A stretch of 64,000 bases of DNA from Vicinamibacteria bacterium (GTDB lineage: Bacteria; Acidobacteriota; Vicinamibacteria; Marinacidobacterales; Marinacidobacteraceae): contig CAXXLQ010000004.1 in assembly GCA_963668695.2 (NCBI GenBank), forward strand, positions 1,376,001 to 1,440,000, read 5' to 3'. Numbering within the stretch: the stretch's first letter is position 1; the number at the start of each line of letters is the position of its first letter. The notes beneath the pieces are model-generated. The model was not told where the DNA came from and did not search any database. It saw only the letters and a program-made list of their open reading frames with translations. A program made the position numbers and the translations under genes. Shown one piece after another: positions 1-64,000 of the stretch.

Positions 1-293
1 CCCGCCGCATCCACCCGGAGCTCGAAGCTCTCCGGCGCCGAGTCCCGGCTGGTTTCGGACAGAATGAGGTTTCCGGCGGGCCCTGGCGCCCCTTGCGAAG
101 CGGCGAGGCGCGCATGAAATCCGGCGCGTTGCCCGAGCCGTTCTGCCAGGAACGCCGCCGCCGCCCCCTCCGCCGGGGACCCGGCGTCAAGAACCAACCG
201 GCAGCGGCGGTCCAGGCGAAAGGACCCCGGCAGGTGCTCGATCCGGCGCGGCGCGGGCAGCAGCCGCGCGGCAGGATGGTCCGGACGGGTCAT
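1..293 (-). CDS. Partial gene (5' part, runs off the left edge); probable GH20 beta-N-acetylhexosaminidase N-terminal domain
   Basis: Own translation from ATG at 293: MTRPDHPAARLLPAPRRIEHLPGSFRLDRRCRL...PESFELRVDAAG. The LLPxP..G.F.L and ES(Y/F)xL pattern is typical of the GH20 domain-2 N-terminus. Not in the ORF track. Confidence 0.55.
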   Translation of the reverse strand, partial: MTRPDHPAARLLPAPRRIEHLPGSFRLDRRCRLVLDAGSPAEGAAAAFLAERLGQRAGFHARLAASQGAPGPAGNLILSETSRDSAPESFELRVDAA

Positions 294-329
294 TCATCCC
301 ACTCTACCGTTGGTATCTTTTCCAGCGAG

Positions 330-1013
330 TTGAACACTTGGGAAATCGCGGTGCGGGCCGCCTCGTGGGCGAAACCCGGCATGGTGATCGGTCTCGGGAC
401 CGGCCGGGCGGCGGCCGGATTTGTGCGCGTTCTCGGAGAACGCGTGCGTGCCGGCTTGGAAGTGCGGGGGATCCCAACCTCCCGAGCCACCGAAGCGCTG
501 GCCCGCTCGCTCGGGATCCCGTTGGTGGGGTTCGCGGAAGTTGCCGCGCTGGATCTCGCGGTGGACGGCGCCGACGAGGTGGATCCCGACCACAATCTCA
601 TCAAGGGGCATGGCGGGGCGCTCGTGCGGGAGCGGGTCGTCGCCGCGGCGGCCACCCGATTCGTGGTGCTGGTGGGTCCCGAGAAGCTCTCGCACCGGTT
701 GGGCGCCAAGCGATCCGTCCCGGTGGAGGCGATCCCGTTTGCCGCGCCGCAGGTGCGAAGGGCGCTCGAGCGGATGGGCGCCGAGGCCCAAATCCGAATG
801 GAATCCGATGAGAGCCCCTTCGTAACCGACAACGGGAATCTGCTGGTGAACGCCTCCTTCGGCGAAATCTCCGATCCCGCGACGCTGCACGCGAAGATCC
901 TGGGGATTCCCGGGGTCCTCGATTCCGGCCTCTTTGCGGGGATGGCGGACGACGTGCTGGTCGAGGGACGGCCGGCAAGCGCCCTGCCGCCTTGCGGCTC
1001 CTCCGCCGCGTGA
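330..1013 (+). CDS. rpiA: Ribose-5-phosphate isomerase A
   Basis: GLGTG, AVDGADEVD, LIKGHGGALVRE and TDNGN motifs. Start is probably TTG at 330; the track start at 93 overlaps the divergent gene. Confidence 0.93.
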   Translation: MNTWEIAVRAASWAKPGMVIGLGTGRAAAGFVRVLGERVRAGLEVRGIPTSRATEALARSLGIPLVGFAEVAALDLAVDGADEVDPDHNLIKGHGGALVRERVVAAAATRFVVLVGPEKLSHRLGAKRSVPVEAIPFAAPQVRRALERMGAEAQIRMESDESPFVTDNGNLLVNASFGEISDPATLHAKILGIPGVLDSGLFAGMADDVLVEGRPASALPPCGSSAA

Positions 1014-1759
1014 AGGGTGTCGCAATCTCGTTTCGCGAGATCGTAAAGAGCTTCGACGAAAAGCTCGTTCTGGACCGGGTATCGCTTGAGGTGTCTCCCG
1101 GGGAGGTTCTGGTCCTGCTCGGCAGGAGCGGTTGCGGCAAAACGACCCTGCTCCGTCTCGTGAACCGGCTGGTCAGCGCCGACTCGGGAGAGGTGTACGT
1201 GGGTGGCCGCGAAGTCACGGACTGGGATCCGGTCGCACTGAGGCGGGGCATCGGGTATGCCATCCAGGGGGTGGGACTGCTGCCCCATCTCAGCGTGGGC
1301 GACAACGTTTCCCTCGTGCCCCGGTTGCTCGGCTGGAACCCGGAGCGCCGCCGCGAGCGGGCCGCGGAGATGCTGCGACTCGTCGGCCTCGACCCCCGGG
1401 AGCACGGGGGTCGCCGTCCGGATCAGCTCTCGGGCGGACAGCGCCAGCGCGTCGGCGTCGCCCGCGCGCTGGCCGCCGATCCGGGGGCGCTCCTCATGGA
1501 CGAGCCCTTCGGCGCGGTGGATCCGATCGGCCGACGAAGTCTCCAGGAGGAGTTCCGGTCCCTTTCCCGCGAACTCGGGAAGACCGTTCTCTTCGTTACC
1601 CACGACGTGACCGAGGCGTTCCGGCTGGCGGATCGGATCGCGGTGGTGGCTGACGGCGGAATCCGCCAGTTGGGCACTCCGCGAGAAATCCGGGACACAC
1701 CGGCCGACGAGTTGGTCCAGGGCCTCATCGAGGGCGCCGCGATCCCGAGCAGCCTGTGA
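1010..1759 (+). CDS. Osmoprotectant (glycine betaine/choline) ABC transporter ATP-binding subunit
   Basis: Walker A GRSGCGKT, LSGGQRQRVGVARAL, LLMDEPFGAVD, VTHD. Its stop codon lies inside the left end of the MITE. Confidence 0.92.
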   Translation: MKGVAISFREIVKSFDEKLVLDRVSLEVSPGEVLVLLGRSGCGKTTLLRLVNRLVSADSGEVYVGGREVTDWDPVALRRGIGYAIQGVGLLPHLSVGDNVSLVPRLLGWNPERRRERAAEMLRLVGLDPREHGGRRPDQLSGGQRQRVGVARALAADPGALLMDEPFGAVDPIGRRSLQEEFRSLSRELGKTVLFVTHDVTEAFRLADRIAVVADGGIRQLGTPREIRDTPADELVQGLIEGAAIPSSL

Positions 1760-2383
1760 ATAAAGTCACGCGGCATTCCCGAGCCAGAAGAGATGGTGGT
1801 CGGGTGACCCCGCCCCCCGTCCCTTCCGCTCCGGGGTCTCCGCGGTGCTTGGGCCCCGCTCCGGAAGCCCGAGCCAGAAGAGATGGTGGTCGGGTGACCC
1901 CGCCCCCCGTCCCTTCCGCTCCGGGGTCTCCGCGGTGCTTGGGCCCCGCTCCGGAAGCCCGAGCCAGAAGGGATGGTGGTCGGGTGACCCCGCCCCCCGT
2001 CCCTTCCGCTCCGGGGTCTCCGCGGTGCTTGGGCCCCGCTCCGGAAGCCCGAGCCAGAAGGGATGGTGGTCGGGTGACCCCGCCCCCCGTCCCTTCCGCT
2101 CCGGGGTCTCCGCGGTGCTTGGGGCTCCGGAAGCCCGAGCCAGAAGGGATGGTGGTCGGGTGACCCCGCCCCCCGTCCCTTCCGCTCCGGGGTCTCCGCG
2201 GTGCTTGGGCCCCGCTCCGGAAGCGACCGGCGATGCATCCCGGCTGAACCGCTACGCTCGGCGTTCCGATTGGGTCGGAATACACCCGGTATTCCTCCCG
2301 AATCGCGCCTTGTCAGCCGGGCGCCTCACCGCCAGTTCTCCCGGTGGGGGCCTCGGTGCTCACGTCACTTTACCCACAGGCTG
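1750..2383 (+). mobile_element. MITE copy M1, carrying a 446-bp tandem array and one 18-bp insert
   Basis: Ends CAGCCTGTG...CACAGGCTG. After removing 1779-2224 and 2332-2349 it aligns with the insert-free copy at 60337-60515. Confidence 0.88.
1779..2224. repeat. Tandem array of five ~90-bp units (90,90,90,86,90)
   Basis: Unit ccgagccagaag(a/g)gatggtggtcgggtgacccc...ccggaagc starts at 1779, 1869, 1959, 2049 and 2135. There are no unique spacers. Confidence 0.97.
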
Positions 2384-2393
2384 CTAACGGCGG

Positions 2394-3035
2394 ATGAGTT
2401 TTCTCGAGTTTGTGGCCGGGCGCTGGACCGAGATCCTGACCCTCACGCTCGAACACGTGGTGCTGGTCGTGATCTCCACGGTAGCCGGGGTGCTGATCGC
2501 GGTGCCGCTCGGGCTCGCCATCACCCGGGTACCCGCGCTCAGTCGGCCGGTACTGGGATTTGCCGGAGTCATCCAGACCGTGCCGTCCCTCGCGCTTTTC
2601 GGCCTGCTGATCCCGCTGCCCTTCATCGGGGGCATCGGCAGCCGGACCGCCATCATCGCGCTCGTTCTCTACGCGCTGCTGCCGATCCTCCGCAATACGG
2701 TGACCGGCGTGCGGCAGGTCGATCCGGCGATTCTGGATGCCGCGAACGGGATGGGAATGACCGACTGGCAACGGCTGACCCTCGTGGAGGTTCCCCTCGC
2801 GCTGCCCTCCATCTTCTCGGGCATCCGGATCGCGACGGTGGTCGGGATAGGCCTCGTGACGATTGCGGCCGCGGTCGGCGCTGGCGGTCTCGGATCGCTG
2901 ATCTTCCGCGGGCTGGCGATGCTTGATTCCCGGCTGCTCTTCGCCGGAGCGATACCCTCCGCGATCCTGGCGTTGATCGCGGACGGCGGGCTCGCGCTGC
3001 TCGAATCCCGTCTGGTTGCCTCGCGCGGTCCGTGA
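2394..3035 (+). CDS. Osmoprotectant ABC transporter permease
   Basis: Hydrophobic; QTVPSLAL, YALLPILRNT, EAA-like AILDAANGMGM, GAGGLG motifs. Confidence 0.92.
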   Translation: MSFLEFVAGRWTEILTLTLEHVVLVVISTVAGVLIAVPLGLAITRVPALSRPVLGFAGVIQTVPSLALFGLLIPLPFIGGIGSRTAIIALVLYALLPILRNTVTGVRQVDPAILDAANGMGMTDWQRLTLVEVPLALPSIFSGIRIATVVGIGLVTIAAAVGAGGLGSLIFRGLAMLDSRLLFAGAIPSAILALIADGGLALLESRLVASRGP

Positions 3036-3949
3036 CAAATCGAACTTCCGTGAACGAAGCCATCCGGCGCCGCAGTTTCCTTCGGCGTCTCGGGGCCACG
3101 GGCGCCCTGCTTGCGCCCGGACTCTTCGGAACGCGTTGCGGTCCCGGGGGTCCGTCGGCGGTGCTCGGGGCGAAGACGTATTCGGAACAGATCATCCTCG
3201 GCGAGCTGCTTTCGCGGTTTCTCCGGGCGGCCGGGCTCGCGGTTACCGAGCGGTTCCAGATGCAGACGTTCGTCCTTCACACAGCAATTGCCAACGGGGA
3301 TCTCGACTGCTACATCGAATACACCGGAACGTCCTATTCCGCGATCATGCACGAGACCTTCGTCGCCGGGCAGACCGCCGAGGAGATCTACCAGCGGGTG
3401 AAGGAGCTCTACCGGGAGCGCTTCGACCTTCGTCTCGGCCCGCCGATCGGTTTTTCGAACGACTACGTCCTTGCCGTTCCCCGGGACTTTGCGAGGGAGC
3501 GGGGCCTGCGGACGATTTCCGACCTGGCCCGTATTTCGGGGTATCTCTTCGTCGCTGGCTACGCGTTCTTCGAGAGGGCCGATGGCCTCCGCGGGATGAT
3601 GGACCACTACGGATTCGCCGAGATGCCGGAGTCCATCGAGGTCGAGGTGGACATGGTCTTCCAGGTGATGGAGGCGGGTCAGGCCGACGTGGCGGTGGGT
3701 AACTCCACCGACGGCCGGGTTGCCAAGCTCGACCTGCTCGTCCTCGAGGATGACCTCGGCTGGTTCCCGCCCTACGAATCCGCCCTGGTCTACCGCCCGG
3801 ACGCCCATCCCGCCGTGGCCGAGCTGGCCGAGCGCCTCGGCGGCGCCATCAGCACCGAGACGATGCGTGCGCTCAACCGCCGGGTGGACGTGGACGGCGA
3901 ACAGCCGGCGGAGGTCGCCGCCGAGTTCTTCGAGACGCTGACCGGCTGA
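3032..3949 (+). CDS. Glycine betaine/osmoprotectant ABC substrate-binding protein with Tat-like signal
   Basis: RRRSFL twin-arginine motif; GAKTYSEQIILG, YIEYTGT, LEDDLGWFPPY (OpuAC/OsmF type). Confidence 0.9.
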   Translation: MTNRTSVNEAIRRRSFLRRLGATGALLAPGLFGTRCGPGGPSAVLGAKTYSEQIILGELLSRFLRAAGLAVTERFQMQTFVLHTAIANGDLDCYIEYTGTSYSAIMHETFVAGQTAEEIYQRVKELYRERFDLRLGPPIGFSNDYVLAVPRDFARERGLRTISDLARISGYLFVAGYAFFERADGLRGMMDHYGFAEMPESIEVEVDMVFQVMEAGQADVAVGNSTDGRVAKLDLLVLEDDLGWFPPYESALVYRPDAHPAVAELAERLGGAISTETMRALNRRVDVDGEQPAEVAAEFFETLTG

Positions 3950-4079
3950 GAGCCGCCCGCCCGCTTTCCGGGTTCGGGAGCGTCATCTCCTGGAGATCGT
4001 CTGGGTCGGCCGCGGCTTCCCTCGTCCGGCGTCCGACCTCCAATCGTCCGGCGGGGGCCGATCACGCTAAAATGGCTAT

Positions 4080-4379
4080 ATGGAAAGCGCCAGTATTAGC
4101 GAAGCGAGGAACAAGTTGAGCGGCCTGCTCCGACGGGTCCGGCTCGGCGAGACGGTTCTGATTACGGATCGCGGTAAGCCGGTGGCCAGGATCGAGCCCT
4201 GCCTTTCTACGGGCGCCGAGGACCCCCAAGTCGCGGCGCTGCTCGCCCGGCCGGGGGTCGCCACGCCCGCGCGGGAGACGCTGGATCTCGCTGCCTTCTT
4301 GAAAACTCCCCTGCCGCGTCTGCCGGAGGGGGTCCGGGCCAGCGATGCGGTCTCGGCGGATCGGGACGAAGGCTGGTGA
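4080..4379 (+). CDS. Phd/YefM family antitoxin
   Basis: SISEARNKLSGLLRRVRLGETVLITDRGKPVARI; overlaps the PIN gene (GTGA). Confidence 0.9.
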   Translation: MESASISEARNKLSGLLRRVRLGETVLITDRGKPVARIEPCLSTGAEDPQVAALLARPGVATPARETLDLAAFLKTPLPRLPEGVRASDAVSADRDEGW

Positions 4380-4795
4380 GGTACTGGGATTCGTCGGCGC
4401 TCGTCGCGCTGTTGGTTGCCGAACCGGCGACGCCGAACCGCCAGTCCTTGCTGGACGACGATCCACAGATCGCCACATGGTGGGGAAGTTCGCTGGAATG
4501 CGCCTCGGCGCTCCATCGGCTTGACCGGCAGTATGGGTCCGGCGAATCCCGGATTCTCCGGTCCATCGGGCTACTCGGGAAGCTCGAAGCCTCTTGGCAC
4601 GAGGTCGAGCCCTCCGAGCGGCTCCGCCGCCGGGCGCGGCGGCTGCTGGGGGTTCACGCGCTGCGGGCGGCCGACGCCCTGCAACTGGCTGCCGCGCTCG
4701 TCGCCGCAGACGAGGATCCGACCACCCTGGACTTCGCCTCGAGTGACATCCGACTCTCCGAAGCTGCCCGGCGCGAGGGCTTCACCGTCCGTTAG
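4376..4795 (+). CDS. vapC: VapC-like PIN-domain toxin
   Basis: YWDSSALV, E, LRAADALQLAAA, SSDIRL acidic PIN motifs. Confidence 0.9.
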   Translation: MRYWDSSALVALLVAEPATPNRQSLLDDDPQIATWWGSSLECASALHRLDRQYGSGESRILRSIGLLGKLEASWHEVEPSERLRRRARRLLGVHALRAADALQLAAALVAADEDPTTLDFASSDIRLSEAARREGFTVR

Positions 4796-4823
4796 CTCGC
4801 AGGGGCCGAGCGCGGCCTTCGCG

Positions 4824-5490
4824 TCACGCCCGCCTGAGGCGCCGTCGCCCCTCAAGCACCAAGAGTGCCAGACCGATCGTCACGATGCCGACCGCGATCA
4901 GCGCGCTCCGCAGCACGATGCGCGTGGTGGCGGCGAAGACGCTCGTTCCTTCCGTTCGGATCTGGAGTTCAAGCCCCTCGCCGAGGAACTGGTCGAGAGG
5001 ACGGACCCAGGAGAGCACGTTTCCCCGCTGCAGCGGGCCGTCGCTGTTGTGTGCGGTGATCCTCCCCTCGGGCCGCACCCGGATCTCGGCGCCTTCCTGG
5101 GGTCGCGGGCTCGCGCTCGACCGCGGCCCGATCGTCATGGCGAAGTCGAACCCTCCGTCGCCGGTCGGCCGGTAGCTGCATTCGCGCCGGAGAAGTGGTG
5201 CGTCGCAGAGCGCCGCAACCGAGTCGAACGTCACATCCGCCTCAATCCGTCCGCCGCGCGGCGACCGGGTGCTCGCGACGGTCAGGCCCGGCCCGGAAAG
5301 CCCTGCGCGGAGCATCCCGGAAGCGTCTCCTCCCGGATCCCCGGCGAGAAGCTCGGGCGCTAGCCGGATCGTGGACTGGCCGGATCCGTCGAGTGCGAGC
5401 CGGTGTTGCTCTTCCCATGCCGCTGGCGCGCACGCGGGCCCGGCTCCGAAGATGAGGGTGGCGGCGGTCGCTGCGTAGAATCCAGCCGTT
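4824..5490 (-). CDS. Hypothetical exported/membrane-anchored protein (start uncertain)
   Basis: 3' part of track ORF 4824..6671: hydrophobic N-segment ending in GPAC, LxLDGSG motif, C-terminal TM plus RRRLRRA. No canonical start codon found before polA begins. Confidence 0.5.
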
Positions 5491-5498
5491 CTTTCTCG

Positions 5499-8126
5499 AT
5501 GGCCGACGCGACGCTCCTGCTGGTGGACGGCAACAACCTGCTGTTCCGTTCGTTCTTCGCCATGCCCCGGCTGACCCGTTCGGACGGCCTGCCGAACGGC
5601 GCCCTGCACGGCTTCGTCGCCACCCTCCGGAAGATCCTGCGCGAGGAGGCGCCTGAGTTCGCGGCGGTGGCCTTCGACGCGCCGGGCCCCACCTTCCGTC
5701 ACGAGGCCTACCCGAAATACAAGGCCAACCGGCCGGAAATGCCCGTCGAACTGGCGCAGCAGGTTCCGTTCACGCGGGATCTTGCGCGGGTGCTGGGAGT
5801 GACGGTGGTCGAGGTCACCGGGGTCGAAGCGGACGATGTGATCGGGACTCTGGCGCGGGCCGGGAGCGGCAGAGGGTATCGGGTGTTGGTTGTTTCCGGC
5901 GACAAGGACCTGCTCCAGCTCGTGGACGACCGGGTCAGCGTCGTGCTGCCGGGCGATACCGCAAAGCGGCTCGATGCCGCCGGCGTCGAAGCAAAGTTGA
6001 AAGTCCCTCCGGACCGGGTGCCCGACTATCTCGGACTCGTCGGGGACTCGGTCGACAACATTCCCGGCGTTCCCGGCATCGGCCCCAAGACCGCGGCATC
6101 TCTGATCGCCTCGTTTGGCGGAGTCGACGAAATTCTCGCCCACACCGGGGAGATCACACGCAAACGCACCGCTTCCCTCCTGGAGGAGCACGCCGCCGCG
6201 GCGCGCCTCTCGCGGGAACTCGCCCGCCTCCGTCTGGATGTCCCGGTCCCGGAGGCGGGCGAGACTCTGGAGGGGCTTCGCTACCAGGGACCCCGGATGG
6301 AAGACGCTCGCGAGTTGCTCGAGGAGCTCGAACTGCGGACCCACGCCCGGGACCTGGCGCCGGCCGCTCCCTCGCGGGTGCCTCCCGTGAAGACGGCCTC
6401 CGGGATTCCCGACGTCGTCCGCGTTCTGGAACGCGCTCGAGAATCGGGACGGCTCTCGGTGCATGCGATGTTCGGACCCTCGCGAGACCGGAACCCCGCG
6501 CCGCTCGCCGCGCTCGGGGTCGCCTCCTCGGCCGGGGACGGGCTGCTGGTAGCGGTCGGCCCCCGTCTTGGTGAAAAGGACCTTGCCGAGACGTTCCGGC
6601 CGGCGCTGTCGAACGGGGTAGCGCTGATCGGACACGAGGTGCAGCCGTTCGTTCGGTGGTGGCTCGAACAAGGCGGCAAGCTACCCGAGGTCGCCCATGA
6701 CTCGCAGGTGGCGGCCTGGCTGCTCAACACCACCCGCCGAGCCCAGGGGTTTGGCGACGTGCTCCGGGACTATGTGGGCCTCGCGCTCCCGGAGCCGCGC
6801 CCCGCGCAGACGAGCCTTTTCGGCAGCGCTGCGCCCGACGAGCGACTGGCGATCGCGGCGGCCTGGCAGCACCGGCTCGCGGAAAAGCTGGAAGGCCTTC
6901 TCGATGCCGAGGGGCTTTCCAGTGTCTTCCGGGACATCGAGATGCCACTCCTGCCGGTGCTGGCCCGCATCGAAACCCGCGGCATCTGCCTCGACAGCGA
7001 GACCCTGCGCGAACTCGGCAAAGATCTCGAGGCGCGGCTCGAGGAGTTGACCGGGCAGATCCACGAACTGGCGGGAATCACGTTCGATATCCAGAGCCCC
7101 AAACAGCTCGGAGAGGTCCTTTTCGACAAACTGAACCTCCCGCAGACCGCGAAGACCCAAAAACTCAAGCGCGCCTCCACCCGCGCGGACGTACTCGAGG
7201 AACTGGGGCTCTACCACGAGGTGCCGCGTCTCGTTCTCGAGTACCGCGAGGTCGCCAAGCTGAAGAGCACCTATGTGGATCCGCTGCCGGAACTCGTTGC
7301 TCCGGGGACCGGGAGGCTCCACACCCGACTGCACCAGGCGGTGGCGGCGACCGGACGGCTCTCGAGTTCGGATCCCAATCTGCAGAACATCCCGGTCCGC
7401 TCCGACCTCGGCCGCCAGGTCCGGAAGACCTTTGTCGCCGCCCCCGGGAAGCGCCTGTTGTCGGCGGACTACTCCCAGATCGAGCTCCGCATCCTGGCCC
7501 ACCTGAGCGGCGATCCGGTGCTCATCGAGGCGTTCCGGTCGGGGGAAGACGTCCACGCCCGCACCGCGGAGGAAGTCTTCGGCGGGGTGGGACTGAGTCC
7601 CGCGGAGGCGCGCCGGCGGGCCAAGATCGTGAACTTCTCGATCATCTACGGCAAGACAGCGTTCACCCTGGCGAAGGAAATCGGTGTTTCCACAGGGGAC
7701 GCGAAGGCCTTCATCGACGCCTACTTCAACCGCTACGCCCGGGTGCGGGATCTGATCGAAGCGATCCGCGAGGAAGCTCGCGCGACGGGTCGCGTTACCA
7801 CCCTGTTCGGCCGGCAGCGACACATCCCCGAGATCCGCACCACCCAGCGCGCCCGGCGGGAGGCTGCCGAGCGGATGGCCGTGAATGCTCCGATACAGGG
7901 GACCGCCGCCGATCTGATCAAGATCGCGATGCTCGGCGTGGACCGGGCGCTCGAGCCCACTTCGGGAGTCTTGTTGCTGCAGGTCCACGACGAACTGCTG
8001 ATCGAGGTGGATTCCGCCGAGGCGGAAGCGGTCGGCGAATTGGTCCGCCACGAAATGGAATCGGTCGCAGAACTCCAGGTCCCCCTGGTGGCCGACGTCA
8101 CTATCGCGGATTCCTGGGAACACTGA
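5499..8126 (+). CDS. polA: DNA polymerase I
   Basis: LVDGNNLLFRSFFA 5'-3' exonuclease, TGRLSSSDPNLQNIP, ADYSQIELR, AKIVNFSIIYG, LQVHDEL. Confidence 0.98.
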   Translation: MADATLLLVDGNNLLFRSFFAMPRLTRSDGLPNGALHGFVATLRKILREEAPEFAAVAFDAPGPTFRHEAYPKYKANRPEMPVELAQQVPFTRDLARVLGVTVVEVTGVEADDVIGTLARAGSGRGYRVLVVSGDKDLLQLVDDRVSVVLPGDTAKRLDAAGVEAKLKVPPDRVPDYLGLVGDSVDNIPGVPGIGPKTAASLIASFGGVDEILAHTGEITRKRTASLLEEHAAAARLSRELARLRLDVPVPEAGETLEGLRYQGPRMEDARELLEELELRTHARDLAPAAPSRVPPVKTASGIPDVVRVLERARESGRLSVHAMFGPSRDRNPAPLAALGVASSAGDGLLVAVGPRLGEKDLAETFRPALSNGVALIGHEVQPFVRWWLEQGGKLPEVAHDSQVAAWLLNTTRRAQGFGDVLRDYVGLALPEPRPAQTSLFGSAAPDERLAIAAAWQHRLAEKLEGLLDAEGLSSVFRDIEMPLLPVLARIETRGICLDSETLRELGKDLEARLEELTGQIHELAGITFDIQSPKQLGEVLFDKLNLPQTAKTQKLKRASTRADVLEELGLYHEVPRLVLEYREVAKLKSTYVDPLPELVAPGTGRLHTRLHQAVAATGRLSSSDPNLQNIPVRSDLGRQVRKTFVAAPGKRLLSADYSQIELRILAHLSGDPVLIEAFRSGEDVHARTAEEVFGGVGLSPAEARRRAKIVNFSIIYGKTAFTLAKEIGVSTGDAKAFIDAYFNRYARVRDLIEAIREEARATGRVTTLFGRQRHIPEIRTTQRARREAAERMAVNAPIQGTAADLIKIAMLGVDRALEPTSGVLLLQVHDELLIEVDSAEAEAVGELVRHEMESVAELQVPLVADVTIADSWEH

Positions 8127-8151
8127 CGGGGTTCCCGAACCGAACGCTCCG

Positions 8152-8922
8152 CTACCTGTACATCGCTCGGATGACCTCCAGGATGTCCGGCGCCTCCCGC
8201 AGGATTTCGGTCTCGGCGAACGAGATGAAGTCGGCAGGAATGCCGTGGAGCGCCTCGGCGACGGGTCCCGCGATCGCCGCGAGGGTGTCGGCGTCCCCGC
8301 CGAGGGAAACAGCGTTCCGGATGGCCTGCTCGAAGTCCTGCGCCTCGAGAGCGCATACCAGCGCTTCGGGCACGGTGCGCTGACACGTCTCGTTGTACTC
8401 GTAGGTCTCGCGGATGGTCGCGACGTCCCGGGAAAGGTCGTACCCGTAGGTCCTGGTAATCGCGGTCGTTATCGATCGCGGGACCTCTCCCTGAAATGCC
8501 AGCCAGATCGCGTGGGTCGCGGCGCGGGCGCCCTTCATCCCCTCCGGGTGATCGTGGGTGATCCTCGTGACCCGATCGGCGGCGGCGAGGGCCTTGGCCA
8601 GCGGCCGTTCGCGATTCAGGAACGCGGCCGGTGAAACCCGCATCGCCGCCCCGTTGCCGTAGCTGCCGTAGGGGGTTGGCGTTTCCTCGTGGATCCAGCC
8701 GCCGAAGCGCGCGCCCCAACTGCAGTCCGGGTAGCGGCGGCACCACGCCTGCATCGTCTCGGCGGGGCGTCGCCCTTTCAGCAGGATGTCCGCTACGGCG
8801 GCGGTGCAGACGGTGTCGTCGGTGAAATTGCACCCGGGGCCGAAGAACTCGAACCGGGTGGAGCGGAAACCCCCGAACTCGTGGCGCGAACCCACGTAGT
8901 CGCCGATGACCGCGCCGTACAT
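8152..8922 (-). CDS. ADP-ribosylglycohydrolase family protein
   Basis: GAVIGDYVGS, FTDDT, SYGNGAAMR, GGDADTLAAIAG; ATG at 8922 overlaps the upstream TGA. Confidence 0.93.
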   Translation of the reverse strand: MYGAVIGDYVGSRHEFGGFRSTRFEFFGPGCNFTDDTVCTAAVADILLKGRRPAETMQAWCRRYPDCSWGARFGGWIHEETPTPYGSYGNGAAMRVSPAAFLNRERPLAKALAAADRVTRITHDHPEGMKGARAATHAIWLAFQGEVPRSITTAITRTYGYDLSRDVATIRETYEYNETCQRTVPEALVCALEAQDFEQAIRNAVSLGGDADTLAAIAGPVAEALHGIPADFISFAETEILREAPDILEVIRAMYR

Positions 8923-9704
8923 CAGCCCTTCAGGTAGATCCGATCCGGATCGAGTTCCTCCCGCAGCAGGCGGAGCACCGCGGCGTCCGGCACCTCGGTG
9001 GCGCCAAGCGGGGAGGACACCTTGAGATCCCAGCCCGTCGCTTCCAACACCTGATCCAGGCTCACGCCGGGATGGACCGATTCGAGGGTCATCTCTCGTG
9101 TCTCCCCGTCGAAGCCATAGACCCCGAGATCGGTGATCACTCGGGAGGGACCGCCTCCCCGCGCGCCCAGTGCCGCGCGACTCTCGCCGCCTTCGGCCCA
9201 ACCGACGGTGGTGCGGAAGTCGAGTTCCTCGACGAACCTCCTGGGGTCCTGGCGGGCGATGATCACGGTCCGGTGCGCGTTCAAGGCGATGTCGGGGGCG
9301 CCCCCGGCCCCCGGAAGGCGCACTTTGGGTTTGTGGTAGTCGCGCCCCACCACCGTCGTGTTGAGGTTCCCGTAGCGGTCAATCTGCGCGGCGCCCAGAA
9401 AACCCAGATCGGTGCGTCCGCCTTGCAGGAAGTACAGGAACGTCTCCGCCATGGGGAGCACCTGCGCCGCCCCGCTCACGAGGCAGGGGTCTCCGATCGA
9501 GATCGGCAGCCGGACGGGACGGGCCCCGAACACGCCGGACTCGTAGATGAGGTGGCAGCGCGGCGCATGGAGCCGGAGCGCGAGCTGCACCGCGAGGTTG
9601 GGAAGCCCTACCCCAACGAACACGGAATCGCGGTCCCGCACCTCGCGGCACGCGGCGAAGACCATGATTTCCGATCGCGTCGGCGCCCCCGGCTGCTTCG
9701 TCAC
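8922..9704 (-). CDS. CoA-transferase subunit B (glutaconate/3-oxoadipate CoA-transferase type)
   Basis: FVGVGLP, LIYESG (catalytic Glu), FLGAAQIDRYGNLN, LPGAGGA; GTG at 9704. Confidence 0.9.
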   Translation of the reverse strand: MTKQPGAPTRSEIMVFAACREVRDRDSVFVGVGLPNLAVQLALRLHAPRCHLIYESGVFGARPVRLPISIGDPCLVSGAAQVLPMAETFLYFLQGGRTDLGFLGAAQIDRYGNLNTTVVGRDYHKPKVRLPGAGGAPDIALNAHRTVIIARQDPRRFVEELDFRTTVGWAEGGESRAALGARGGGPSRVITDLGVYGFDGETREMTLESVHPGVSLDQVLEATGWDLKVSSPLGATEVPDAAVLRLLREELDPDRIYLKG

Positions 9705-10621
9705 CGATAGTCCCCGTAGTCCACCGGTCCGGCGAGACGCGGCCCCGGTCGCAGGCGGTTCGTTGTCGCTTCGCCGAGGTGGGCGAGATAGGCGGCGCGG
9801 TCCGGGAGGCCACGCACCCACTCGTCCAGATACCGCTCGAGTTCCGCCGGGTCGCGGGTGATCCGGTCCCACGCGAGATAGGCGGCGTTGTCGCGGTCGT
9901 AGTACCCCTGAGCGAAGCTCGGATGGGCGCTCCACGGCTCCTCCACGACGGCGTCCACCACGACGGAAGGAATCTGGGTGCGGTTCGGGTCGGCTCGCAC
10001 CACGTCCTCCGGAACCACCTCCTCGACCACCACGATCACCCGGCGGGCGGCGAAGGCGGCTTCCCGCTGAGCGCCGACCAGGCCCCAGATCTGGGTGTTG
10101 CCCTCTGCATCGGCGCGTTGCGCGTTCAGGATGGCGACGTCGGGGTGAAGCGCCGAGACGGCGTCGAGCGTTTCGCCGGTGAAGGGGCAGGTGACCTGCT
10201 TCAGGTTGGGATTCACCCGGGGCAGGTCGGTTCCCCGGTAGCCGCGGAGCGGAAAGAAGGGGAGGCCCGACGCGGCGGCCTTGTAGCGGCACAAGAGCCC
10301 GAAGTGCGAGTACTCCTCGATTTCGAGCGGCGCCGGGTAGCCGCGCTCCACCGCGCGCCGGATCGCGTGGAGTGAACCCACGCCCGGGTTGCCGAGCCAG
10401 CCGAAGATCAGCTTCCGGGCGGTTCCCGCGGCGACCATTTGGTCCATCAGAAGGTCCGGCGTCAGGCGGACGAGCGTGAGGTCCCGCCGCCGCTGGCGGA
10501 TGATTTCGTGGCCAGCCGCAAAAGGGATCAGGTGGGTGAACCCCTCGAGCACCACGGTGTCCCCGTCCCGCACGAAGCGGGACACCGCCTCGCGCATAGT
10601 GAGAACCTTGGACTCGGACAG
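9701..10621 (-). CDS. CoA-transferase subunit A
   Basis: EGFTHLIPFAAGHEIIRQ, GNPGVGSL, EEYSH, AHPS..QGYYDRDN. Start is either CTG 10621 (GGAGG upstream) or ATG 10597. Confidence 0.9.
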   Translation of the reverse strand: MSESKVLTMREAVSRFVRDGDTVVLEGFTHLIPFAAGHEIIRQRRRDLTLVRLTPDLLMDQMVAAGTARKLIFGWLGNPGVGSLHAIRRAVERGYPAPLEIEEYSHFGLLCRYKAAASGLPFFPLRGYRGTDLPRVNPNLKQVTCPFTGETLDAVSALHPDVAILNAQRADAEGNTQIWGLVGAQREAAFAARRVIVVVEEVVPEDVVRADPNRTQIPSVVVDAVVEEPWSAHPSFAQGYYDRDNAAYLAWDRITRDPAELERYLDEWVRGLPDRAAYLAHLGEATTNRLRPGPRLAGPVDYGDYR

Positions 10622-10889
10622 GATGGGGGCGCCTCCGGGAAGGATTATCAGCCCGGGTGGTTGGTCGTTTCCCGCCGTTCGCCGCGGCGAGTGCGCCATG
10701 TCGGGGAATCGCGTTGCGCCGGCTGCCGCTCTGTCGGGCGGCAATGCCGACCAGAGGTTGGCGTTCCCTTCCCCGCCGCAAAAGGGATCAGGTGGGTGAA
10801 CCCCTCGAGCACCACGGTGTCCCCGTCCCGCACGAAGCGGGACACCGCCTCGCGCATGGTGAGAACCTTGGACTCGGACAGGATGGGGG
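10515..10889. repeat. 115-bp direct repeat (10515-10629 and 10775-10889) of the CoA-transferase A 5' end
   Basis: gccgcaaaagggatcagg...ggacaggatggggg occurs twice, 260 bp apart, with one mismatch. Confidence 0.95.
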
Positions 10890-10906
10890 ATGCTTCTCCG
10901 GACGGA

Positions 10907-11950
10907 TTATCCGTTCCCCTCGCGGAGTCCCTGCGGGCGGCGCACCTCGTGCCGCTCGAGCCATTCACGCAGTTGAGCGGACACTTCGGCGCCGGTGGGG
11001 TCGAGTTCCGTCTGCCAGAGCCGCGTCTGGACCACAAAGCGGTCGAAGTCGCTCGGGGTTGTGTCCCGTTCGACGATCTCCCCGATCTTGCGCTGAAAGA
11101 TGCTGCCCCAATCGGGCCGGCGTCCGTCGAGGTCGGTGAAGCCGTACTCCTTCGCCAGCCCCCAGCTCGAAAACAATCGGCCGCTCTTCTCGTTGACGTT
11201 GGGATCCGCGGCCAGCGACGCCACCGCGAGGCCGAGGAAACAGGGGGTTTCAGATTCGGCGAAATACGGATCCTTCTCGATGGCGTCCCGCCAGTTCGCC
11301 TCGGCCACTCCGAAGTGGTCGAGGACTGCTTCGGAGCGGAGGAATCCGGGCGTGATCGCGAGCGCCGTTACCTGATGGGCCTTCAGGTCGGCCGCCATGG
11401 CGTAGGCGAGCCGGATGACGGCGTTCTTGGCCAGGTCGTAGAACAGATTGCCGCGGTACCCGAGGGTGTCGCCGTCGGTGACCTCGACAATCAATCCGGC
11501 GTCTTGTTTGACCATGAGCGGTGCTCCGTGCCGGCTGGTGATGATGTGGCTGTGGACCGCCCGCTCGAGCAGCTCGAACCCCTGGGCGCTGGAGAGCTCC
11601 CAAAAGGGCGATCCCCACTCGGTGAGTGCGTCGCCACCCCAGATGTCGTTCACCAGGATGTCCAGCCGGCCGTGGTCCGAGCGGATGCGCGCGAAAAGTC
11701 CCTCGACCTCCGGTTCCTTTGTGTGGTCGGTGCGGACCGCGATGCCGCGGCCGCCCGCCGCGGTGACCATCTCCGCGGTTTCCTCGATCGTTTCGGGCCG
11801 TCCGGCGGTGGCGGGACGCCCGCGCACGCTCCGGCCCGTGCAGTAGACGGTGGCGCCAGCGGCCCCCAGCATACGGGCGATCCCGCGGCCGGCGCCGCGG
11901 GTGGCCCCCGCGACCACGGCCACCTGGCGGCGCAGCGGCCTGTTCGACAT
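10907..11950 (-). CDS. SDR family oxidoreductase
   Basis: VAGATRGAGRGIA, LVNDIWGG, FYDLAK (YxxxK), TPGFLRSE. Confidence 0.92.
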   Translation of the reverse strand: MSNRPLRRQVAVVAGATRGAGRGIARMLGAAGATVYCTGRSVRGRPATAGRPETIEETAEMVTAAGGRGIAVRTDHTKEPEVEGLFARIRSDHGRLDILVNDIWGGDALTEWGSPFWELSSAQGFELLERAVHSHIITSRHGAPLMVKQDAGLIVEVTDGDTLGYRGNLFYDLAKNAVIRLAYAMAADLKAHQVTALAITPGFLRSEAVLDHFGVAEANWRDAIEKDPYFAESETPCFLGLAVASLAADPNVNEKSGRLFSSWGLAKEYGFTDLDGRRPDWGSIFQRKIGEIVERDTTPSDFDRFVVQTRLWQTELDPTGAEVSAQLREWLERHEVRRPQGLREGNG

Positions 11951-11965
11951 GGTGATTGGACTCCC

Positions 11966-13282
11966 TCAGCCGAACGCGGCGATCAGGCGACGGCCGATCT
12001 CGGCGAGTTCCTCGCTGGTTACGGTCAGCGGCGGGGCGAGCAGAACCATGTCGCCCTGTCCCTCCGGTCCCCGGACCGGGTACACGAGCAGGCCCTCGTC
12101 CCAGGCTGCGGCGGCGAACTCCCGGGCGGAGCGTCCCCCGCCGTCCGGTGGATGGAACGCGATTCCCGCGAGCAAGCCGCGGACCCACGAACCCTCGACC
12201 GCCGAATTCCCGGCGACGGGCTCGAGTGCGGCCCGGAGTTCTTTCTCCAGGGACGCCGCGCGGCCGACCAGGCCTTCGTCGCGAATCACCCGCAGAACCT
12301 CCCGGACCACCGCGGCGACGACGGGATGGTGCGAAAAGGTGAATCCGTGCCGGAAGTCGGGCGCTACCGCCTCGACCACCTCAGGCTTCGCGACGACCGC
12401 CCCGCCCGGAACGAAGCCGGAGGTCAGCCCCTTGCCGAGGACCACGATGTCCGCGTCCACGCCGGCGTGTTCGGAAGCGAGGAAGCGCCCGGTCCGGCCG
12501 CAGCCGCTGAGCACTTCGTCCGCGATGAGCAAAACGCCCCGTTCGGCGGTGGTGCGGCGGACGGATCGCAGATAGTCCTCGGGAGGTGCGAATCCACCCG
12601 CGGAGGCGCCGAGCACCGGCTCCACCAGGACCGCCGCGATGCTTCCCTTCGCGTCCTCGACCGCCTGGTCTATCTCGCCCGCGCAGGCGACCTCGCACCT
12701 CGGATAGTGGAGGTTCAGCGGGCAGCGCGGACACCAGGGCGCGGCCACGAGCGGCATTTCTGCAAGCAGTGGGAGATAGGGAGCCCGGAGGGCGTCCCGC
12801 CCCGAGACCGCGAGCGCTCCGAGGGTGTTGCCGTGGTAGCCCGGCCGCTGGGAGACGATCTGCCACCGCTCGGGGTGGCCGAGCGCGACCGCGTACGCGC
12901 GGGCCAGTTTGATCGCGGTTTCCACGGCCTCGGCGCCTCCGGGGGTGAGGTACACCTTGGCGTTTTTGAAACCGGAGGGAAGCGATTCCACGAGAAGCGC
13001 CGCGGCCTCTTCCATCGCCCGGGTGGTGAACTGCGCGCCGTGCACGTAGTCGGCCGATTCGAGCTGGCGGGTCGCGGCGCGGACGACTTCCTTCCGGCCG
13101 TGCCCGACGCTGATCGTGAGGGCGCCGCCGCAGGCATCCAGCCAGCGGGTCCCGTCTTCCGCCTCGATCCAGGCGCCGGTCGCGCGCGTCGCGATGCGGT
13201 AGGTGCGCTCGAGGTCCCGGTAGAAGACCGGACTCTCCGGATACCTGCGCGGTTCGGTCGACCGGTCCTGGAACCGGCTCAT
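11966..13282 (-). CDS. Class III PLP-dependent aminotransferase
   Basis: LDACGG, GGAEAVETAIK, YHGNT, LIADEVLSGCGRTG, GKG (PLP Lys), HGFT. Confidence 0.93.
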   Translation of the reverse strand: MSRFQDRSTEPRRYPESPVFYRDLERTYRIATRATGAWIEAEDGTRWLDACGGALTISVGHGRKEVVRAATRQLESADYVHGAQFTTRAMEEAAALLVESLPSGFKNAKVYLTPGGAEAVETAIKLARAYAVALGHPERWQIVSQRPGYHGNTLGALAVSGRDALRAPYLPLLAEMPLVAAPWCPRCPLNLHYPRCEVACAGEIDQAVEDAKGSIAAVLVEPVLGASAGGFAPPEDYLRSVRRTTAERGVLLIADEVLSGCGRTGRFLASEHAGVDADIVVLGKGLTSGFVPGGAVVAKPEVVEAVAPDFRHGFTFSHHPVVAAVVREVLRVIRDEGLVGRAASLEKELRAALEPVAGNSAVEGSWVRGLLAGIAFHPPDGGGRSAREFAAAAWDEGLLVYPVRGPEGQGDMVLLAPPLTVTSEELAEIGRRLIAAFG

Positions 13283-13944
13283 GGTTCCGCAGCAGTTCCC
13301 AGGAGCGCGCCGGGAAGATCGCCGAGCGCGTCGAGCAGGAGATCCGGCTCCGCCGCCCGGAGCATCTCCTCGCTGCTGAAATTGCTCACGAGGGCGGCAG
13401 TAAGGGTGCCGGCCCTTTTCCCCATGGCGATGTCTTCCGGCCGGTCTCCCACGTAGAGCGCGTCCCGCGGTTCAACGCCGAGGCGGGAAAGGGCGAGCAG
13501 GAGCCCCTCGGGGTGGGGTTTCTTGTTCCGGGCGTCCTCGAACGCCACGAGGGCCTCGAAGCGATCAGCAAGTGCAAGCCGGTCCAGGTCGTCGAGCAAT
13601 CGCAGCCGATCGGCGCTCGTAACCACGCCGAGCCGCAGTTCCCGGTCAGAGAGCGCGCTGAGCGCGCCGAGGACATCCGGGAACAGGTTCACCGCGTGGC
13701 TACGCTCGAGGTATTTCTCCCGCCAGATGGTTCCGGCCTCGTCCCAGCGGGTCTCGGGAATGCCGAGCTGCCGGTAGGTCTCGTGCCAATCGGGCCGGTA
13801 GGTGGCCTGGTACCGCGCCTCGTTCATCCGGATTCCGAAGTGCCCGAACACCGAAAGCGAGGCATAACGGGTGGTGGCGAAGCTGTCCGCCAGGGTTCCG
13901 TCCCAGTCAAAGAGGACGGCGGAGACGGAAGGCACACAACGCAA
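13279..13944 (-). CDS. HAD family hydrolase (phosphoglycolate phosphatase-like)
   Basis: FDWDGTLADS, VVTS, KPHPE, YVGDRPED. Confidence 0.9.
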   Translation of the reverse strand: MRCVPSVSAVLFDWDGTLADSFATTRYASLSVFGHFGIRMNEARYQATYRPDWHETYRQLGIPETRWDEAGTIWREKYLERSHAVNLFPDVLGALSALSDRELRLGVVTSADRLRLLDDLDRLALADRFEALVAFEDARNKKPHPEGLLLALSRLGVEPRDALYVGDRPEDIAMGKRAGTLTAALVSNFSSEEMLRAAEPDLLLDALGDLPGALLGTAAEP

Positions 13945-13967
13945 GAGGCGGTGGCAGCCTACCTGAG

Positions 13968-14217
13968 CAGCCGGTGGACAAAGTCACGCGGCCCAGTTCT
14001 CCGGTGGGGGCTCGAGCGGCGATCCATCCCGGCTGAAACAGTCCGCTTCGCGTCGTTCATCGTTGCGCTTCGGCCGAAATGCGCTCGGGCCAGTTCTCCC
14101 GGTGGGGGCTCCTCCCTCGCGCGCCTTGTCAGCCGGGCCCCCACCGGGAGGACTGGCCCCACCGGGAGAACTGGGCCTCCCCGCTCTCGGCGCTCACGCC
14201 ACTTTGTCCACCGGCTG
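13968..14217 (+). mobile_element. MITE copy M2 with four 17-18-bp inserts
   Basis: Perfect terminal inverted repeat cagccggtggacaaagt/actttgtccaccggctg. Length 250 = 179+17+3x18; inserts at 13993, 14090, 14139 and 14157. Confidence 0.92.
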
Positions 14218-14266
14218 CACCTGCCGAGCCCGCAATTGCCACTTCCGGACGGATAGAATTCCGGGG

Positions 14267-14797
14267 ATGTTGATGTGTCGATCCTCCTTCATGGAGACCG
14301 GAATTCCCGAGATCGGTCGCCTGGAATTGCTCAGTACCGATCAGGGTCTGGCCGCCATCCTGTTCTGTGATGAGCGGCGTTCCCGGGCTTCCGCCGCCTG
14401 GCGCGCAAGGAACGTGGGGTCCGTAGTCCCGGCGTCGCCTGGAGAGCACGATGTCTACGCGCGCCAGATTCGGGAGTTTCTGACCGGTGACCGCCGCGAA
14501 TTCACGATTCCGCTGCAGCGGACCGGTACTCCCTTCCAGCGGGCCGTTCTCGATGCGGTGGCGGGAGTGCCGTACGGCGCCCGGGTCAGCTACCAGGACA
14601 TCGCCCGCTCAGTCGGGAACCCAGCGGCCTGCCGGGCGGTCGGTGCGGCGAACGGCGCGAATCCCCTGCCGCTCGTCATCCCCTGTCACCGGATCGTAGG
14701 CGCCTCGAAGAAACTGACCGGATACGGCGGCGGCCTCGACGCCAAGCGCTGGCTGCTCTCCCTTGAATCCCCGGCCCTGCTCGCGTTGGCATCTTGA
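14267..14797 (+). CDS. ogt: Methylated-DNA-protein-cysteine methyltransferase
   Basis: GTPFQRAV, PYG..SY, RAVGAANGANP, IPCHRIV, GYGGGL; TAGAAT lies 7 nt before ATG 14267. Confidence 0.93.
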   Translation: MLMCRSSFMETGIPEIGRLELLSTDQGLAAILFCDERRSRASAAWRARNVGSVVPASPGEHDVYARQIREFLTGDRREFTIPLQRTGTPFQRAVLDAVAGVPYGARVSYQDIARSVGNPAACRAVGAANGANPLPLVIPCHRIVGASKKLTGYGGGLDAKRWLLSLESPALLALAS

Positions 14798-14831
14798 GCG
14801 AGCGGCTCCCTCTTTTCTCAGGCAAACCGAC

Positions 14832-15557
14832 ATGACATCCCCAGGAATTTCCCGCGCTCCGGCACGCTGGCCGTATTGGTGCGCGACCCTTCTGCTCGCC
14901 GCTTGGCTCCCGTCCTGCGGGGGTGGCGACGATTCGGATTCGGCCGGTTCCGAATCCGCCGCTGGCGAGACCTCTCCCGCCGAAACCGAGACGAGTTCCA
15001 TGGAAACCGAAACATCCGTTCCCGAAAGCCCATCCGATCTGGCCACGCCCGGCGCGCCGGTGGTGCTGATGCGCACCAGCGTGGGGGACATCCAGATCGA
15101 GTTCTACCCGCAGGAGGCCCCCGAGAGCGTCGATAACTTCATCCGCTACGTGGAGGATGGCCACTTCGACGGCACCATCTTCCACCGGGTCGTCCGCGGT
15201 TTCGTGATCCAGGGTGGCGGCTTCACCGCTGAAATGGAAGAAAAGGACACGCGCGAGCCGATCCCGAACGAGGCTCAGAACGGTCTGCGGAACATGAGAG
15301 GCACGCTCTCGATGGCCCGCACCAGCGATCCCCACAGCGCGACGTCGCAGTTTTTCGTCAACACCAAGGACAACGCGATTCTCGACCACACCGGGACCAC
15401 GATGGACGGTTGGGGTTACGCCGTCTTCGGCAAAGTCATCTCGGGGATGGATGCCGTGGACCGGATCGAAGCCAGTCCGGTGGTCAGCCGCGCCGGCCAC
15501 AACGACGTGCCGGAGACTCCGATCGTCGTTGAGTCGGCGGCCGTCGTTTCGCGCTGA
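14832..15557 (+). CDS. Cyclophilin-type peptidyl-prolyl isomerase, lipoprotein
   Basis: Lipobox-like LPSC; FHRVVRGFVIQGGG, RGTLSMART, SATSQFFVN, GYAVFGKV. Confidence 0.93.
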   Translation: MTSPGISRAPARWPYWCATLLLAAWLPSCGGGDDSDSAGSESAAGETSPAETETSSMETETSVPESPSDLATPGAPVVLMRTSVGDIQIEFYPQEAPESVDNFIRYVEDGHFDGTIFHRVVRGFVIQGGGFTAEMEEKDTREPIPNEAQNGLRNMRGTLSMARTSDPHSATSQFFVNTKDNAILDHTGTTMDGWGYAVFGKVISGMDAVDRIEASPVVSRAGHNDVPETPIVVESAAVVSR

Positions 15558-15561
15558 GCTC

Positions 15562-16293
15562 CTAACCGATCGGTCCGCAGACCGCGATCAGGACTTCGGG
15601 CCAGCCGCTGGCGCCCCGAAGCGGATAAGGGGCATGGCGCGTTTCGCCTTCACGGGGAAGACGGAGAATGTTGCGCACCTGATGCAGTTTGCGGGCCGCC
15701 AGCGGAGACATCCCGGCGAGCGCTTCGAGCCGCCGTTTGTGCCGATCGGAAGCGGGCGTCTGCCCGTACCACTCCAGACGATCGAACCCGGTCCGGAGCA
15801 GGGTCTCGAACTCGGAGCGCGAGTATTCCCGGACGTGGAAAGGATTGTCCGGTCGGGCCTCCAGCGTCCGCCCGGGGCTGATCACTTCCCGTTCCGGTGT
15901 CGAACAGATGAAGACGCCCCCGGGCGCGAGGATCCGCCGCGCCTCCCGAACCACGGCGTGGTCGTCGGCAACGTGTTCGATCGTCTCGAACGACACGTAA
16001 AGATCGAAGCTTCTGTCCCCGAAGGGAAGGCGCGAAGCGTCGGCGAGCACCCCCCGGAGCGCGCCGGCTCCGGAAGCAGGAAGCTCGGCCTCCTGGAACG
16101 CTTCCGGAGAGAGGTCGGCGGACACAACCCAGCGTGCGTCCCGGGCCTTGAGGATCTCCGATCCGTACCCGGCCCCGGAGGCGAGGTCGAGCACCCGCTT
16201 GCCGGCTGCGTAGCCCGCGGCCCAGCGGTAGCGCGCCACGTGTTGGTTCCGGAGCCAGGGCGAGGCGAATCGGTGCAGCGCGAGTCGTTCCAT
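15562..16293 (-). CDS. Class I SAM-dependent methyltransferase
   Basis: HVARY, VLDLASGAGYG, SFETIEH, PGG.F..STP, NPFHVREY. Confidence 0.88.
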   Translation of the reverse strand: MERLALHRFASPWLRNQHVARYRWAAGYAAGKRVLDLASGAGYGSEILKARDARWVVSADLSPEAFQEAELPASGAGALRGVLADASRLPFGDRSFDLYVSFETIEHVADDHAVVREARRILAPGGVFICSTPEREVISPGRTLEARPDNPFHVREYSRSEFETLLRTGFDRLEWYGQTPASDRHKRRLEALAGMSPLAARKLHQVRNILRLPREGETRHAPYPLRGASGWPEVLIAVCGPIG

Positions 16294-16371
16294 GGAAGAT
16301 AGGAATAGGCCAGACCGATCTGGCGTTTCCTGTTCTATCTTCGCCCAGACGGCGATGTTCCCGGTGGCCCA

Positions 16372-17130
16372 GTGATTCCTCGCGAATCCGGGGTGAGTGC
16401 CTGTTTCCCCGCCTTCAACGACGCCGGGTCCATCGGCTGGGTGGCTCATCGGGCACGCGAGGCCTTGCGGGGTACCGGTCGTGACTTCGAGATTCTGATC
16501 CTGAATGATGGAAGCGCTGACCGGACCGCCGAGGTCCTGGAGGTGCTCAGGGCCGAGATCCCGGAACTCAGGACGCTCCGGCACGCACAAAACCGGGGCT
16601 ACGGAGCCACCCTTCGGGATCTCTTCGCCGCGGCCCGGTTCCCGCTCGTCGCCTACACCGATGGCGATGGGCAGTTCGATCCCTTCGAACTCATCCGCCT
16701 GCTGGATGCTCTGAGTCCGGAAATCCAGTTGGTGAACGGCTACCGGGGGAGCCGCGCGGACGGCATGCTGCGGCGGTTTCTCGGCCCCCGCTTCCATCGG
16801 GTGGTGGCGGGGACCTTCGGGCTTCCGGATCTGCGCGATTGGGACTGCGACTTCCGGCTCTTCCGCCGGGACCTGCGCCTCGACGCTTCCATGACCTTCG
16901 ATGACGGGACCGCGGTGGTGGAATTCCTAGCCACGCTCGGCGATTCTGGTGTCCGCTACGCCGAGGTTGAAGTGAGCCACCGTGAACGCCGGGCGGGCGA
17001 TAGCCAATACTTCCGGCCCCGCTCCGTCGTTTCCGGCCACCGCAACCTCTTCCGGTTGTGGCGCAGGCGGGGATCCCCTCCGATCCGCTGGCGGGCATGG
17101 TTCCGAAGAAGCCGGCGCCGACCCGCTTAA
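16372..17130 (+). CDS. Glycosyltransferase family 2 (DPM1-like)
   Basis: PAFND, LNDGSADRT, NRGYG, TDGDGQF, D.DCDFRLF. Confidence 0.88.
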   Translation: MIPRESGVSACFPAFNDAGSIGWVAHRAREALRGTGRDFEILILNDGSADRTAEVLEVLRAEIPELRTLRHAQNRGYGATLRDLFAAARFPLVAYTDGDGQFDPFELIRLLDALSPEIQLVNGYRGSRADGMLRRFLGPRFHRVVAGTFGLPDLRDWDCDFRLFRRDLRLDASMTFDDGTAVVEFLATLGDSGVRYAEVEVSHRERRAGDSQYFRPRSVVSGHRNLFRLWRRRGSPPIRWRAWFRRSRRRPA

Positions 17131-17327
17131 CAGCCTGTGGTGAAACCCGCGTGAGCGCCGAGAGCGGTGAGGCGCCCGGCTGACAAGGCGCGTGAGGGAG
17201 GAATACCGGGTGTATTTCGACCGAAACGCAACGCAGAGCGCCGCGAAGCGCCAGTTCTCCCGGTGGGGGGGCGGTTCAGCCGGGATGCATCGCCGGTCGA
17301 ACGCCGCGTGGGTTTTGCCACAGGCTG
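17131..17327 (-). mobile_element. MITE copy M3 (179+18 bp) between convergent stop codons
   Basis: cagcctgtgg...ccacaggctg immediately after the GT2 TAA; 18-mer at 17251-17268. Confidence 0.92.
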
Positions 17328-17332
17328 TTTAC

Positions 17333-19036
17333 CTACGGGCGCGGACTGACCACGCCCACGCCCTCGCGAACGACGACGACCCCACCTCCCGCGTCGAGGT
17401 CTCCGACGCGCTGCTCCTCCCCACCCGGCCAGCGGATCACCACGTCCCGGATCTTGCCCGCGCCGGCTCCGAGATGGACCCGGACGTCGTTCGAGGACAA
17501 AAAGCTGCCACTGCGGTGCGCTTCGCGCACCCGCCGCACGCCGTCGGCCGTCGAAAAGAGCACCCTTGACCCGCTCCCGTCCCGCGGTGCCCGGGTTCCC
17601 ACGAGCTGCAGGGTGACGCTGCGACCGTCGCTGCGGTTGCGGAACAGCGCCGCCTCGTCGTCCACGTTCACCACCACCAGATCGGGAAGCGCGTCGCCGT
17701 CGAGGTCCCCGAACGCCACCCCGCGGCTGGAGCGCTCGGGACTATCCCAGGATTCCTCGACGAAAGCGCCACCGCCAGTGTTTCTGAAGATCTGGTTTTT
17801 CATCCGGTAGCGCGTCGCGCTCCCGGCCGCTTCCGCGTCGGGATACACGTGTCCGTTGGCGACGAAGAGGTCCAGCCAACCGTCGGCGTCCAGATCGACG
17901 AACCGGGTCCCCCAGCCCAGATAGAACCATCCCGGCATCCGTAGTTCGTTCCGGGTGGTGCTGTCCTCGAAAAAGCCGCTCCCGGCGTTCCGGTAGGCGG
18001 TGTTCGTGTCGTGCGAGAAGTTCGTCACGAAGAGATCGAGCGCGCCGTCCTCGTCGAAGTCGCCGGCGTCCACCCCCATGCCCGCCTGGGCCAACCCGTC
18101 CACGTTGTAGGCGGTTCCGGCCAGGAGCGCCTGCTCGCTGAACCTCCCCTGGCCGTCGTTGACGAAGAGGTGGTTCGGGACCGAATCGTTCGCGACGTAG
18201 AAGTCGGTGTCTCCGTCGCCGTCGAGGTCCCCGGTGACCACCCCGAGCCCGTACCCGGGATCGACGCCCGTCAGGCCAGCGGCTTCGGTGGCGTCCTCGA
18301 AGGTGCCATTCCCCCGGTTCCGGAAGAAACCGTCCGCCGCCGGGATCAGACCCGACGGGCCGCAGAAGACCGGGAGCCCGAACCAGACGCAGCTTGCCCC
18401 GGCCCCCGGGGGTGGTAGGGAATCGATGGAGTCGGCGGTATAGCCGAGTACCACCAGGTCGGGGTCACCGTCGTTTTCCGCGTCGAGGAAAGCCGCGGAA
18501 GTTGAGTGTCCGGGATGGGAGGCGCCGCCGGCCGCCGCCACCCGCTCGAACGTGCCGTCTCCGCGGTTCCGGTAGAGGACGTTCTCTCCGCGATTCGTGA
18601 CGTAGAGGTCCGGGAAGCCGTCGTTTTCGATATCGGCCACCGCGACCCCGAAGCCCCAACCGGTGTCACCGACGCCCGCGGCTTTCGTCTGATCGGTGAA
18701 CTGGAGCTCCCCTTCGTTGCGGAAGAGCTGGTTCGGGAGGCCCGGGCCGGGAGTCCGGTCTTCGAGGGGCGCCCCGTTGACGAAGTAGATGTCCAGATCG
18801 CCGTCCTGGTCGTAGTCGAGCAGACCCACACCCGCGCCGAGCGAGGAGACGATGAATCTCTTTTCCGGCTCCCCGCTTACGTTCCGGTAGTGGATTCCGC
18901 TCGCCTCCGTCACCTCTTCGAGGCGGATGTGCTGCGCGCCGGCCACGGGGGAGACCCCGGGCCCCGGCAGGAAGGACAGGACCGCGAGCGCGATGGGGAT
19001 CGCCGCCGAGGCGGCGCCTGGTCGGCCGAACGTCAC
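17333..19036 (-). CDS. CRTAC1/ASPIC-UnbV family secreted FG-GAP beta-propeller protein
   Basis: Signal peptide; repeated DYDQDGDLD / DLDGDGDTD / DFDEDGALD blades; C-terminal SFLSSND.RVHLG..IRWPGG (ASPIC/UnbV). Confidence 0.9.
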   Translation of the reverse strand: MTFGRPGAASAAIPIALAVLSFLPGPGVSPVAGAQHIRLEEVTEASGIHYRNVSGEPEKRFIVSSLGAGVGLLDYDQDGDLDIYFVNGAPLEDRTPGPGLPNQLFRNEGELQFTDQTKAAGVGDTGWGFGVAVADIENDGFPDLYVTNRGENVLYRNRGDGTFERVAAAGGASHPGHSTSAAFLDAENDGDPDLVVLGYTADSIDSLPPPGAGASCVWFGLPVFCGPSGLIPAADGFFRNRGNGTFEDATEAAGLTGVDPGYGLGVVTGDLDGDGDTDFYVANDSVPNHLFVNDGQGRFSEQALLAGTAYNVDGLAQAGMGVDAGDFDEDGALDLFVTNFSHDTNTAYRNAGSGFFEDSTTRNELRMPGWFYLGWGTRFVDLDADGWLDLFVANGHVYPDAEAAGSATRYRMKNQIFRNTGGGAFVEESWDSPERSSRGVAFGDLDGDALPDLVVVNVDDEAALFRNRSDGRSVTLQLVGTRAPRDGSGSRVLFSTADGVRRVREAHRSGSFLSSNDVRVHLGAGAGKIRDVVIRWPGGEEQRVGDLDAGGGVVVVREGVGVVSPRP

Positions 19037-20589
19037 CGGCTCCGGCCGAGGCGCGTCGCGGCCTCCTGGAGTTCGGCGTTGGCCGGCCAGTTGGAGAGCG
19101 CCGCTTCGAGTGCGCCGAGCGCCTCTTCCACGCGGCCGGCGGCCGCCAGCGACTCGGCGTAGAGCAGGTGGTGCATGGGCTCCGCGGAAGCGAGGGTCAG
19201 CAGCCGCCCGGATTCCTGGAGCGCCTGGCCCGGGTCGCCGCCGCCGATGAGGTGAGCGATCAGGGCCATCTTGGGCTCGCTGGCGCCGGGATTCGCATTG
19301 ACCGCCGCCTTGAGTTCGTTCGTCCGGTCCGAAAAGCGCTTGAGTTCGGCGAAGCGTTGAAGGTGTCCGCGTCCCTTTTCCACCTGTGCAGAGTCGCCGC
19401 TTCGCACGAGGAGGTTGCCGAGGTGCAGGTGCGGTTCCGGCAGAGTGGGAGCGGCCGTGATCGCCGCTTCCAATCTCCGGGCGGCTTCGCTCGGATCGGA
19501 CGTGGCCGCGAGAGCCTGCCCGAGCGTCGTCAGGCCTCCGGCGAGTTGTTCGGCGCTCACGCCCGCCCCGTCACCGTCCACTGCTGGCGTCAGGACGGGG
19601 ATCGCCTCGTCGCTCCGACCGGCCTCGAAGAGCAGGAGGGCTAGCCGAAAACGGGCGCGCGAATGGTCCGAATCCAGTCGGATGGCCTCCCGGTACGCCC
19701 GTTCGGCTGCCTCTTCTTTCTGGAGAACGTGAAGCACGTCGCCGTTTGTGTATTGGGCTTCGGCGTTTCCGGGAGCGGCGGTGGCCGCCCGCGCGCACGC
19801 TTCCCGGGCGTCCTCGAGTCTCTCTTCGCGGGACCGCAGGAGGCAGATTTCGAATAGGGTTTCGGCGTCCTCCGGGCGGAGCGCCAGCGCTGCCTCGAGG
19901 CGCCGCGCGGCCGGTTCGAACTGTCCGAGGTCGGAGTAGAGGGCGCCCAGATGATGCTGTGCCTCGAAGGAAGCTGGATCCGCCTGCGCCGCAGCGACCA
20001 GCGCCGCCAGTCCGTCGGCTCCCTGCCCCTGCTGCACGTAGAGGACGCCCAGAGGAGCCAGCACCTCGGGTCGCCCCGGATATTCGGCGCCGAGAGCCTC
20101 GAGGCGGGCGATCGCCTCGTCCCGCTCCCCCATCCGCCCGAGCAGGATGGCGAGATCCCGCCGGGCCTCGGGATGACCGGGCTCCCGCCGGAGCGCTTCC
20201 CGCAGCGCAGCCGCGGCTCCATCGAGGCGGCCGAGGGCGGTGAGTGCGCTCGCCTGGAGCAAGGGGCCGTTCGCGCTCTCCGGAACGCGGCGTCCGAACT
20301 CTTCAGCCAGCGCCATGGCCTCGGGGAAATCGGCGAGTCGCAGCCGGGCTACCGCAAGCATCCAGAGCGGTTCCGGATCGCCTGGGTCGGCGCTCCGGGC
20401 GCCCTCGAGATAGGGAATCGCCTCCTCAAGCCGTCCGGCTGCGATCAGTTGCCGTGCGGATTCGATGGGGTCGGTCTGGGCATCCGCCGCGCTGCTGAGG
20501 ACGGACGCAAGCAGCAGCGCGCCAGTGACGAGGCGGCGGGGAGGGCAGCCCTCAGGGGGTTGGCGAATTGCTTCCCGTCCGTCCGTCAT
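19033..20589 (-). CDS. Secreted tetratricopeptide repeat protein
   Basis: Signal peptide, many A..A...P TPR units; overlaps the CRTAC1 start. Confidence 0.85.
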   Translation of the reverse strand: MTDGREAIRQPPEGCPPRRLVTGALLLASVLSSAADAQTDPIESARQLIAAGRLEEAIPYLEGARSADPGDPEPLWMLAVARLRLADFPEAMALAEEFGRRVPESANGPLLQASALTALGRLDGAAAALREALRREPGHPEARRDLAILLGRMGERDEAIARLEALGAEYPGRPEVLAPLGVLYVQQGQGADGLAALVAAAQADPASFEAQHHLGALYSDLGQFEPAARRLEAALALRPEDAETLFEICLLRSREERLEDAREACARAATAAPGNAEAQYTNGDVLHVLQKEEAAERAYREAIRLDSDHSRARFRLALLLFEAGRSDEAIPVLTPAVDGDGAGVSAEQLAGGLTTLGQALAATSDPSEAARRLEAAITAAPTLPEPHLHLGNLLVRSGDSAQVEKGRGHLQRFAELKRFSDRTNELKAAVNANPGASEPKMALIAHLIGGGDPGQALQESGRLLTLASAEPMHHLLYAESLAAAGRVEEALGALEAALSNWPANAELQEAATRLGRSR

Positions 20590-20731
20590 GGGCTGAGGAT
20601 CGGGAGTATCGCAAGATCGGCGGCGCGCGGTGGAGTTCCACGAACGCCGTCGACCGCGTTGACCATGCCGGCCTGGTGTTTGCTCGGCCAGTTTTGCGCG
20701 GCGGTTTCGCGGGGACTACCATCATCCGGCC

Positions 20732-22936
20732 ATGTCTTCGAGCTTTTTTCGGGTTCAGCCGATCCTCTTGGCCGTCTTTGTCTCGGCATTGCTCGGCACC
20801 GGCCCGGCGGCGTCCCAGGACGAGCCGAGCGAAAAGGAACGCATCGAAGCGCTTCCCGAGCGCCACCGGATCTGGCTCACCGAAGAGGTGCCTTACCTCA
20901 TCACTGATCGAGAGAAGCGGGTCTTTCTGACCCTGACTTCCGAGCGGCAGCGCAAAGCGTTCGTGGATGCCTTCTGGCGTAAACGGGATCTCAACCCATC
21001 GACACCGGAGAACGAATTCAAGGACGAGCACTACGCCCGGTTCGACTACGTGAACAAGTGGTTCGGGCGCTCCACCTTTCGTGAGGGGTGGCAGACCGAC
21101 CGGGGCCGCTACTACATCCTGGTCGGACCGCCTCGCTCCATCCAGAACTACGAGGCCCGGGACGAGATCTACCCCACCGAACTCTGGTTCTACAACAATT
21201 CAGAGCTGAAGCGCTTCGGGCTGCCGGCCTTCTTCTACCTGCTCTTCTGGCGGCGTCACGGCATCGGTGAACTACAGCTCTACGACCCCATTTCGGACGG
21301 CCCGCAGGCGCTGCTGACCGGCTACCAGCCCGAACGGCAGGACTTCCGCGACGAGGTCGAGCGCGCGTACGAATTCCTCTACGAGTTCGACCCCGAAATC
21401 GCCAACGCGGCCATGTCGTTCCGGACCGACGAGCAGGACATCACGCGCTTCCAGGCGGTGCCCTTCGGAAGCCTGGCTCTGCTGGCGGACATCCACGAGG
21501 TGCCTTTCCGGGGCCTCGACGACAGCTACGCGGACCGCCTCGACTTCGAGCGGGGCGCCATCGAAGCCGACTACCTCTTTACCTACGTCCCGGGCCACGG
21601 CGCAGTGGCTGTGTTGCCGGGGCCGGAGGGCGCTTCGTTTCTGCACTGGGTCCTTCAGGTGGACGCCCAATACATCGCCTTCATCCGTAACGAGGACCGC
21701 GCCACCTTCGACACCTCCTTCACCGGCAGCGTCGAGGTCGTGCTCCGCGACGACCCGGAGCAGGTCGTCACCGAATTCCGGAAGGAATCCTTCGTCTCGC
21801 TGACCGAAGCACAGTCGCGCGGCACGCTCCAGCGCCCGTTCTCCTGGTCTGGCATCCTGCCCCTCATCCCGGGGGACCACACGGTCAGGATCGTGCTCCG
21901 GAACCGCGCTTGCGGTTCACGCTCCGAAGAAGACTGCGCGAAGAGCTACACGCTCGTCGAATCGGACGTCAGCGTGCCCTTCCGCGACGGGACCCCGCGC
22001 CTCAGCGACCTGGTGCTCGGGCGGCGCATCGAAGCGCAGCGGCCGTTGTACCGGCCTTTCTTGATCGCTTCCGCGGGAGTGGTTCCCAACCCCCAGGCGG
22101 TGTACGCGATCGGCGACCACTTCGTCGCCGCGGTGGCGCCGGACAGCGCCCCCGAGGGAGCCTCGGTCCGGTTCCGGATTCTGAGCCGGGAACCGCTCAC
22201 CGACGGGGAGTTGACCTACGAGAGCGAGATGCCCGCGGTGGCGGATGCGGGGAGCGGTTTCGTGGCGCTCGACTTCTCCCTTCTGGACATCGGGGCGGGT
22301 CGTTATGAACTCCAGGCCGACCTCCTCGACCGCGCCGGTGGCGCTCTCTCTGCACGACGCGCCGAGTTCTCGGTGTCGCCTCGCGGGAACTTACTCGAAG
22401 CCGGTTTCCACGGCACCATGCTCCCCTTCGGGCCGGAGAATGCCGGGTTCACGAGCCTCGCCCTCGGCGAGCAGTTGATGGCGCTCGACCGGAAGGAGGA
22501 AGCCCGGCCGGTGGTCGAAAACGCGGTGGCGATGGCGCCGCGCCTCGGACGGGCGCGGGAACTCCTCGCGCGGCTCGAAATCGAAGCGGGCAACCCGGCC
22601 AAAGTCGTGGACCTGCTGGAGCCGGTCTATGCCGAGGTTCAGGACCGGTACGACCTGATCCGCGTTCTCGGAGAGGCGTACTTCCATCTGGGACGCTACG
22701 AAGACGCCGAGGAACTGCTTGCGAGGGCCATCCTGCTCGAAAACCCGGACACCCAAGGCCTCAACCTGCTGGGGCTCGCGCGGTTCCAGGTTTCTGACTT
22801 TGAAGGAGCCCGGGAGGCGTTCCAGCGGTCGCTCACGCTTGACGCGGAGCAACCGCAGGTCGAAGAGGCGCTGACCCGGATCACGGAAGCGGAACGCGGC
22901 GCCCAGCCGCGCCCCCAGCAGGAACGGCAACACTGA
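20732..22936 (+). CDS. GWxTD domain protein with C-terminal TPRs
   Basis: W..EEVPYLIT, FWRKRD.NPSTPENE, GWQTDRGRYYILVGPP, ELWFY. Confidence 0.92.
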   Translation: MSSSFFRVQPILLAVFVSALLGTGPAASQDEPSEKERIEALPERHRIWLTEEVPYLITDREKRVFLTLTSERQRKAFVDAFWRKRDLNPSTPENEFKDEHYARFDYVNKWFGRSTFREGWQTDRGRYYILVGPPRSIQNYEARDEIYPTELWFYNNSELKRFGLPAFFYLLFWRRHGIGELQLYDPISDGPQALLTGYQPERQDFRDEVERAYEFLYEFDPEIANAAMSFRTDEQDITRFQAVPFGSLALLADIHEVPFRGLDDSYADRLDFERGAIEADYLFTYVPGHGAVAVLPGPEGASFLHWVLQVDAQYIAFIRNEDRATFDTSFTGSVEVVLRDDPEQVVTEFRKESFVSLTEAQSRGTLQRPFSWSGILPLIPGDHTVRIVLRNRACGSRSEEDCAKSYTLVESDVSVPFRDGTPRLSDLVLGRRIEAQRPLYRPFLIASAGVVPNPQAVYAIGDHFVAAVAPDSAPEGASVRFRILSREPLTDGELTYESEMPAVADAGSGFVALDFSLLDIGAGRYELQADLLDRAGGALSARRAEFSVSPRGNLLEAGFHGTMLPFGPENAGFTSLALGEQLMALDRKEEARPVVENAVAMAPRLGRARELLARLEIEAGNPAKVVDLLEPVYAEVQDRYDLIRVLGEAYFHLGRYEDAEELLARAILLENPDTQGLNLLGLARFQVSDFEGAREAFQRSLTLDAEQPQVEEALTRITEAERGAQPRPQQERQH

Positions 22937-23183
22937 GAGGCGCGGCCAGTCGCCCCGGCCCATCCCGGCGGGGCGTCGGCCGTTGATCGGCAATCGGCCC
23001 CGGCGACTCGCTGAGTTTGGTTTGATCGGTTTGGTGCTTTGGTCGGGGGGCCACGGCTACATCTGGATTCAGTGGCGGCTCGAGCGCATCTTCGCCCGGA
23101 ATGACCCCTCCGGCCTGACCACCCCGCTCATCCCGTTCCCGCCTGACTGACGTCGGGAGCGCGACGAATACGCCGATCGGGCG

Positions 23184-24806
23184 TTACTCCGAACCCAGCG
23201 CGACGATCGGGTCGAGGCGGGCTGCCCGGCGGGCCGGGCTCACCCCGGCGATCACTCCGGTGAGCAAGGCCACGAGGAACGAGATCAGGCCGGCCACCAC
23301 CGACACCTCGACCGCCAGTCCGAACGAACTCTCGACCACCACGGCGGCCGCCACGCCGATCAGGACGCCCAAAACTCCGCCGGCGGCGCCGAGCAGCACC
23401 GATTCGGTAAGGAACTGGTTGCCGATGTCCGCGGCTTGCGCCCCTACCGCCATCCGGAGTCCGATCTCGCGGATCCGCTCGCGCACCGAGAGCAACATGA
23501 CGTTCGAGATCCCGATCGCGCCCACGATCAGCGAAACGAGCGCGATGGCGAGCAACAGCGCGGACATGGTCCGACTGGATCGTTCAAGCGTCGCCGCGAG
23601 TTGCCGCAGGGTCGTGCGTTCGAGGTTCGGGATGTTGCCGGCGAGGGTTTCGGCCACCTTCGGGTGAAGGCCCTTCCCGAGCACTTCCGATGCCTGGGTG
23701 GTGACGGTGAAATCGTCGGCCTGGGTTTCGCCGATCCCGTGCCGCGTGCGGAGCAGGTCGGAGATTTCCCGGGCCACCTCGGTGACTCTCCCGGACGAGG
23801 CCGCGGTCACGGTGATGGTGTTCAGATTCGTGGCGTTGAGCAGCCGGTGGACGGTGGTGAACGGTGTGTACACCGCGTCGAACTCGTCATCGCCGAGGGA
23901 GCCGGGGTTCATCCAGTTGGAGCTCACCACCACTCCGACCACTTCGAAGGTCTGGTTCCAGATCGTGACCTCCCGGCCCACCGGGTCCTCGTCCTGGCCG
24001 AAGAGCTGATCCCGCGCCACCCTGCCGAGCACCACCACCTGTGAGGCGCGCCGGAGTTCCCCGGAACTGAAGAACCGGCCGTGTTGCATCGCGAAGGAAC
24101 GGCGGATTTGAACGAGATCCACATCGGTGCCGTGGAGACGAGTGAACCACCGCCGCTGGTCCGCGAAGACCCGGACGCTCTCGTGAATCCCGGAGGCGAC
24201 GTGGGCCACCCCGGGCAATCCCCCGATCGCGCCGGCGTCGTCGCTGGTCAGGGTCGCCGCCGCACCCACTCCCGCCGCCGAGTCTCCGAGCCGCTCGGCT
24301 GCCGTCGGATGGTCGTGCTTCTCCATGGGGTCGTTTTCCGGATGCGCGAGCGCGACCGGCTCGATCTTCCGCAGGAACCGCTCGAAAACGCCGGGAGGCA
24401 GCATTTCGGGGGACAGCCTTTCCGGGGACGACAGCCCTTCCGGGGACAACAGCCCTTCCGGGAACAAGGCCGCCCCGTGCCGGGCGGGCGCCTCGGTGCC
24501 CCCGATGGGCCTCTCCCCGCGGGTCCGGTAGTTGCCCGCGGTTATCTGGATGACGTTGAGACCCGCTGCGCGCACCTGGTCGCGGATCGCCCCCTGGGCG
24601 CCGCGCCCGAGCGCGATGGTGGCCATGAGGGCGGCCACGCCGAAAGCGAGTCCGAGCAGGGTCAGCACCGTGCGGAGCGGATAGCGCCGGAGGCTCTGGA
24701 GGGCGGTCTCCACCGCGGTGCGCCACTCCGCGGGAAGTTCGCGGAGCAGCCGCTGGATTCGCGCGCCGTTTCCGTGCGTTTGCTCAGGCATCGGGGCTTG
24801 CTCCAT
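23184..24806 (-). CDS. MacB/FtsX-type ABC permease with His-rich periplasmic insertion
   Basis: LRTVLTLLG..GVAA, SLIVGAIGISNVML.SV.ER.REIGLRMAVGA, PARRAARLDPI. Confidence 0.9.
   Translation of the reverse strand: MEQAPMPEQTHGNGARIQRLLRELPAEWRTAVETALQSLRRYPLRTVLTLLGLAFGVAALMATIALGRGAQGAIRDQVRAAGLNVIQITAGNYRTRGERPIGGTEAPARHGAALFPEGLLSPEGLSSPERLSPEMLPPGVFERFLRKIEPVALAHPENDPMEKHDHPTAAERLGDSAAGVGAAATLTSDDAGAIGGLPGVAHVASGIHESVRVFADQRRWFTRLHGTDVDLVQIRRSFAMQHGRFFSSGELRRASQVVVLGRVARDQLFGQDEDPVGREVTIWNQTFEVVGVVVSSNWMNPGSLGDDEFDAVYTPFTTVHRLLNATNLNTITVTAASSGRVTEVAREISDLLRTRHGIGETQADDFTVTTQASEVLGKGLHPKVAETLAGNIPNLERTTLRQLAATLERSSRTMSALLLAIALVSLIVGAIGISNVMLLSVRERIREIGLRMAVGAQAADIGNQFLTESVLLGAAGGVLGVLIGVAAAVVVESSFGLAVEVSVVAGLISFLVALLTGVIAGVSPARRAARLDPIVALGSE
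24405..24467 (-). repeat. In-frame 15-18-bp tandem repeat (FPEGL LSPEGL SSPERL SPE)
   Basis: cagcccttccggggac-type units repeated three to four times. Confidence 0.75.
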
Positions 24807-25509
24807 TGGTCGAGATTGCTTCGTCGGTGAGGATCCGCCCGTCCCGCAGTTCGACGCTCCGGGACGCGTATTGCGCCACCTGGCGATCGTGGGTGATCAT
24901 GATCACGGTCAGTCCACGTTCGGAATTCAGCCGGGCGAAGGTGTCGAGGATTTCGCGTCCGGTTCGGGTATCGAGGTTTCCCGTGGGTTCATCGGCGAGC
25001 AGGAGCCGGGGCCGGTTGGCCAGGGCCCGGGCGATCGCCACCCGCTGCTGCTGTCCTCCCGAGAGCTGGCTGGGAGCATGGGTCGCGCGATCCGAGAGCC
25101 CGACGGCAGCCAGCGCCTCGGAAGCTTGTTGCCGCCGCTCTTCCCGTCCGGGGCGCTTCGCTCCGTAGAGCATGGGGAGCTCCACGTTTTCGAGGGCGCT
25201 GGCCCGTGCGAGCAGATGGAAGCTCTGGAAGACGAAGCCGATCTCCTCGTTGCGAATGCGCGCCCGTTCGTCGTTCCCGAGCCGGGACACGTCGCGCCCC
25301 ATGAGCTGGTATTCCCCGGAGGTCGGTTGGTCAAGGCAACCGAGAATGTGCATCAGCGTGCTCTTCCCGGAACCCGACGGGCCGAGAACCGACAGGAATT
25401 CGCCCTTGTCGACCGAAAGAGTGAGCCCCCGGAGAGCCTCGACCCGGTGGGTCTCGCTCAGGACATAGGTCTTGACGAGATCATGGACCTCGATGGCAGC
25501 CAAAGGCAA
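24784..25509 (-). CDS. MacB/LolD-type ABC ATP-binding protein
   Basis: GPSGSGKST, GFVFQSFHL, LSGGQQQRVAIARAL, ADEPTGNLD. Confidence 0.94.
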   Translation of the reverse strand: MPLAAIEVHDLVKTYVLSETHRVEALRGLTLSVDKGEFLSVLGPSGSGKSTLMHILGCLDQPTSGEYQLMGRDVSRLGNDERARIRNEEIGFVFQSFHLLARASALENVELPMLYGAKRPGREERRQQASEALAAVGLSDRATHAPSQLSGGQQQRVAIARALANRPRLLLADEPTGNLDTRTGREILDTFARLNSERGLTVIMITHDRQVAQYASRSVELRDGRILTDEAISTNGASPDA

Positions 25510-25617
25510 TTCCTCCGGGATGTCGTTGTCTTGCTTCAGGGGTCGGTGGATCGTCCCACCGGCGGCTCCGGCGCGGACGAGCCGCGCTGGATCCCCCGGT
25601 GGGACGAACGCGGGCTG

Positions 25618-27300
25618 TCAGTCCTGGTCCATCTCCGTTGCGGCAGGGGCGTCCGGCAACAGTCCGGCGTACGCATAGAGGAAGGTCGCCACGGTCTTCT
25701 CGCCGCCGGCCATCCCGTAGACCTCGCCGGCGCCCTCGATCACCCAGAACTCGTTGGCCGCGTGGGCGCCGCCCCCGTGACCGCCGGCTCCGCCGACGAT
25801 CGGCATCGCCAGGTCGGTCCCGTCCGGCAGCGCGGCGTCGCGGCCGCTGAACAGGTAAGCCGGCCAGTAGCCGCCGAGGATGGACTCCTCTTCAAGGGGC
25901 TGGCGGTAGCGGATGCCGAAAATGTCATAGGCGCGCAGCAGGGAGTGCGCCGCCCGGTTGTCGTAGCTGGACTTCGACCACGGCACATCGCCGACAATCG
26001 TCATCTCGACATCCTCGTAGCCCTGCTCGTCCAGGTAGTCGCGGATCTTCTGAACCATCTCAAGCCCATCCATGCTCGGGACGTAGCGCATGTTGTGCTT
26101 GGACGTGATGCGGTTCGGCAGGATCGCGCCGGCTCCGCCGGGATACATGTTCCCGGCCCACACGCCGTCCATGTTGAAGGAAATCCCGTAGCGCGCGCTC
26201 TTCAGGTACGTGAGGGGGTCGTCGCTGATGAAGCGGGCCACGCCGATGTTCTCGGCGGCGACGGCCATGTCGATGTTCTCGGCGGCGGTTCGAAACATCG
26301 CCTCTTCCTCTTCGCTCAAGGGGTCGGCGCCGTCATAGAAGCCGGGAACCAGCGCCCGGTTGCCGTCATCGGAGACCAACGAGGCGAGCATCTTCACGTG
26401 CCGAAGCGCGGGAGCGTCGGTAGAGCGCTTGTTCGCGCCGTGGATGTTGGAGGCCACCGGGCCCCGCCCCCAGCTCGCTCCGCTGGTGGTGAGCTCGATG
26501 TAGACGCATCCTTCGGAGCCGCCGCCAATGCCGGCGGCGCCGGAGCGGGACTGGGAGCCGAAGCGGTACATCGCCTCCGCGTCGCGGAAGAGTTCCGGGT
26601 TCTCCCGGACGAACTGCCGGAGGCCGATGGACATCCGCTCCTCGTCGCCTTCGGCGACGAAGATCAGGTTCACCGGCATGGAGCCGGTCTCCTCGTAGAT
26701 GGAGTGGAAGGCGTTCCACTGGGTCATCTGGGGACCCTTGGAGTTGGTCGCGCCCCGGCCGATCATCACCTTCTTGAAGGGGCCGAACTCGGTGAACTCG
26801 CCGTCGAACGGCGGGAGCACCCACGCCTCGGGCTGGGTGATCGGCATCGTGTCGTACATCCAATAGATGAGGATCGTGTGCTCCTTGCCGTAGTCACAGT
26901 TCGCATACACGACCGGGTTGCCGGGCTGGCCCCATTCGGTCATCGGGATTTCGTACACCTGGCTCTGTTGGCAGCCGAGCTGATCGAAGAAGCCCTTGAC
27001 CATCTGGGCGGATTCGGGGATCCCTTCCCCGGAGTTCGAGATGCTCGGCTGTTGGATCCAACGGCGGAGGTTCATCGTGTGCCGATCGACGTTGTCGTCG
27101 ATGTGCTGGAACACCCGCTGGAGTTCCTCGGGAATCTGGGCCATGTCCGGAGCGATTTCGGTATCGCCGGCAGCGCGGATACCGAGCGCCTCGGTTGCCG
27201 GGGCCGTCTGGTCCTCCATCTCGGGGGCACCGCAAGCCAGCAAGCCGAGTCCGGAAATGAGCAGCAGGAACAGGCCGCATCGGATTGCGTTTCGCGTCAT
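25618..27300 (-). CDS. M20/M25/M40 family metallo-hydrolase lipoprotein, copy 1
   Basis: Lipobox LLAC; QPSIS, YWMYDTMP, GRGATNSKG, EGDEE, AHAANE. Confidence 0.85.
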   Translation of the reverse strand: MTRNAIRCGLFLLLISGLGLLACGAPEMEDQTAPATEALGIRAAGDTEIAPDMAQIPEELQRVFQHIDDNVDRHTMNLRRWIQQPSISNSGEGIPESAQMVKGFFDQLGCQQSQVYEIPMTEWGQPGNPVVYANCDYGKEHTILIYWMYDTMPITQPEAWVLPPFDGEFTEFGPFKKVMIGRGATNSKGPQMTQWNAFHSIYEETGSMPVNLIFVAEGDEERMSIGLRQFVRENPELFRDAEAMYRFGSQSRSGAAGIGGGSEGCVYIELTTSGASWGRGPVASNIHGANKRSTDAPALRHVKMLASLVSDDGNRALVPGFYDGADPLSEEEEAMFRTAAENIDMAVAAENIGVARFISDDPLTYLKSARYGISFNMDGVWAGNMYPGGAGAILPNRITSKHNMRYVPSMDGLEMVQKIRDYLDEQGYEDVEMTIVGDVPWSKSSYDNRAAHSLLRAYDIFGIRYRQPLEEESILGGYWPAYLFSGRDAALPDGTDLAMPIVGGAGGHGGGAHAANEFWVIEGAGEVYGMAGGEKTVATFLYAYAGLLPDAPAATEMDQD

Positions 27301-27369
27301 CAGGATCTCCTTCTTGAATCGAACGGGGTGCTGGCCGCACCGACGTTTTCGGGGAACGGCCAACTCCAG

Positions 27370-27399
27370 AAGATATGCCCCGGCCCTCCGGCCTGTCAA
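27370..27399 (-). promoter_or_regulatory. Putative sigma70 promoter of M20 copy 1
   Basis: TTGACA-N18-TATCTT; both hexamers are conserved in the paralogous copy while the spacer differs. Confidence 0.6.
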
Positions 27400-27514
27400 A
27401 GGGCGAGGAGTGCCGCTCTGCAGGGCGGGATCGTTGGCCGCGGCCCAGCGCAACTCCCAGACCCTGCCTGCGGCGCCAACGAAGAGCAACAACGGCGGGG
27501 ACCCGACCCTGATG

Positions 27515-27630
27515 CTCTCGTCCTACACCTCCAACGTTCCCCGCATACGCTTCCCGACACCGCCCTTCCCGCATCTGCTCCCGCCTTCCGCCGCTGGTTT
27601 CGGCGGCCCTCATCTCCTGGGCGACCTGTA
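27515..27630 (+). pseudogene. Degenerate duplicate of the 5' region of the DUF885-like gene
   Basis: Similar over 116 nt to 29835-29950 (ctctcgtcct...ccccgcatacgcttccc...cctgta). Confidence 0.7.
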
Positions 27631-27698
27631 CTCTGACAGCGCCGCCCGCGGCGCGGACTCAACCGCGCCGGATCCGTGGGACGGACGAAACGCTCTCT

Positions 27699-29381
27699 TT
27701 ATTCCTCGTCCATGCCGGTGTCGGCCGGGGCATCCGGGAGCAGTCCGGCGTAGGCGTAGAGGAAGGTCGCCACCGTCTTCTCGCCGCCGGCCATCCCATA
27801 GACGTCGCCGGCGCCCTCGATCACCCAGAACTCGTTGGCCGCGTGGGAGCCGCCTCCGTGACCGCCTGCCCCGCCGACGATCGGCATCGCGAGGTCGGTT
27901 CCGTCCGTGAAGTCTCCGTCCCGGCCGCTGAAGAGATAGGCGGGCCAGTAGCCGCCGAGGATGGTTTCCCCTTCGATGGGGTCCCGGTAGGGGATCCCGA
28001 AAATGTCATAGGTGCGCAGCAGGGAGTGCGCCGCCCGGTTGTCGTAGCTGGACTTCGACCACGGGACGTCCCCGATGATCGTCATCTCGACGTCTTCATA
28101 GCCCTGCTCATCCAGGTAGTCCCGGATCTTCTGGACCATGTCCAACCCGTCCATGCTGGGGACGTAGCGCATGTTGTGCTTGGAGGTAATCCGGTTCGGC
28201 AGAATGGCGCCGGCGCCGCCCGGATACATGTTGCCGGCCCAGACGCCGTCCATGTTGAAGGAAATCCCGTAGCGGGCGCTCTTCAGATACGTCAGGGGAT
28301 CGTCGCTGATGAAGCGGGCCACGCCGATGTTCTCGGCGGCGACGGCCAAGTCGATGTTCTCGGCGGCGGTTCGAAACATCGCCTCTTCCTCCTCGCTCAA
28401 GGCGTCGGCGCCGTCGTAGAAGCCGGGAACCAGCGCCCGGTTGCCGTCATCGGAGACCAACGAAGCGAGCATCTTCACGTGCCGAAGCGCCGGGGCGTCG
28501 ACGGAACGCTTTCTGGACCCGTGGATGTTGGAGGCCACCGGGCCCCGTCCCCAGCTCGCTCCGCTGGTGGTGAGTTCAATGTAGACGCAGCCTTCCGACC
28601 CGCCCCCAATGCCCGCGGCGCCGGAGCGTGACTGCCGCCCGAAGCGGTACATCGCCTCGGCCTCACGGAATAGATCCGGGTTTTCCCGGACGAACTGGCG
28701 AAGGCCGATGGACATCCGCTCCTCGTCGCCCTCGGCGATGAAGATCAGGTTCACCGGCATGGAGCCGGTCTCCTCGTAGATGGAGTGGAAGGCGTTCCAC
28801 TGGGTCATCTGAGGGCCCTTCGAGTTGGTCGCGCCGCGACCGATCATCACCTTCTTGAAGGGGCCGAATTCGCTGAACTCGCCGTCGAACGGCGGAAGCA
28901 CCCAGGCCTCGGGCTGGGTGATGGGCATGGTGTCGTACATCCAGTAGATGAGCAGGGTGCGTTCCGCGCCGTAGTTGCAGTTCGCGTACACCACCGGGTT
29001 ACCGGGCTGGCCCCATTCGGTCATCGGGATTTCGTAGACCTGGGACTGCTGGCAACCGAGCTGATCGAAAAAGCCCTTCACCATCTGGGCTGACTCGGGG
29101 ATGCCCTCCCCGGAGTTCGAGATGCTCGGCTGCTGGATCCAGCGGCGGAGGTTCGTGGTGTGCCGGTCCACGTTGTCGTCGATGTGCTGGAAGACCTGCT
29201 GGAGTTCCTCGGGTATCTGGGCCATGTCCGGAGCGATTTCGGTATCGCCGGCAGCGCGGATACCGAGCGCCTCGGTTGCCGGGGCCGTCTGGTCCTCCAT
29301 CTCGGGGGCACCGCAAGCCAGCAAGCCGAGTCCGGAAATGAGCAGCAGGAACAGGCCGCATCGGATTGCGTTTCGCGTCAT
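27699..29381 (-). CDS. M20/M25/M40 family metallo-hydrolase lipoprotein, copy 2
   Basis: Near-identical paralogue of 25618..27300 with the same motifs. Confidence 0.85.
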   Translation of the reverse strand: MTRNAIRCGLFLLLISGLGLLACGAPEMEDQTAPATEALGIRAAGDTEIAPDMAQIPEELQQVFQHIDDNVDRHTTNLRRWIQQPSISNSGEGIPESAQMVKGFFDQLGCQQSQVYEIPMTEWGQPGNPVVYANCNYGAERTLLIYWMYDTMPITQPEAWVLPPFDGEFSEFGPFKKVMIGRGATNSKGPQMTQWNAFHSIYEETGSMPVNLIFIAEGDEERMSIGLRQFVRENPDLFREAEAMYRFGRQSRSGAAGIGGGSEGCVYIELTTSGASWGRGPVASNIHGSRKRSVDAPALRHVKMLASLVSDDGNRALVPGFYDGADALSEEEEAMFRTAAENIDLAVAAENIGVARFISDDPLTYLKSARYGISFNMDGVWAGNMYPGGAGAILPNRITSKHNMRYVPSMDGLDMVQKIRDYLDEQGYEDVEMTIIGDVPWSKSSYDNRAAHSLLRTYDIFGIPYRDPIEGETILGGYWPAYLFSGRDGDFTDGTDLAMPIVGGAGGHGGGSHAANEFWVIEGAGDVYGMAGGEKTVATFLYAYAGLLPDAPADTGMDEE

Positions 29382-29450
29382 CAGGATCTCCTTCTCGAAT
29401 CGAACGGAGCGCTGGCCGCACCGACGTTTTCGGGGAACGGCCAACTTCGG

Positions 29451-29480
29451 AAGATATGCCCGGATGCTCCGACCTGTCAA
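29451..29480 (-). promoter_or_regulatory. Putative sigma70 promoter of M20 copy 2
   Basis: TTGACA-N18-TATCTT. Confidence 0.6.
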
Positions 29481-29925
29481 AGGGCGAGGAGCGCCGCTCT
29501 TCGTCGAGCGGTTCGGAAACGGGGCGCTCCCAGGGCAACATCCGAAATCCGAGGTCACTCGGCGAAAGAGCCCCGCGTCCGAACCGCCCGGCGCTTCGCG
29601 CCGCGAACCGAAACTCCCTGGCGCGCCTGCGGCGCGCGGCGGCGAGTTCCGGCTCGTTGTTTCTTTTTTGTGAACGGGGGGCAGTGGCCCCCCTTTCACA
29701 CTTTCCCCCCGGTTACGCGGGCAACGAACCGGAGGTTCGCTGCCACTGTTTTCGCTGGCTCAGGGCAGCGCCCGAGGGGCCGGAGCGCCAGGTCGGCGGC
29801 GAACGACAACCGTAACGTCAACCTCACGCCCAGCCTCTCGTCCTGCATCTCCAACTTGCCCCGCATACGCTTCCCCGATCTGCCGCTCCCGCGTTCGTTC
29901 CCGCCTCCCGCAGCTTGTCCGGGCG

Positions 29926-31161
29926 GTGCCCATCCTATGGGGCGCCTGTAGCCCGGCCCCGCCGGCGGCGGAGGAGTCTGTCCAGCCGCCGGCGGAGGAG
30001 TCTGTCCCCCGGACGGCCGATGAGCTCGCCAGCCGCTACGTGCGGCTCGCCTTCGCCCTCCACGAACGCGATCCGCTGTTCCTGGATCTGGTGTTCACGG
30101 ATGGGAGTCCGGAGTCCGCGGGCCTCGAGCTCCCGGAAATCGCCGAAGAGGCCGCGCGCCTTGCCGATAGCGCCCGCGCGATGGCGCGCACCGGGGAAGA
30201 ATTCCGGGTCCTCCGCATCGAAGCGTCGGTGCGCGCGCTGGCCTTCCGCGCCCGGTCGCTGCTCGGGGAACGCCAGCCTGTCGCAGAGGAACTTCGCGTG
30301 GTCTTCGGGCTTTCCTGGGGCGATCCCGAGGCGGATCTCGAGCGTCTTCATTTTCGGGTCGATCGCGCTCTGTCCGGAGTGGCTCCTCTCAAGGTCCGGG
30401 TGCGGCGCCACTACGAGCGCTCCGACGTGCCCGGGGAATCGGCGGAGGTCCGTTTGCGGGAGGCATTCGCCGCCTGTCGCGGACTGGCGCCCACTGAGGC
30501 TGCGGGTGTCGCCCTCGAACCGCTGGGTGTTCGCTGGATGGAACCCGCGGAAGCGCTCAGTCTCCCCACCGGCCCCTCGCCCTTCTATCGATACGCCGGG
30601 GACGGGCGCGGGGCGCTGTGGCTCCCGTTGGGCCTCCCGTTGCGATCTACCGAATTGAACCGTCTCGCCTGTCACGAAGGAGTCCCCGGCCATCATTTGC
30701 AGGCAGTGGTCGCCGATCAGGAATTCCGTGCGACCGGATGGCCGGAACTCGGAATCGTTCCGCTCTACGGTCCCCGGACCGCGGTGTTCGAGGGGCTCGC
30801 GGCAACGCTTGAGGATCTCGCACCCGCCACTCCCGCCGACGAGTCACTCCGCGCTCTGGAGCCTGTCGTGTCGCGCATCCTCGCCGGATACCTGGATGGG
30901 GACCTGAGTCGCCTGGAGGCGTTGCGCGCTCTCGATTTCGAGGCCCTGGTTCCCGACCCTCACGGCCTCCTCGCACACGCCGACCGCTTCGGCGGATACG
31001 CTCTTGTCCGCCCTTCCGTAGATCCCGCGTTCCGCGCCGCCCTGGAGAACCTCATCGATCCACGAATCTCTCCGGACGACCGGCTCTCCAGAATCCTGCG
31101 AGCGATCCGCGAAGCCATGAGTCCGACCGAACTCGTTTGCCTCTTTGCAGCCTGTGGATAA
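29926..31161 (+). CDS. DUF885-like putative zinc metalloprotease lipoprotein (start may lie further upstream)
   Basis: LWGAC lipobox-like; HEGVPGHHLQ and downstream EGLA motif. Stop codon is supplied by MITE M4. Confidence 0.7.
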   Translation: MPILWGACSPAPPAAEESVQPPAEESVPRTADELASRYVRLAFALHERDPLFLDLVFTDGSPESAGLELPEIAEEAARLADSARAMARTGEEFRVLRIEASVRALAFRARSLLGERQPVAEELRVVFGLSWGDPEADLERLHFRVDRALSGVAPLKVRVRRHYERSDVPGESAEVRLREAFAACRGLAPTEAAGVALEPLGVRWMEPAEALSLPTGPSPFYRYAGDGRGALWLPLGLPLRSTELNRLACHEGVPGHHLQAVVADQEFRATGWPELGIVPLYGPRTAVFEGLAATLEDLAPATPADESLRALEPVVSRILAGYLDGDLSRLEALRALDFEALVPDPHGLLAHADRFGGYALVRPSVDPAFRAALENLIDPRISPDDRLSRILRAIREAMSPTELVCLFAACG

Positions 31162-31344
31162 AGTGGCGTGAGCGCCGAGGCTGGCGAGGCGCCCGGCTGA
31201 CAAGGCGCGCGAGGGAGGAATACCTGGTGTATTTCGAGCGAAGCGCAACGATGAGCGCCTCACAGAGGCGCGGTTCAGCCGGGATGCATCGCCAGCCGAG
31301 CCCCCACCGGGAGAACTGGGCCGCGTGACTTTGTCCGCAGGCTG
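31148..31344 (-). mobile_element. MITE copy M4 (179+18 bp)
   Basis: cagcctgtggataaagt...actttgtccgcaggctg; 18-mer (reverse) at 31302-31319. Confidence 0.92.
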
Positions 31345-31386
31345 CTAACGCCTTCTCTTCATAATTGATCACCGATTGAGGTCTTG

Positions 31387-31923
31387 ATGATTCGCCCGTC
31401 GCACCTCCTGGTGTTCGCAACGTTCGTCCTCGTCGGCTGCGGGGCTCCCGAGGCGGAGCCGCCCTCCGAGGAAATGGACGGAATGGATGGGATGGCGGGG
31501 ACGATGATGGCGCACGGCGACCACTCTGCCCGCTACGGGGGCTATGTCTTCATGCACGGCGATCTGCACTTTGAGGTCGTACTCACCGCCGGGGGCGAGC
31601 ATCGGCTGTACTTCTCGGACGCCACGCGGAGTGAACTTCCCGCCGCGGTTGCGGAGGACGTGCGGATGACCATCCGGCGCGTCGGGGACGCGGGAGAAGA
31701 GCTCGAACCCCTTGAGCCCCGGATCGACGAGTTCGGCGAAGCGTGGATGGCGAGCGGTCGTCCCATCGACAGCGAGGACACGGTGGCGATCGTGTACTTC
31801 CGGTTCGAGGGTTTTCCTTACGAAATTGAGGTTCCCTTCATCATGGAACCACCGGCGGTGGATCCCCACACCGGCATGCCGCTTCCCGGTGCGCAGCCCG
31901 AGGCGGAAGAGCCCCGAAGCTAG
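31387..31923 (+). CDS. His/Met-rich hypothetical lipoprotein
   Basis: LVGC lipobox; EMDGMDGMAGTMMAHGDHSARYGGYVFMHGDLHFEVV, DPHTGM. Confidence 0.75.
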   Translation: MIRPSHLLVFATFVLVGCGAPEAEPPSEEMDGMDGMAGTMMAHGDHSARYGGYVFMHGDLHFEVVLTAGGEHRLYFSDATRSELPAAVAEDVRMTIRRVGDAGEELEPLEPRIDEFGEAWMASGRPIDSEDTVAIVYFRFEGFPYEIEVPFIMEPPAVDPHTGMPLPGAQPEAEEPRS

Positions 31924-31985
31924 GAGACGCAGCGTTGGGGCGCCGGCCTCCGGCCGGCATCGCCCGCCGCTATTCGGGCCCGCTG

Positions 31986-33332
31986 CTATTCGGAGCGAAG
32001 CGCGACGATCGGGTCGAGTTTCGACGCCTGCCGCGCGGGATACCAGCCGAAGAAGACCCCGACTCCCATCGCCAGAATGCCTGCGGCGACGATGGCGGCG
32101 GCCGGAATCAGCGTTCGCCACCCGAACAGTTGTTCGACGACCGCCGACGACAGCCCGCCCAGCGCGACTCCGAAGAGCCCGCCAAGCGCGGCCAGACCCA
32201 CCGCCTCGGCGAGGAATTGCCACATCACGTCGCGACGCCGCGCCCCGACCGCCAGCCGCAGCCCGATCTCCCGGGTGCGCTCGGTAACCGCGAGCAGCAT
32301 GACGTTCATGATCCCGACGCCGCCCACGATGAGGGAGACCCCGGCGAGCGCTCCGAGCAGGAGGGTCATCGTCGAGGTTGCGCGGGTCAGCGTGCCCACC
32401 ATCTCCTCGGAGGTGACCTCGTCCAATTTGGGCATGGAAGCGAGTACGAACGCGGCCGCTGTCGTGTAGAGCCCCTGCGTCAGCGCCGCCGCCGCCTGGG
32501 TGCGCACGACGAAATCATCCGGCAGGCGCGACCCCCGCCGGAACGCGTGCGGAGCGCCTGACAGTGCGGGCGGCGTAGCGCGGGTCAGTTCGTGTCGCTC
32601 GCGGAGCAGGTTGGCCACGTTGCGACCCACCCGGGAGGCGTCGCCGGCCCGTTCGGTGGCGATGGCAACCGCCTGCAGATAGGTGCGCCCGACGATATCG
32701 ACGAGAACGGTGTGAGGGACCATCGCGGCCTCGGCGAGCTTCCGGTCGGAAGATTGGTAGATCCCGACCACCTCAAACTCCCGTTCCCGGATCACCACCG
32801 TCCGGCCCACCCCGGAGCGTCCGGGGAAGAGCTCAGCTTCCACTGGTGAGGAGAGGAGCACGACCGCGCGTCGATCCCGGACGTCGGCGGCGGTGAAGTT
32901 CTCCCCGTCCTGGAACCGCACCTGGTAGATCCGAGGCCCCTCGGCGGAAGCCCCGTGAATCTGGGCGAACGAATCTCCGGTATCGGAAACGAGTCCCGTC
33001 CGCTCCTCCACTACCGGACTCACCATCGCCACATCCGCAATGTTCCGGATCGCTTCCGCGTCTTCCGCAGTCAAGGTGTCGGCCCGGCCGAAACCCGATG
33101 GAATGTTTACCGCGTCACCCCCGCGAATGTAATTGCCGGCCCGCACGATGATGATGTTGGTGCCGGCGGAACGCACATCGTCGGCGACGGCAGCGCGCGC
33201 TCCCGACGCGAGCGCGGCCATGGTGATGACCGAGGCGACGCCGATCACCAGCCCGATCAGAGCGAGCGCGGTCCGCAGCGGATTGGCGGCGAGGGCTGCC
33301 CCGGCGGTCCGAAGAGGGAGAGGCGCTTCCAC
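31986..33332 (-). CDS. MacB/FtsX-type ABC permease, second paralogue
   Basis: NPLRTALALIGLVIGVAS, GGVGIMNVML.AVTERTREIGLRLAVGA, GWYPARQASKLDPI. Confidence 0.92.
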   Translation of the reverse strand: MEAPLPLRTAGAALAANPLRTALALIGLVIGVASVITMAALASGARAAVADDVRSAGTNIIIVRAGNYIRGGDAVNIPSGFGRADTLTAEDAEAIRNIADVAMVSPVVEERTGLVSDTGDSFAQIHGASAEGPRIYQVRFQDGENFTAADVRDRRAVVLLSSPVEAELFPGRSGVGRTVVIREREFEVVGIYQSSDRKLAEAAMVPHTVLVDIVGRTYLQAVAIATERAGDASRVGRNVANLLRERHELTRATPPALSGAPHAFRRGSRLPDDFVVRTQAAAALTQGLYTTAAAFVLASMPKLDEVTSEEMVGTLTRATSTMTLLLGALAGVSLIVGGVGIMNVMLLAVTERTREIGLRLAVGARRRDVMWQFLAEAVGLAALGGLFGVALGGLSSAVVEQLFGWRTLIPAAAIVAAGILAMGVGVFFGWYPARQASKLDPIVALRSE

Positions 33333-33662
33333 GAGATGCGGAGTCTAAGCGTGCTCGGGACCTGGGCCTGTCGCGGTGTGACCATCACCTGAAATCGTGG
33401 TGGTCCATTCGGCGTGCCGACCGTCTTCCTCGAACGGTCCGGATCGTCTAAAGGGACATCTCTCCAGTCCTTTTGGGCCCGCCGCGGTAGTTTCGAGAGT
33501 CTCGTGGGTTGACAGGAGGCTACGAGATTCAAGAGAATTGGCCGTTCGCCTCCAATAAATCGAATCTGGAGGCGGGTTTTCTGAATGCCGCTACCCTCAG
33601 GTGCGAACGTAAGGAACCCACATAGAACGACTTAGACAGAGAAAAGCTTCGATCGGCGCCTC

Positions 33663-33677
33663 TGGTCCGACCGTTGC
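33663..33677 (+). promoter_or_regulatory. Putative sigma54 -24/-12 promoter of receptor 1
   Basis: TGGTCCGACCGTTGC (GG-N10-GC), about 60 nt before ATG 33740. Confidence 0.6.
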
Positions 33678-33739
33678 GCTTCTTAACTGACATCTTTTCC
33701 CTTATCCATGCTTCCGAGCTCCAAGGAGGACCAAGCAGC

Positions 33740-36649
33740 ATGAGGAAACTCATTCTCTTTACGCTGCTGGTGGCGTGGCCGACTTCGGCCCTGTCCCAGC
33801 AGATCTACGGACGCCTTGAGGGCGCCGCGAACGACGCCCAAGGCCTCGTCCTTCCCGGAGCGACGGTCACCCTCGAGTCCACAGAACTCGTTGCGGCCCG
33901 GACGGCCACGACCGACGTGGACGGCTCCTATCGGTTCGCGCAGCTCGTCGCCGGCAGCTACACCATGACCTTCGAATTGGGCGGTTTCCAGACCGTTATC
34001 TTCGAAGAGATCACTGTGGTTGGCGGTTCGACCTTCGAAATCAACTCCACGATGGACATCGCGACGGTCGCCGAGACCGTGACTGTGACCGGTGAATCTC
34101 CGGTCGTGGATGTGAAGTCCACCGGTGTGTCGGCCACCTTCGACACCACCCAGCTCGAGGATGTCCCGTCGGCCACCGACATGTGGGCGGTCCTCCAGCA
34201 GAGTCCGGGCGTGCGGATGCGCGGTTACGATGTGGGCGGTTCCCACAAGAGCCAGCAGTCCGGCTACGAGACCTTCGGTGTCCGCGGCCAGAACCGCATC
34301 ATCAACGACGGGGTGAACTCCACCGAGGGCACCGGCGGCGCCGGCGGGTACTACGACTTCTACGCGATCGGCGAGTTCCAGGTGTCCGCGCAGGGCGCGG
34401 ATGTGGAGATGTCCACGCCGGGCGCCCAGGTGAACGCGGTCTGGAAGAGCGGCGGTAACGATTTCTCCGGGACCGAGCACTTCGCCTACGAGCCGACCGA
34501 CTGGATCGCCGACAACATCACCTCCGACCTCTCGGGTCGCGGCGGCACGTCCGCCCCGGTGGTCGAGTTCTACGAGGCCCACATTGACGTCGGGGGACCC
34601 ATCGTCCGCGACAAGGCCTGGTTCTACGCCTCCTATAACCGGTTCGTCATTGACCGGGTGATTTCCGGCGTGGACCGCAACGAAGCGACCGATCTCGGCG
34701 ACTTCGACATGTTCACGGTAAAGATGAACTACCAGATGACCGAACGGGATCAGTTCATCACCATGCACCACTGGTCACTCAAACAGAAGCCTTTTCGGGG
34801 ACTCTCCTCGAACGTTCCGGCGGGATCCATCCTCGCGCAGGATTCGTGGAGTTGGCTCCACAAGTTCGAGTGGCAGCGGGTCTGGAGTGATCGCCTCTAC
34901 AGCAACATCCAGGTGAACCACTTCGGATTCGGCTGGCCGATGACCCCGAACTCGGATCCGGCGACGGCCCCGCCCCGCGTCGATGTCGGAACCGGGAACC
35001 GGGCCGGGGCTGGTTGGCGGCCGTTCACCTTCAACCGGTGGAAGCCGCATACCACCGGCCAGTTCAACTACTACCTGCCGACCGAGTCCGGGAGCCACGA
35101 CCTCAAGTTCGGCTGGGATTGGCAGATTGATGAAGAGCAGTTCGGCTGGAACGCCAACTCGGGCGCCGTGCGCTATCTCGACAACAGCTCCCAGGATCCG
35201 GCTCGTCCGCACAATGTGGATGAGATCCACTTCGCGGGCGTTCCGAACTTCAACTACGACCGAAACACCCACCTTGATCTCTATGTTCAGGATGTGTGGA
35301 CCCTCAGCGACCGGTTGACGGTCAACATCGGCCTGCGCATCGGAAGTCAGGCCCACGGCTACCTCGGGTCCAACAACGTCCCCGGCGGTCCTTGTGACGC
35401 TGCGCTCGGTTGCATCCACGAGATCGCCGACATCGACGCAAATGTCGCTGGCGCGTTGCCGCTTCTGTTCGGATCAGGCGCGGAGATTCCCGCCGGCGAT
35501 GTGACTAGCTGGTGGAACTTCGCCCCACGCGTCGGATTCACCTACGATCTTACCGGCGAGGGCCGCTCGGTCCTGAAGGGCTACTACGGCCGCTACTACC
35601 ACAACATGAACAGCGCGCTGGATAGCGCAAACCCCGGGGGCAACAAGAGTGTGAACTATGCGTTCCTTGATCAGAACCAGAACGGTCTCTTCGACGGTGT
35701 TTCGGAACTGGGCGAGCGCCTGGGCGGTAGCACTGGCGCTGGGCTCGGCGTAGAGCGGGGGACGCCCGTCGGCGATCCTGTGGACCCCAATCTGTGGATT
35801 CCTTATGTCGACGAAATCAGCGTCTCGGGTGAGCACCAGATCGGCAACGACCTCGGCCTGCGGGTTTCGCTGGTTCACAAGCGGCAGACCGGCGGCTGGG
35901 GCCAGGCCCTCAACATCGCCCGGATCGGAACGCTTTCGAACGTGCAGCAGATTCCGTGTCCGGCGGCCTGCGAATCGGCCGGATTTGGTGGCACCACGAT
36001 TACCGTCAACGGCTTGCCAGACGGCGCGTCGACGAGCGAGAACCTCTCCACGAACTGGCCGAACGAGGACTCCGCATTCAACTGGACGACGGTCTCCCTG
36101 GGCGTCAACCGCCGGTTCCGCAACAACTTCTTCTGGAACGCCTACTTCGACTACCAGTGGCGACATGAAGGCCGGCGGCCACGCAGCGTAAGTACAAGCC
36201 CGCTAACCACGGATCCGATCGGTGTCGGTCCGGACTACAAGTACGGTGCGATCCCGCTCATTCAGGATGTGACGAACTGGCAGTTCAAGGCGGCCGGGCG
36301 GTATGTCATGGGGTACGACATCGGCACGGCAGCGACACTCCGCTTCGTCAGCGGTTTCCCATGGGCTCCTCGGCTTCCGGTCGCCGTTCCGAATGTCGGA
36401 ACACAGATGATCTTCCTCGACAACATGAACAACCGGCGCTCGGACACCGTAACGATCCTCGACTTCCGCGTGGACAAGGAAGTGGCCCTCGGCAACAGTG
36501 CGAACATCCAGTTCATCTTCGACCTCTACAACGCCCTGAACAATGCGTCGGAGACAAACTTCACAATGGTCGCCGGAAGCAACTTCCGCAACACCATCGA
36601 GTGGATCCAGGGCCGCACCATCGGTCTTAGCGCCCGCCTGTCCTTCTAG
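33740..36649 (+). CDS. Oar-like TonB-dependent outer-membrane receptor with N-terminal carboxypeptidase-regulatory-like domain (TBDR1)
   Basis: AAGGAGG RBS; signal peptide; G.VLPGATVT, AETVTVTGESPVVD, GGPIVRDKAWFY, APRVGFTYDLTG, C-terminal ..RLSF. Confidence 0.9.
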   Translation: MRKLILFTLLVAWPTSALSQQIYGRLEGAANDAQGLVLPGATVTLESTELVAARTATTDVDGSYRFAQLVAGSYTMTFELGGFQTVIFEEITVVGGSTFEINSTMDIATVAETVTVTGESPVVDVKSTGVSATFDTTQLEDVPSATDMWAVLQQSPGVRMRGYDVGGSHKSQQSGYETFGVRGQNRIINDGVNSTEGTGGAGGYYDFYAIGEFQVSAQGADVEMSTPGAQVNAVWKSGGNDFSGTEHFAYEPTDWIADNITSDLSGRGGTSAPVVEFYEAHIDVGGPIVRDKAWFYASYNRFVIDRVISGVDRNEATDLGDFDMFTVKMNYQMTERDQFITMHHWSLKQKPFRGLSSNVPAGSILAQDSWSWLHKFEWQRVWSDRLYSNIQVNHFGFGWPMTPNSDPATAPPRVDVGTGNRAGAGWRPFTFNRWKPHTTGQFNYYLPTESGSHDLKFGWDWQIDEEQFGWNANSGAVRYLDNSSQDPARPHNVDEIHFAGVPNFNYDRNTHLDLYVQDVWTLSDRLTVNIGLRIGSQAHGYLGSNNVPGGPCDAALGCIHEIADIDANVAGALPLLFGSGAEIPAGDVTSWWNFAPRVGFTYDLTGEGRSVLKGYYGRYYHNMNSALDSANPGGNKSVNYAFLDQNQNGLFDGVSELGERLGGSTGAGLGVERGTPVGDPVDPNLWIPYVDEISVSGEHQIGNDLGLRVSLVHKRQTGGWGQALNIARIGTLSNVQQIPCPAACESAGFGGTTITVNGLPDGASTSENLSTNWPNEDSAFNWTTVSLGVNRRFRNNFFWNAYFDYQWRHEGRRPRSVSTSPLTTDPIGVGPDYKYGAIPLIQDVTNWQFKAAGRYVMGYDIGTAATLRFVSGFPWAPRLPVAVPNVGTQMIFLDNMNNRRSDTVTILDFRVDKEVALGNSANIQFIFDLYNALNNASETNFTMVAGSNFRNTIEWIQGRTIGLSARLSF

Positions 36650-36673
36650 GATCTCCTAGCTAAAGCACCTTCG

Positions 36674-36711
36674 AGGCCCGCCGCCCTTCGGGGCGGCGGG
36701 CCTTTCGCTTT
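36674..36711 (+). terminator. Rho-independent terminator after TBDR1
   Basis: aggcccgccgccc-ttcg-gggcggcgggcct followed by ttcgcttt. Confidence 0.85.
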
Positions 36712-36867
36712 GGTGGCGGGTGTAGGAGCCGGGCACACACGAGAGGACCGGCCGCTTGTGGTCCGGCTCGGAGGCCACTCCTCGACGCACCTGAAGTCGG
36801 CAAGGGTCCAACCCGCCTGAGTCCGGACCATCCCAACCGGTTAAACTCACCGGTAGGAGTCAGTGAA

Positions 36868-37083
36868 ATGCGAACCATGTCCGTAACCGAACTGCGGTCC
36901 GACTGGGGACGGGTTTCGCGCGAGGTGGAGTTTGGCGCCGTCGTGCGGATCACTCGTCGGGGGCGCCCCATCGCCCGATTGTCATCGGCGACGGCGGTAA
37001 ACGACGAGGAAGCCGGCGAGCGTGGTCGATCGGTCTCGGCTCCTTCCGACTCCGGTTCGAAGCGCCGAGCGGGCGAGAAGTGA
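36868..37083 (+). CDS. Phd/YefM-like antitoxin (short, possibly degenerate)
   Basis: MSVTELRSDWGRVSREVEFGAVVRITRRGRPIARL; AGGAG RBS. Confidence 0.75.
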   Translation: MRTMSVTELRSDWGRVSREVEFGAVVRITRRGRPIARLSSATAVNDEEAGERGRSVSAPSDSGSKRRAGEK

Positions 37084-37331
37084 CACGTCAGATCGGGTCC
37101 ACTGAATTCCAGGCCCGAATCGCCGAGGTGTTGCGCTGGGTCGAAGCCGGCGAGACAGTTCTCATCACCAGACACGGCCGCGTCGCGTTACGCCTCGTCC
37201 CGGAAGAGGACGCCGAGCACGAAGTCCGCTCGCGAGCGATGGACCGATTCGAACAATACCTGTCCCGGAAGAAACGAATTCGCATGACCCTGCCTGAAAT
37301 GCTCGCCGCTCGGCGCGAGGGCCTCTCGTGA
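37080..37331 (+). CDS. Phd/YefM family antitoxin
   Basis: IGSTEFQARIAEVLRWVEAGETVLITRHGR; GTGA overlaps on both sides. Confidence 0.88.
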   Translation: MTRQIGSTEFQARIAEVLRWVEAGETVLITRHGRVALRLVPEEDAEHEVRSRAMDRFEQYLSRKKRIRMTLPEMLAARREGLS

Positions 37332-37744
37332 GGCCGCTGGTGCTCGATGCTTCGATCGTTTGCGCCTGGTTCCTGGAAGACGAGGTGGGGGTGGCCGGAG
37401 TGCGCGAACGTCTCCGGCGCGAGAGCGGGATCGTGCCGCCTATCTTCCACCTGGAAGTTCGGAACGCTCTGTTGGTGGCGCACCGGCGCGGACGCATCGA
37501 CCGCCAGGATTTGAGGGATCACATCGGGTCGGTTGCCGCACTGCCCCTGCTGACCGACGACGGCCTCGATCTCGGGGGCGTGCTGGAACTGGCGCTGCAG
37601 CGCCAGCTGAGTCTCTACGACGCCGTATATCTGGAACTGGCGAAACGCCGCGCAGCAACGCTCGCCACGCTCGACCGAGCGTTGCTCCGCGCCGCCGCAG
37701 AAGAGCAGATCGCGGTGGTTGAAGTCCCGTCAGCTCTCGCGTGA
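37328..37744 (+). CDS. vapC: VapC-like PIN toxin
   Basis: LVLDASIV, EVRNAL, LSLYDAVYLELA, LATLD. Confidence 0.9.
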   Translation: MRPLVLDASIVCAWFLEDEVGVAGVRERLRRESGIVPPIFHLEVRNALLVAHRRGRIDRQDLRDHIGSVAALPLLTDDGLDLGGVLELALQRQLSLYDAVYLELAKRRAATLATLDRALLRAAAEEQIAVVEVPSALA

Positions 37745-37754
37745 GCGGACTCTC

Positions 37755-37978
37755 ATGGGCTCGGAAACGCGTGTCTCTCGATGGGGCGGGATCCTTGCAG
37801 TCCGGATTCCAAGGCAGATTGCCCAAAAAATAGGGATGTTCGCGGAGGCGCCGTGGTCGAGCTGGAGATCCGCAACGACGAGGTGATTCTCCGGAAGCGG
37901 CGCCACGAGCTTAAGGAACTCGTGGCCGGCATCACCGCGGAGCGGAATGGGGACTCTCCTGGGGGCGCTCGTACTTGG
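37755..37978 (+). pseudogene. AbrB/MazE-type antitoxin, frameshifted and IS-interrupted
   Basis: Frame 1 gives MGSETRVSRWGGILAVRIPRQIAQK. After an A6 run the match continues in the -1 frame as ...VELEIRNDEVILRKRRHELKELVAGIT. The original TGA now lies beyond the IS (40719-40721). Confidence 0.75.
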
Positions 37979-38143
37979 TGTCAATGGGCTTCGAAAAGTG
38001 GACAGAAATGGGATTTGAAAACTTGACACTTTTGGGATTTGGGGCGGGCTTTCCCGAGGGGTTCTGAAACGACCCGCGAGCGCGTTTGGCGCGGAGGGAG
38101 CGACCGGAGCGAGCGGAGTTCCGCGCCAAACGCGCTCGGCGCC

Positions 38144-39170
38144 TCACGGGGTGACCTCCTCGTCCTCACCGGATCGTGGGGCGGGGTTCTTTCTCGCCGG
38201 GGCCTGATGCAGTGCCCGCGCCAGGTCGCCGCGCTGCCGCATCCGGTAACTGTTCCCCCGGATGTTCACGATGTGGCAGTGGTGGAGCAGCCGATCCAGC
38301 AGCGCCGCCGCCATCACCTCGTCCCCGAGGATCGTCCCCCACTCCTCGAACCCCTTGTTCGAAGTCAGCACCGTGGACGCCCGCTCGTAACAGCCTGTGG
38401 TGAAACCCACGTGAGCGCCGAGACCGGTGAGGCCCAGTTCTCCCGGTGGGGGTCCGGCTGACAAGGCGCGTGAGGGAGGAATACCAGGTGTATTTCGACC
38501 GAAACGCAACGATGAGCGGCGCGAAGCGACGCGGTTCAGCCGGGAGGGATCGCCGGTCGAACGCCGTGTGGGTTTTGCCACAGGCTGTTAACCGCTCGTT
38601 GATGAGCTGGAAGAACAACGTCGCCCCGTTCCGGGTCACCGGCAGGTAGCCGATCTCGTCCACCACCAGCAGCGCGGGGTGGGTGAGGACCCGCAGCCGG
38701 CGCCGCAACTGCCCCTTCGTCTCCGCCTCCTGGAGGGACCCGACCAGATCCCTCAGGGACCCGTAGTACACCCGCCGGCCCCTCTCCGCCGCCCGGATCG
38801 CCAGGCTGATCGCCAGGTGGGTCTTCCCCACCCCCGGAGGACCAAGGAACACCACGTTCTCCTTTCGCCGGAGGAAGTCCAGCTCGTGGAGCGAGTCGAT
38901 CTGCTCCCGGCGCAGGGAGGGCTGGAACGTGAAGTCGAAGTCCGCCAGCCTCTTCACCGCCGGAAGCCGGCTCGAACGCATCGCCGCCTCCAGACGACGG
39001 TTGTTCCGCAGCGCGATCTGTGCTCCCAGCAACTGCTCGATCGCTTCACTCCCACTGAGCGAACCGCTGGCTACCCTCCGGATCACCTCGTCCAGCGCTT
39101 CCAGAGCCCCCGGCATCTTCAGGTCCACCAACTGGCCGCTGATGCGTTCGTGGCGCGATACCGACGTCAT
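38144..39170 (-). pseudogene. istB: IstB helper ATPase interrupted by MITE M5
   Basis: GPPGVGKTHLA, LLVVDEIGYLP, FFQLINER | MITE | YERASTVLTSN..W..ALLDRLLHH..GNSYR. Confidence 0.93.
38391..38587 (-). mobile_element. MITE copy M5 (179+18 bp) inserted in istB
   Basis: cagcctgtgg...ccacaggctg splits the conserved INER/YER; 18-mer at 38434-38451. Confidence 0.95.
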
Positions 39171-40189
39171 CCCCGCGCCTCCCCGAGCCGCCCATACTCC
39201 GCCAAGCTGCGGCGCTCCACCACCACCCGCGGCGTCGATAGCACCTCCGCCGCGGGTTCCGAAGGCACCGACAGCACACCCGAATAGGGACGCTCGGCCA
39301 ACGGCCCCAACAAAAAGCGCTCCCGCTCGAACCGATCCAGCGGAACCTCCTTCAAGGTGCCGCGCACCCAGACGTTGGCCACCGTCTCCAGCCAGTGCAG
39401 CGCCTGATCGTTCAGGTCCTCGTCCGACACGAACTCCCGCCCATAGAAAAACCCGTCCCGGATATAGCGGATCGGACGCTCCACCTTCCCCTTCGTCTGC
39501 GCCCGATACGGCCGGCACGCCCGGATCACGAAGTCGCAGTGCCGCGAGAACCGCGAGAACTCCGCGTTCTTCAGCAACTCCCCCGCCGACGCCCGCCGAT
39601 CCTCGATGATCACCGCCTTCAACTGATCGAACAACAACTCCCAAGGCACCCCGCCGAAATACGCGAACGCCGCCTCCAACCCCCGCATCAGAACTTCCAT
39701 CGTCTGGCGCTCGTAGAACTGGAACCACAACAGCCGGGAATAGCCCAAAACCACCAGCAGCGCATACCGCTTCCCCCACGGCAGCCGAAACTCCGCGAAG
39801 TCCACCTGACCCTGCCGACCCGGAGCCGTCTCGAACCGAACCACCGGTTCCTTCCCAGGCTGCGGGCGAACCTGCCGCACATACCGCTTCACCACGTCAT
39901 AGCCCCCTTGGTAGCCCGACCCCCGTAACTCCCGGAACAGGCGCTCCGACGACAAATCCGGATACTCCGACAATCGGAGCCGCACGATCTCCTGGTACGG
40001 GTCCAGGATCGAGGGCACCCCCGCTCGCGGGCCGTAGGTCAAAGCCCCGGAGCCCCTACCAGCACCATCAGCCGCCGCCCAACGCGTCGCCGTCCGACGG
40101 CTGATCCCAAGATCCCGGCTGATTGCCGCCTTGCTCATCCCCCCCTTCAACAAGGCGCGGAACAGCACCCGTTTCGATATCTCGTGCAT
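39167..40189 (-). CDS. istA: IS21 transposase IstA
   Basis: HTH, RFETAPGRQGQVDF, FGGVP..LLFDQ, PYRAQTKGKVER. Confidence 0.93.
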   Translation of the reverse strand: MHEISKRVLFRALLKGGMSKAAISRDLGISRRTATRWAAADGAGRGSGALTYGPRAGVPSILDPYQEIVRLRLSEYPDLSSERLFRELRGSGYQGGYDVVKRYVRQVRPQPGKEPVVRFETAPGRQGQVDFAEFRLPWGKRYALLVVLGYSRLLWFQFYERQTMEVLMRGLEAAFAYFGGVPWELLFDQLKAVIIEDRRASAGELLKNAEFSRFSRHCDFVIRACRPYRAQTKGKVERPIRYIRDGFFYGREFVSDEDLNDQALHWLETVANVWVRGTLKEVPLDRFERERFLLGPLAERPYSGVLSVPSEPAAEVLSTPRVVVERRSLAEYGRLGEARG

Positions 40190-40348
40190 CACTTCTCCCC
40201 TCTCTGGGGAGCAGCGCCTTGCTCTGGACCCGGCCCGTCGATCAGTCCAAGGCGCACCCTTGGACAAGCTCCGCGCTGCCCGTTCTTCCAAAGCCGAGTG
40301 GGACATTTTGGCCGCCCAAAAGTGGGACTTTTTCAAAGCCCGCCAACA

Positions 40349-40530
40349 CCCGACCGCGAACGCGGACCATAGATCCCCGGCTCCTGACCCGAGGTCGAGC
40401 CTCCTCCAACCGATGCCTTCCAGTTGTAGGCCGTCTGACGACTGATCCCCAACTCCCGGCAGATCGCCGCCGTGCTCACTCCCGCCTGAACCAGGTGGCG
40501 GAAAACCCCGCGTATCGCTTCCCCGTACAC
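40349..40530 (-). pseudogene. 5' fragment of a second istA, cut by the inner IS left end at 40348
   Basis: VYGEAIRGVFRHLVQAGVSTAAICRELGISRQTAYNW...YGPR parallels the IstA N-terminus (ISRDLGISRRTA..W..YGPR). Confidence 0.8.
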
Positions 40531-40787
40531 AGCCTCTTCTCCGTGCAAAGAGCAGCGACCAACCCCAGGCCCGACTCCAGCTCCCGGAACCCCGCCACCT
40601 CGTCCCGGGCGCCCCGCTAACTCAATCCGAAGAGCCGAAGACACCATCTTCGCCGACGCGAAGTGTCCACTTCTGCAATCCCACAAATGTCCATTATTCG
40701 AGTCCCGCCGACACTTGGTGAGGCCGTCCGTGGCGCGCGCGTTGTAGCCGGCCGTAGCGGTCTGCTAGGTGGCCTCGGAGCTGCGAA

Positions 40788-41040
40788 TCACAGGGCGTTG
40801 ATCCGGATGAGGTCTTCCAGGCCGGAGAAATCGGCGGGGTTCCGCGTAAATAACGGCAGGCCGTGGGCCAGGGCAGTCGCGGCGATGAGCAGGTCGGCGA
40901 ACCGGCGGCGGCTCGCGCGACCGCTGCCTGGCATCGTCGCATAGAGACGACCGTAGGCCCGGGCGACTTCCCCATCGAGCGGAAGCGGCTCCCAGCTCGA
41001 GGCGGCCCACTGCAAACGGTCCCGTCGGCGGCCGCGCTCC
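40788..41040 (-). pseudogene. 5'-truncated VapC/PIN toxin
   Basis: PLPLDGEVARAYG..DLLIAATALAHGLPLFTRNPADF; the N-terminus is replaced by an IS end. Confidence 0.8.
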
Positions 41041-41190
41041 TGCTGCCAGGCGACACCTAAGACTGGGCCACCTGGCGACATCTAAAACTGGGCCATCCCC
41101 AGTGGTCCGGAAGGGGGCCGAGGGATGAGTGGAGGGGCGTGTACTTCCGTTCTGACGCCGGAGCAGGGCGTCGGGAGGGAAGAGATGCGG
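41041..41190 (+). mobile_element. Solo IS21-like end remnant
   Basis: Starts TG; two 22-bp repeats ggcgaca(c/t)ctaa(g/a)actgggcca with 25-bp period; no transposase follows. Confidence 0.6.
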
Positions 41191-41227
41191 ACTCTGGAGG
41201 ACGAATTCTTACTGGTAAGATTGCGCC

Positions 41228-41488
41228 ATGAACGATGTCATCACTACGAGGCTGTCTTCCAAGGGGCAGGTCGTAATCCCCGAGCCAATCCGTCAGCGGA
41301 TGAGTCTCAAACCGGGTGTGCGGTTTGTTGTCGTGGGTGATGCCGACGCCATTGTGCTGAAGCCGATCACCGCGCCTTCTCTGGATGAATTCAATTCCCT
41401 CATCGCCAAAGCTCGCCGGGCCGCACGTGAAGCGGGTCTCCGCAGATCGGACATTACCGCCGCCATAAAGGCGGTCCGCTCGCGGTGA
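41228..41488 (+). CDS. AbrB/MazE/SpoVT family antitoxin
   Basis: TRLSSKGQVVIPEPIRQRMSLKPG. Confidence 0.9.
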   Translation: MNDVITTRLSSKGQVVIPEPIRQRMSLKPGVRFVVVGDADAIVLKPITAPSLDEFNSLIAKARRAAREAGLRRSDITAAIKAVRSR

Positions 41489-41898
41489 GAGTCGTTCTCG
41501 ACACCAATGTCCTCGTTTCGGCCGTGTTCTTCGGAGGGACGCCAGGTCAGGTGCTCTCGCACTGGCGAGATCGGGCGTTTGAAATTGCGGTGTCCCGGGA
41601 GGTTCTTGAAGAATACGTGCGCGTTGGCGAGCGGCTTGCGGTGCGGGCACCCGGTGTTGATCTTGGTCCTGCGCTGGACTTGATTGCGGCGCATGCAACC
41701 TTCGTCACCTCCGCGCCCCTCCCGGAACCGGTCTGTCGAGATCCTGATGATGACAAATTCCTTGCCTGTGCCCTGGCTGCCGAGGCCAAGTACATCGTCA
41801 GCGGAGATCGGGACCTTCTTGCTCTCTCCCCCTACCGGGGTGTCATCGTCCTGAGTCCGCGTGCTTTCGTCAAACAGTTGCCGCACCGCCCTTCCTGA
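41485..41898 (+). CDS. PIN family toxin
   Basis: RVVLDTNVLVSA, CRDPDDDKFLACA, IVSGDRDLL. Confidence 0.9.
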   Translation: MRVVLDTNVLVSAVFFGGTPGQVLSHWRDRAFEIAVSREVLEEYVRVGERLAVRAPGVDLGPALDLIAAHATFVTSAPLPEPVCRDPDDDKFLACALAAEAKYIVSGDRDLLALSPYRGVIVLSPRAFVKQLPHRPS

Positions 41899-41975
41899 CG
41901 ACTGCGCCAAGCAGAAACGGTCGCGCTCAGCGGCAGGGCGGCTTGATGGCCGGGCGTGCGAAACCGGCCGGGCGA

Positions 41976-43094
41976 TCAGTCCTGGGCGCGCTCGTACTTC
42001 GTGAGGCCGCCCACCGCGAACGGGCGGGAAGCCGGTCCTTCCGCGACGAACACGTTGCCGTCCTCGTCCACCGCAACCCCCTCACCGGCGAGTCCCTGGA
42101 GGACCCTCCCTTCGGTCGGGTAGTGCGGCGGAATGAAACCCGTCACCTTGTCCTCACTGGCGTTCCCGATCCGGACGCCGTTCAACCAGCCGAAGTGGTT
42201 GGTCTCGGTGGACTCCGAGTCGATCGCATAGAGCGTGTCGTCGTCGGTGATGAAGAGCCCGCTGACCCGGCTGAACTGGTAGTAGGTGTCGAGCAGATTG
42301 CCGTCCTGATCGAAGATCTGGAGGCGGTGGTTGCCGCGGTCGGCGACGAAGAGCCGGCCCTGGGAATCGAATTCCAGCGCGTGCGGAGTACGGAACTGGC
42401 TCGGACGGAACCCGATGATGCCCCACTCCTTGATGAAGTTGCCCTCGGCATCGAACTTCAGGATGCGCCCGGTCCTCCCTTCGGGTGGATCCGGACTCTG
42501 GCCGCTGTGACCGTCGGACACGAAGATGTCACCGTTCGGGGCGGTGATGACGTCGCACGGCTCGTAGAGCTGGCCGGGCCCGCTGCCCGGCCGACCGGCG
42601 GTTCCGAGACGCATCAGCACTTCGCCCTCGGGGCTGAACTTGATCACCTGGTGTCCCTTGGTTCCGGCCTCGTTGCCCTGGGAATCGGTGACCCAAACGT
42701 TCCCCTCGTCGTCGACGTGAAGTCCGTGGGGGAGCACGAAGAGTCCGGCGCCGAACTCGGCGAGGACTTCGCCGGTGTGACGATCGAACTTCAGAACCGG
42801 ATTCACCGTGGGGTTCTCCTCGCAACCGCCGGCCAGCGCGTTCGCTCCGCATCGGTCATAGACCCAGACGTGGCCGTCGGGTCCTATGTCCACACCGGCG
42901 GTGGAACCCCAGCTGCGGCCGTCCGGGAGATCCGCCCACTGGGTGATGACAACCGGGTTCGGATTCGGCAGGTTCCGTTGGACGAGATCGGCGTTCCCGG
43001 ACGGCTCTTCCATTTCGGCGGGCATCTCGCCGCCACAGCCAAAGATGGCGAACGCCAGGCCGCCCGCTAGCAAGAGGATCTTCACATCGCGCAT
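41976..43094 (-). CDS. NHL-repeat beta-propeller lipoprotein (peptidyl-alpha-hydroxyglycine amidating lyase-like)
   Basis: FGC lipobox; LPHGLHVDDEGNVWVTD, HQVIKFSPEG, FRTPHAL, VADRGNHRLQIFD. Confidence 0.85.
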   Translation of the reverse strand: MRDVKILLLAGGLAFAIFGCGGEMPAEMEEPSGNADLVQRNLPNPNPVVITQWADLPDGRSWGSTAGVDIGPDGHVWVYDRCGANALAGGCEENPTVNPVLKFDRHTGEVLAEFGAGLFVLPHGLHVDDEGNVWVTDSQGNEAGTKGHQVIKFSPEGEVLMRLGTAGRPGSGPGQLYEPCDVITAPNGDIFVSDGHSGQSPDPPEGRTGRILKFDAEGNFIKEWGIIGFRPSQFRTPHALEFDSQGRLFVADRGNHRLQIFDQDGNLLDTYYQFSRVSGLFITDDDTLYAIDSESTETNHFGWLNGVRIGNASEDKVTGFIPPHYPTEGRVLQGLAGEGVAVDEDGNVFVAEGPASRPFAVGGLTKYERAQD

Positions 43095-43203
43095 GGTGTC
43101 GCTCCTTCGAAGGGTCTGAGACCAGTCAAACCGAGACTGGCCGGACCGCAGTGTACCCGCGAGTCGCGGCTCCGGGCCGTTCGAGGATACGCGGGCCCGA
43201 ACG

Positions 43204-45147
43204 TCAGGGCCGGGCGGCCCCGGCGGGCAGTGGGCCCACGTAGGGACGTCCGGCGCGGTAGAGATCGAGGCGCTGGCGGATGGCCGCCGCCAGATCGGCT
43301 GTACCCCCGCTCCCGGCGAGAGCGGCAGCGCGCTCTGCTGCCTGGATTGCGTTCCGGTAGTCACCCGCGGCTGCGTAGGCAGCACCGAAGAGATCCAGCG
43401 ACCGGGGTTCCTGGAAAGAGAATTGTCCAGCAAGGCGCTCGGCGAGCCGAACCGCTTCCGCGGGATCGCGCAGGTCGCGCCGCGGATGGGCGGCAAGGAT
43501 TCCGGCGAGTGGGCCGAGCGCGGCCGGCATTGCGGGTTCGATTTCCAGCGCGTCCCGGAATGCGGCGACGGCTTCCGCGGGTCGGTCGGCGCCCAATAGA
43601 GCCGCACCGAGGGCCGCGTGCACACCCGCGGAGTCGGGACTCAGTTCCGCGGCGGTGGCAAGCGGCGCCACCGCCCCGCTGTAGTCGCCCGTGTCGAGCA
43701 ACAGGTCCCCGAGTTCGTAGAAGGCGTGGGGCGTTTGAGGTCGTTCGGCGGAGGCGTCCCGAAAGATGGTGAGCGCCTCGGCGGTTCGTCCGCCGTCGCG
43801 GAGGAGCGCCCCGGCCTTCAGCCGCGTCTGGTAGTCGGCACCTAGGGCCAGCGCTTCCCGGAGCAGTACCTGTGCCTCGCTCCGCGCGCCACGGATATGC
43901 AGGAGTTCCGCGAGCCCCGTCCAGAGCCGCGCGGTCTTTGCCGGTGGGTTCTCCTCCGGCATCCGCCGCTTGTACAACTCCTCGAGCCAGGCAAGCTCCC
44001 GGCGGCCGGCGGCTGATCCGGGAGTTGGCGGGGTTCCGGGAAGTCGGATCCAGTGGTCCGTGAACGGGGTGCCATGGAACGCCTCGCTCTCGGTCGGCAA
44101 ATGGCAGGCGGCGCAGTCCGCTTCGGCCGCCACTGGGGTCTGCCGGTGCAATGACGGGGCATCCTCGTGACACCGCGAGCAGACGGCGCGGGTCCGCTCT
44201 GGACCGGCCAGTTCCGGCCGATGCGGGTCATGGCATTCGGTGCAGGTGATCGTGCTTTCCGGACGCGATTCCCGGAAGCACGCGCTCATCATCAGGCTCG
44301 CCCCAGCGTGCCGGGCCAGCAGCGGGTCGCGGGCGAGGATGTCCCGCGGCTCGAAGTCGGTCGGCTGGCGGTGGCACTGTCCACAGAAGGCGACCTGCTC
44401 TGCGGGCGAAAGCCGCCCGGGATGGAAGATGGGACCGGGATCGCCCCCGCCGGACTGGGCCTCCACATGCGCGATCCCCGAGCCGTGGCAACGTTCGCAG
44501 GAGACGCCCAGCACCGCCCGATGGGGGTCGAAGCGTTCGTCCCCGTCCCAGGCGACGGCGGTGGCGTGACAGCCGATGCAGTTCGCGCTCTCTTCGGTCG
44601 TGTCGAGGTTTCCGAGGGGATCCTCGTCGTCTTCCCCCCCGGGAGTCGGGATCCAGCCGTCCCGCGCGTGGGAGAACGAGAGCCGCAATTCGCGGAGCCG
44701 GGCACCGGGCGCGAAAGAAACCGGAGTCAGACCCCGCAGGCCGGATCCAAAGACGGCGTCCACGGGGACGGAGCGAGGGTTGGCGTCCGGCGCTGCGAAC
44801 CGGACTCCTCCGTCGGCTTCGATTTCATAGGCCGGTTGCTGTCCGATCCCTGCCGGCCAGGAAACCACCCGCGCGAGCATCTCGTCCGAGAACCAGCGAT
44901 CGCGCGCCTCCCCGGTCACCGCGCCGGCGGTTTGGGCCATCGGATGCCCGGCTTGCGTGGCCGCGATGTCCGCGTGGCAGGCGCCGCACACCGCGGCGCC
45001 CACACCCTCGTCCGGGTCGGCGAGGGGTTCTCTTGGCGCTGTCACTCGCTCAGGCGGAGACTCCGTGCGATCGGAACGATCTCCACAGCCCCAAGTGGTT
45101 CCCAGCAGGAGCGCCGCCGCAATCGTGGCGCTTCGGGGCGGGAGCAC
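43204..45147 (-). CDS. Multiheme (7 CxxCH) cytochrome c lipoprotein with C-terminal TPRs
   Basis: WGC lipobox; CGACH, CIGCH, CERCH, CGQCH, CTECH, CSRCH, CAACH; FTDHWI; TPR tail. Confidence 0.9.
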   Translation of the reverse strand: MLPPRSATIAAALLLGTTWGCGDRSDRTESPPERVTAPREPLADPDEGVGAAVCGACHADIAATQAGHPMAQTAGAVTGEARDRWFSDEMLARVVSWPAGIGQQPAYEIEADGGVRFAAPDANPRSVPVDAVFGSGLRGLTPVSFAPGARLRELRLSFSHARDGWIPTPGGEDDEDPLGNLDTTEESANCIGCHATAVAWDGDERFDPHRAVLGVSCERCHGSGIAHVEAQSGGGDPGPIFHPGRLSPAEQVAFCGQCHRQPTDFEPRDILARDPLLARHAGASLMMSACFRESRPESTITCTECHDPHRPELAGPERTRAVCSRCHEDAPSLHRQTPVAAEADCAACHLPTESEAFHGTPFTDHWIRLPGTPPTPGSAAGRRELAWLEELYKRRMPEENPPAKTARLWTGLAELLHIRGARSEAQVLLREALALGADYQTRLKAGALLRDGGRTAEALTIFRDASAERPQTPHAFYELGDLLLDTGDYSGAVAPLATAAELSPDSAGVHAALGAALLGADRPAEAVAAFRDALEIEPAMPAALGPLAGILAAHPRRDLRDPAEAVRLAERLAGQFSFQEPRSLDLFGAAYAAAGDYRNAIQAAERAAALAGSGGTADLAAAIRQRLDLYRAGRPYVGPLPAGAARP

Positions 45148-45180
45148 GCTGCGATCTTGGCCGAAGTCACGCCCAAAAGG

Positions 45181-45220
45181 AAAGGCCCGCCGGCTCCTTC
45201 CGGAGCCGACGGACCCTTTT
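45181..45220 (-). terminator. Hairpin terminator after TBDR2
   Basis: ggcccgccggctcc-ttcc-ggagccgacggacc flanked by A/T runs. Confidence 0.75.
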
Positions 45221-45240
45221 TGGTGGAAGACCCCGAAGGA

Positions 45241-48135
45241 TCAGAAGGTAAGTCGTACGGACAAACCGATGGTTCGTCCCTTCAGGTACTCCACAATTCG
45301 TTGATACGGAACTACGGAATCGAGCAACTGGGCGTTCACAACCGTGTTTGCGTTCATCGCGTTGAAGATGTCGAAAATGAACTGTGCGGTCATGCGATCG
45401 CCCATCGCGAAGGACTTGTCGAGTCGCAAGTCCACGATTGTCACATTCGGCGAGCGGTCCTCACTCATGGGGGCGAGCCAGGAGATGACCGTCACCCGTC
45501 CGTCATACACCGTGTTCCGGTGGGTCGGCGCGAAGTTGTACCCACTCACGAACCGATACGTTCCCGCCAAACCGATCTCGTACGGCAAGACATATCGCGC
45601 GGAAGTCTTCAACTGATAAGTGGTCGTATCCTGAACGGTGGGAATGTCCTGATCGTAGTTGAGGAACCAACCCTGTGCCGTGGGGTCGGAAGACAGCGGC
45701 GAGCTTGTTGCCCCGCCGCTGGACGACCCGGCCGCGCTCCGCGGTTCAGAGCGCCACTGGTAGTCGAAGTACACGTTGTAGAAGAAGTTGTTCCGGAACC
45801 GCTTGTTCAGCGCCAGGGACATGGTGTGGAAGTCCATGTCGCTCTCGCCCGCCGGGTGGTTCGTGGTCAGCCTGTCGGTCGTGCCGACCAGTTCCTCGGG
45901 GTAGAGGAGCAGGTTGAAGGAGCGGTTGTAGCCCGCCGGACAATTGTCGCAGGTCGGAATCGTGATCGGGGTGTTCAGGCCCAGGTCGGCCTGGTCGTAG
46001 CTGCCCCAGGTGTTGCGCATCCGTTTGTACACATACGACGCCCGCGCACCGAGGTCGGCGGTCACCTCGTGCTCGACCGAGGCGCTCAACTCGTCCGCCC
46101 AGGGGAGCGTCCAATTGCTGTCGATGGGCGTCGTCGAACCGGATCCGGCGCCCGCGGTGAACGAGAGCTGCTGTCCGAGTTCCGAGGAATCGTCGAGGAT
46201 TCCGTTCATGTTCTGGTCGAGGAACACGTAGCGGGCGGAAGGCTGGCCACCCGGGTTCGCTGACAGCAGGCCTGTACCGATGTTGGAGAAGTAGCGCCCG
46301 AAGTAGGTCTTGAAGACCGTGGAACCCTCACCGGTCAGGTCGTAGGTCAGCCCGACGCGGGGAGCGATGTTCCAGTGGCTGAACACATCGTCACCCGGGG
46401 TGACGCCGCCGGTACCAAAGGCGTCCATGAGGATCTGGCTCTGATTGGCCGGAAGTTCGAACTGGCACTGCAAAACATCCTGACACGCGCTTCCGGGGGA
46501 GTTGTCCGCCTCGAGGTAAGTGAGGATCTGGCTGCCTACCCGGACGCCGGCCAGCAGGGTCAGGCGGTCGTTCACGGTCCACACGTCCTGCACGAAGAAG
46601 TCCGCGTGCATGTTGGGGTTTTCCACCAGGTTGGGAACTCCCACGAGGTCGATCTGGTGCACGTTGTGCGGGCGGCCCTGGCCCGGATCGTCGCGGTACC
46701 GGAAGGCGCCGGAGTTCGTGTTGAACCCGCGGAGTTCACTGTCAATCTGCCAGTCCCAGCCGAACTTGAAGTCGTGGCTGCCGCTGCCGATCGGGACGTA
46801 GTAGTTGAACTGGGCCGTGCTCTGCGGCTTCCAGCGGTTCCTGGTGAACGGCTGCCAGCCCGCTCCCGACACATGGCTGTTAGCGAGGTTGAGGCGTGGC
46901 TCGTTCCCGTTGATCGGATCCGCTTTGGGGACCATTGGCCACGTCGTTCCCATGTGGCCGATCATGATGTTGCTGAAGAACCGGTCGCTCCAGACCCGCT
47001 GCCACTCGGCCTTGTGCAGCCAGATCCAGTAGTCCTGGGCGAGGATGGAATCGGCGGGACGCGTCGCGGAGAGTCCGCGGTTGGGCTTGCGCTTCCAGGA
47101 CCACGTCGAAAAACCGATGAACTGGTCGCGCTCGGTGATCTGGTAGTTCACCTTCGCGGTGAAGATGTCGAAGTCGCCGATGTCGGTCGCGAGGTTCTGA
47201 TCCACGCCCGAGATCGCGGTGTCGATATAGAAGTTGTTGTAGGCGGCATAGAACCACGCCTTGTCCCGGACGATGGGACCGCCGAGGTCCAGGTGAAACT
47301 CGTAGAACTTGAGCACCGGTGACGGGGAGCCGTCCCGCGCCCCCAATTCGGAGTTGAAGTTGTCGGCGATCAGATTCGGCGGATTGTACGCCCCGCTCTG
47401 GAGGCCCGAGAAGTCGTTGCCGCCGGTCTTGACGGTCGTCTGGATCTGCGCTCCGGGAGTGGACATTTCCACGTCCGCGCCCTGCGCCGAGACCTGGAAC
47501 TCCTCCATCGCGTAGTAGTCGTAGTAGCCGCCGGCGCTGCCGGTGCCCTCCGTGGTGTTCACGCCCTCGTAGAGGACCCGGTTCTGGCTCCGCACGCCGA
47601 AGGTCTCGTACCTGGACTGCTGGCTCTTGTGCGAGCCGCCCACGTCATAACCCTGCACCCGGATGCCCGGGCTCAGGTGCAGCACCGCCCACATGTCGGT
47701 CGCGGTGGGGACCTCGTCCAACTGGGTCTTGTCGAAGGTGGCTGCCACGCCGGTGGACTTCACGTCCACCACCGGCGACTCACCGGTGACGGTGACCGTC
47801 TCGGCCACCGTGGCGATCTGCATGTCGGCGTTCACGCTGAAGGTGGCGCCGGTGACGACGCGCACTTCCTCGAACACTATGGTCTGGAAGCCGCTCAGCT
47901 CGAACTGGAGGGTGTAGTCGCCCGGGGGCAACGCCTGGAACCGGTAGGAGCCGTTCACGTCGGTGGTGGCGTTCCTGCCGCCGATGATGGACTCACCCGA
48001 GAGGGTCACCGACACTCCGGGGAGGGCGAGTCCCTGGGCGTCGCGCGCCGCGCCTTCGAGGCGTCCGTACTGCTGCTGGGCGAGTGCCGGGACGGCAAGC
48101 GTCAAGAACAGAAAAGCGAGAAATACTCGTCTCAT
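45241..48135 (-). CDS. Oar-like TonB-dependent receptor (TBDR2)
   Basis: Paralogue of TBDR1; GGAGG RBS before ATG 48135; ends RLTF. Confidence 0.9.
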   Translation of the reverse strand: MRRVFLAFLFLTLAVPALAQQQYGRLEGAARDAQGLALPGVSVTLSGESIIGGRNATTDVNGSYRFQALPPGDYTLQFELSGFQTIVFEEVRVVTGATFSVNADMQIATVAETVTVTGESPVVDVKSTGVAATFDKTQLDEVPTATDMWAVLHLSPGIRVQGYDVGGSHKSQQSRYETFGVRSQNRVLYEGVNTTEGTGSAGGYYDYYAMEEFQVSAQGADVEMSTPGAQIQTTVKTGGNDFSGLQSGAYNPPNLIADNFNSELGARDGSPSPVLKFYEFHLDLGGPIVRDKAWFYAAYNNFYIDTAISGVDQNLATDIGDFDIFTAKVNYQITERDQFIGFSTWSWKRKPNRGLSATRPADSILAQDYWIWLHKAEWQRVWSDRFFSNIMIGHMGTTWPMVPKADPINGNEPRLNLANSHVSGAGWQPFTRNRWKPQSTAQFNYYVPIGSGSHDFKFGWDWQIDSELRGFNTNSGAFRYRDDPGQGRPHNVHQIDLVGVPNLVENPNMHADFFVQDVWTVNDRLTLLAGVRVGSQILTYLEADNSPGSACQDVLQCQFELPANQSQILMDAFGTGGVTPGDDVFSHWNIAPRVGLTYDLTGEGSTVFKTYFGRYFSNIGTGLLSANPGGQPSARYVFLDQNMNGILDDSSELGQQLSFTAGAGSGSTTPIDSNWTLPWADELSASVEHEVTADLGARASYVYKRMRNTWGSYDQADLGLNTPITIPTCDNCPAGYNRSFNLLLYPEELVGTTDRLTTNHPAGESDMDFHTMSLALNKRFRNNFFYNVYFDYQWRSEPRSAAGSSSGGATSSPLSSDPTAQGWFLNYDQDIPTVQDTTTYQLKTSARYVLPYEIGLAGTYRFVSGYNFAPTHRNTVYDGRVTVISWLAPMSEDRSPNVTIVDLRLDKSFAMGDRMTAQFIFDIFNAMNANTVVNAQLLDSVVPYQRIVEYLKGRTIGLSVRLTF

Positions 48136-48182
48136 GGGCCCCTCCGGAGTGGGGAAGGCAAAAAAAACGGGGTGCAAACCCG

Positions 48183-48197
48183 GCAACAGGTGCGCCA
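48183..48197 (-). promoter_or_regulatory. Putative sigma54 promoter of TBDR2
   Basis: TGGCGCACCTGTTGC. Confidence 0.7.
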
Positions 48198-48230
48198 GAG
48201 CCCCGGGACGCCGGAGCGCCCGGAACAAAG

Positions 48231-48443
48231 CTATCGGATTCCGGGGGTTGGATGCGAACGCCAGACGTCGAGACCGCCTGAAGGCGATGCTGGTGTCCAA
48301 ATTCCCGACCCCGGCGATCCGAAAATCCGGAACTCTGGAATCGGCCCGCGTGGCGCTTCCCGGCGATCGCTCTCGGCGCCGCAGCCCCAGGTCGTTACCA
48401 GCAGTACCGCCACTGGGACGGCGGCGCTTCGGGACGGGAGCAC
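48231..48443 (-). pseudogene. Duplicated 5' remnant of the multiheme cytochrome gene
   Basis: VLPSRSAAVPVAVLLVTTWGCGAESDRREAP vs MLPPRSATIAAALLLGTTWGCGDRSDRTESP; the upstream spacer and terminator are also homologous. Confidence 0.8.
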
Positions 48444-48476
48444 GCAGCGATCTTGGCCCAAGTTGCGCCCAAAAGG

Positions 48477-48513
48477 AAAGGCCCGCCGACCCCTTGCGGG
48501 GCCGACGGGCCTT
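48477..48513 (-). terminator. Hairpin terminator after TBDR3
   Basis: aaggcccgccgaccc...gggccgacgggcctt with a U-rich tail on the minus strand. Confidence 0.75.
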
Positions 48514-48535
48514 GGTGGTGGGTGACCCTACCGGG

Positions 48536-51430
48536 TCAGAAGGTAAGTCGCGCCGAGAACCCGATGGTTCTGCCTTTCAGATAGTCCACGACTCTCTGAT
48601 AGGGCACGACGGAATCCAGGATCTGGAAGTTGGTGATCGTGTTCGCGTTCAGGGCGTTGAAGAAATCCAGAATGATCTGCACCCGCGTCTGGTCCCCCAA
48701 GGGGAATGACTTGTCCATTCTGAAGTCCACGACTGTCACATTGTCGGATCGCTCAGAATTCGCTGCGGCCAGCCATGAGTAAACAGTCAGCTTACCGCCG
48801 TAGAGAGTATTCCGGTGCGTCGGTGAGTAGTTGAACCCGCTGATGTAGCGCATGGTGCCGGCCAAGCCGATCTCATACGGCAGAACGTAGCGCGCCGAAG
48901 ACTTCAACTGGAACGTGGTCGTCTTCTGGACGGTCGCAATGTCCTGGTCGTAGTTAATGAACCAGCCCTGTGCCGTCGGATCCGCCGAGAGCGGATTGCG
49001 GGCCGCCCACGAAGTGGACGAAGTTCCGGGGCTCCGGGGCTCCGAGCGCCACTGGTAGTCGAAGTAGACGTTGTAGAAGAAATTGTTCCGGAACCGTTTG
49101 TTCAGTGCGAGCGACAGGTTGTGGAAGTCCATGTTGCTCTCTCCGGCTGGGTGGTTCATCGTCAGGTTGTCCGATTTGCCCGCGAGTTCTTCCGGCATCA
49201 CCAGGTAGTTGAACGACCGGCTGTAGCCGGCCGGGCAGCCTTCGCAGGCCGAAAGCGTGATGGGCGTGTTCCGGCTGTTGAGTTGAATCTGGTTCAGCCC
49301 ACTCGACCAGGTATTCCGCATGCGTTTGTACACATAGGAAAGTCGGGTTCCGAGATCGGCGGTCAACTCATGTTCCACCGAAGCACTGACTTCGTCGGCA
49401 TAGGGAAGCGACCAGTTCGAGTCAATCGGAGTACCTGATCCTGCGCCGGCGCTGAAGGAGAGCTCGTCACCCAGTTCCGCGGTGGAATCGAGCACCGCAT
49501 TTCCATTCAGGTCGTTGAAGAGGTACCGAGCGGATGCCTGTCCTCCTGGGTTTGCCGAGCTGAGTCCCGTGCCGACATTCGAGTAGTACCGTCCGAAGTA
49601 CGCCTTGAAGACCGAGGATCCCTCGCCCGTCAGGTCATAGGTGAAGCCCACGCGCGGTGCGACATTCCAGTGCGTGTATGCGGTGGCTCCGGGGACGGCG
49701 ACGCCGGATCCGAAAACCTCGGTCAGGATCTGACTCTGGTCGCCTGGTAGTTCGAACTGGCAATTGAGCACATCCTGGCAGGCGGTTCCTGGGGAGTTGT
49801 CAGAAGACAGGTAACTCAGGGCCTGACTCCCGACGCGGAATCCAAGAGTTACCGTCAATCTGTCGTTGACGGTCCAGGTGTCCTGGGCGAACAAGTCCCA
49901 ATGCGTGTTCCGATTGTCGACGAGGTTTGGAACTCCGACAAGATTGACCTGATAGACGCCGTTGGGGTTGCCCTGGGTTGGGTCGTCGCGATACTGGAAG
50001 GCTCCCGAGTTCGTGTTCCAGCCCGAAAGCTCGCTGTCAATCTGCCAGTCCCAGCCGAACTTGAAGTCATGGCTTCCATCACCGATCGGGACGTAGTAGT
50101 TGAACTGACCGGTGCTCTGCGGCTTCCAGCGGTTGCGAGTGAACGGCTGCCAGCCGGCGCCCGAACGGACGCTGTTCGTCAGATTGATTCGGGGTTCGTT
50201 GCCGTTGATCGGGTCCGCCTTCGGCGTCATCGGCCAGGTCGTGCCCATGTGGCCGACCATCATGTTGCTGTAGAGCCGGTCACTCCAAACGCGCTGCCAT
50301 TCGGCCTTGTGGAGCCAGATCCAGTAATCCTGGGCGAGCACCGATGCGGCCGGAATCGTGCTTGAAATGCTCCGATTGGGCTTGCGCTTCCAGGACCAGG
50401 TGGAAAAGCCGATGAACTGGTCGCGCTCGGTGATCTGATAGTTCAGCTTGGTGGTGAAGATGTCGAAATCGCCGATGTCGGTGCCGGTGTCGATCGGCTG
50501 CCCGGACACGGCGGTGTCAATGAAGAAGTTGTTGTACGCCACGTAGAACCACGCCTTGTCCCGGACGATCGGGCCGCCGAGGTCCAGATGGAACTCGTAG
50601 AACTTGAGCACCGGAGCCGCCGAGGCGCCGCGGGCGTCCAGCTCGCTGTCGAAGTTGTCGGCGATCATGTCCTCGGGGTTCCAGGCGCCGCTCTGGAGGC
50701 CGGAGAAGTCGTTGCCACCGGTCTTGACGGTGGTCTGGATCTGCGCTCCCGGGGTGGACATTTCCACATCGGCGCCCTGGGCAGAGACCTGGAACTCCTC
50801 CATGGCGTAGTAGTCGTAGTAGCCGCCAGCGGAGCCGGAGCCCTCGGTGGTGTTCACGCCCTCGTAGAGGACCCGGTTCTGGCTGCGCACCCCGAAGGTC
50901 TCGTACATGGACTGCTGGCTCTTGTGGGAGCCGCCAACGTCGTAGCCCTGGACCCGAATTCCCGGGCTCTGGTGCAGCACCGCCCACATGTCGGTGGCCG
51001 TTGGCACTTCGTCGAGCTGGGTCTTGTCGAAGGTCGCCGCCACTCCGGTGGACTTCACGTCCACTACCGGCGATTCGCCGGTCACCGTGACCGTCTCGGC
51101 CACCGTGGCGATCTGCATGTCGGCGTTCACGCTGAACGTGGCGCCGGTGACGACCCGGATGTCTTCGAACAAAATGGTCTGGAAACCGCTCAGTTCGAAC
51201 TGGATGTTGTAGTCGCCTGGGGGCAGCGCCGGGAACCGGTACGAACCGTCCACGTCGGTGGTCGCGTTCCGGCCGCCGATGATGGCCTCACCCGAGAGGG
51301 TGACGGACACTCCGGGGAGGGCGAGTCCCTGGGCATCGCGCGCCGCACCTTCAAGGCGTCCGTACTGCTGCTGGGCAAGTGCCGGGACGGCAAACGCCAC
51401 GAGCAGAAGAGCGAGAAGAATCTTTCTCAT
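48536..51430 (-). CDS. Oar-like TonB-dependent receptor (TBDR3)
   Basis: Paralogue; AAGGAGG RBS; ends RLTF. Confidence 0.9.
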   Translation of the reverse strand: MRKILLALLLVAFAVPALAQQQYGRLEGAARDAQGLALPGVSVTLSGEAIIGGRNATTDVDGSYRFPALPPGDYNIQFELSGFQTILFEDIRVVTGATFSVNADMQIATVAETVTVTGESPVVDVKSTGVAATFDKTQLDEVPTATDMWAVLHQSPGIRVQGYDVGGSHKSQQSMYETFGVRSQNRVLYEGVNTTEGSGSAGGYYDYYAMEEFQVSAQGADVEMSTPGAQIQTTVKTGGNDFSGLQSGAWNPEDMIADNFDSELDARGASAAPVLKFYEFHLDLGGPIVRDKAWFYVAYNNFFIDTAVSGQPIDTGTDIGDFDIFTTKLNYQITERDQFIGFSTWSWKRKPNRSISSTIPAASVLAQDYWIWLHKAEWQRVWSDRLYSNMMVGHMGTTWPMTPKADPINGNEPRINLTNSVRSGAGWQPFTRNRWKPQSTGQFNYYVPIGDGSHDFKFGWDWQIDSELSGWNTNSGAFQYRDDPTQGNPNGVYQVNLVGVPNLVDNRNTHWDLFAQDTWTVNDRLTVTLGFRVGSQALSYLSSDNSPGTACQDVLNCQFELPGDQSQILTEVFGSGVAVPGATAYTHWNVAPRVGFTYDLTGEGSSVFKAYFGRYYSNVGTGLSSANPGGQASARYLFNDLNGNAVLDSTAELGDELSFSAGAGSGTPIDSNWSLPYADEVSASVEHELTADLGTRLSYVYKRMRNTWSSGLNQIQLNSRNTPITLSACEGCPAGYSRSFNYLVMPEELAGKSDNLTMNHPAGESNMDFHNLSLALNKRFRNNFFYNVYFDYQWRSEPRSPGTSSTSWAARNPLSADPTAQGWFINYDQDIATVQKTTTFQLKSSARYVLPYEIGLAGTMRYISGFNYSPTHRNTLYGGKLTVYSWLAAANSERSDNVTVVDFRMDKSFPLGDQTRVQIILDFFNALNANTITNFQILDSVVPYQRVVDYLKGRTIGFSARLTF

Positions 51431-51475
51431 GGTCCCTCCTTCAGGGGAGCGTATAAGGAACAGGAAACTAATTGG

Positions 51476-51490
51476 GCAAGAAGCGTGCCA
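51476..51490 (-). promoter_or_regulatory. sigma54 -24/-12 promoter of TBDR3
   Basis: TGGCACGCTTCTTGC, a perfect TGGCACG-N4-TTGC consensus, 45 nt before ATG. Confidence 0.8.
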
Positions 51491-51701
51491 TGGAACGGGC
51501 CGTGCCGCGAACGTCGGAAAGCGCCTTTTTTCAACACGATGTAGTGAGTTGTGGCGGCCCCTTTCACGGCTCGATCCAAAATTTTAGATCCAGCGGTGCC
51601 GGTGGGGAACCGCGCCCCAACGAGGATGTTCGCGGCTCCGGATGCTCGGTCTCGGACTGCCGTCCGGAGGTGCCGTCCCGCCCCCTCGATCGGCGGCAAA
51701 C

Positions 51702-51740
51702 AAAAAAGGCCCGCCGGCTTCCGGAGAAGCCGACGGGCCT
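51702..51740 (-). terminator. Hairpin terminator after TBDR4
   Basis: aggcccgccggcttc-cgga-gaagccgacgggcct with a T6 tail on the minus strand. Confidence 0.82.
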
Positions 51741-51770
51741 CGGGGTCCTGGTGGGATCCCTCTCAGCAGG

Positions 51771-54662
51771 TTAGAAGGTAAGCCTCACCGAGATCCCGAC
51801 GGTGCGTCCCTTGAGGTAATCCACGATCCTCTGATACGGGACCACCGAGTCAAGCATCTGGAAGTTCGTGATCGTGGCCGCATTCAGGGCGTTGTACAGA
51901 TCAAAGATCGCCTGCACCCGCATTGTGTCTCCGAGCGCGAATGACTTGTCCACTCGCAAGTCAATCACGGTCACGTTGGCCGAGCGATTCTCGTTCATGT
52001 ATCCGAGCCACATATATGGCTTCAGGGCGCCGTCGTACAGATTGAGCCGATGGGTTGGAGCGAAGTTGAAACCGCTGATGTAGCGGTAGGTGCCGGCCAG
52101 CCCAATCTCATACGGGAGCATGTAGCGCGCCGACGACTTCAACTGGTAGGTGCTCGTTTTCTGAATCGTCGGGATGTCCTGGTCGTAGTTGATGAACCAC
52201 CCCTGCGCGGTCGGATCCGAGGAAAGGGGGTTTAGCGCCCCCCACGAGGTCGAGGAAGTTCCCGGGCTTCGGGGCTCGGTGCGCCACTGATAGTCGAAGT
52301 AGATGTTGTAGAAGAAGTTGTTTCGGAACCGCTTGTTCAGCGCCAGCGACAGGGTGTGGAAGTCCATGTCGCTCTCCCCCGCCGGGTGATTCGTCGTCAG
52401 GTTGTCGGACTTGCCCACGAGATGTTCAGGGGGCACCATCAGGTTGAACGACCGGCTGTACCCGGCGGGGCACCCGTCGCAGGTCGCAACGGTGGCTGCC
52501 GTGTTCCGGTTGTTGAGCTCAATCAGGTTGACGCCGCTCCAGGTGTTCCGCATCCTCTTGTACACATAGGAAACCCGCGCCCCGAGATCGGCGGTCACCT
52601 CGTGCTCCAGGGAGGCGCTCAACTCGTCGGCGTAAGGCAACGACCAGTCCGAATCGATGGGAGTTCCGGAGCCGGCCCCGGCCGCGAACGCAAGCTCTTC
52701 GCCCAGTTCGGAAATGTCGTCCAGCACCGCGTTCTGGTTCTGGTCAAGGAACCGGTAGGTGCCGGATGCCTGACCGCCCGGATTCGCCGAGGACAGCCCG
52801 GTCCCGACGTTCGAGTAGTAGCGCCCGAAGTACGCCTTGAACACCGAGGAACCCTCACCGGTCAAGTCGTAGGTGATGCCGACCCTCGGCGCGAGGTTCC
52901 GGTGGGTGTACACAGTACCGCCGGGAATCGTTCCACCCTCGCCGAACACGCCCCGCAGAACTTCGCTCTGGTTGGCTGGGAGTTCAAACTGGCAGAGCAG
53001 CGCTTCGTGACAGGCGCCACCCGGTGAGTTGTCGGATTCCAGGTAGGAGAGCTGCTGGCTGCCGAAACGGACCCCGAACAGGACCGTGAGCCGGTCGTTC
53101 ACCGTCCAGACGTCCTGAGCGAACAGGTCCAGATGCATGTTCCGGTCGTCGGTCAAGTTGGGGACGCCGATGACCGCGACGCGGTCTACATTGTGCGGCC
53201 GCCCCTCCGAGGCGTCGTCGAAATACCGGAATGCGCCGGAGTTGGAGTTCCACCCGAAGAATTCGGAGTCAATCTGCCAATCCCACCCGAACTTGAAGTC
53301 GTGACTTCCGGAGCCGATCGGTATGTAGTAGTTGAACTGCCCGGTGCTCTGCGGCTTCCAGCGCTTGCTCGTGAACGGCTGCCATCCGGCGCCCGACCGA
53401 ACGCTCGTCGTGGCCTCGATCCGCGGCTCGTTTCCGTTGATCGGGTCGCCCTTCGGGACCATCGGCCAGACGGTGCCCATGTGGCCGATCATCATGTTGC
53501 TGTAGAGCCGGTCGCTCCAGACACGCTGCCACTCGGCCTTGTGCAGCCAGATCCAGTAGTCCTGCCCAAGAACCGATGCGGCCGGAATCGTGCTGGAAAT
53601 GTTCCGATTGGGCTTGCGCTTCCAGGACCAGGTGGAGAACCCGATGAACTGGTCGCGCTCCGTGATCTGGTAGTTCAACTTGGTCGTGAAGATGTCGAAG
53701 TCCCCGATGTCGGTGCCGAGGCTCTGGTCCTGCCCGGAAACCGCGGTGTCGATGAAGTAGTTGTTGTAGGCAACGTAGAACCACGCCTTGTCCCGGACGA
53801 TGGGGCCGCCGAGATCGAGGTGGAACTCGTAGAACTTGAGCACTGGCGCCGGGGAGCCGCCGCGGGCCTCGAGTTCGCTCGAAAAGTTGTCGCCGATCCA
53901 GTCCGCCGGGTTCACGTGGCCGCTCTGGAGGCCGGAGAAGTCGTTGCCGCCGGTCTTGACGGTGGTCTGGATCTGAGCCCCCGGGGTGGACATCTCCACG
54001 TCGGCGCCCTGAGCCGAGACCTGGAATTCTTCCATCGCGTAGTAGTCGTAGTACCCGCCGGCGCTGCCGGAACCCTCGGTGGTGTTCACTCCCTCGTAGA
54101 GGACCCGGTTCTGGCTGCGCACGCCGAAGGTCTCGTACATGGACTGCTGGCTCTTGTGCGAACCGCCCACGTCGTAGCCCTGGACCCGGATTCCCGGGCT
54201 CTGGTGCAGCACCGCCCACATGTCGGTGGCCGTCGGCACTTCGTCGAGCTGGGTCTTGTCGAAGGTCGCCGCCACTCCGGTGGACTTCACGTCCACTACC
54301 GGCGATTCGCCGGTCACCGTGACCGTCTCGGCCACCGTGGCGATCTGCATGTCGGCGTTCACGCTGAACGTGGCGCCGGTGACGACCCGGATGTCTTCGA
54401 ACAAAATGGTCTGGAAACCGCTCAGTTCGAACTGGAGCAGGTAGTCGCCCGGGGGCAGCGCCGGGAACCGGTACGAACCGTCCACGTCGGTGGTCGCGTT
54501 CCGGCCGCCGATGATGGCCTCACCCGAGAGGGTGACGGACACTCCGGGGAGGGCGAGTCCCTGGGCATCGCGCGCCGCACCTTCAAGGCGTCCGTACTGC
54601 TGCTGCGCGAGCGCCGGGACGGCGAACGCCACGAACAGAAGAGCGAGAAGAATCTTTCTCAT
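51771..54662 (-). CDS. Oar-like TonB-dependent receptor (TBDR4)
   Basis: Paralogue; AAGGAGG RBS before ATG 54662; ends RLTF. Confidence 0.9.
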   Translation of the reverse strand: MRKILLALLFVAFAVPALAQQQYGRLEGAARDAQGLALPGVSVTLSGEAIIGGRNATTDVDGSYRFPALPPGDYLLQFELSGFQTILFEDIRVVTGATFSVNADMQIATVAETVTVTGESPVVDVKSTGVAATFDKTQLDEVPTATDMWAVLHQSPGIRVQGYDVGGSHKSQQSMYETFGVRSQNRVLYEGVNTTEGSGSAGGYYDYYAMEEFQVSAQGADVEMSTPGAQIQTTVKTGGNDFSGLQSGHVNPADWIGDNFSSELEARGGSPAPVLKFYEFHLDLGGPIVRDKAWFYVAYNNYFIDTAVSGQDQSLGTDIGDFDIFTTKLNYQITERDQFIGFSTWSWKRKPNRNISSTIPAASVLGQDYWIWLHKAEWQRVWSDRLYSNMMIGHMGTVWPMVPKGDPINGNEPRIEATTSVRSGAGWQPFTSKRWKPQSTGQFNYYIPIGSGSHDFKFGWDWQIDSEFFGWNSNSGAFRYFDDASEGRPHNVDRVAVIGVPNLTDDRNMHLDLFAQDVWTVNDRLTVLFGVRFGSQQLSYLESDNSPGGACHEALLCQFELPANQSEVLRGVFGEGGTIPGGTVYTHRNLAPRVGITYDLTGEGSSVFKAYFGRYYSNVGTGLSSANPGGQASGTYRFLDQNQNAVLDDISELGEELAFAAGAGSGTPIDSDWSLPYADELSASLEHEVTADLGARVSYVYKRMRNTWSGVNLIELNNRNTAATVATCDGCPAGYSRSFNLMVPPEHLVGKSDNLTTNHPAGESDMDFHTLSLALNKRFRNNFFYNIYFDYQWRTEPRSPGTSSTSWGALNPLSSDPTAQGWFINYDQDIPTIQKTSTYQLKSSARYMLPYEIGLAGTYRYISGFNFAPTHRLNLYDGALKPYMWLGYMNENRSANVTVIDLRVDKSFALGDTMRVQAIFDLYNALNAATITNFQMLDSVVPYQRIVDYLKGRTVGISVRLTF

Positions 54663-54709
54663 GGTCCCTCCTTCAACGGGATGAGGCAAGGGATGTGAAC
54701 TCGGAATCC

Positions 54710-54724
54710 GAAACGGATACGCCA
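54710..54724 (-). promoter_or_regulatory. Degenerate sigma54-like motif of TBDR4
   Basis: TGGCGTATCCGTTTC at the same distance from the start as in TBDR2/3, but -12 reads TC rather than GC. Confidence 0.4.
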
Positions 54725-54899
54725 TCATGGTTTCTTGCCGCGCGTCCTCTGTTCCAAGGTTTTCCAGCAGGTTGAAGCTGCGGACGGCAAATCGGATCAG
54801 CCAACGGTTCCGGAATCCAAATTCGGGGACCGATCATACGACTGAGCGTTGGCCGAAGTCCAGCGAGTCTCGATCCGCGCCGCCTCCGCGCCTCGCGGC

Positions 54900-56474
54900 T
54901 CAGCGGAAGGCGGGTTCCGGCATCGCCTGGCGCAGCATCCCCAGGAAGTCCGGTCGCAGTTCGGCGCCCAGCCGACGACCTTCGTGGGCCACCTCCCAGG
55001 CGCCCTCGAAATTCCCGGTGGAGGCGAGCGTCGCGGCGAGCCCCAGGCGGTAATCCCCACGGAACGGCTCCTTGCCGACCGCGATCCGGAAATGCCGGAT
55101 CGCCTCGCCGAACTGGCGGTTCGCCGCGAGCACCTGGGCGATCGAGTCGTGCGTTCCCGCCCGCTCCGGTTCCTGTTCGAGGGCCCTCCGAAACCAGCGG
55201 AGCGCTTCAGGCCTCCTGCCGTCGAGCGCCGCGATGCTGCCGAGGCTGGAGAGCGCTCCCGGGTGGTTCGGCTGGACTTCGAGCGCGTGCAGGCAGCGCC
55301 GCTCCGCCTCGTCCAGGTTCCCCGCCTGCGCGAGGACGATGCTCGAGTTGATCAGCGCCGAGACGTGGTCGGGATTCTTCTCGAGCGCCGTGGTCCAGGC
55401 GGCGAGCGCCTCTTCGTTTTTTCCCTGCCGGGAGAGGTTGTTCCCGAGGTTGTAGTAAAGATCGGCGGCGTCCGGACGTGACCGGATCATTTCCCTGAGC
55501 AGGCGCTCCGCGACTTCCGGACGACCGGCCCCCTCGGCGGCGAAGGCGCGCCGCTCCTTTCCGATGACCGAGACGGCCACCTGGTTCACGGCGTCGATGA
55601 GCGGATCGCTGATCAAGAGGTCGTGGTCGAGACCACGCGCCCGTTCCGCGGCCGCCCGCGCCCTCTCGGCGTCACCGGTGCGGCGGTACACCCGGGCGAG
55701 CGCCGCGGCCACCGCGCCGGATTCCGGAGCGAGCGCCTCCGCCTGCTCCAGCAGGGGCAGCGCCTCCTCGAGGTTTTCGTCCCCCGCGAGCAACCGTCCC
55801 AGCCGGAAGCTGGCGGCCGCGGTGTTCGCCGGGGCAGCGCGGGTTCCGCCCATCCGGTCGAGCGCCTCTCGATAGTGCGCCTTCGCGGTCTCGGGGTCGC
55901 CGCGATCCTCGGCAATCTGTCCGGCGAGCAGGTAGGCGGGCGCGTAGTCCGGGTTCAATCCGATCGCGTCCAGGGCAGAATTCTCGGCGGCCTCCGGATC
56001 CAGCCGCCAAAGCGACCTGGCGCGCAGGTAAGGGAATCGGTAGTCCTCTTCCGCCAGTGCGGCGGCGGCGCTGTAGGCCGCGGCCGCTTCCCCCTGGAGT
56101 TCGTGCGCGAGGAAGACCGTTCCGAGTGCCGCCCAGCGGTCCGGGGAATCGGGTTCCTCGAGCAGTGCGCTCCTTGTCCGGCGGATCACCTCGGCGACCT
56201 CGGGTTCCATCCGGGAAAGATCAGGGTCCGGAGGTTCGGGAAGGTCCGGGCCCGCGCGCAGAACGAAAAGGAGGGCGATTGCCACGATGACGGCGAAAGC
56301 CCCGAGCCACCGGGAGAGCGGTTTTCTGCCGCTCGACGCGTCCTGAACCGCTTCGCGAGATCCCGTCTCCCGCCCGTGGGTCCGACTTGCGGTCTCGCGA
56401 GCCTGCCTTGGTTGCGGTCGACCCGCTCGCGCCTTCTCCGGTCGCTGTCTCCGAGGCTGCCGGGATCGGGCCAT
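54900..56474 (-). CDS. Membrane-anchored TPR protein
   Basis: Basic N-terminus, one TM helix, many TPRs (YYNLGNNL, HPGALSSLG). Confidence 0.87.
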   Translation of the reverse strand: MARSRQPRRQRPEKARAGRPQPRQARETASRTHGRETGSREAVQDASSGRKPLSRWLGAFAVIVAIALLFVLRAGPDLPEPPDPDLSRMEPEVAEVIRRTRSALLEEPDSPDRWAALGTVFLAHELQGEAAAAYSAAAALAEEDYRFPYLRARSLWRLDPEAAENSALDAIGLNPDYAPAYLLAGQIAEDRGDPETAKAHYREALDRMGGTRAAPANTAAASFRLGRLLAGDENLEEALPLLEQAEALAPESGAVAAALARVYRRTGDAERARAAAERARGLDHDLLISDPLIDAVNQVAVSVIGKERRAFAAEGAGRPEVAERLLREMIRSRPDAADLYYNLGNNLSRQGKNEEALAAWTTALEKNPDHVSALINSSIVLAQAGNLDEAERRCLHALEVQPNHPGALSSLGSIAALDGRRPEALRWFRRALEQEPERAGTHDSIAQVLAANRQFGEAIRHFRIAVGKEPFRGDYRLGLAATLASTGNFEGAWEVAHEGRRLGAELRPDFLGMLRQAMPEPAFR

Positions 56475-56478
56475 CGTC

Positions 56479-56550
56479 TTCAGCGGGGCTGGCCTTTTCA
56501 GCGGGGCTGGCCTTTTCAGCGGGGCTGGCCTTTTCAGCGGGGCTGGCCTT
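56479..56550. repeat. 4x18-bp perfect tandem repeat ttcagcggggctggcctt
   Basis: Units at 56479, 56497, 56515 and 56533; the last contains the CRTAC1 stop codon. Confidence 0.95.
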
Positions 56551-58225
56551 CGCCCTTCCGCAGGCTGACGGTATCGCTCTCGGTCCCGAGGAAGGTTTCG
56601 CGGTTCCCATCCGGCCAGACGACCTCGAATTCGATCACCTTGTCGTTCGGCGGGACGGCGAAGAACGCGCGGGGATCGCCGCTCGCCAGGTAGCCTCCGC
56701 CCGGGTCGGCCCGGCGGACGGCCCGCCGGCCGCCTTCGAAGACTGCAGTGACCACCGTGGGGAAGGCCGCCGTCCCCGCCGCGTCGAGCGTGCTGACGCG
56801 GAGCGGCGCTCCCTGCTTCGCGAAATCGTTCCGGTAGAGCCGGGCCGGCCCCTCGGCGTTGGCAAGCAGCAGGTCGAGGTCGCCGTCTTCGTCGTAGTCA
56901 GCGAGTGCGAGGCCCCGGCTCACCTCGATGACCGTGGAGAAATCGCCGGAACCGTCGAAGGCGGTGAACAGGGCGTCGGTTCCCTGGGTTCCGCCGTTGC
57001 GGAAGACCTGGTTCGGCTCGCCGAACACCTTCCAGAAGGCGTCGCCGAGCGCCCCCGGAAGGGCGGACTTTTGTTGTACCCGTCCGTTCGCCACCACGAG
57101 ATCCAGGGCCCCGTCGAGGTCGAGATCCGAAAAGCCCACGCCGAAACCGGTCATCGCCATGCTCGCCGGCCCGAGACCCGAGGGGCCGGTGCGGTCGGCG
57201 AAGGAGAGGCCGAGGTCGGCTCCGTCGCTCCGATAGAGGGTGTTCGTCTCGTCGGCGACGTGGGTGATGAAGAGGTCGAGGTCGAGATCGGCATCCACGT
57301 CGCCGAGCGCGATGCCCATCCCGGCTTCGGGCCGTCCGGCGTCGTTCAGGGCGACTCCCGCGAGGAAGGCGTCATCGGCGAAGCCGTCTGCTCCCTGGTT
57401 CAGCCAGAGCTGGTTCGCTTCCCCGTCGTTCGCCACGTAGAAGTCGAGGCGGCCGTCCCCGTCGAAGTCGTGGCAGACCACTCCGAGGCCGGGGGCGTGG
57501 ACCGTGCGCAGTCCCGCGGCGAGGGACACGTCTTCGAAACGCCCGCCGCCGAGGTTCCGGTAGAGGTAGTCATGGGAGCCGGGGAAGACCTGGGGGCTGC
57601 AGTAGTCCTGACTGCCGTCCTGTTGGGTGCAGTGCTTGGCCGGGTCGTTCCGCACGTAGCGGGCTACGTAGAGGTCGAGCCGTCCGTCGGCGTCGTAGTC
57701 GCAAAACGCCGCCGAGGAGGACCATCCCTGGCCGGCGACGCCCGCGGATGCGGTCGCGTCTTCGAAGCGGCCGTCGCCCAGACTCCGGTACAAGACGTCC
57801 GGACCGTAGTTCGTGACGAACAGATCGGTCCGGCCGTCGCCGTCGAAATCCGCGGCCGCGAGTCCCATGCCGTACCCGGTATCCGCCGTGCCCGAAGAGT
57901 TGCTCGCATCCACAAAGCGTCCCGGAGTCTCCTGTAGGTAGAGGGCGTTCCCCGGAGCTCCGGCCCGCGGACCGGCCGGATCCGCCGGACGGCCGCCCTG
58001 GAGCAGATAGATGTCGAGATCCCCGTCTCCGTCGGCGTCGAAGAACCCGGCTCCCGCGCCGGTGATCTCGGGCAGTGAGAAGTTGCCTTCGTCGCCCGCG
58101 TCGTGGACGAAACGGATGCCCGCTTCTTCGGTGACCTCGGTGAATCCCTGCGCGCTCGCGAAGCCGGAGCCCCAAAGGACGATGCCGAGCGCCGCCATGA
58201 AGTGTGTTCCCGCGCGGCGGCTCAA
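56534..58225 (-). CDS. CRTAC1/ASPIC-UnbV family secreted protein, second copy
   Basis: DADGDGDLD, DFDGDGRTD, DYDADGRLD blades; GGGYLASGDPR..F, VVWPDG. Start is TTG 58225 or ATG 58198. Confidence 0.9.
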   Translation of the reverse strand: MSRRAGTHFMAALGIVLWGSGFASAQGFTEVTEEAGIRFVHDAGDEGNFSLPEITGAGAGFFDADGDGDLDIYLLQGGRPADPAGPRAGAPGNALYLQETPGRFVDASNSSGTADTGYGMGLAAADFDGDGRTDLFVTNYGPDVLYRSLGDGRFEDATASAGVAGQGWSSSAAFCDYDADGRLDLYVARYVRNDPAKHCTQQDGSQDYCSPQVFPGSHDYLYRNLGGGRFEDVSLAAGLRTVHAPGLGVVCHDFDGDGRLDFYVANDGEANQLWLNQGADGFADDAFLAGVALNDAGRPEAGMGIALGDVDADLDLDLFITHVADETNTLYRSDGADLGLSFADRTGPSGLGPASMAMTGFGVGFSDLDLDGALDLVVANGRVQQKSALPGALGDAFWKVFGEPNQVFRNGGTQGTDALFTAFDGSGDFSTVIEVSRGLALADYDEDGDLDLLLANAEGPARLYRNDFAKQGAPLRVSTLDAAGTAAFPTVVTAVFEGGRRAVRRADPGGGYLASGDPRAFFAVPPNDKVIEFEVVWPDGNRETFLGTESDTVSLRKGEGQPR

Positions 58226-58367
58226 AGCCCGTTCAGTATAGGGAGGCAGGATATGGAGGCAGGTCAAGATATTCGCCGGAACCGACCTCCCCGACCAGAC
58301 GTTAGATCGGTGCAAGGGCAATGGGGCGCCGCGGCGCGGCCCGGCGTTCCGCAAGGGAGAGCACTCG

Positions 58368-59210
58368 ATGACGAAAAAGGCACAGACGACAATCTGGCTC
58401 GTGGCGGCGGTTCTCGTCGCGCCGGCGGCGTTCGCGCAGGACCGGGGGCGCTGTGAATTCCAGGACATCCGGGAGTTGAGCGGTCCGGCTGCCGGGACCC
58501 TGGCAGTGAAGAGCGGGGCCGGCGCCGTCGAGATTCGGGGTGAGCCCGGGCTTGACGAGTTTCGGGTTGTCGCCACGCTCTGCGCTTCCGATCAGGAGCG
58601 GCTCGACGGCCTTTCCGTATCCCTTGAAGGGGGCCGGCTTGACACCAGGTACCCGAAACAGCGCTGGGGATGGGGAAGGAACTACGCGAGCATTGCTCTG
58701 ACGGTCCGGGTTCCGGCCGCCACCGCCATCGAGCTGGAAGACGGGTCGGGATCGGTCAAGGTCTCGGACGTGGGATGGGTCTCGGTGGATGACGGGTCCG
58801 GAAGCCTTGAAATTCGTGGCGCCCGGGGTGATGTCCGGGTGGAAGACGGATCCGGCAGCCTCAGGATCGAGGACATCACCGGGGATGTCGCCGTGGACGA
58901 TGGCTCCGGGAGCCTCACGATTCGCAACGTCTCGGGCAATGTCTCGGTGGACGACGGGTCCGGCGGTCTCGACGTGCGTGCGGTCACCGGAAACGTGCTG
59001 GTGAGCGACGACGGATCGGGCAGTATTGAGATCGAGGAAGTCGGCGGGGGGGTGCGAATCAGCGATCCCGGTTCGGGGGGAATCTCGGTTCGTGATGTCG
59101 AAGGCGATCTGACGGTTCGTGGAACGCGGAGGTCGCGGATCGACTACCACGACATCCGGGGCGAACTGGATCTGCCCCCGGAGCGCCGTCGGGGCAGAGA
59201 CCGGCGCTAA
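58368..59210 (+). CDS. DUF4097-type beta-strand repeat (putative adhesin) secreted protein
   Basis: Signal peptide; seven (E/D)DGSG-type repeats of about 19 aa. Confidence 0.82.
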   Translation: MTKKAQTTIWLVAAVLVAPAAFAQDRGRCEFQDIRELSGPAAGTLAVKSGAGAVEIRGEPGLDEFRVVATLCASDQERLDGLSVSLEGGRLDTRYPKQRWGWGRNYASIALTVRVPAATAIELEDGSGSVKVSDVGWVSVDDGSGSLEIRGARGDVRVEDGSGSLRIEDITGDVAVDDGSGSLTIRNVSGNVSVDDGSGGLDVRAVTGNVLVSDDGSGSIEIEEVGGGVRISDPGSGGISVRDVEGDLTVRGTRRSRIDYHDIRGELDLPPERRRGRDRR

Positions 59211-59289
59211 CTCGCCCTCATCCAGCCAAGGGCTGCGGAGCGCGCGACGCCATCCGTTTCCGGCGGCCGAGTTCCGCCACCAACGCGCT

Positions 59290-59895
59290 CTACCGACGCA
59301 AAGCGGCGCGGCCGCGAACCAGATCTTCCAGATCGTCGAGCTGGTGCGAGGCCTCGCTGCCGGTGCCGCTGGATGCCGCCTGGATCGGAAACAGCAGCGT
59401 CAGGTCGCCGTCTTCCCCCCGTGAGAGGGGCATCTTGCCTTCGGGTCCCCCGAGGACCGAGGGCAGGCGTCCGCGGGTGCCCCGCAGGAAGACCACAGTT
59501 TCCTCGCCCACCCGGAAGTGCGGCATCTCGGAGACCATGACGGTGGTTTCTCCGACGGTGCCGCCCGGGATACGGAACACGATCTGCCTGCCAGCCTGAC
59601 CGGACAGCACCCGCTCGACCCGCATCGTGACCCGGGTGTAGATGCGCGAATGGTCGTGGTTCCAGGTTGACTCCATCTTCTCGATGGTGCCCGCGACCAC
59701 CTGGGTGGCCAGTTCGGACATCTTTGCGATTCCGAGTGGTGCGAACGGTGACGGAATGAGCCCTTGCCGCTGCGCTGCGACAGCCGCGGGAATGACGAGC
59801 ATGGTCAGCACCACGGCGGCCGCTGTCGCTCCAGGCCCCACCGCGCCCCGAGGAGCGTCGAGTTCCGGGGATGAGGTGGATGGGTGGGTGGTCAT
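59290..59895 (-). CDS. Hypothetical secreted protein
   Basis: Signal peptide; VV.G.I....S.W....IYT..T..VERVL.G...PGG.VG......P.F..GE..VVFL, resembling N-terminal domains found before matrixin-like proteases. Confidence 0.65.
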   Translation of the reverse strand: MTTHPSTSSPELDAPRGAVGPGATAAAVVLTMLVIPAAVAAQRQGLIPSPFAPLGIAKMSELATQVVAGTIEKMESTWNHDHSRIYTRVTMRVERVLSGQAGRQIVFRIPGGTVGETTVMVSEMPHFRVGEETVVFLRGTRGRLPSVLGGPEGKMPLSRGEDGDLTLLFPIQAASSGTGSEASHQLDDLEDLVRGRAALRR

Positions 59896-60336
59896 CGGCG
59901 TTCCTCAGTGGACGTTGCAGGTCGGAGTCTCGCACTCCGTGCGGACGCGGAGCGAGTGCCATCCCCGAGGATGACAGCCAGGATCGCGACGACTGCAGCT
60001 TGGACGCGCGGACTGCCTTCACGCTGGTTGATGCTCGTTGGACATCGCATTGGTCGCACTCGCACTCAATCCCGTTCCGCCCGATAGGGCAGGGTACGGG
60101 AGCAAGACAACTCCGTGCCAGGGGAGCGGGGGACTGGGTGGCTCTTGCTGCAACCGCGGTGCGCTTTTTGGGGGACGCGGGTGGTGCGGGTTTGACCTAC
60201 CTCCGGGGCTCCCGTCCGGGCGGAGCTGTCCGGCACGGATGGCGGCCCCGGGGAACAGTTGCTGCGCGGCTCGATCCCGCTGCCGCGGGGCCGGGTGGCC
60301 GGCGAGGAATCGCCAGCCACCCCGCAGGGTGCTTAA

Positions 60337-60515
60337 CAGCCTGTGGCAAAACCCACGCGGCGTTCGACCGGCGATGCATCCCGGCTGAACCGCGTCGCTT
60401 CGCGCCGCTCATCGTTGCGTTTCGGTCGAAATACGCCCGGTATTCCTCCCTCACGCGCCTCGTCAGCCGGGCGCCTCGCCGGTCTCGGCGCTCACGTGGG
60501 TTTCACCACCGGCTG
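60337..60515 (+). mobile_element. MITE copy M6, insert-free 179-bp reference
   Basis: ttaa-cagcctgtgg...ccaccggctg-tta; abuts the TBDR5 stop codon. Confidence 0.93.
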
Positions 60516-63389
60516 TTAGAAAGTCAGGCGGAGACCGATCTTGGCCGCGCGCGGGTCGAGCGCGGCAATCACGTCGTTGTAGCTGGAGCCGGTACGGAGG
60601 TTGAAGTTCGTGACCGCGTTGGAGTTCAGGGCGTTGTACACGTCCACCATCGCGGTGAGGAGCTGTCCGTTTCCGAGCTCGAACGCCTTTTCGATACGGA
60701 AGTCCGCGAGCGTGACCGCTTCCGAGCGGTTTTCATCGAGGTTCGAGAGGAAGATCGCCTGAGTACCGGATCCCGGGATCGAGACCCGCTGGATCGGGGC
60801 CCAGGGCCAGCCGCTCTGGTAGCGCACGTTGCCGGACAACGCCACACCGTAGGGCAGTGTGTAGCGGGCGAGCAGCCGTCCGTTCCAGTTCGTGGTCTCC
60901 TGGCGGAAGGGCACGTCGAGGCTGTGGTTTTGCCAGATCGTGCCGTGGCCGTCGGATCCGACGTCGATCGGGTCTGCCGTCAGCGGGCTGCGCGATTCGC
61001 CTGACGCGGCGCGGTACTCGTCACGCCACTGGTAGTCGAAACTCGCCTGCACGAAGAAGCCGCCGGTGAACCGCCGGTTCGCGGCGATCTGGAACGTGTC
61101 GTAACTGGCCGTCATGTCCGGGAAGGTGTCGGTCTGGATGTCAACCGCATCTGCGACATCGTTCGGCACGCGCTGCACGTTGATCGGCGCCCCGGTCAGG
61201 GCGTTGGTCGGGCACTCGAAGTCCGTGCCGCAGGAGATGCCGCGGCCGTCGAGCAGGGCGGTCTGCTGCGGGACGTTCCACTGGCCGCTGTCCGCATTGA
61301 GCTGCTTGCGCACGAAGGACGCCCGGAACGCGGTGTCGGCGACGAGTTCGTGTTCGAAGGAGACGCTGAACTCGTCCACGTATTCCTTTTGGAGGTCCGG
61401 GTTCACCGGGGTCCCCACCGTGCGGAGCGTGGTGCCGGTGGCGCCGCTGGTGGCCCGGATGGTGCCGAGTTCCTGCGCGCTGTCATAGAGCCCGTTCGCG
61501 TTCTGGTCGAGGAAATCGAACCGGACCCAGGCCACGTTCGCCGGGTCGGCGCGACGGTGCCCGTCAGCCAGGTTCATGTAGTACCGGCCGTAATGGCCTT
61601 TCAGCACCGTTCCCGGGGCGATCTCATAGGTCGCGCCCAGGCGCGGCGCCCAGGTGTTCCAGGTGACGACGGTCTGCCCCTCGGTCACGCCGGTCGGGAA
61701 GAAGTCGGCGAACAGCGGGTTCGACTCCGAGTCCAGGAAGTGGGTCCGCTGCTGCCCGAAGCGCACTCCGATGTTCAGCGTGAGGCGGGCATGCGGCCGC
61801 CAGGTGTCCTGCGCGAACAAATCGTGGTGAGTGTTCCGCGAATCGGCGTTGATCTGGCCGTCGGCGGGCATGCTGAACAGCGCGATCTGATCCACATCGT
61901 TTGGTCGTCCCTGGGTGCTGTCGTCAATGTAACGAACATGGCCGGAGTTCGAGTTGGCCCCGAACTTCCGGCTGTCGATCTGGAAGTCGTAGCCGACCTT
62001 GAAGTCGTGGCTGCCCAGGAACTCGGGAACGTAGTGGTCGGCTGTCGCGGTCACCTGCGGCTTCCAGCGCTCGAAGGTGAACGGCGGCGTGCCGGTGACG
62101 TTGGTGTTCCAGCCCGCTCCGGTGTGGATGCCGGTCGCCTGATCGAAGCGGGGCGGGTTCGACTCCGGGTCCACCGCCGGCACCATCGGCCAGCCGAACC
62201 CGAAGTGCTTGACGGCCAGGGTTGTGAAGGTGCGGTCGTCCCAAACGCGCTGCCACTCGCCCTTGTGCGCCCAACTCCAGCTTGCCTGGGCCAGAATCGA
62301 GTCCGGGCCGATCGTGTTCGAAAGGCTGCGCTGGGGCTTTTCCTTCAGTTGGTAGTTCGAGTAGGCGATGAGCTGATCCCGGCTCGTCAACTGGGCAGTC
62401 ACCTTGCCGCCGAATTGATCGAAGTCGCCCAGATCGGTGGCCAAGTTCGGATCCACTCCCGAAACCTGCTTGTCGATCCGGAAATGGTTGTAGAACCCGT
62501 AGAACCACGCTCGATCTTCGACGATCGGTCCGCCGAGGTCGGCGTGCGCTTCCCAGAAGAGCAGGTTCGGATTGCCGGTGAAGTTGCGGGCTTCGAGCTC
62601 GCTGTCCACGTTGTTGCCGACGAAGCTCGCGTGCTCGTAGTCACCGTGGATCAGGCTGCTGAACTCGTTGCCGCCGCTCTTCATGGTCATGATGACCATC
62701 GAACCGGGCCCGGTCATCTCGACATCCGATCCGGCGGCCGAAGTGGTGAATTCCTCGATGGAGTAGTAGTCGAAATAGAAGCCGGTGCCGCTCTCGCCCT
62801 CGGTGGTGTCCACGCCGTCGGCGAGGATCCGGTTCTGACGGCGGATACCGAAGCTCTCGTAACCCGTCTGCTGGCTCTTGTGGCTGCCGCCGACGTCATA
62901 GCCGCGCATCCGGACGCCCGGAGTCTGGGCGAGCACCGCCCAGACATCGGTCGCCGAGGGCACCTCGTGGAGGGCCTCGGTTCCGAAGTGCGTGGAGAGC
63001 GCCGTGGTGCGGACGTCCACGACCGGCGCCTCACCGGTGACCGTCACGGTTTCGGCGACGGTGGCTACGTCGAGCGTCGCCGGGACGGTGATGGTGCGGT
63101 TGCCTTCGACGATGATGCCCTCGCGCAGGAGGGTCTGGAATCCAGCGATCTCGAACCTGAGGTCATAGGCGCCGCGGCGGAGCGAACGGAACCGGTAGGA
63201 GCCGTCGCTCAAGGTAACGGCCGTCTGTCCGGTGATGAGAGCCTCACCGGAGAGGGTGACGGCCGCTCCCGGTATCGCGAGGCCCTGTGAGTCGGTGACC
63301 CGGCCCTCGATTTCTCCGGCGGTCTGGCCGAAGGCAGTGAAGCCGGCCATGACCGTGAAGGCGAGTGCCAGCAGGATGAGTCGTTTCAT
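60516..63389 (-). CDS. Oar-like TonB-dependent receptor (TBDR5, most divergent)
   Basis: Same architecture; YDVGGSHKSQQ plug motif; ends RLTF. Confidence 0.9.
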   Translation of the reverse strand: MKRLILLALAFTVMAGFTAFGQTAGEIEGRVTDSQGLAIPGAAVTLSGEALITGQTAVTLSDGSYRFRSLRRGAYDLRFEIAGFQTLLREGIIVEGNRTITVPATLDVATVAETVTVTGEAPVVDVRTTALSTHFGTEALHEVPSATDVWAVLAQTPGVRMRGYDVGGSHKSQQTGYESFGIRRQNRILADGVDTTEGESGTGFYFDYYSIEEFTTSAAGSDVEMTGPGSMVIMTMKSGGNEFSSLIHGDYEHASFVGNNVDSELEARNFTGNPNLLFWEAHADLGGPIVEDRAWFYGFYNHFRIDKQVSGVDPNLATDLGDFDQFGGKVTAQLTSRDQLIAYSNYQLKEKPQRSLSNTIGPDSILAQASWSWAHKGEWQRVWDDRTFTTLAVKHFGFGWPMVPAVDPESNPPRFDQATGIHTGAGWNTNVTGTPPFTFERWKPQVTATADHYVPEFLGSHDFKVGYDFQIDSRKFGANSNSGHVRYIDDSTQGRPNDVDQIALFSMPADGQINADSRNTHHDLFAQDTWRPHARLTLNIGVRFGQQRTHFLDSESNPLFADFFPTGVTEGQTVVTWNTWAPRLGATYEIAPGTVLKGHYGRYYMNLADGHRRADPANVAWVRFDFLDQNANGLYDSAQELGTIRATSGATGTTLRTVGTPVNPDLQKEYVDEFSVSFEHELVADTAFRASFVRKQLNADSGQWNVPQQTALLDGRGISCGTDFECPTNALTGAPINVQRVPNDVADAVDIQTDTFPDMTASYDTFQIAANRRFTGGFFVQASFDYQWRDEYRAASGESRSPLTADPIDVGSDGHGTIWQNHSLDVPFRQETTNWNGRLLARYTLPYGVALSGNVRYQSGWPWAPIQRVSIPGSGTQAIFLSNLDENRSEAVTLADFRIEKAFELGNGQLLTAMVDVYNALNSNAVTNFNLRTGSSYNDVIAALDPRAAKIGLRLTF

Positions 63390-63528
63390 TGGGAAGTTTT
63401 CTCCTTGGTTTGTTGGAAAAGCGGCCTCGCGCCTCGCGTCTGGGGTGGAACCGGTGTTTCTTGAATTCGCGTGGTTTCCGGGGCCCGGGGCGGTCGCGGC
63501 GCATTGCCGTGCATGTCCTAAAGAAGGC

Positions 63529-63543
63529 GCAAGGGATGCGCCC
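63529..63543 (-). promoter_or_regulatory. Putative sigma54 promoter of TBDR5
   Basis: GGGCGCATCCCTTGC (GG-N10-GC), 140 nt upstream of the start. Confidence 0.5.
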
Positions 63544-63744
63544 GGGTCCTGGGCGTCCGGCCAACAGCCGTGCGGAGTGGGGATCCCCTGGTACCGGTCA
63601 TAAACCCCTCCGAACGGCGCCGACTCGGACGCTCCGGTGTTCCGAATCCCGTATCCAGCGCGCCGGTCCGATTCAGGAATCCCCGCCGCGATTCATCGCC
63701 CCGGAGCGCACCGCACCTGTTTTCTGAACACCCGGACGCCCTAA

Positions 63745-64000
63745 CAGCCGGTGGTGGAACCCAGGCGGCGTTCGACCGGCGATGCATCCCGGCCAAACAG
63801 CCTGTGATGAAACCCGCGCGGCCCAGTTTTCCCGGTGGGGGCTCGGCCGGCGATTCATCCCGGCTGAACCGCGTCGCTTCGCGCCGCTCATCGTTGCGTT
63901 TCGGTCGGAATACACCCGGGCCAGTTCTCCCGGTGGGGGCTCCTCCCTCACGCGCCTTGTCAGCCGGGCCCCCACCGGGAGGACTGGCCCCACCGGGAGA
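63745..64000 (+). mobile_element. Nested MITEs M7a (63745-63797) and M7b (63798 to edge), with four 18-bp inserts
   Basis: Two successive left ends; 18-mers at 63823, 63921, 63970 and 63988 (truncated). Confidence 0.88.

Follow-up and report, generated by a model that had tools for sequence, protein, structure and literature searches.

The closest described systems are the small dispersed repeats (SDRs) SDR4 to SDR6 of Nostoc and Anabaena, which Elhai et al. (Genome Res 18:1484) reportedly described in 2008 as units of 21 to 27 nt that insert without target duplication. How elements too short to contain transposase ends move has been an open question ever since that description. In the available portion of PMC5861425, the HIP1 palindrome is reported as the insertion site of SDR5, and no SDR is reported outside the Nostocaceae among HIP1-rich cyanobacteria; the SDRs of Elhai et al. 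2008 are also discussed in the available portions of PMC2884548 and PMC3116915. Other short repeats include the REP/REPIN elements, which the accessible text of PMC3116915 and PMC3733652 describes as mobilized by RAYT (Y1) transposases, and the BOX elements of Streptococcus pneumoniae, which appear in Table 1 of the accessible part of PMC3184786.

The 18-base repeat CCAGTTCTCCCGGTGGGG is present in 1,288 exact copies in the 4.1 Mb of the source genome (G000, an uncultured marine acidobacterium, 92% complete) and in 1,631 near-exact copies (at most 2 mismatches), with the reversed 18-mer, used as a control, giving 0 copies genome-wide at the same threshold. It is among the smallest mobile DNA elements seen. 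A reading of its letters shows no palindrome and at most a short stem-loop, CCC-GGT-GGG, with few base pairs. A flank logo in which each flank cluster was counted once contained information only at positions -2, -1, and +1 to +3, and the 18-mer is probably the core of a nonautonomous mobile unit of about 20 to 22 nt, G/S-CCAGTTCTCCCGGTGGGG-GC. The initial annotation had named the Nostoc-type SDRs as precedent, and the choice was apt: like them, the 18-mer is very short, high in copy number, dispersed, present or absent within homologous sequence, nested in other repeats and palindromes, sometimes tandem, free of target duplication (as is reported for the SDRs), and without a known enzyme. It differs in having a core of 18 nt, or 20 to 22 nt with converted flanks, which falls outside the length of 21 to 27 nt reported for SDRs, and in residing in the phylum Acidobacteriota (class Vicinamibacteria) in an unrelated host MITE. 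The comparison with the SDRs is one of description and not of sequence or hairpin features. No account of the element was found in the literature on Marinacidobacterium or on MITEs and repeats of Acidobacteria and sponges. No Rfam family was matched in the window (the whole 64-kb stretch of DNA that was analyzed).

The window contained 10 full 18-mers (at most 2 mismatches) and two partial ones, all within copies of a TA-flanked hairpin MITE of about 185 bp with inverted ends of 12 nt or more, and none of 100 shuffles of the window sequence contained the 18-mer at the same threshold. The copies listed in the initial annotation were thus recovered as 10 matches, a 17-nt copy read at 13993 to 14009, and a copy at 63988 cut by the window end. 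The empty reference copy, M6 (60334 to 60518, plus strand), forms a long hairpin (-55.2 kcal/mol, z -5.9). MITE M1 (approximate boundaries 1748 to 2387, plus strand) is enlarged by an array of about five copies of a 90-nt unit at 1778 to 2225 and has an 18-mer with 0 mismatches at the rare site E (2332 to 2349, plus strand; MITE alignment). MITE M2 (13966 to 14218, plus strand), both edges of which were confirmed in contigs from three DNA runs, has three loaded sites, with the 17-nt copy that has lost one C at site A (13993 to 14009, plus strand; sequence reading and alignment), a motif match at site C (14090 to 14107, plus strand), and a tandem pair at site D (14139 to 14174, minus strand; copies at 14139 and 14157), the first of which is a T>C variant. 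No match to M2 was found in the plasmid collection. Three further MITEs, identified from repeat matches and alignment, each hold one 18-mer that was placed by motif match and alignment: M3 (17128 to 17330, minus strand; 185 + 18 nt) at site B in the direction opposite to that of the MITE (17251 to 17268, plus strand), M4 (31145 to 31347, minus strand) at site A (31302 to 31319, minus strand), and M5 (38388 to 38590, minus strand) as a single copy at site D (38434 to 38451, plus strand). M7b (63798 to 64000, plus strand; repeat match and alignment) ends at the window edge and contains 18-mers at 63823 (A, plus strand), 63921 (C, plus strand), 63970 (D, minus strand), and 63988 (D), the last of the two D copies being partial.

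Alignment of the seven window MITE copies confirmed, as had been proposed, five internal sites, a net gain of 18 nt per filled site, and one site with 0, 1, or 2 tandem 18-mers. Orientation is fixed per site. At the junctions, GT, TAT, or GGT is exchanged for strings of the 18-mer+GC type; inserts usually arrive as the 18-mer plus GC, and 0 to 3 target bases are replaced. M2 and M7b are loaded at identical sites and have the T>C variant in common, in agreement with the earlier view that loaded MITEs propagate. The 18-mer itself has neither terminal inverted repeats nor a target-site duplication, whereas the host MITE has both. BOX elements have a variable number of boxB modules, and the two are alike in being MITE-like and in containing a short module in varying number. 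The 18-mer is unlike such a module in occupying at least six sites and both orientations, in occurring also in other repeat families and in a gene, and in using different sites across genera. Like REP/REPIN elements as described in the accessible text of PMC3116915 and PMC3733652, it is short and extragenic, has thousands of copies that frequently form inverted pairs, and is a target of insertion sequences; unlike them, it is not an imperfect palindrome of 20 to 40 nt, has no GTAG or CGTC tag, and inserts inside other repeats.

The initial claim that the 18-mer lies only in MITEs held within the window and failed genome-wide, where 301 of the 1,631 near-exact copies were outside HSPs of the window MITE family, mostly in REP-like hairpins. 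The flank was changed in all 61 REP-like hairpins with an 18-mer, and no empty one had the flank seen in the most frequent filled form, which upholds the proposed tie between insertion and flank change. The initial annotation had also asked whether the 18-mer enters genes in frame, and it does so in an RND-transporter gene (G000 C4:394435), where it is present in G000 and G001, whereas of the 15 orthologues from relatives that were examined, 14 are shorter by exactly these 18 nt. The empty allele reads GAGCCCG-CG-CGGGATG and the filled one GAGCCCG-GC+18(rc)-CGGGATG; the insertion point is the center of the palindrome CCCGCGCGGG, and the flanks are without homology to any donor context. This gene, the sole clean filled/empty case in unique DNA, defines the insertion event. 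Two other loci in unique contexts (L038 and L040) have an 18-mer common to 2 to 4 species and no clean empty allele. Neither the filled MITE sites nor the RND gene showed a target duplication, and the unit boundaries were the same across unrelated contexts (MITE, REP-like hairpin, and gene). Insert orientation showed no replichore bias, and a lagging-strand single-stranded DNA route therefore gains no support. A footprint or the solo ends of a larger element were rejected as the source of the repeat, the halves occurring outside full copies only 19 (left) and 98 (right) times versus about 1,400 to 1,650 times within them.

The 18-mer is restricted taxonomically, being present in all 15 genomes of the genus and in 4 of the 6 remaining family genera and in none of the 16 genomes from two sister families or 200 other genomes of the phylum. 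Of 41 independent assemblies, 21 contain it, as do contigs from runs of four studies; the one exact match in viral contigs is at about chance level by a rough estimate. Its sequence is identical across five genera, and it stays exact between genera with diverged MITE backbones. Carrier genomes contain from 1 to 1,566 copies, and near-complete assemblies of species of one genus are about 100-fold apart (G010, 15; G008, 692). The many near-complete genomes with loads of 1 to about 1,600 mean that phylogenetic profiling could find the enzyme. In two genomes of other genera, G019 and G018, the identical 18-mer occupies different sites in the homologous MITE, and comparison of their MITEs revealed one 18-mer nested inside another. 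In the orthologous M2 MITE of G001, two 18-mer sites differ and site D has a single copy, and a 400-kb comparison yielded three further 18-mer indels inside syntenic blocks. The earlier idea of a separately mobile unit is borne out by the different sites across genera, the REP-like hairpins, and the clean gain of 18 nt in a unique gene.

G000 contains roughly 460 to 800 MITE copies with only about six main 18-mer sites, so many 18-mer copies were inherited and not inserted. MITE haplotypes are mosaic, with sites A, B, C, D, and E' in every combination, and site occupancy is near random on the MITE backbone tree. Site A, filled in 165 of 458 copies, requires 113 changes on that tree (shuffle mean, 135), which was built from about 160 columns and on which change counts are blind to gain versus loss. 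Paired, structure-preserving insertion was rejected in favor of general loading, since the same-orientation pair A-C co-occurs more (odds ratio, 5.4) than A-D (3.0) or C-D (2.5). As this element illustrates, smaller parasites can remodel MITE interiors, with consequences for repeat annotation and for the assembly of such genomes. Contigs of runs X1, X4, and X9 end at MITE edges, and because short-read contigs break at the MITE, within-population polymorphism is not visible in them; contigs of X17 come from an RNA library and are no measure of transcription.

Among candidate movers, RAYT was rejected, as the Y1_Tnp profile, which finds matches in 6 of 14 genomes, gave 0 in G000 and, in departure from the REP/REPIN-RAYT system, none in G004, G018, or G019, and Y1_Tnp was unrelated to copy number across 26 genomes. 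A reverse transcriptase was likewise rejected, G000 having no RVT_1 match; the RNA templating suggested initially is left unsupported, as is any particular insertion mechanism. IS621, of the IS110 family, has a bridge RNA, and REP sequences were reportedly described by Tobes and Pareja in 2006 as landing sites of IS110/IS1111-type elements. The insertion of IS110-family elements of relatives into the 18-mer is a new observation here: among 22 IS110 copies examined, at least 7 insert specifically into it at a constant point (CCAGTTCTCCCGGTGG|IS|GGGG), where a 2-nt core is repeated. As with REP landing sites, a short repeat is the specific target of an IS110-family element with the 2-nt core at both junctions, but the precedent covers who exploits the 18-mer and not how it spreads. 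The IS110 left end matches no Rfam family, and in six of those copies it contains conserved segments that match both strands of the 18-mer in a guide-like manner. The lineage thus offers a repeat paired in nature with programmable IS110 recombinases.

On balance, the 18-mer appears to be an ultrasmall, nonautonomous, SDR-like mobile unit that is also multiplied passively on loaded MITEs. A sequence-specific activity supplied in trans would act at G|G(C/T)-type sites and insert the unit there in a single orientation, mostly in hairpin-forming DNA (the arms of MITEs, REP-like hairpin stems, and short GC palindromes), replacing 0 to 3 target bases without target duplication. Transposition of loaded MITEs would account for most copies, 18-mers would probably pass between MITE copies by gene conversion, and reinsertion or slippage could generate the tandem copies. 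From these patterns we infer a dedicated trans-acting enzyme, copying in rather than cutting out, and gene conversion. Spread without a dedicated enzyme, as a by-product of replication and recombination in which template switching or break repair carries the 18-mer between hairpin repeats and biased gene conversion takes it through the roughly 460 to 800 MITEs, is unlikely: it would suit hosts that are long hairpins, flanks converted together with the insert, mosaic haplotypes with all site combinations, the occurrence of both partial and tandem copies, and the lack of an enzyme in profile searches, but it sits poorly with identical unit boundaries in MITE, REP-like hairpin, and gene, with an RND insertion lacking flanking homology, and with an exact 18-mer kept across genera despite diverged MITE backbones. 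Still less probable is spread by, or as a by-product of, bridge-RNA-guided IS110-family recombinases that recognize the 18-mer. The single insertion position in at least 7 of 22 copies and the guide-like left ends of six speak for this, but the IS ends are unlike the 18-mer, an 18-bp duplex circle is an implausible donor in view of the circle intermediates of IS110, and copy number is not tracked by IS110 across 26 genomes, which led to its rejection as the mover; G019 has 70 18-mers and no IS110 match, and G000 has 1,566 and a single IS110 of a different subtype that is not in an 18-mer.

A selected functional motif (a protein-binding, uptake, or RNA-processing signal), its identity kept by selection and not by mobility, is a marginally more remote prospect again. 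Identity across five genera is what selection would produce, and opposed copies fold into perfect stems within MITE transcripts or single-stranded DNA; yet the 18-mer arrives by block insertion and not by point mutation, copies in unique contexts show decay, the copy difference within a genus is about 100-fold (G010 and G008), and only 2 to 3 of 1,480 arrays are in coding sequence, the block insertion and rarity in genes also speaking against a DNA uptake sequence. We give hardly any credence to a static MITE module, ancestrally multicopy and changed by deletions only, or to an assembly artifact. All 10 full window copies lie inside MITEs in an orientation fixed per site, as a static module would have them, but the non-MITE copies, the copy in the RND gene, and the different sites in other genera contradict it, and the independent assemblies and runs from four studies speak against an artifact. 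It is possible, if rather doubtful, that the 18-mer represents a second lineage of very small mobile elements with an independent origin, in which a conserved enzyme of this acidobacterial family writes a patch of about 20 nt into G|GC-like hairpin sites by new chemistry, exchanging 0 to 3 bases and creating no duplication, and in which evolution has adapted IS110 bridge-RNA elements to land on the patch. Inverted 18-mers bracket genes in 64 cases, because MITEs occupy most intergenic gaps.

The 18-base repeat CCAGTTCTCCCGGTGGGG (the 18-mer) is a real, very abundant, and independently inserting element of ultra-small size. A pattern search of the window returned 10 copies at two or fewer mismatches and none in 100 shuffles; a 17-nt version at position 13993 was read from the sequence, and one more copy is incomplete where the window end truncates it. 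Pattern search, reading, and alignment showed all of the 18-mer coordinates in the initial annotation to be correct. The MITE that hosts these copies is ~185 bp long, has the ends (A/G)CAGCCTGTGG...CCACAGGCTG(T/C) and, in most copies read, TA on both flanks, and is predicted to fold into a long hairpin (-55 kcal/mol, z -5.9). Alignment of the seven window MITE copies, the basis for the internal sites and junctions, bore out the proposed insert lengths (every filled site is a net gain of 18 nt) as well as the lack of target duplication and the altered adjoining bases. Five internal sites were likewise recovered, each fixed in one orientation relative to the MITE. With [18] denoting one copy, site A changes from GGC|GT|TCG to GGC[18]GC TCG, site C from GG|TAT|TCC to GG G[18]GC TCC, and site E from CCG|GT|CTC to CCG[18]GC CTC, and site D is a clean insertion at GGC|GCC that holds 0, 1, or 2 copies. 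A separate 90-nt unit is repeated about five times at 1778-2225, in MITE M1, 3 nt to the right of site A; genome-wide, it occurs at 55 loci in 1 to 9 tandem copies, nearly all at the same MITE position. The window also contains three tandem 3.3-kb paralogous genes and a fourth, diverged copy (45200-54600 and 62000-63300), with an inverted relative at 33900-35200, which are unrelated to the 18-mer.

The source genome (G000; 4.10 Mb, 4 contigs, 92% complete, 9% contamination) contains 1,288 exact 18-mers, 278 with one mismatch, and 65 with two; the reversed motif, used as a control, had no matches at two or fewer mismatches, 10 at three, and 126 at four. These copies form 1,480 arrays, comprising 1,336 single copies, 140 doubles, and 4 that are longer. 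Contig C1 (144 kb) partly duplicates contig C4, with stretches at 100% identity (for example, C1:39316-40616 equals C4:393800-395100), so the copy counts are slightly inflated, and this repetition agrees with the 9% contamination or redundancy figure. Once the 18-mers were removed in silico, 458 non-overlapping MITE copies aligned over at least 165 nt, and at least one 18-mer was present in 350 of these and none in 108. The MITE is an imperfect palindrome, and BLAST therefore aligned some copies reversed; after orientation correction, and with flanks written in the 18-mer direction, there were 328 arrays at site A (CGGC|GCTCG), 321 at site C (CCGGG|GCTCC), 245 at site D (GAGGC|GCCCGG), 215 at site E' (CCGG or GCGG|GCGAGG), 65 at site B (AGCG|GGGCGG), and 19 at site E. 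Doubles made up 135 of the 205 arrays in the largest site D flank cluster. In the predicted fold of a loaded MITE, opposed 18-mers base-pair in the combinations A-D2 and C-D1 (-92 kcal/mol); co-occurrence statistics across the 458 copies point to general loading and not specific pairing.

Occupancy was mapped on a FastTree phylogeny of the 458 MITE backbones, from which the main-site columns (A, B, C, D, and E') had been removed. Site A showed 113 changes for 165 filled copies (shuffle mean, 135), site C 129 for 203 (150), site D 116 for 162 (133), site E' 109 for 146 (123), and site B 32 for 48 (46). Inheritance of occupancy is weak and the pattern otherwise near random, on a tree that is short and on which gain and loss are indistinguishable. 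Loaded MITEs also propagate, as had been suggested; this is shown by haplotypes held in common (A-C-D2, for example, occurs in 14 copies) and by a T>C variant carried by the first copy at site D.

No copies had been seen outside MITEs in the window; genome-wide this does not hold, as 301 of the 1,631 copies in G000 lie outside HSPs of the MITE family, many of them in a family of REP-like hairpins. The empty hairpin, CCGG-TCT-KM-AGA-CCGG, has 126 matches, or ~63 loci given that both strands of the palindromic pattern were counted, and the filled forms are CCGG[18]GCCT.. (46 instances) and CCGG[18]CCCT... (15 instances). None of the filled hairpins retains the original TCT and none of the ~63 empty loci has the GCCT flank; therefore, the flank change arrives together with the insert. 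The 18-mer enters these hairpins on either strand, always following CCGG. Across 140 flank clusters, counted once each, flank information is confined to G at -2, G/C at -1, G at +1, C at +2, and C/T at +3, and the mobile unit is sharply bounded at ~20 to 22 nt. A REP-like family with two hairpins (..GGGAACGCCGGTCTGAAGACCGGCATCGCGGCC..), located at C4:481899-482012 (L005:1001-1114) and in many other places, hosts 18-mers.

The clean proof of insertion comes from a gene. Of all 1,480 arrays, 2 to 3 passed a screen requiring a long open frame with coding-type GC3 to either side. The 18-mer at C4:394435 (duplicated on C1) lies inside an RND-transporter gene, where it reads in frame as PHRENW, and this case answers the earlier question of whether the 18-mer enters genes in frame. 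When the orthologous stretch was aligned in 15 relatives, the insert was present in G001, the closest (97% identity), and exactly 18 nt were missing in the other 14 (G008, G004, G006, G007, G013, G012, G010, G014, G005, G003, G011, G009, G019, and G021). The empty form in G008 is GAGCCCG-CG-CGGGATG and the filled form in G000 is GAGCCCG-GC-CCCCACCGGGAGAACTGG-CGGGATG; in the element direction, CG in the middle of the palindrome CCCGCGCGGG is replaced by [18]+GC. The event is minimally described as 18 nt plus one neighboring substitution, and comparison of the filled and empty alleles revealed neither duplication nor homology with a donor context of any kind. Within a stop-free span of 1,021 codons, whose GC3 is of coding type on both sides, a REP-like hairpin holds an 18-mer at C4:1820432 (L037, C4:1819800-1821100); this may be a second in-gene insertion.

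Window MITE M2 is present at the corresponding locus in G001 and absent from G009 and G008. The G001 copy differs from that in G000 by a 93-nt unit in place of the 17-mer and one copy in place of two; it holds one copy of the 90-nt unit of M1. A 400-kb syntenic comparison of these two genomes (~95% identity) contained three 18-mer indels within aligned blocks, one of them at a site unused in G000. MITE turnover between them is very high, with dozens of 180- to 670-bp MITE blocks found in one species only (G001 C17:1000001-1400000, L058-L077, versus G000 C4:1.22-1.57 Mb). In other genera (G019 and G018), the identical 18-mer occupies different positions of the homologous MITE, as in G019, where the AT left unpaired in the empty form gives way to GGCGATGC[18]GCCCCGG. 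Up to six copies lie in one G018 MITE, and the 18-mer also occurs within REP-like hairpins of G018's own; at L027:150-420, an 18-mer+GC is nested in a second 18-mer, where it takes the place of the T in the CCC-GGT-GGG loop. This nested arrangement has been propagated in REP-like units that recur in tandem every 92 nt.

At one or fewer mismatches, the 18-mer is present in all 15 of the other genus members examined (8 to 776 copies) and in the family genera g2, g4, g5, and g6, and is absent from the three genomes of g3 and g7 and from 16 genomes of two sister families; the exact 18-mer was found in none of 200 further genomes in a sample of the phylum. A viral contig from IMG/VR has a single exact match (L129:4467-4484), roughly the chance expectation by a rough estimate. 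Differences in copy number between species are more than an assembly effect, with 15 copies in G010 (2 contigs), 87 in G014 (1 contig), and 692 in G008 (1 contig). Sequencing runs containing the M2 locus include sponge metagenomes. In three DNA runs from three studies, contigs extend exactly to both MITE edges, where population polymorphism is unreadable, and short contigs reproduce the tandem site D pair; the 18-mer is therefore not an assembly artifact.

We lean toward the 18-mer being a trans-mobilized, sequence-defined unit, for two reasons: unrelated targets show the same insert boundaries, and genera with MITEs ~20% divergent carry one identical sequence. Together these are the mark of a conserved recognition machinery. 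The main rival explanation, enzyme-free template switching with gene conversion among hairpin repeats, seems unlikely. Movement by IS110 is rated as very improbable, since the ends of these elements bear no resemblance to the 18-mer and the number of IS110 copies does not track that of 18-mers. The RNA templating raised as a possibility in the initial annotation gained no support from a search of G000 for reverse transcriptase. A RAYT (Y1 transposase) mover, a larger parent element as the source, and a replication-strand bias of 18-mer orientation were each tested and unsupported.

The 18-mer is a variant of a rarely described kind of element. As far as citing papers describe them, the small dispersed repeats (SDRs) of Nostocaceae are the closest kind, and the 18-mer works like an SDR, although it is shorter and occurs in a different phylum. 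The passages concerned describe SDRs as ~20 bp in length, at times in tandem, and perhaps mobile (PMC2884548), give the HIP1 palindrome as a possible insertion site of SDR5 and report no SDR from HIP1-rich cyanobacteria other than Nostocaceae (PMC5861425), and treat SDR origin as still open in 2011 (PMC3116915). The 18-mer is defined here by its junction rule, 18+GC replacing 0 to 3 nt. It lacks the features by which REP/RAYT elements and MITEs are defined.

The 18-mer itself serves IS110 elements as a landing pad, a role that REPs have elsewhere. One IS110-family subtype has the ends CTATAGGATC...GGA(A/G)AGT, and all six examined copies (G004 and G009) lie inside an 18-mer, as CCAGTTCTCCCGGTGG|IS|GGGG; a further G008 element brings the total to 7 of the 22 IS110 loci inspected (L083:1227-2778 in G009 and L081:1220-3232 in G004; also L094, L095, L101, L102, and L090). 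Insertion is at one fixed position, with a 2-nt core repeated. Conserved in the non-coding left ends of the six copies are CCGCCGGGAGTA and GCCCCGGTGC, matches to the two 18-mer strands beside the insertion point; judged from these matches, they may be bridge-RNA target guides, and a search of Rfam gave no match in the left end. G000 has one IS110, of a different subtype, which lies at L005 in the REP-like family with two hairpins.
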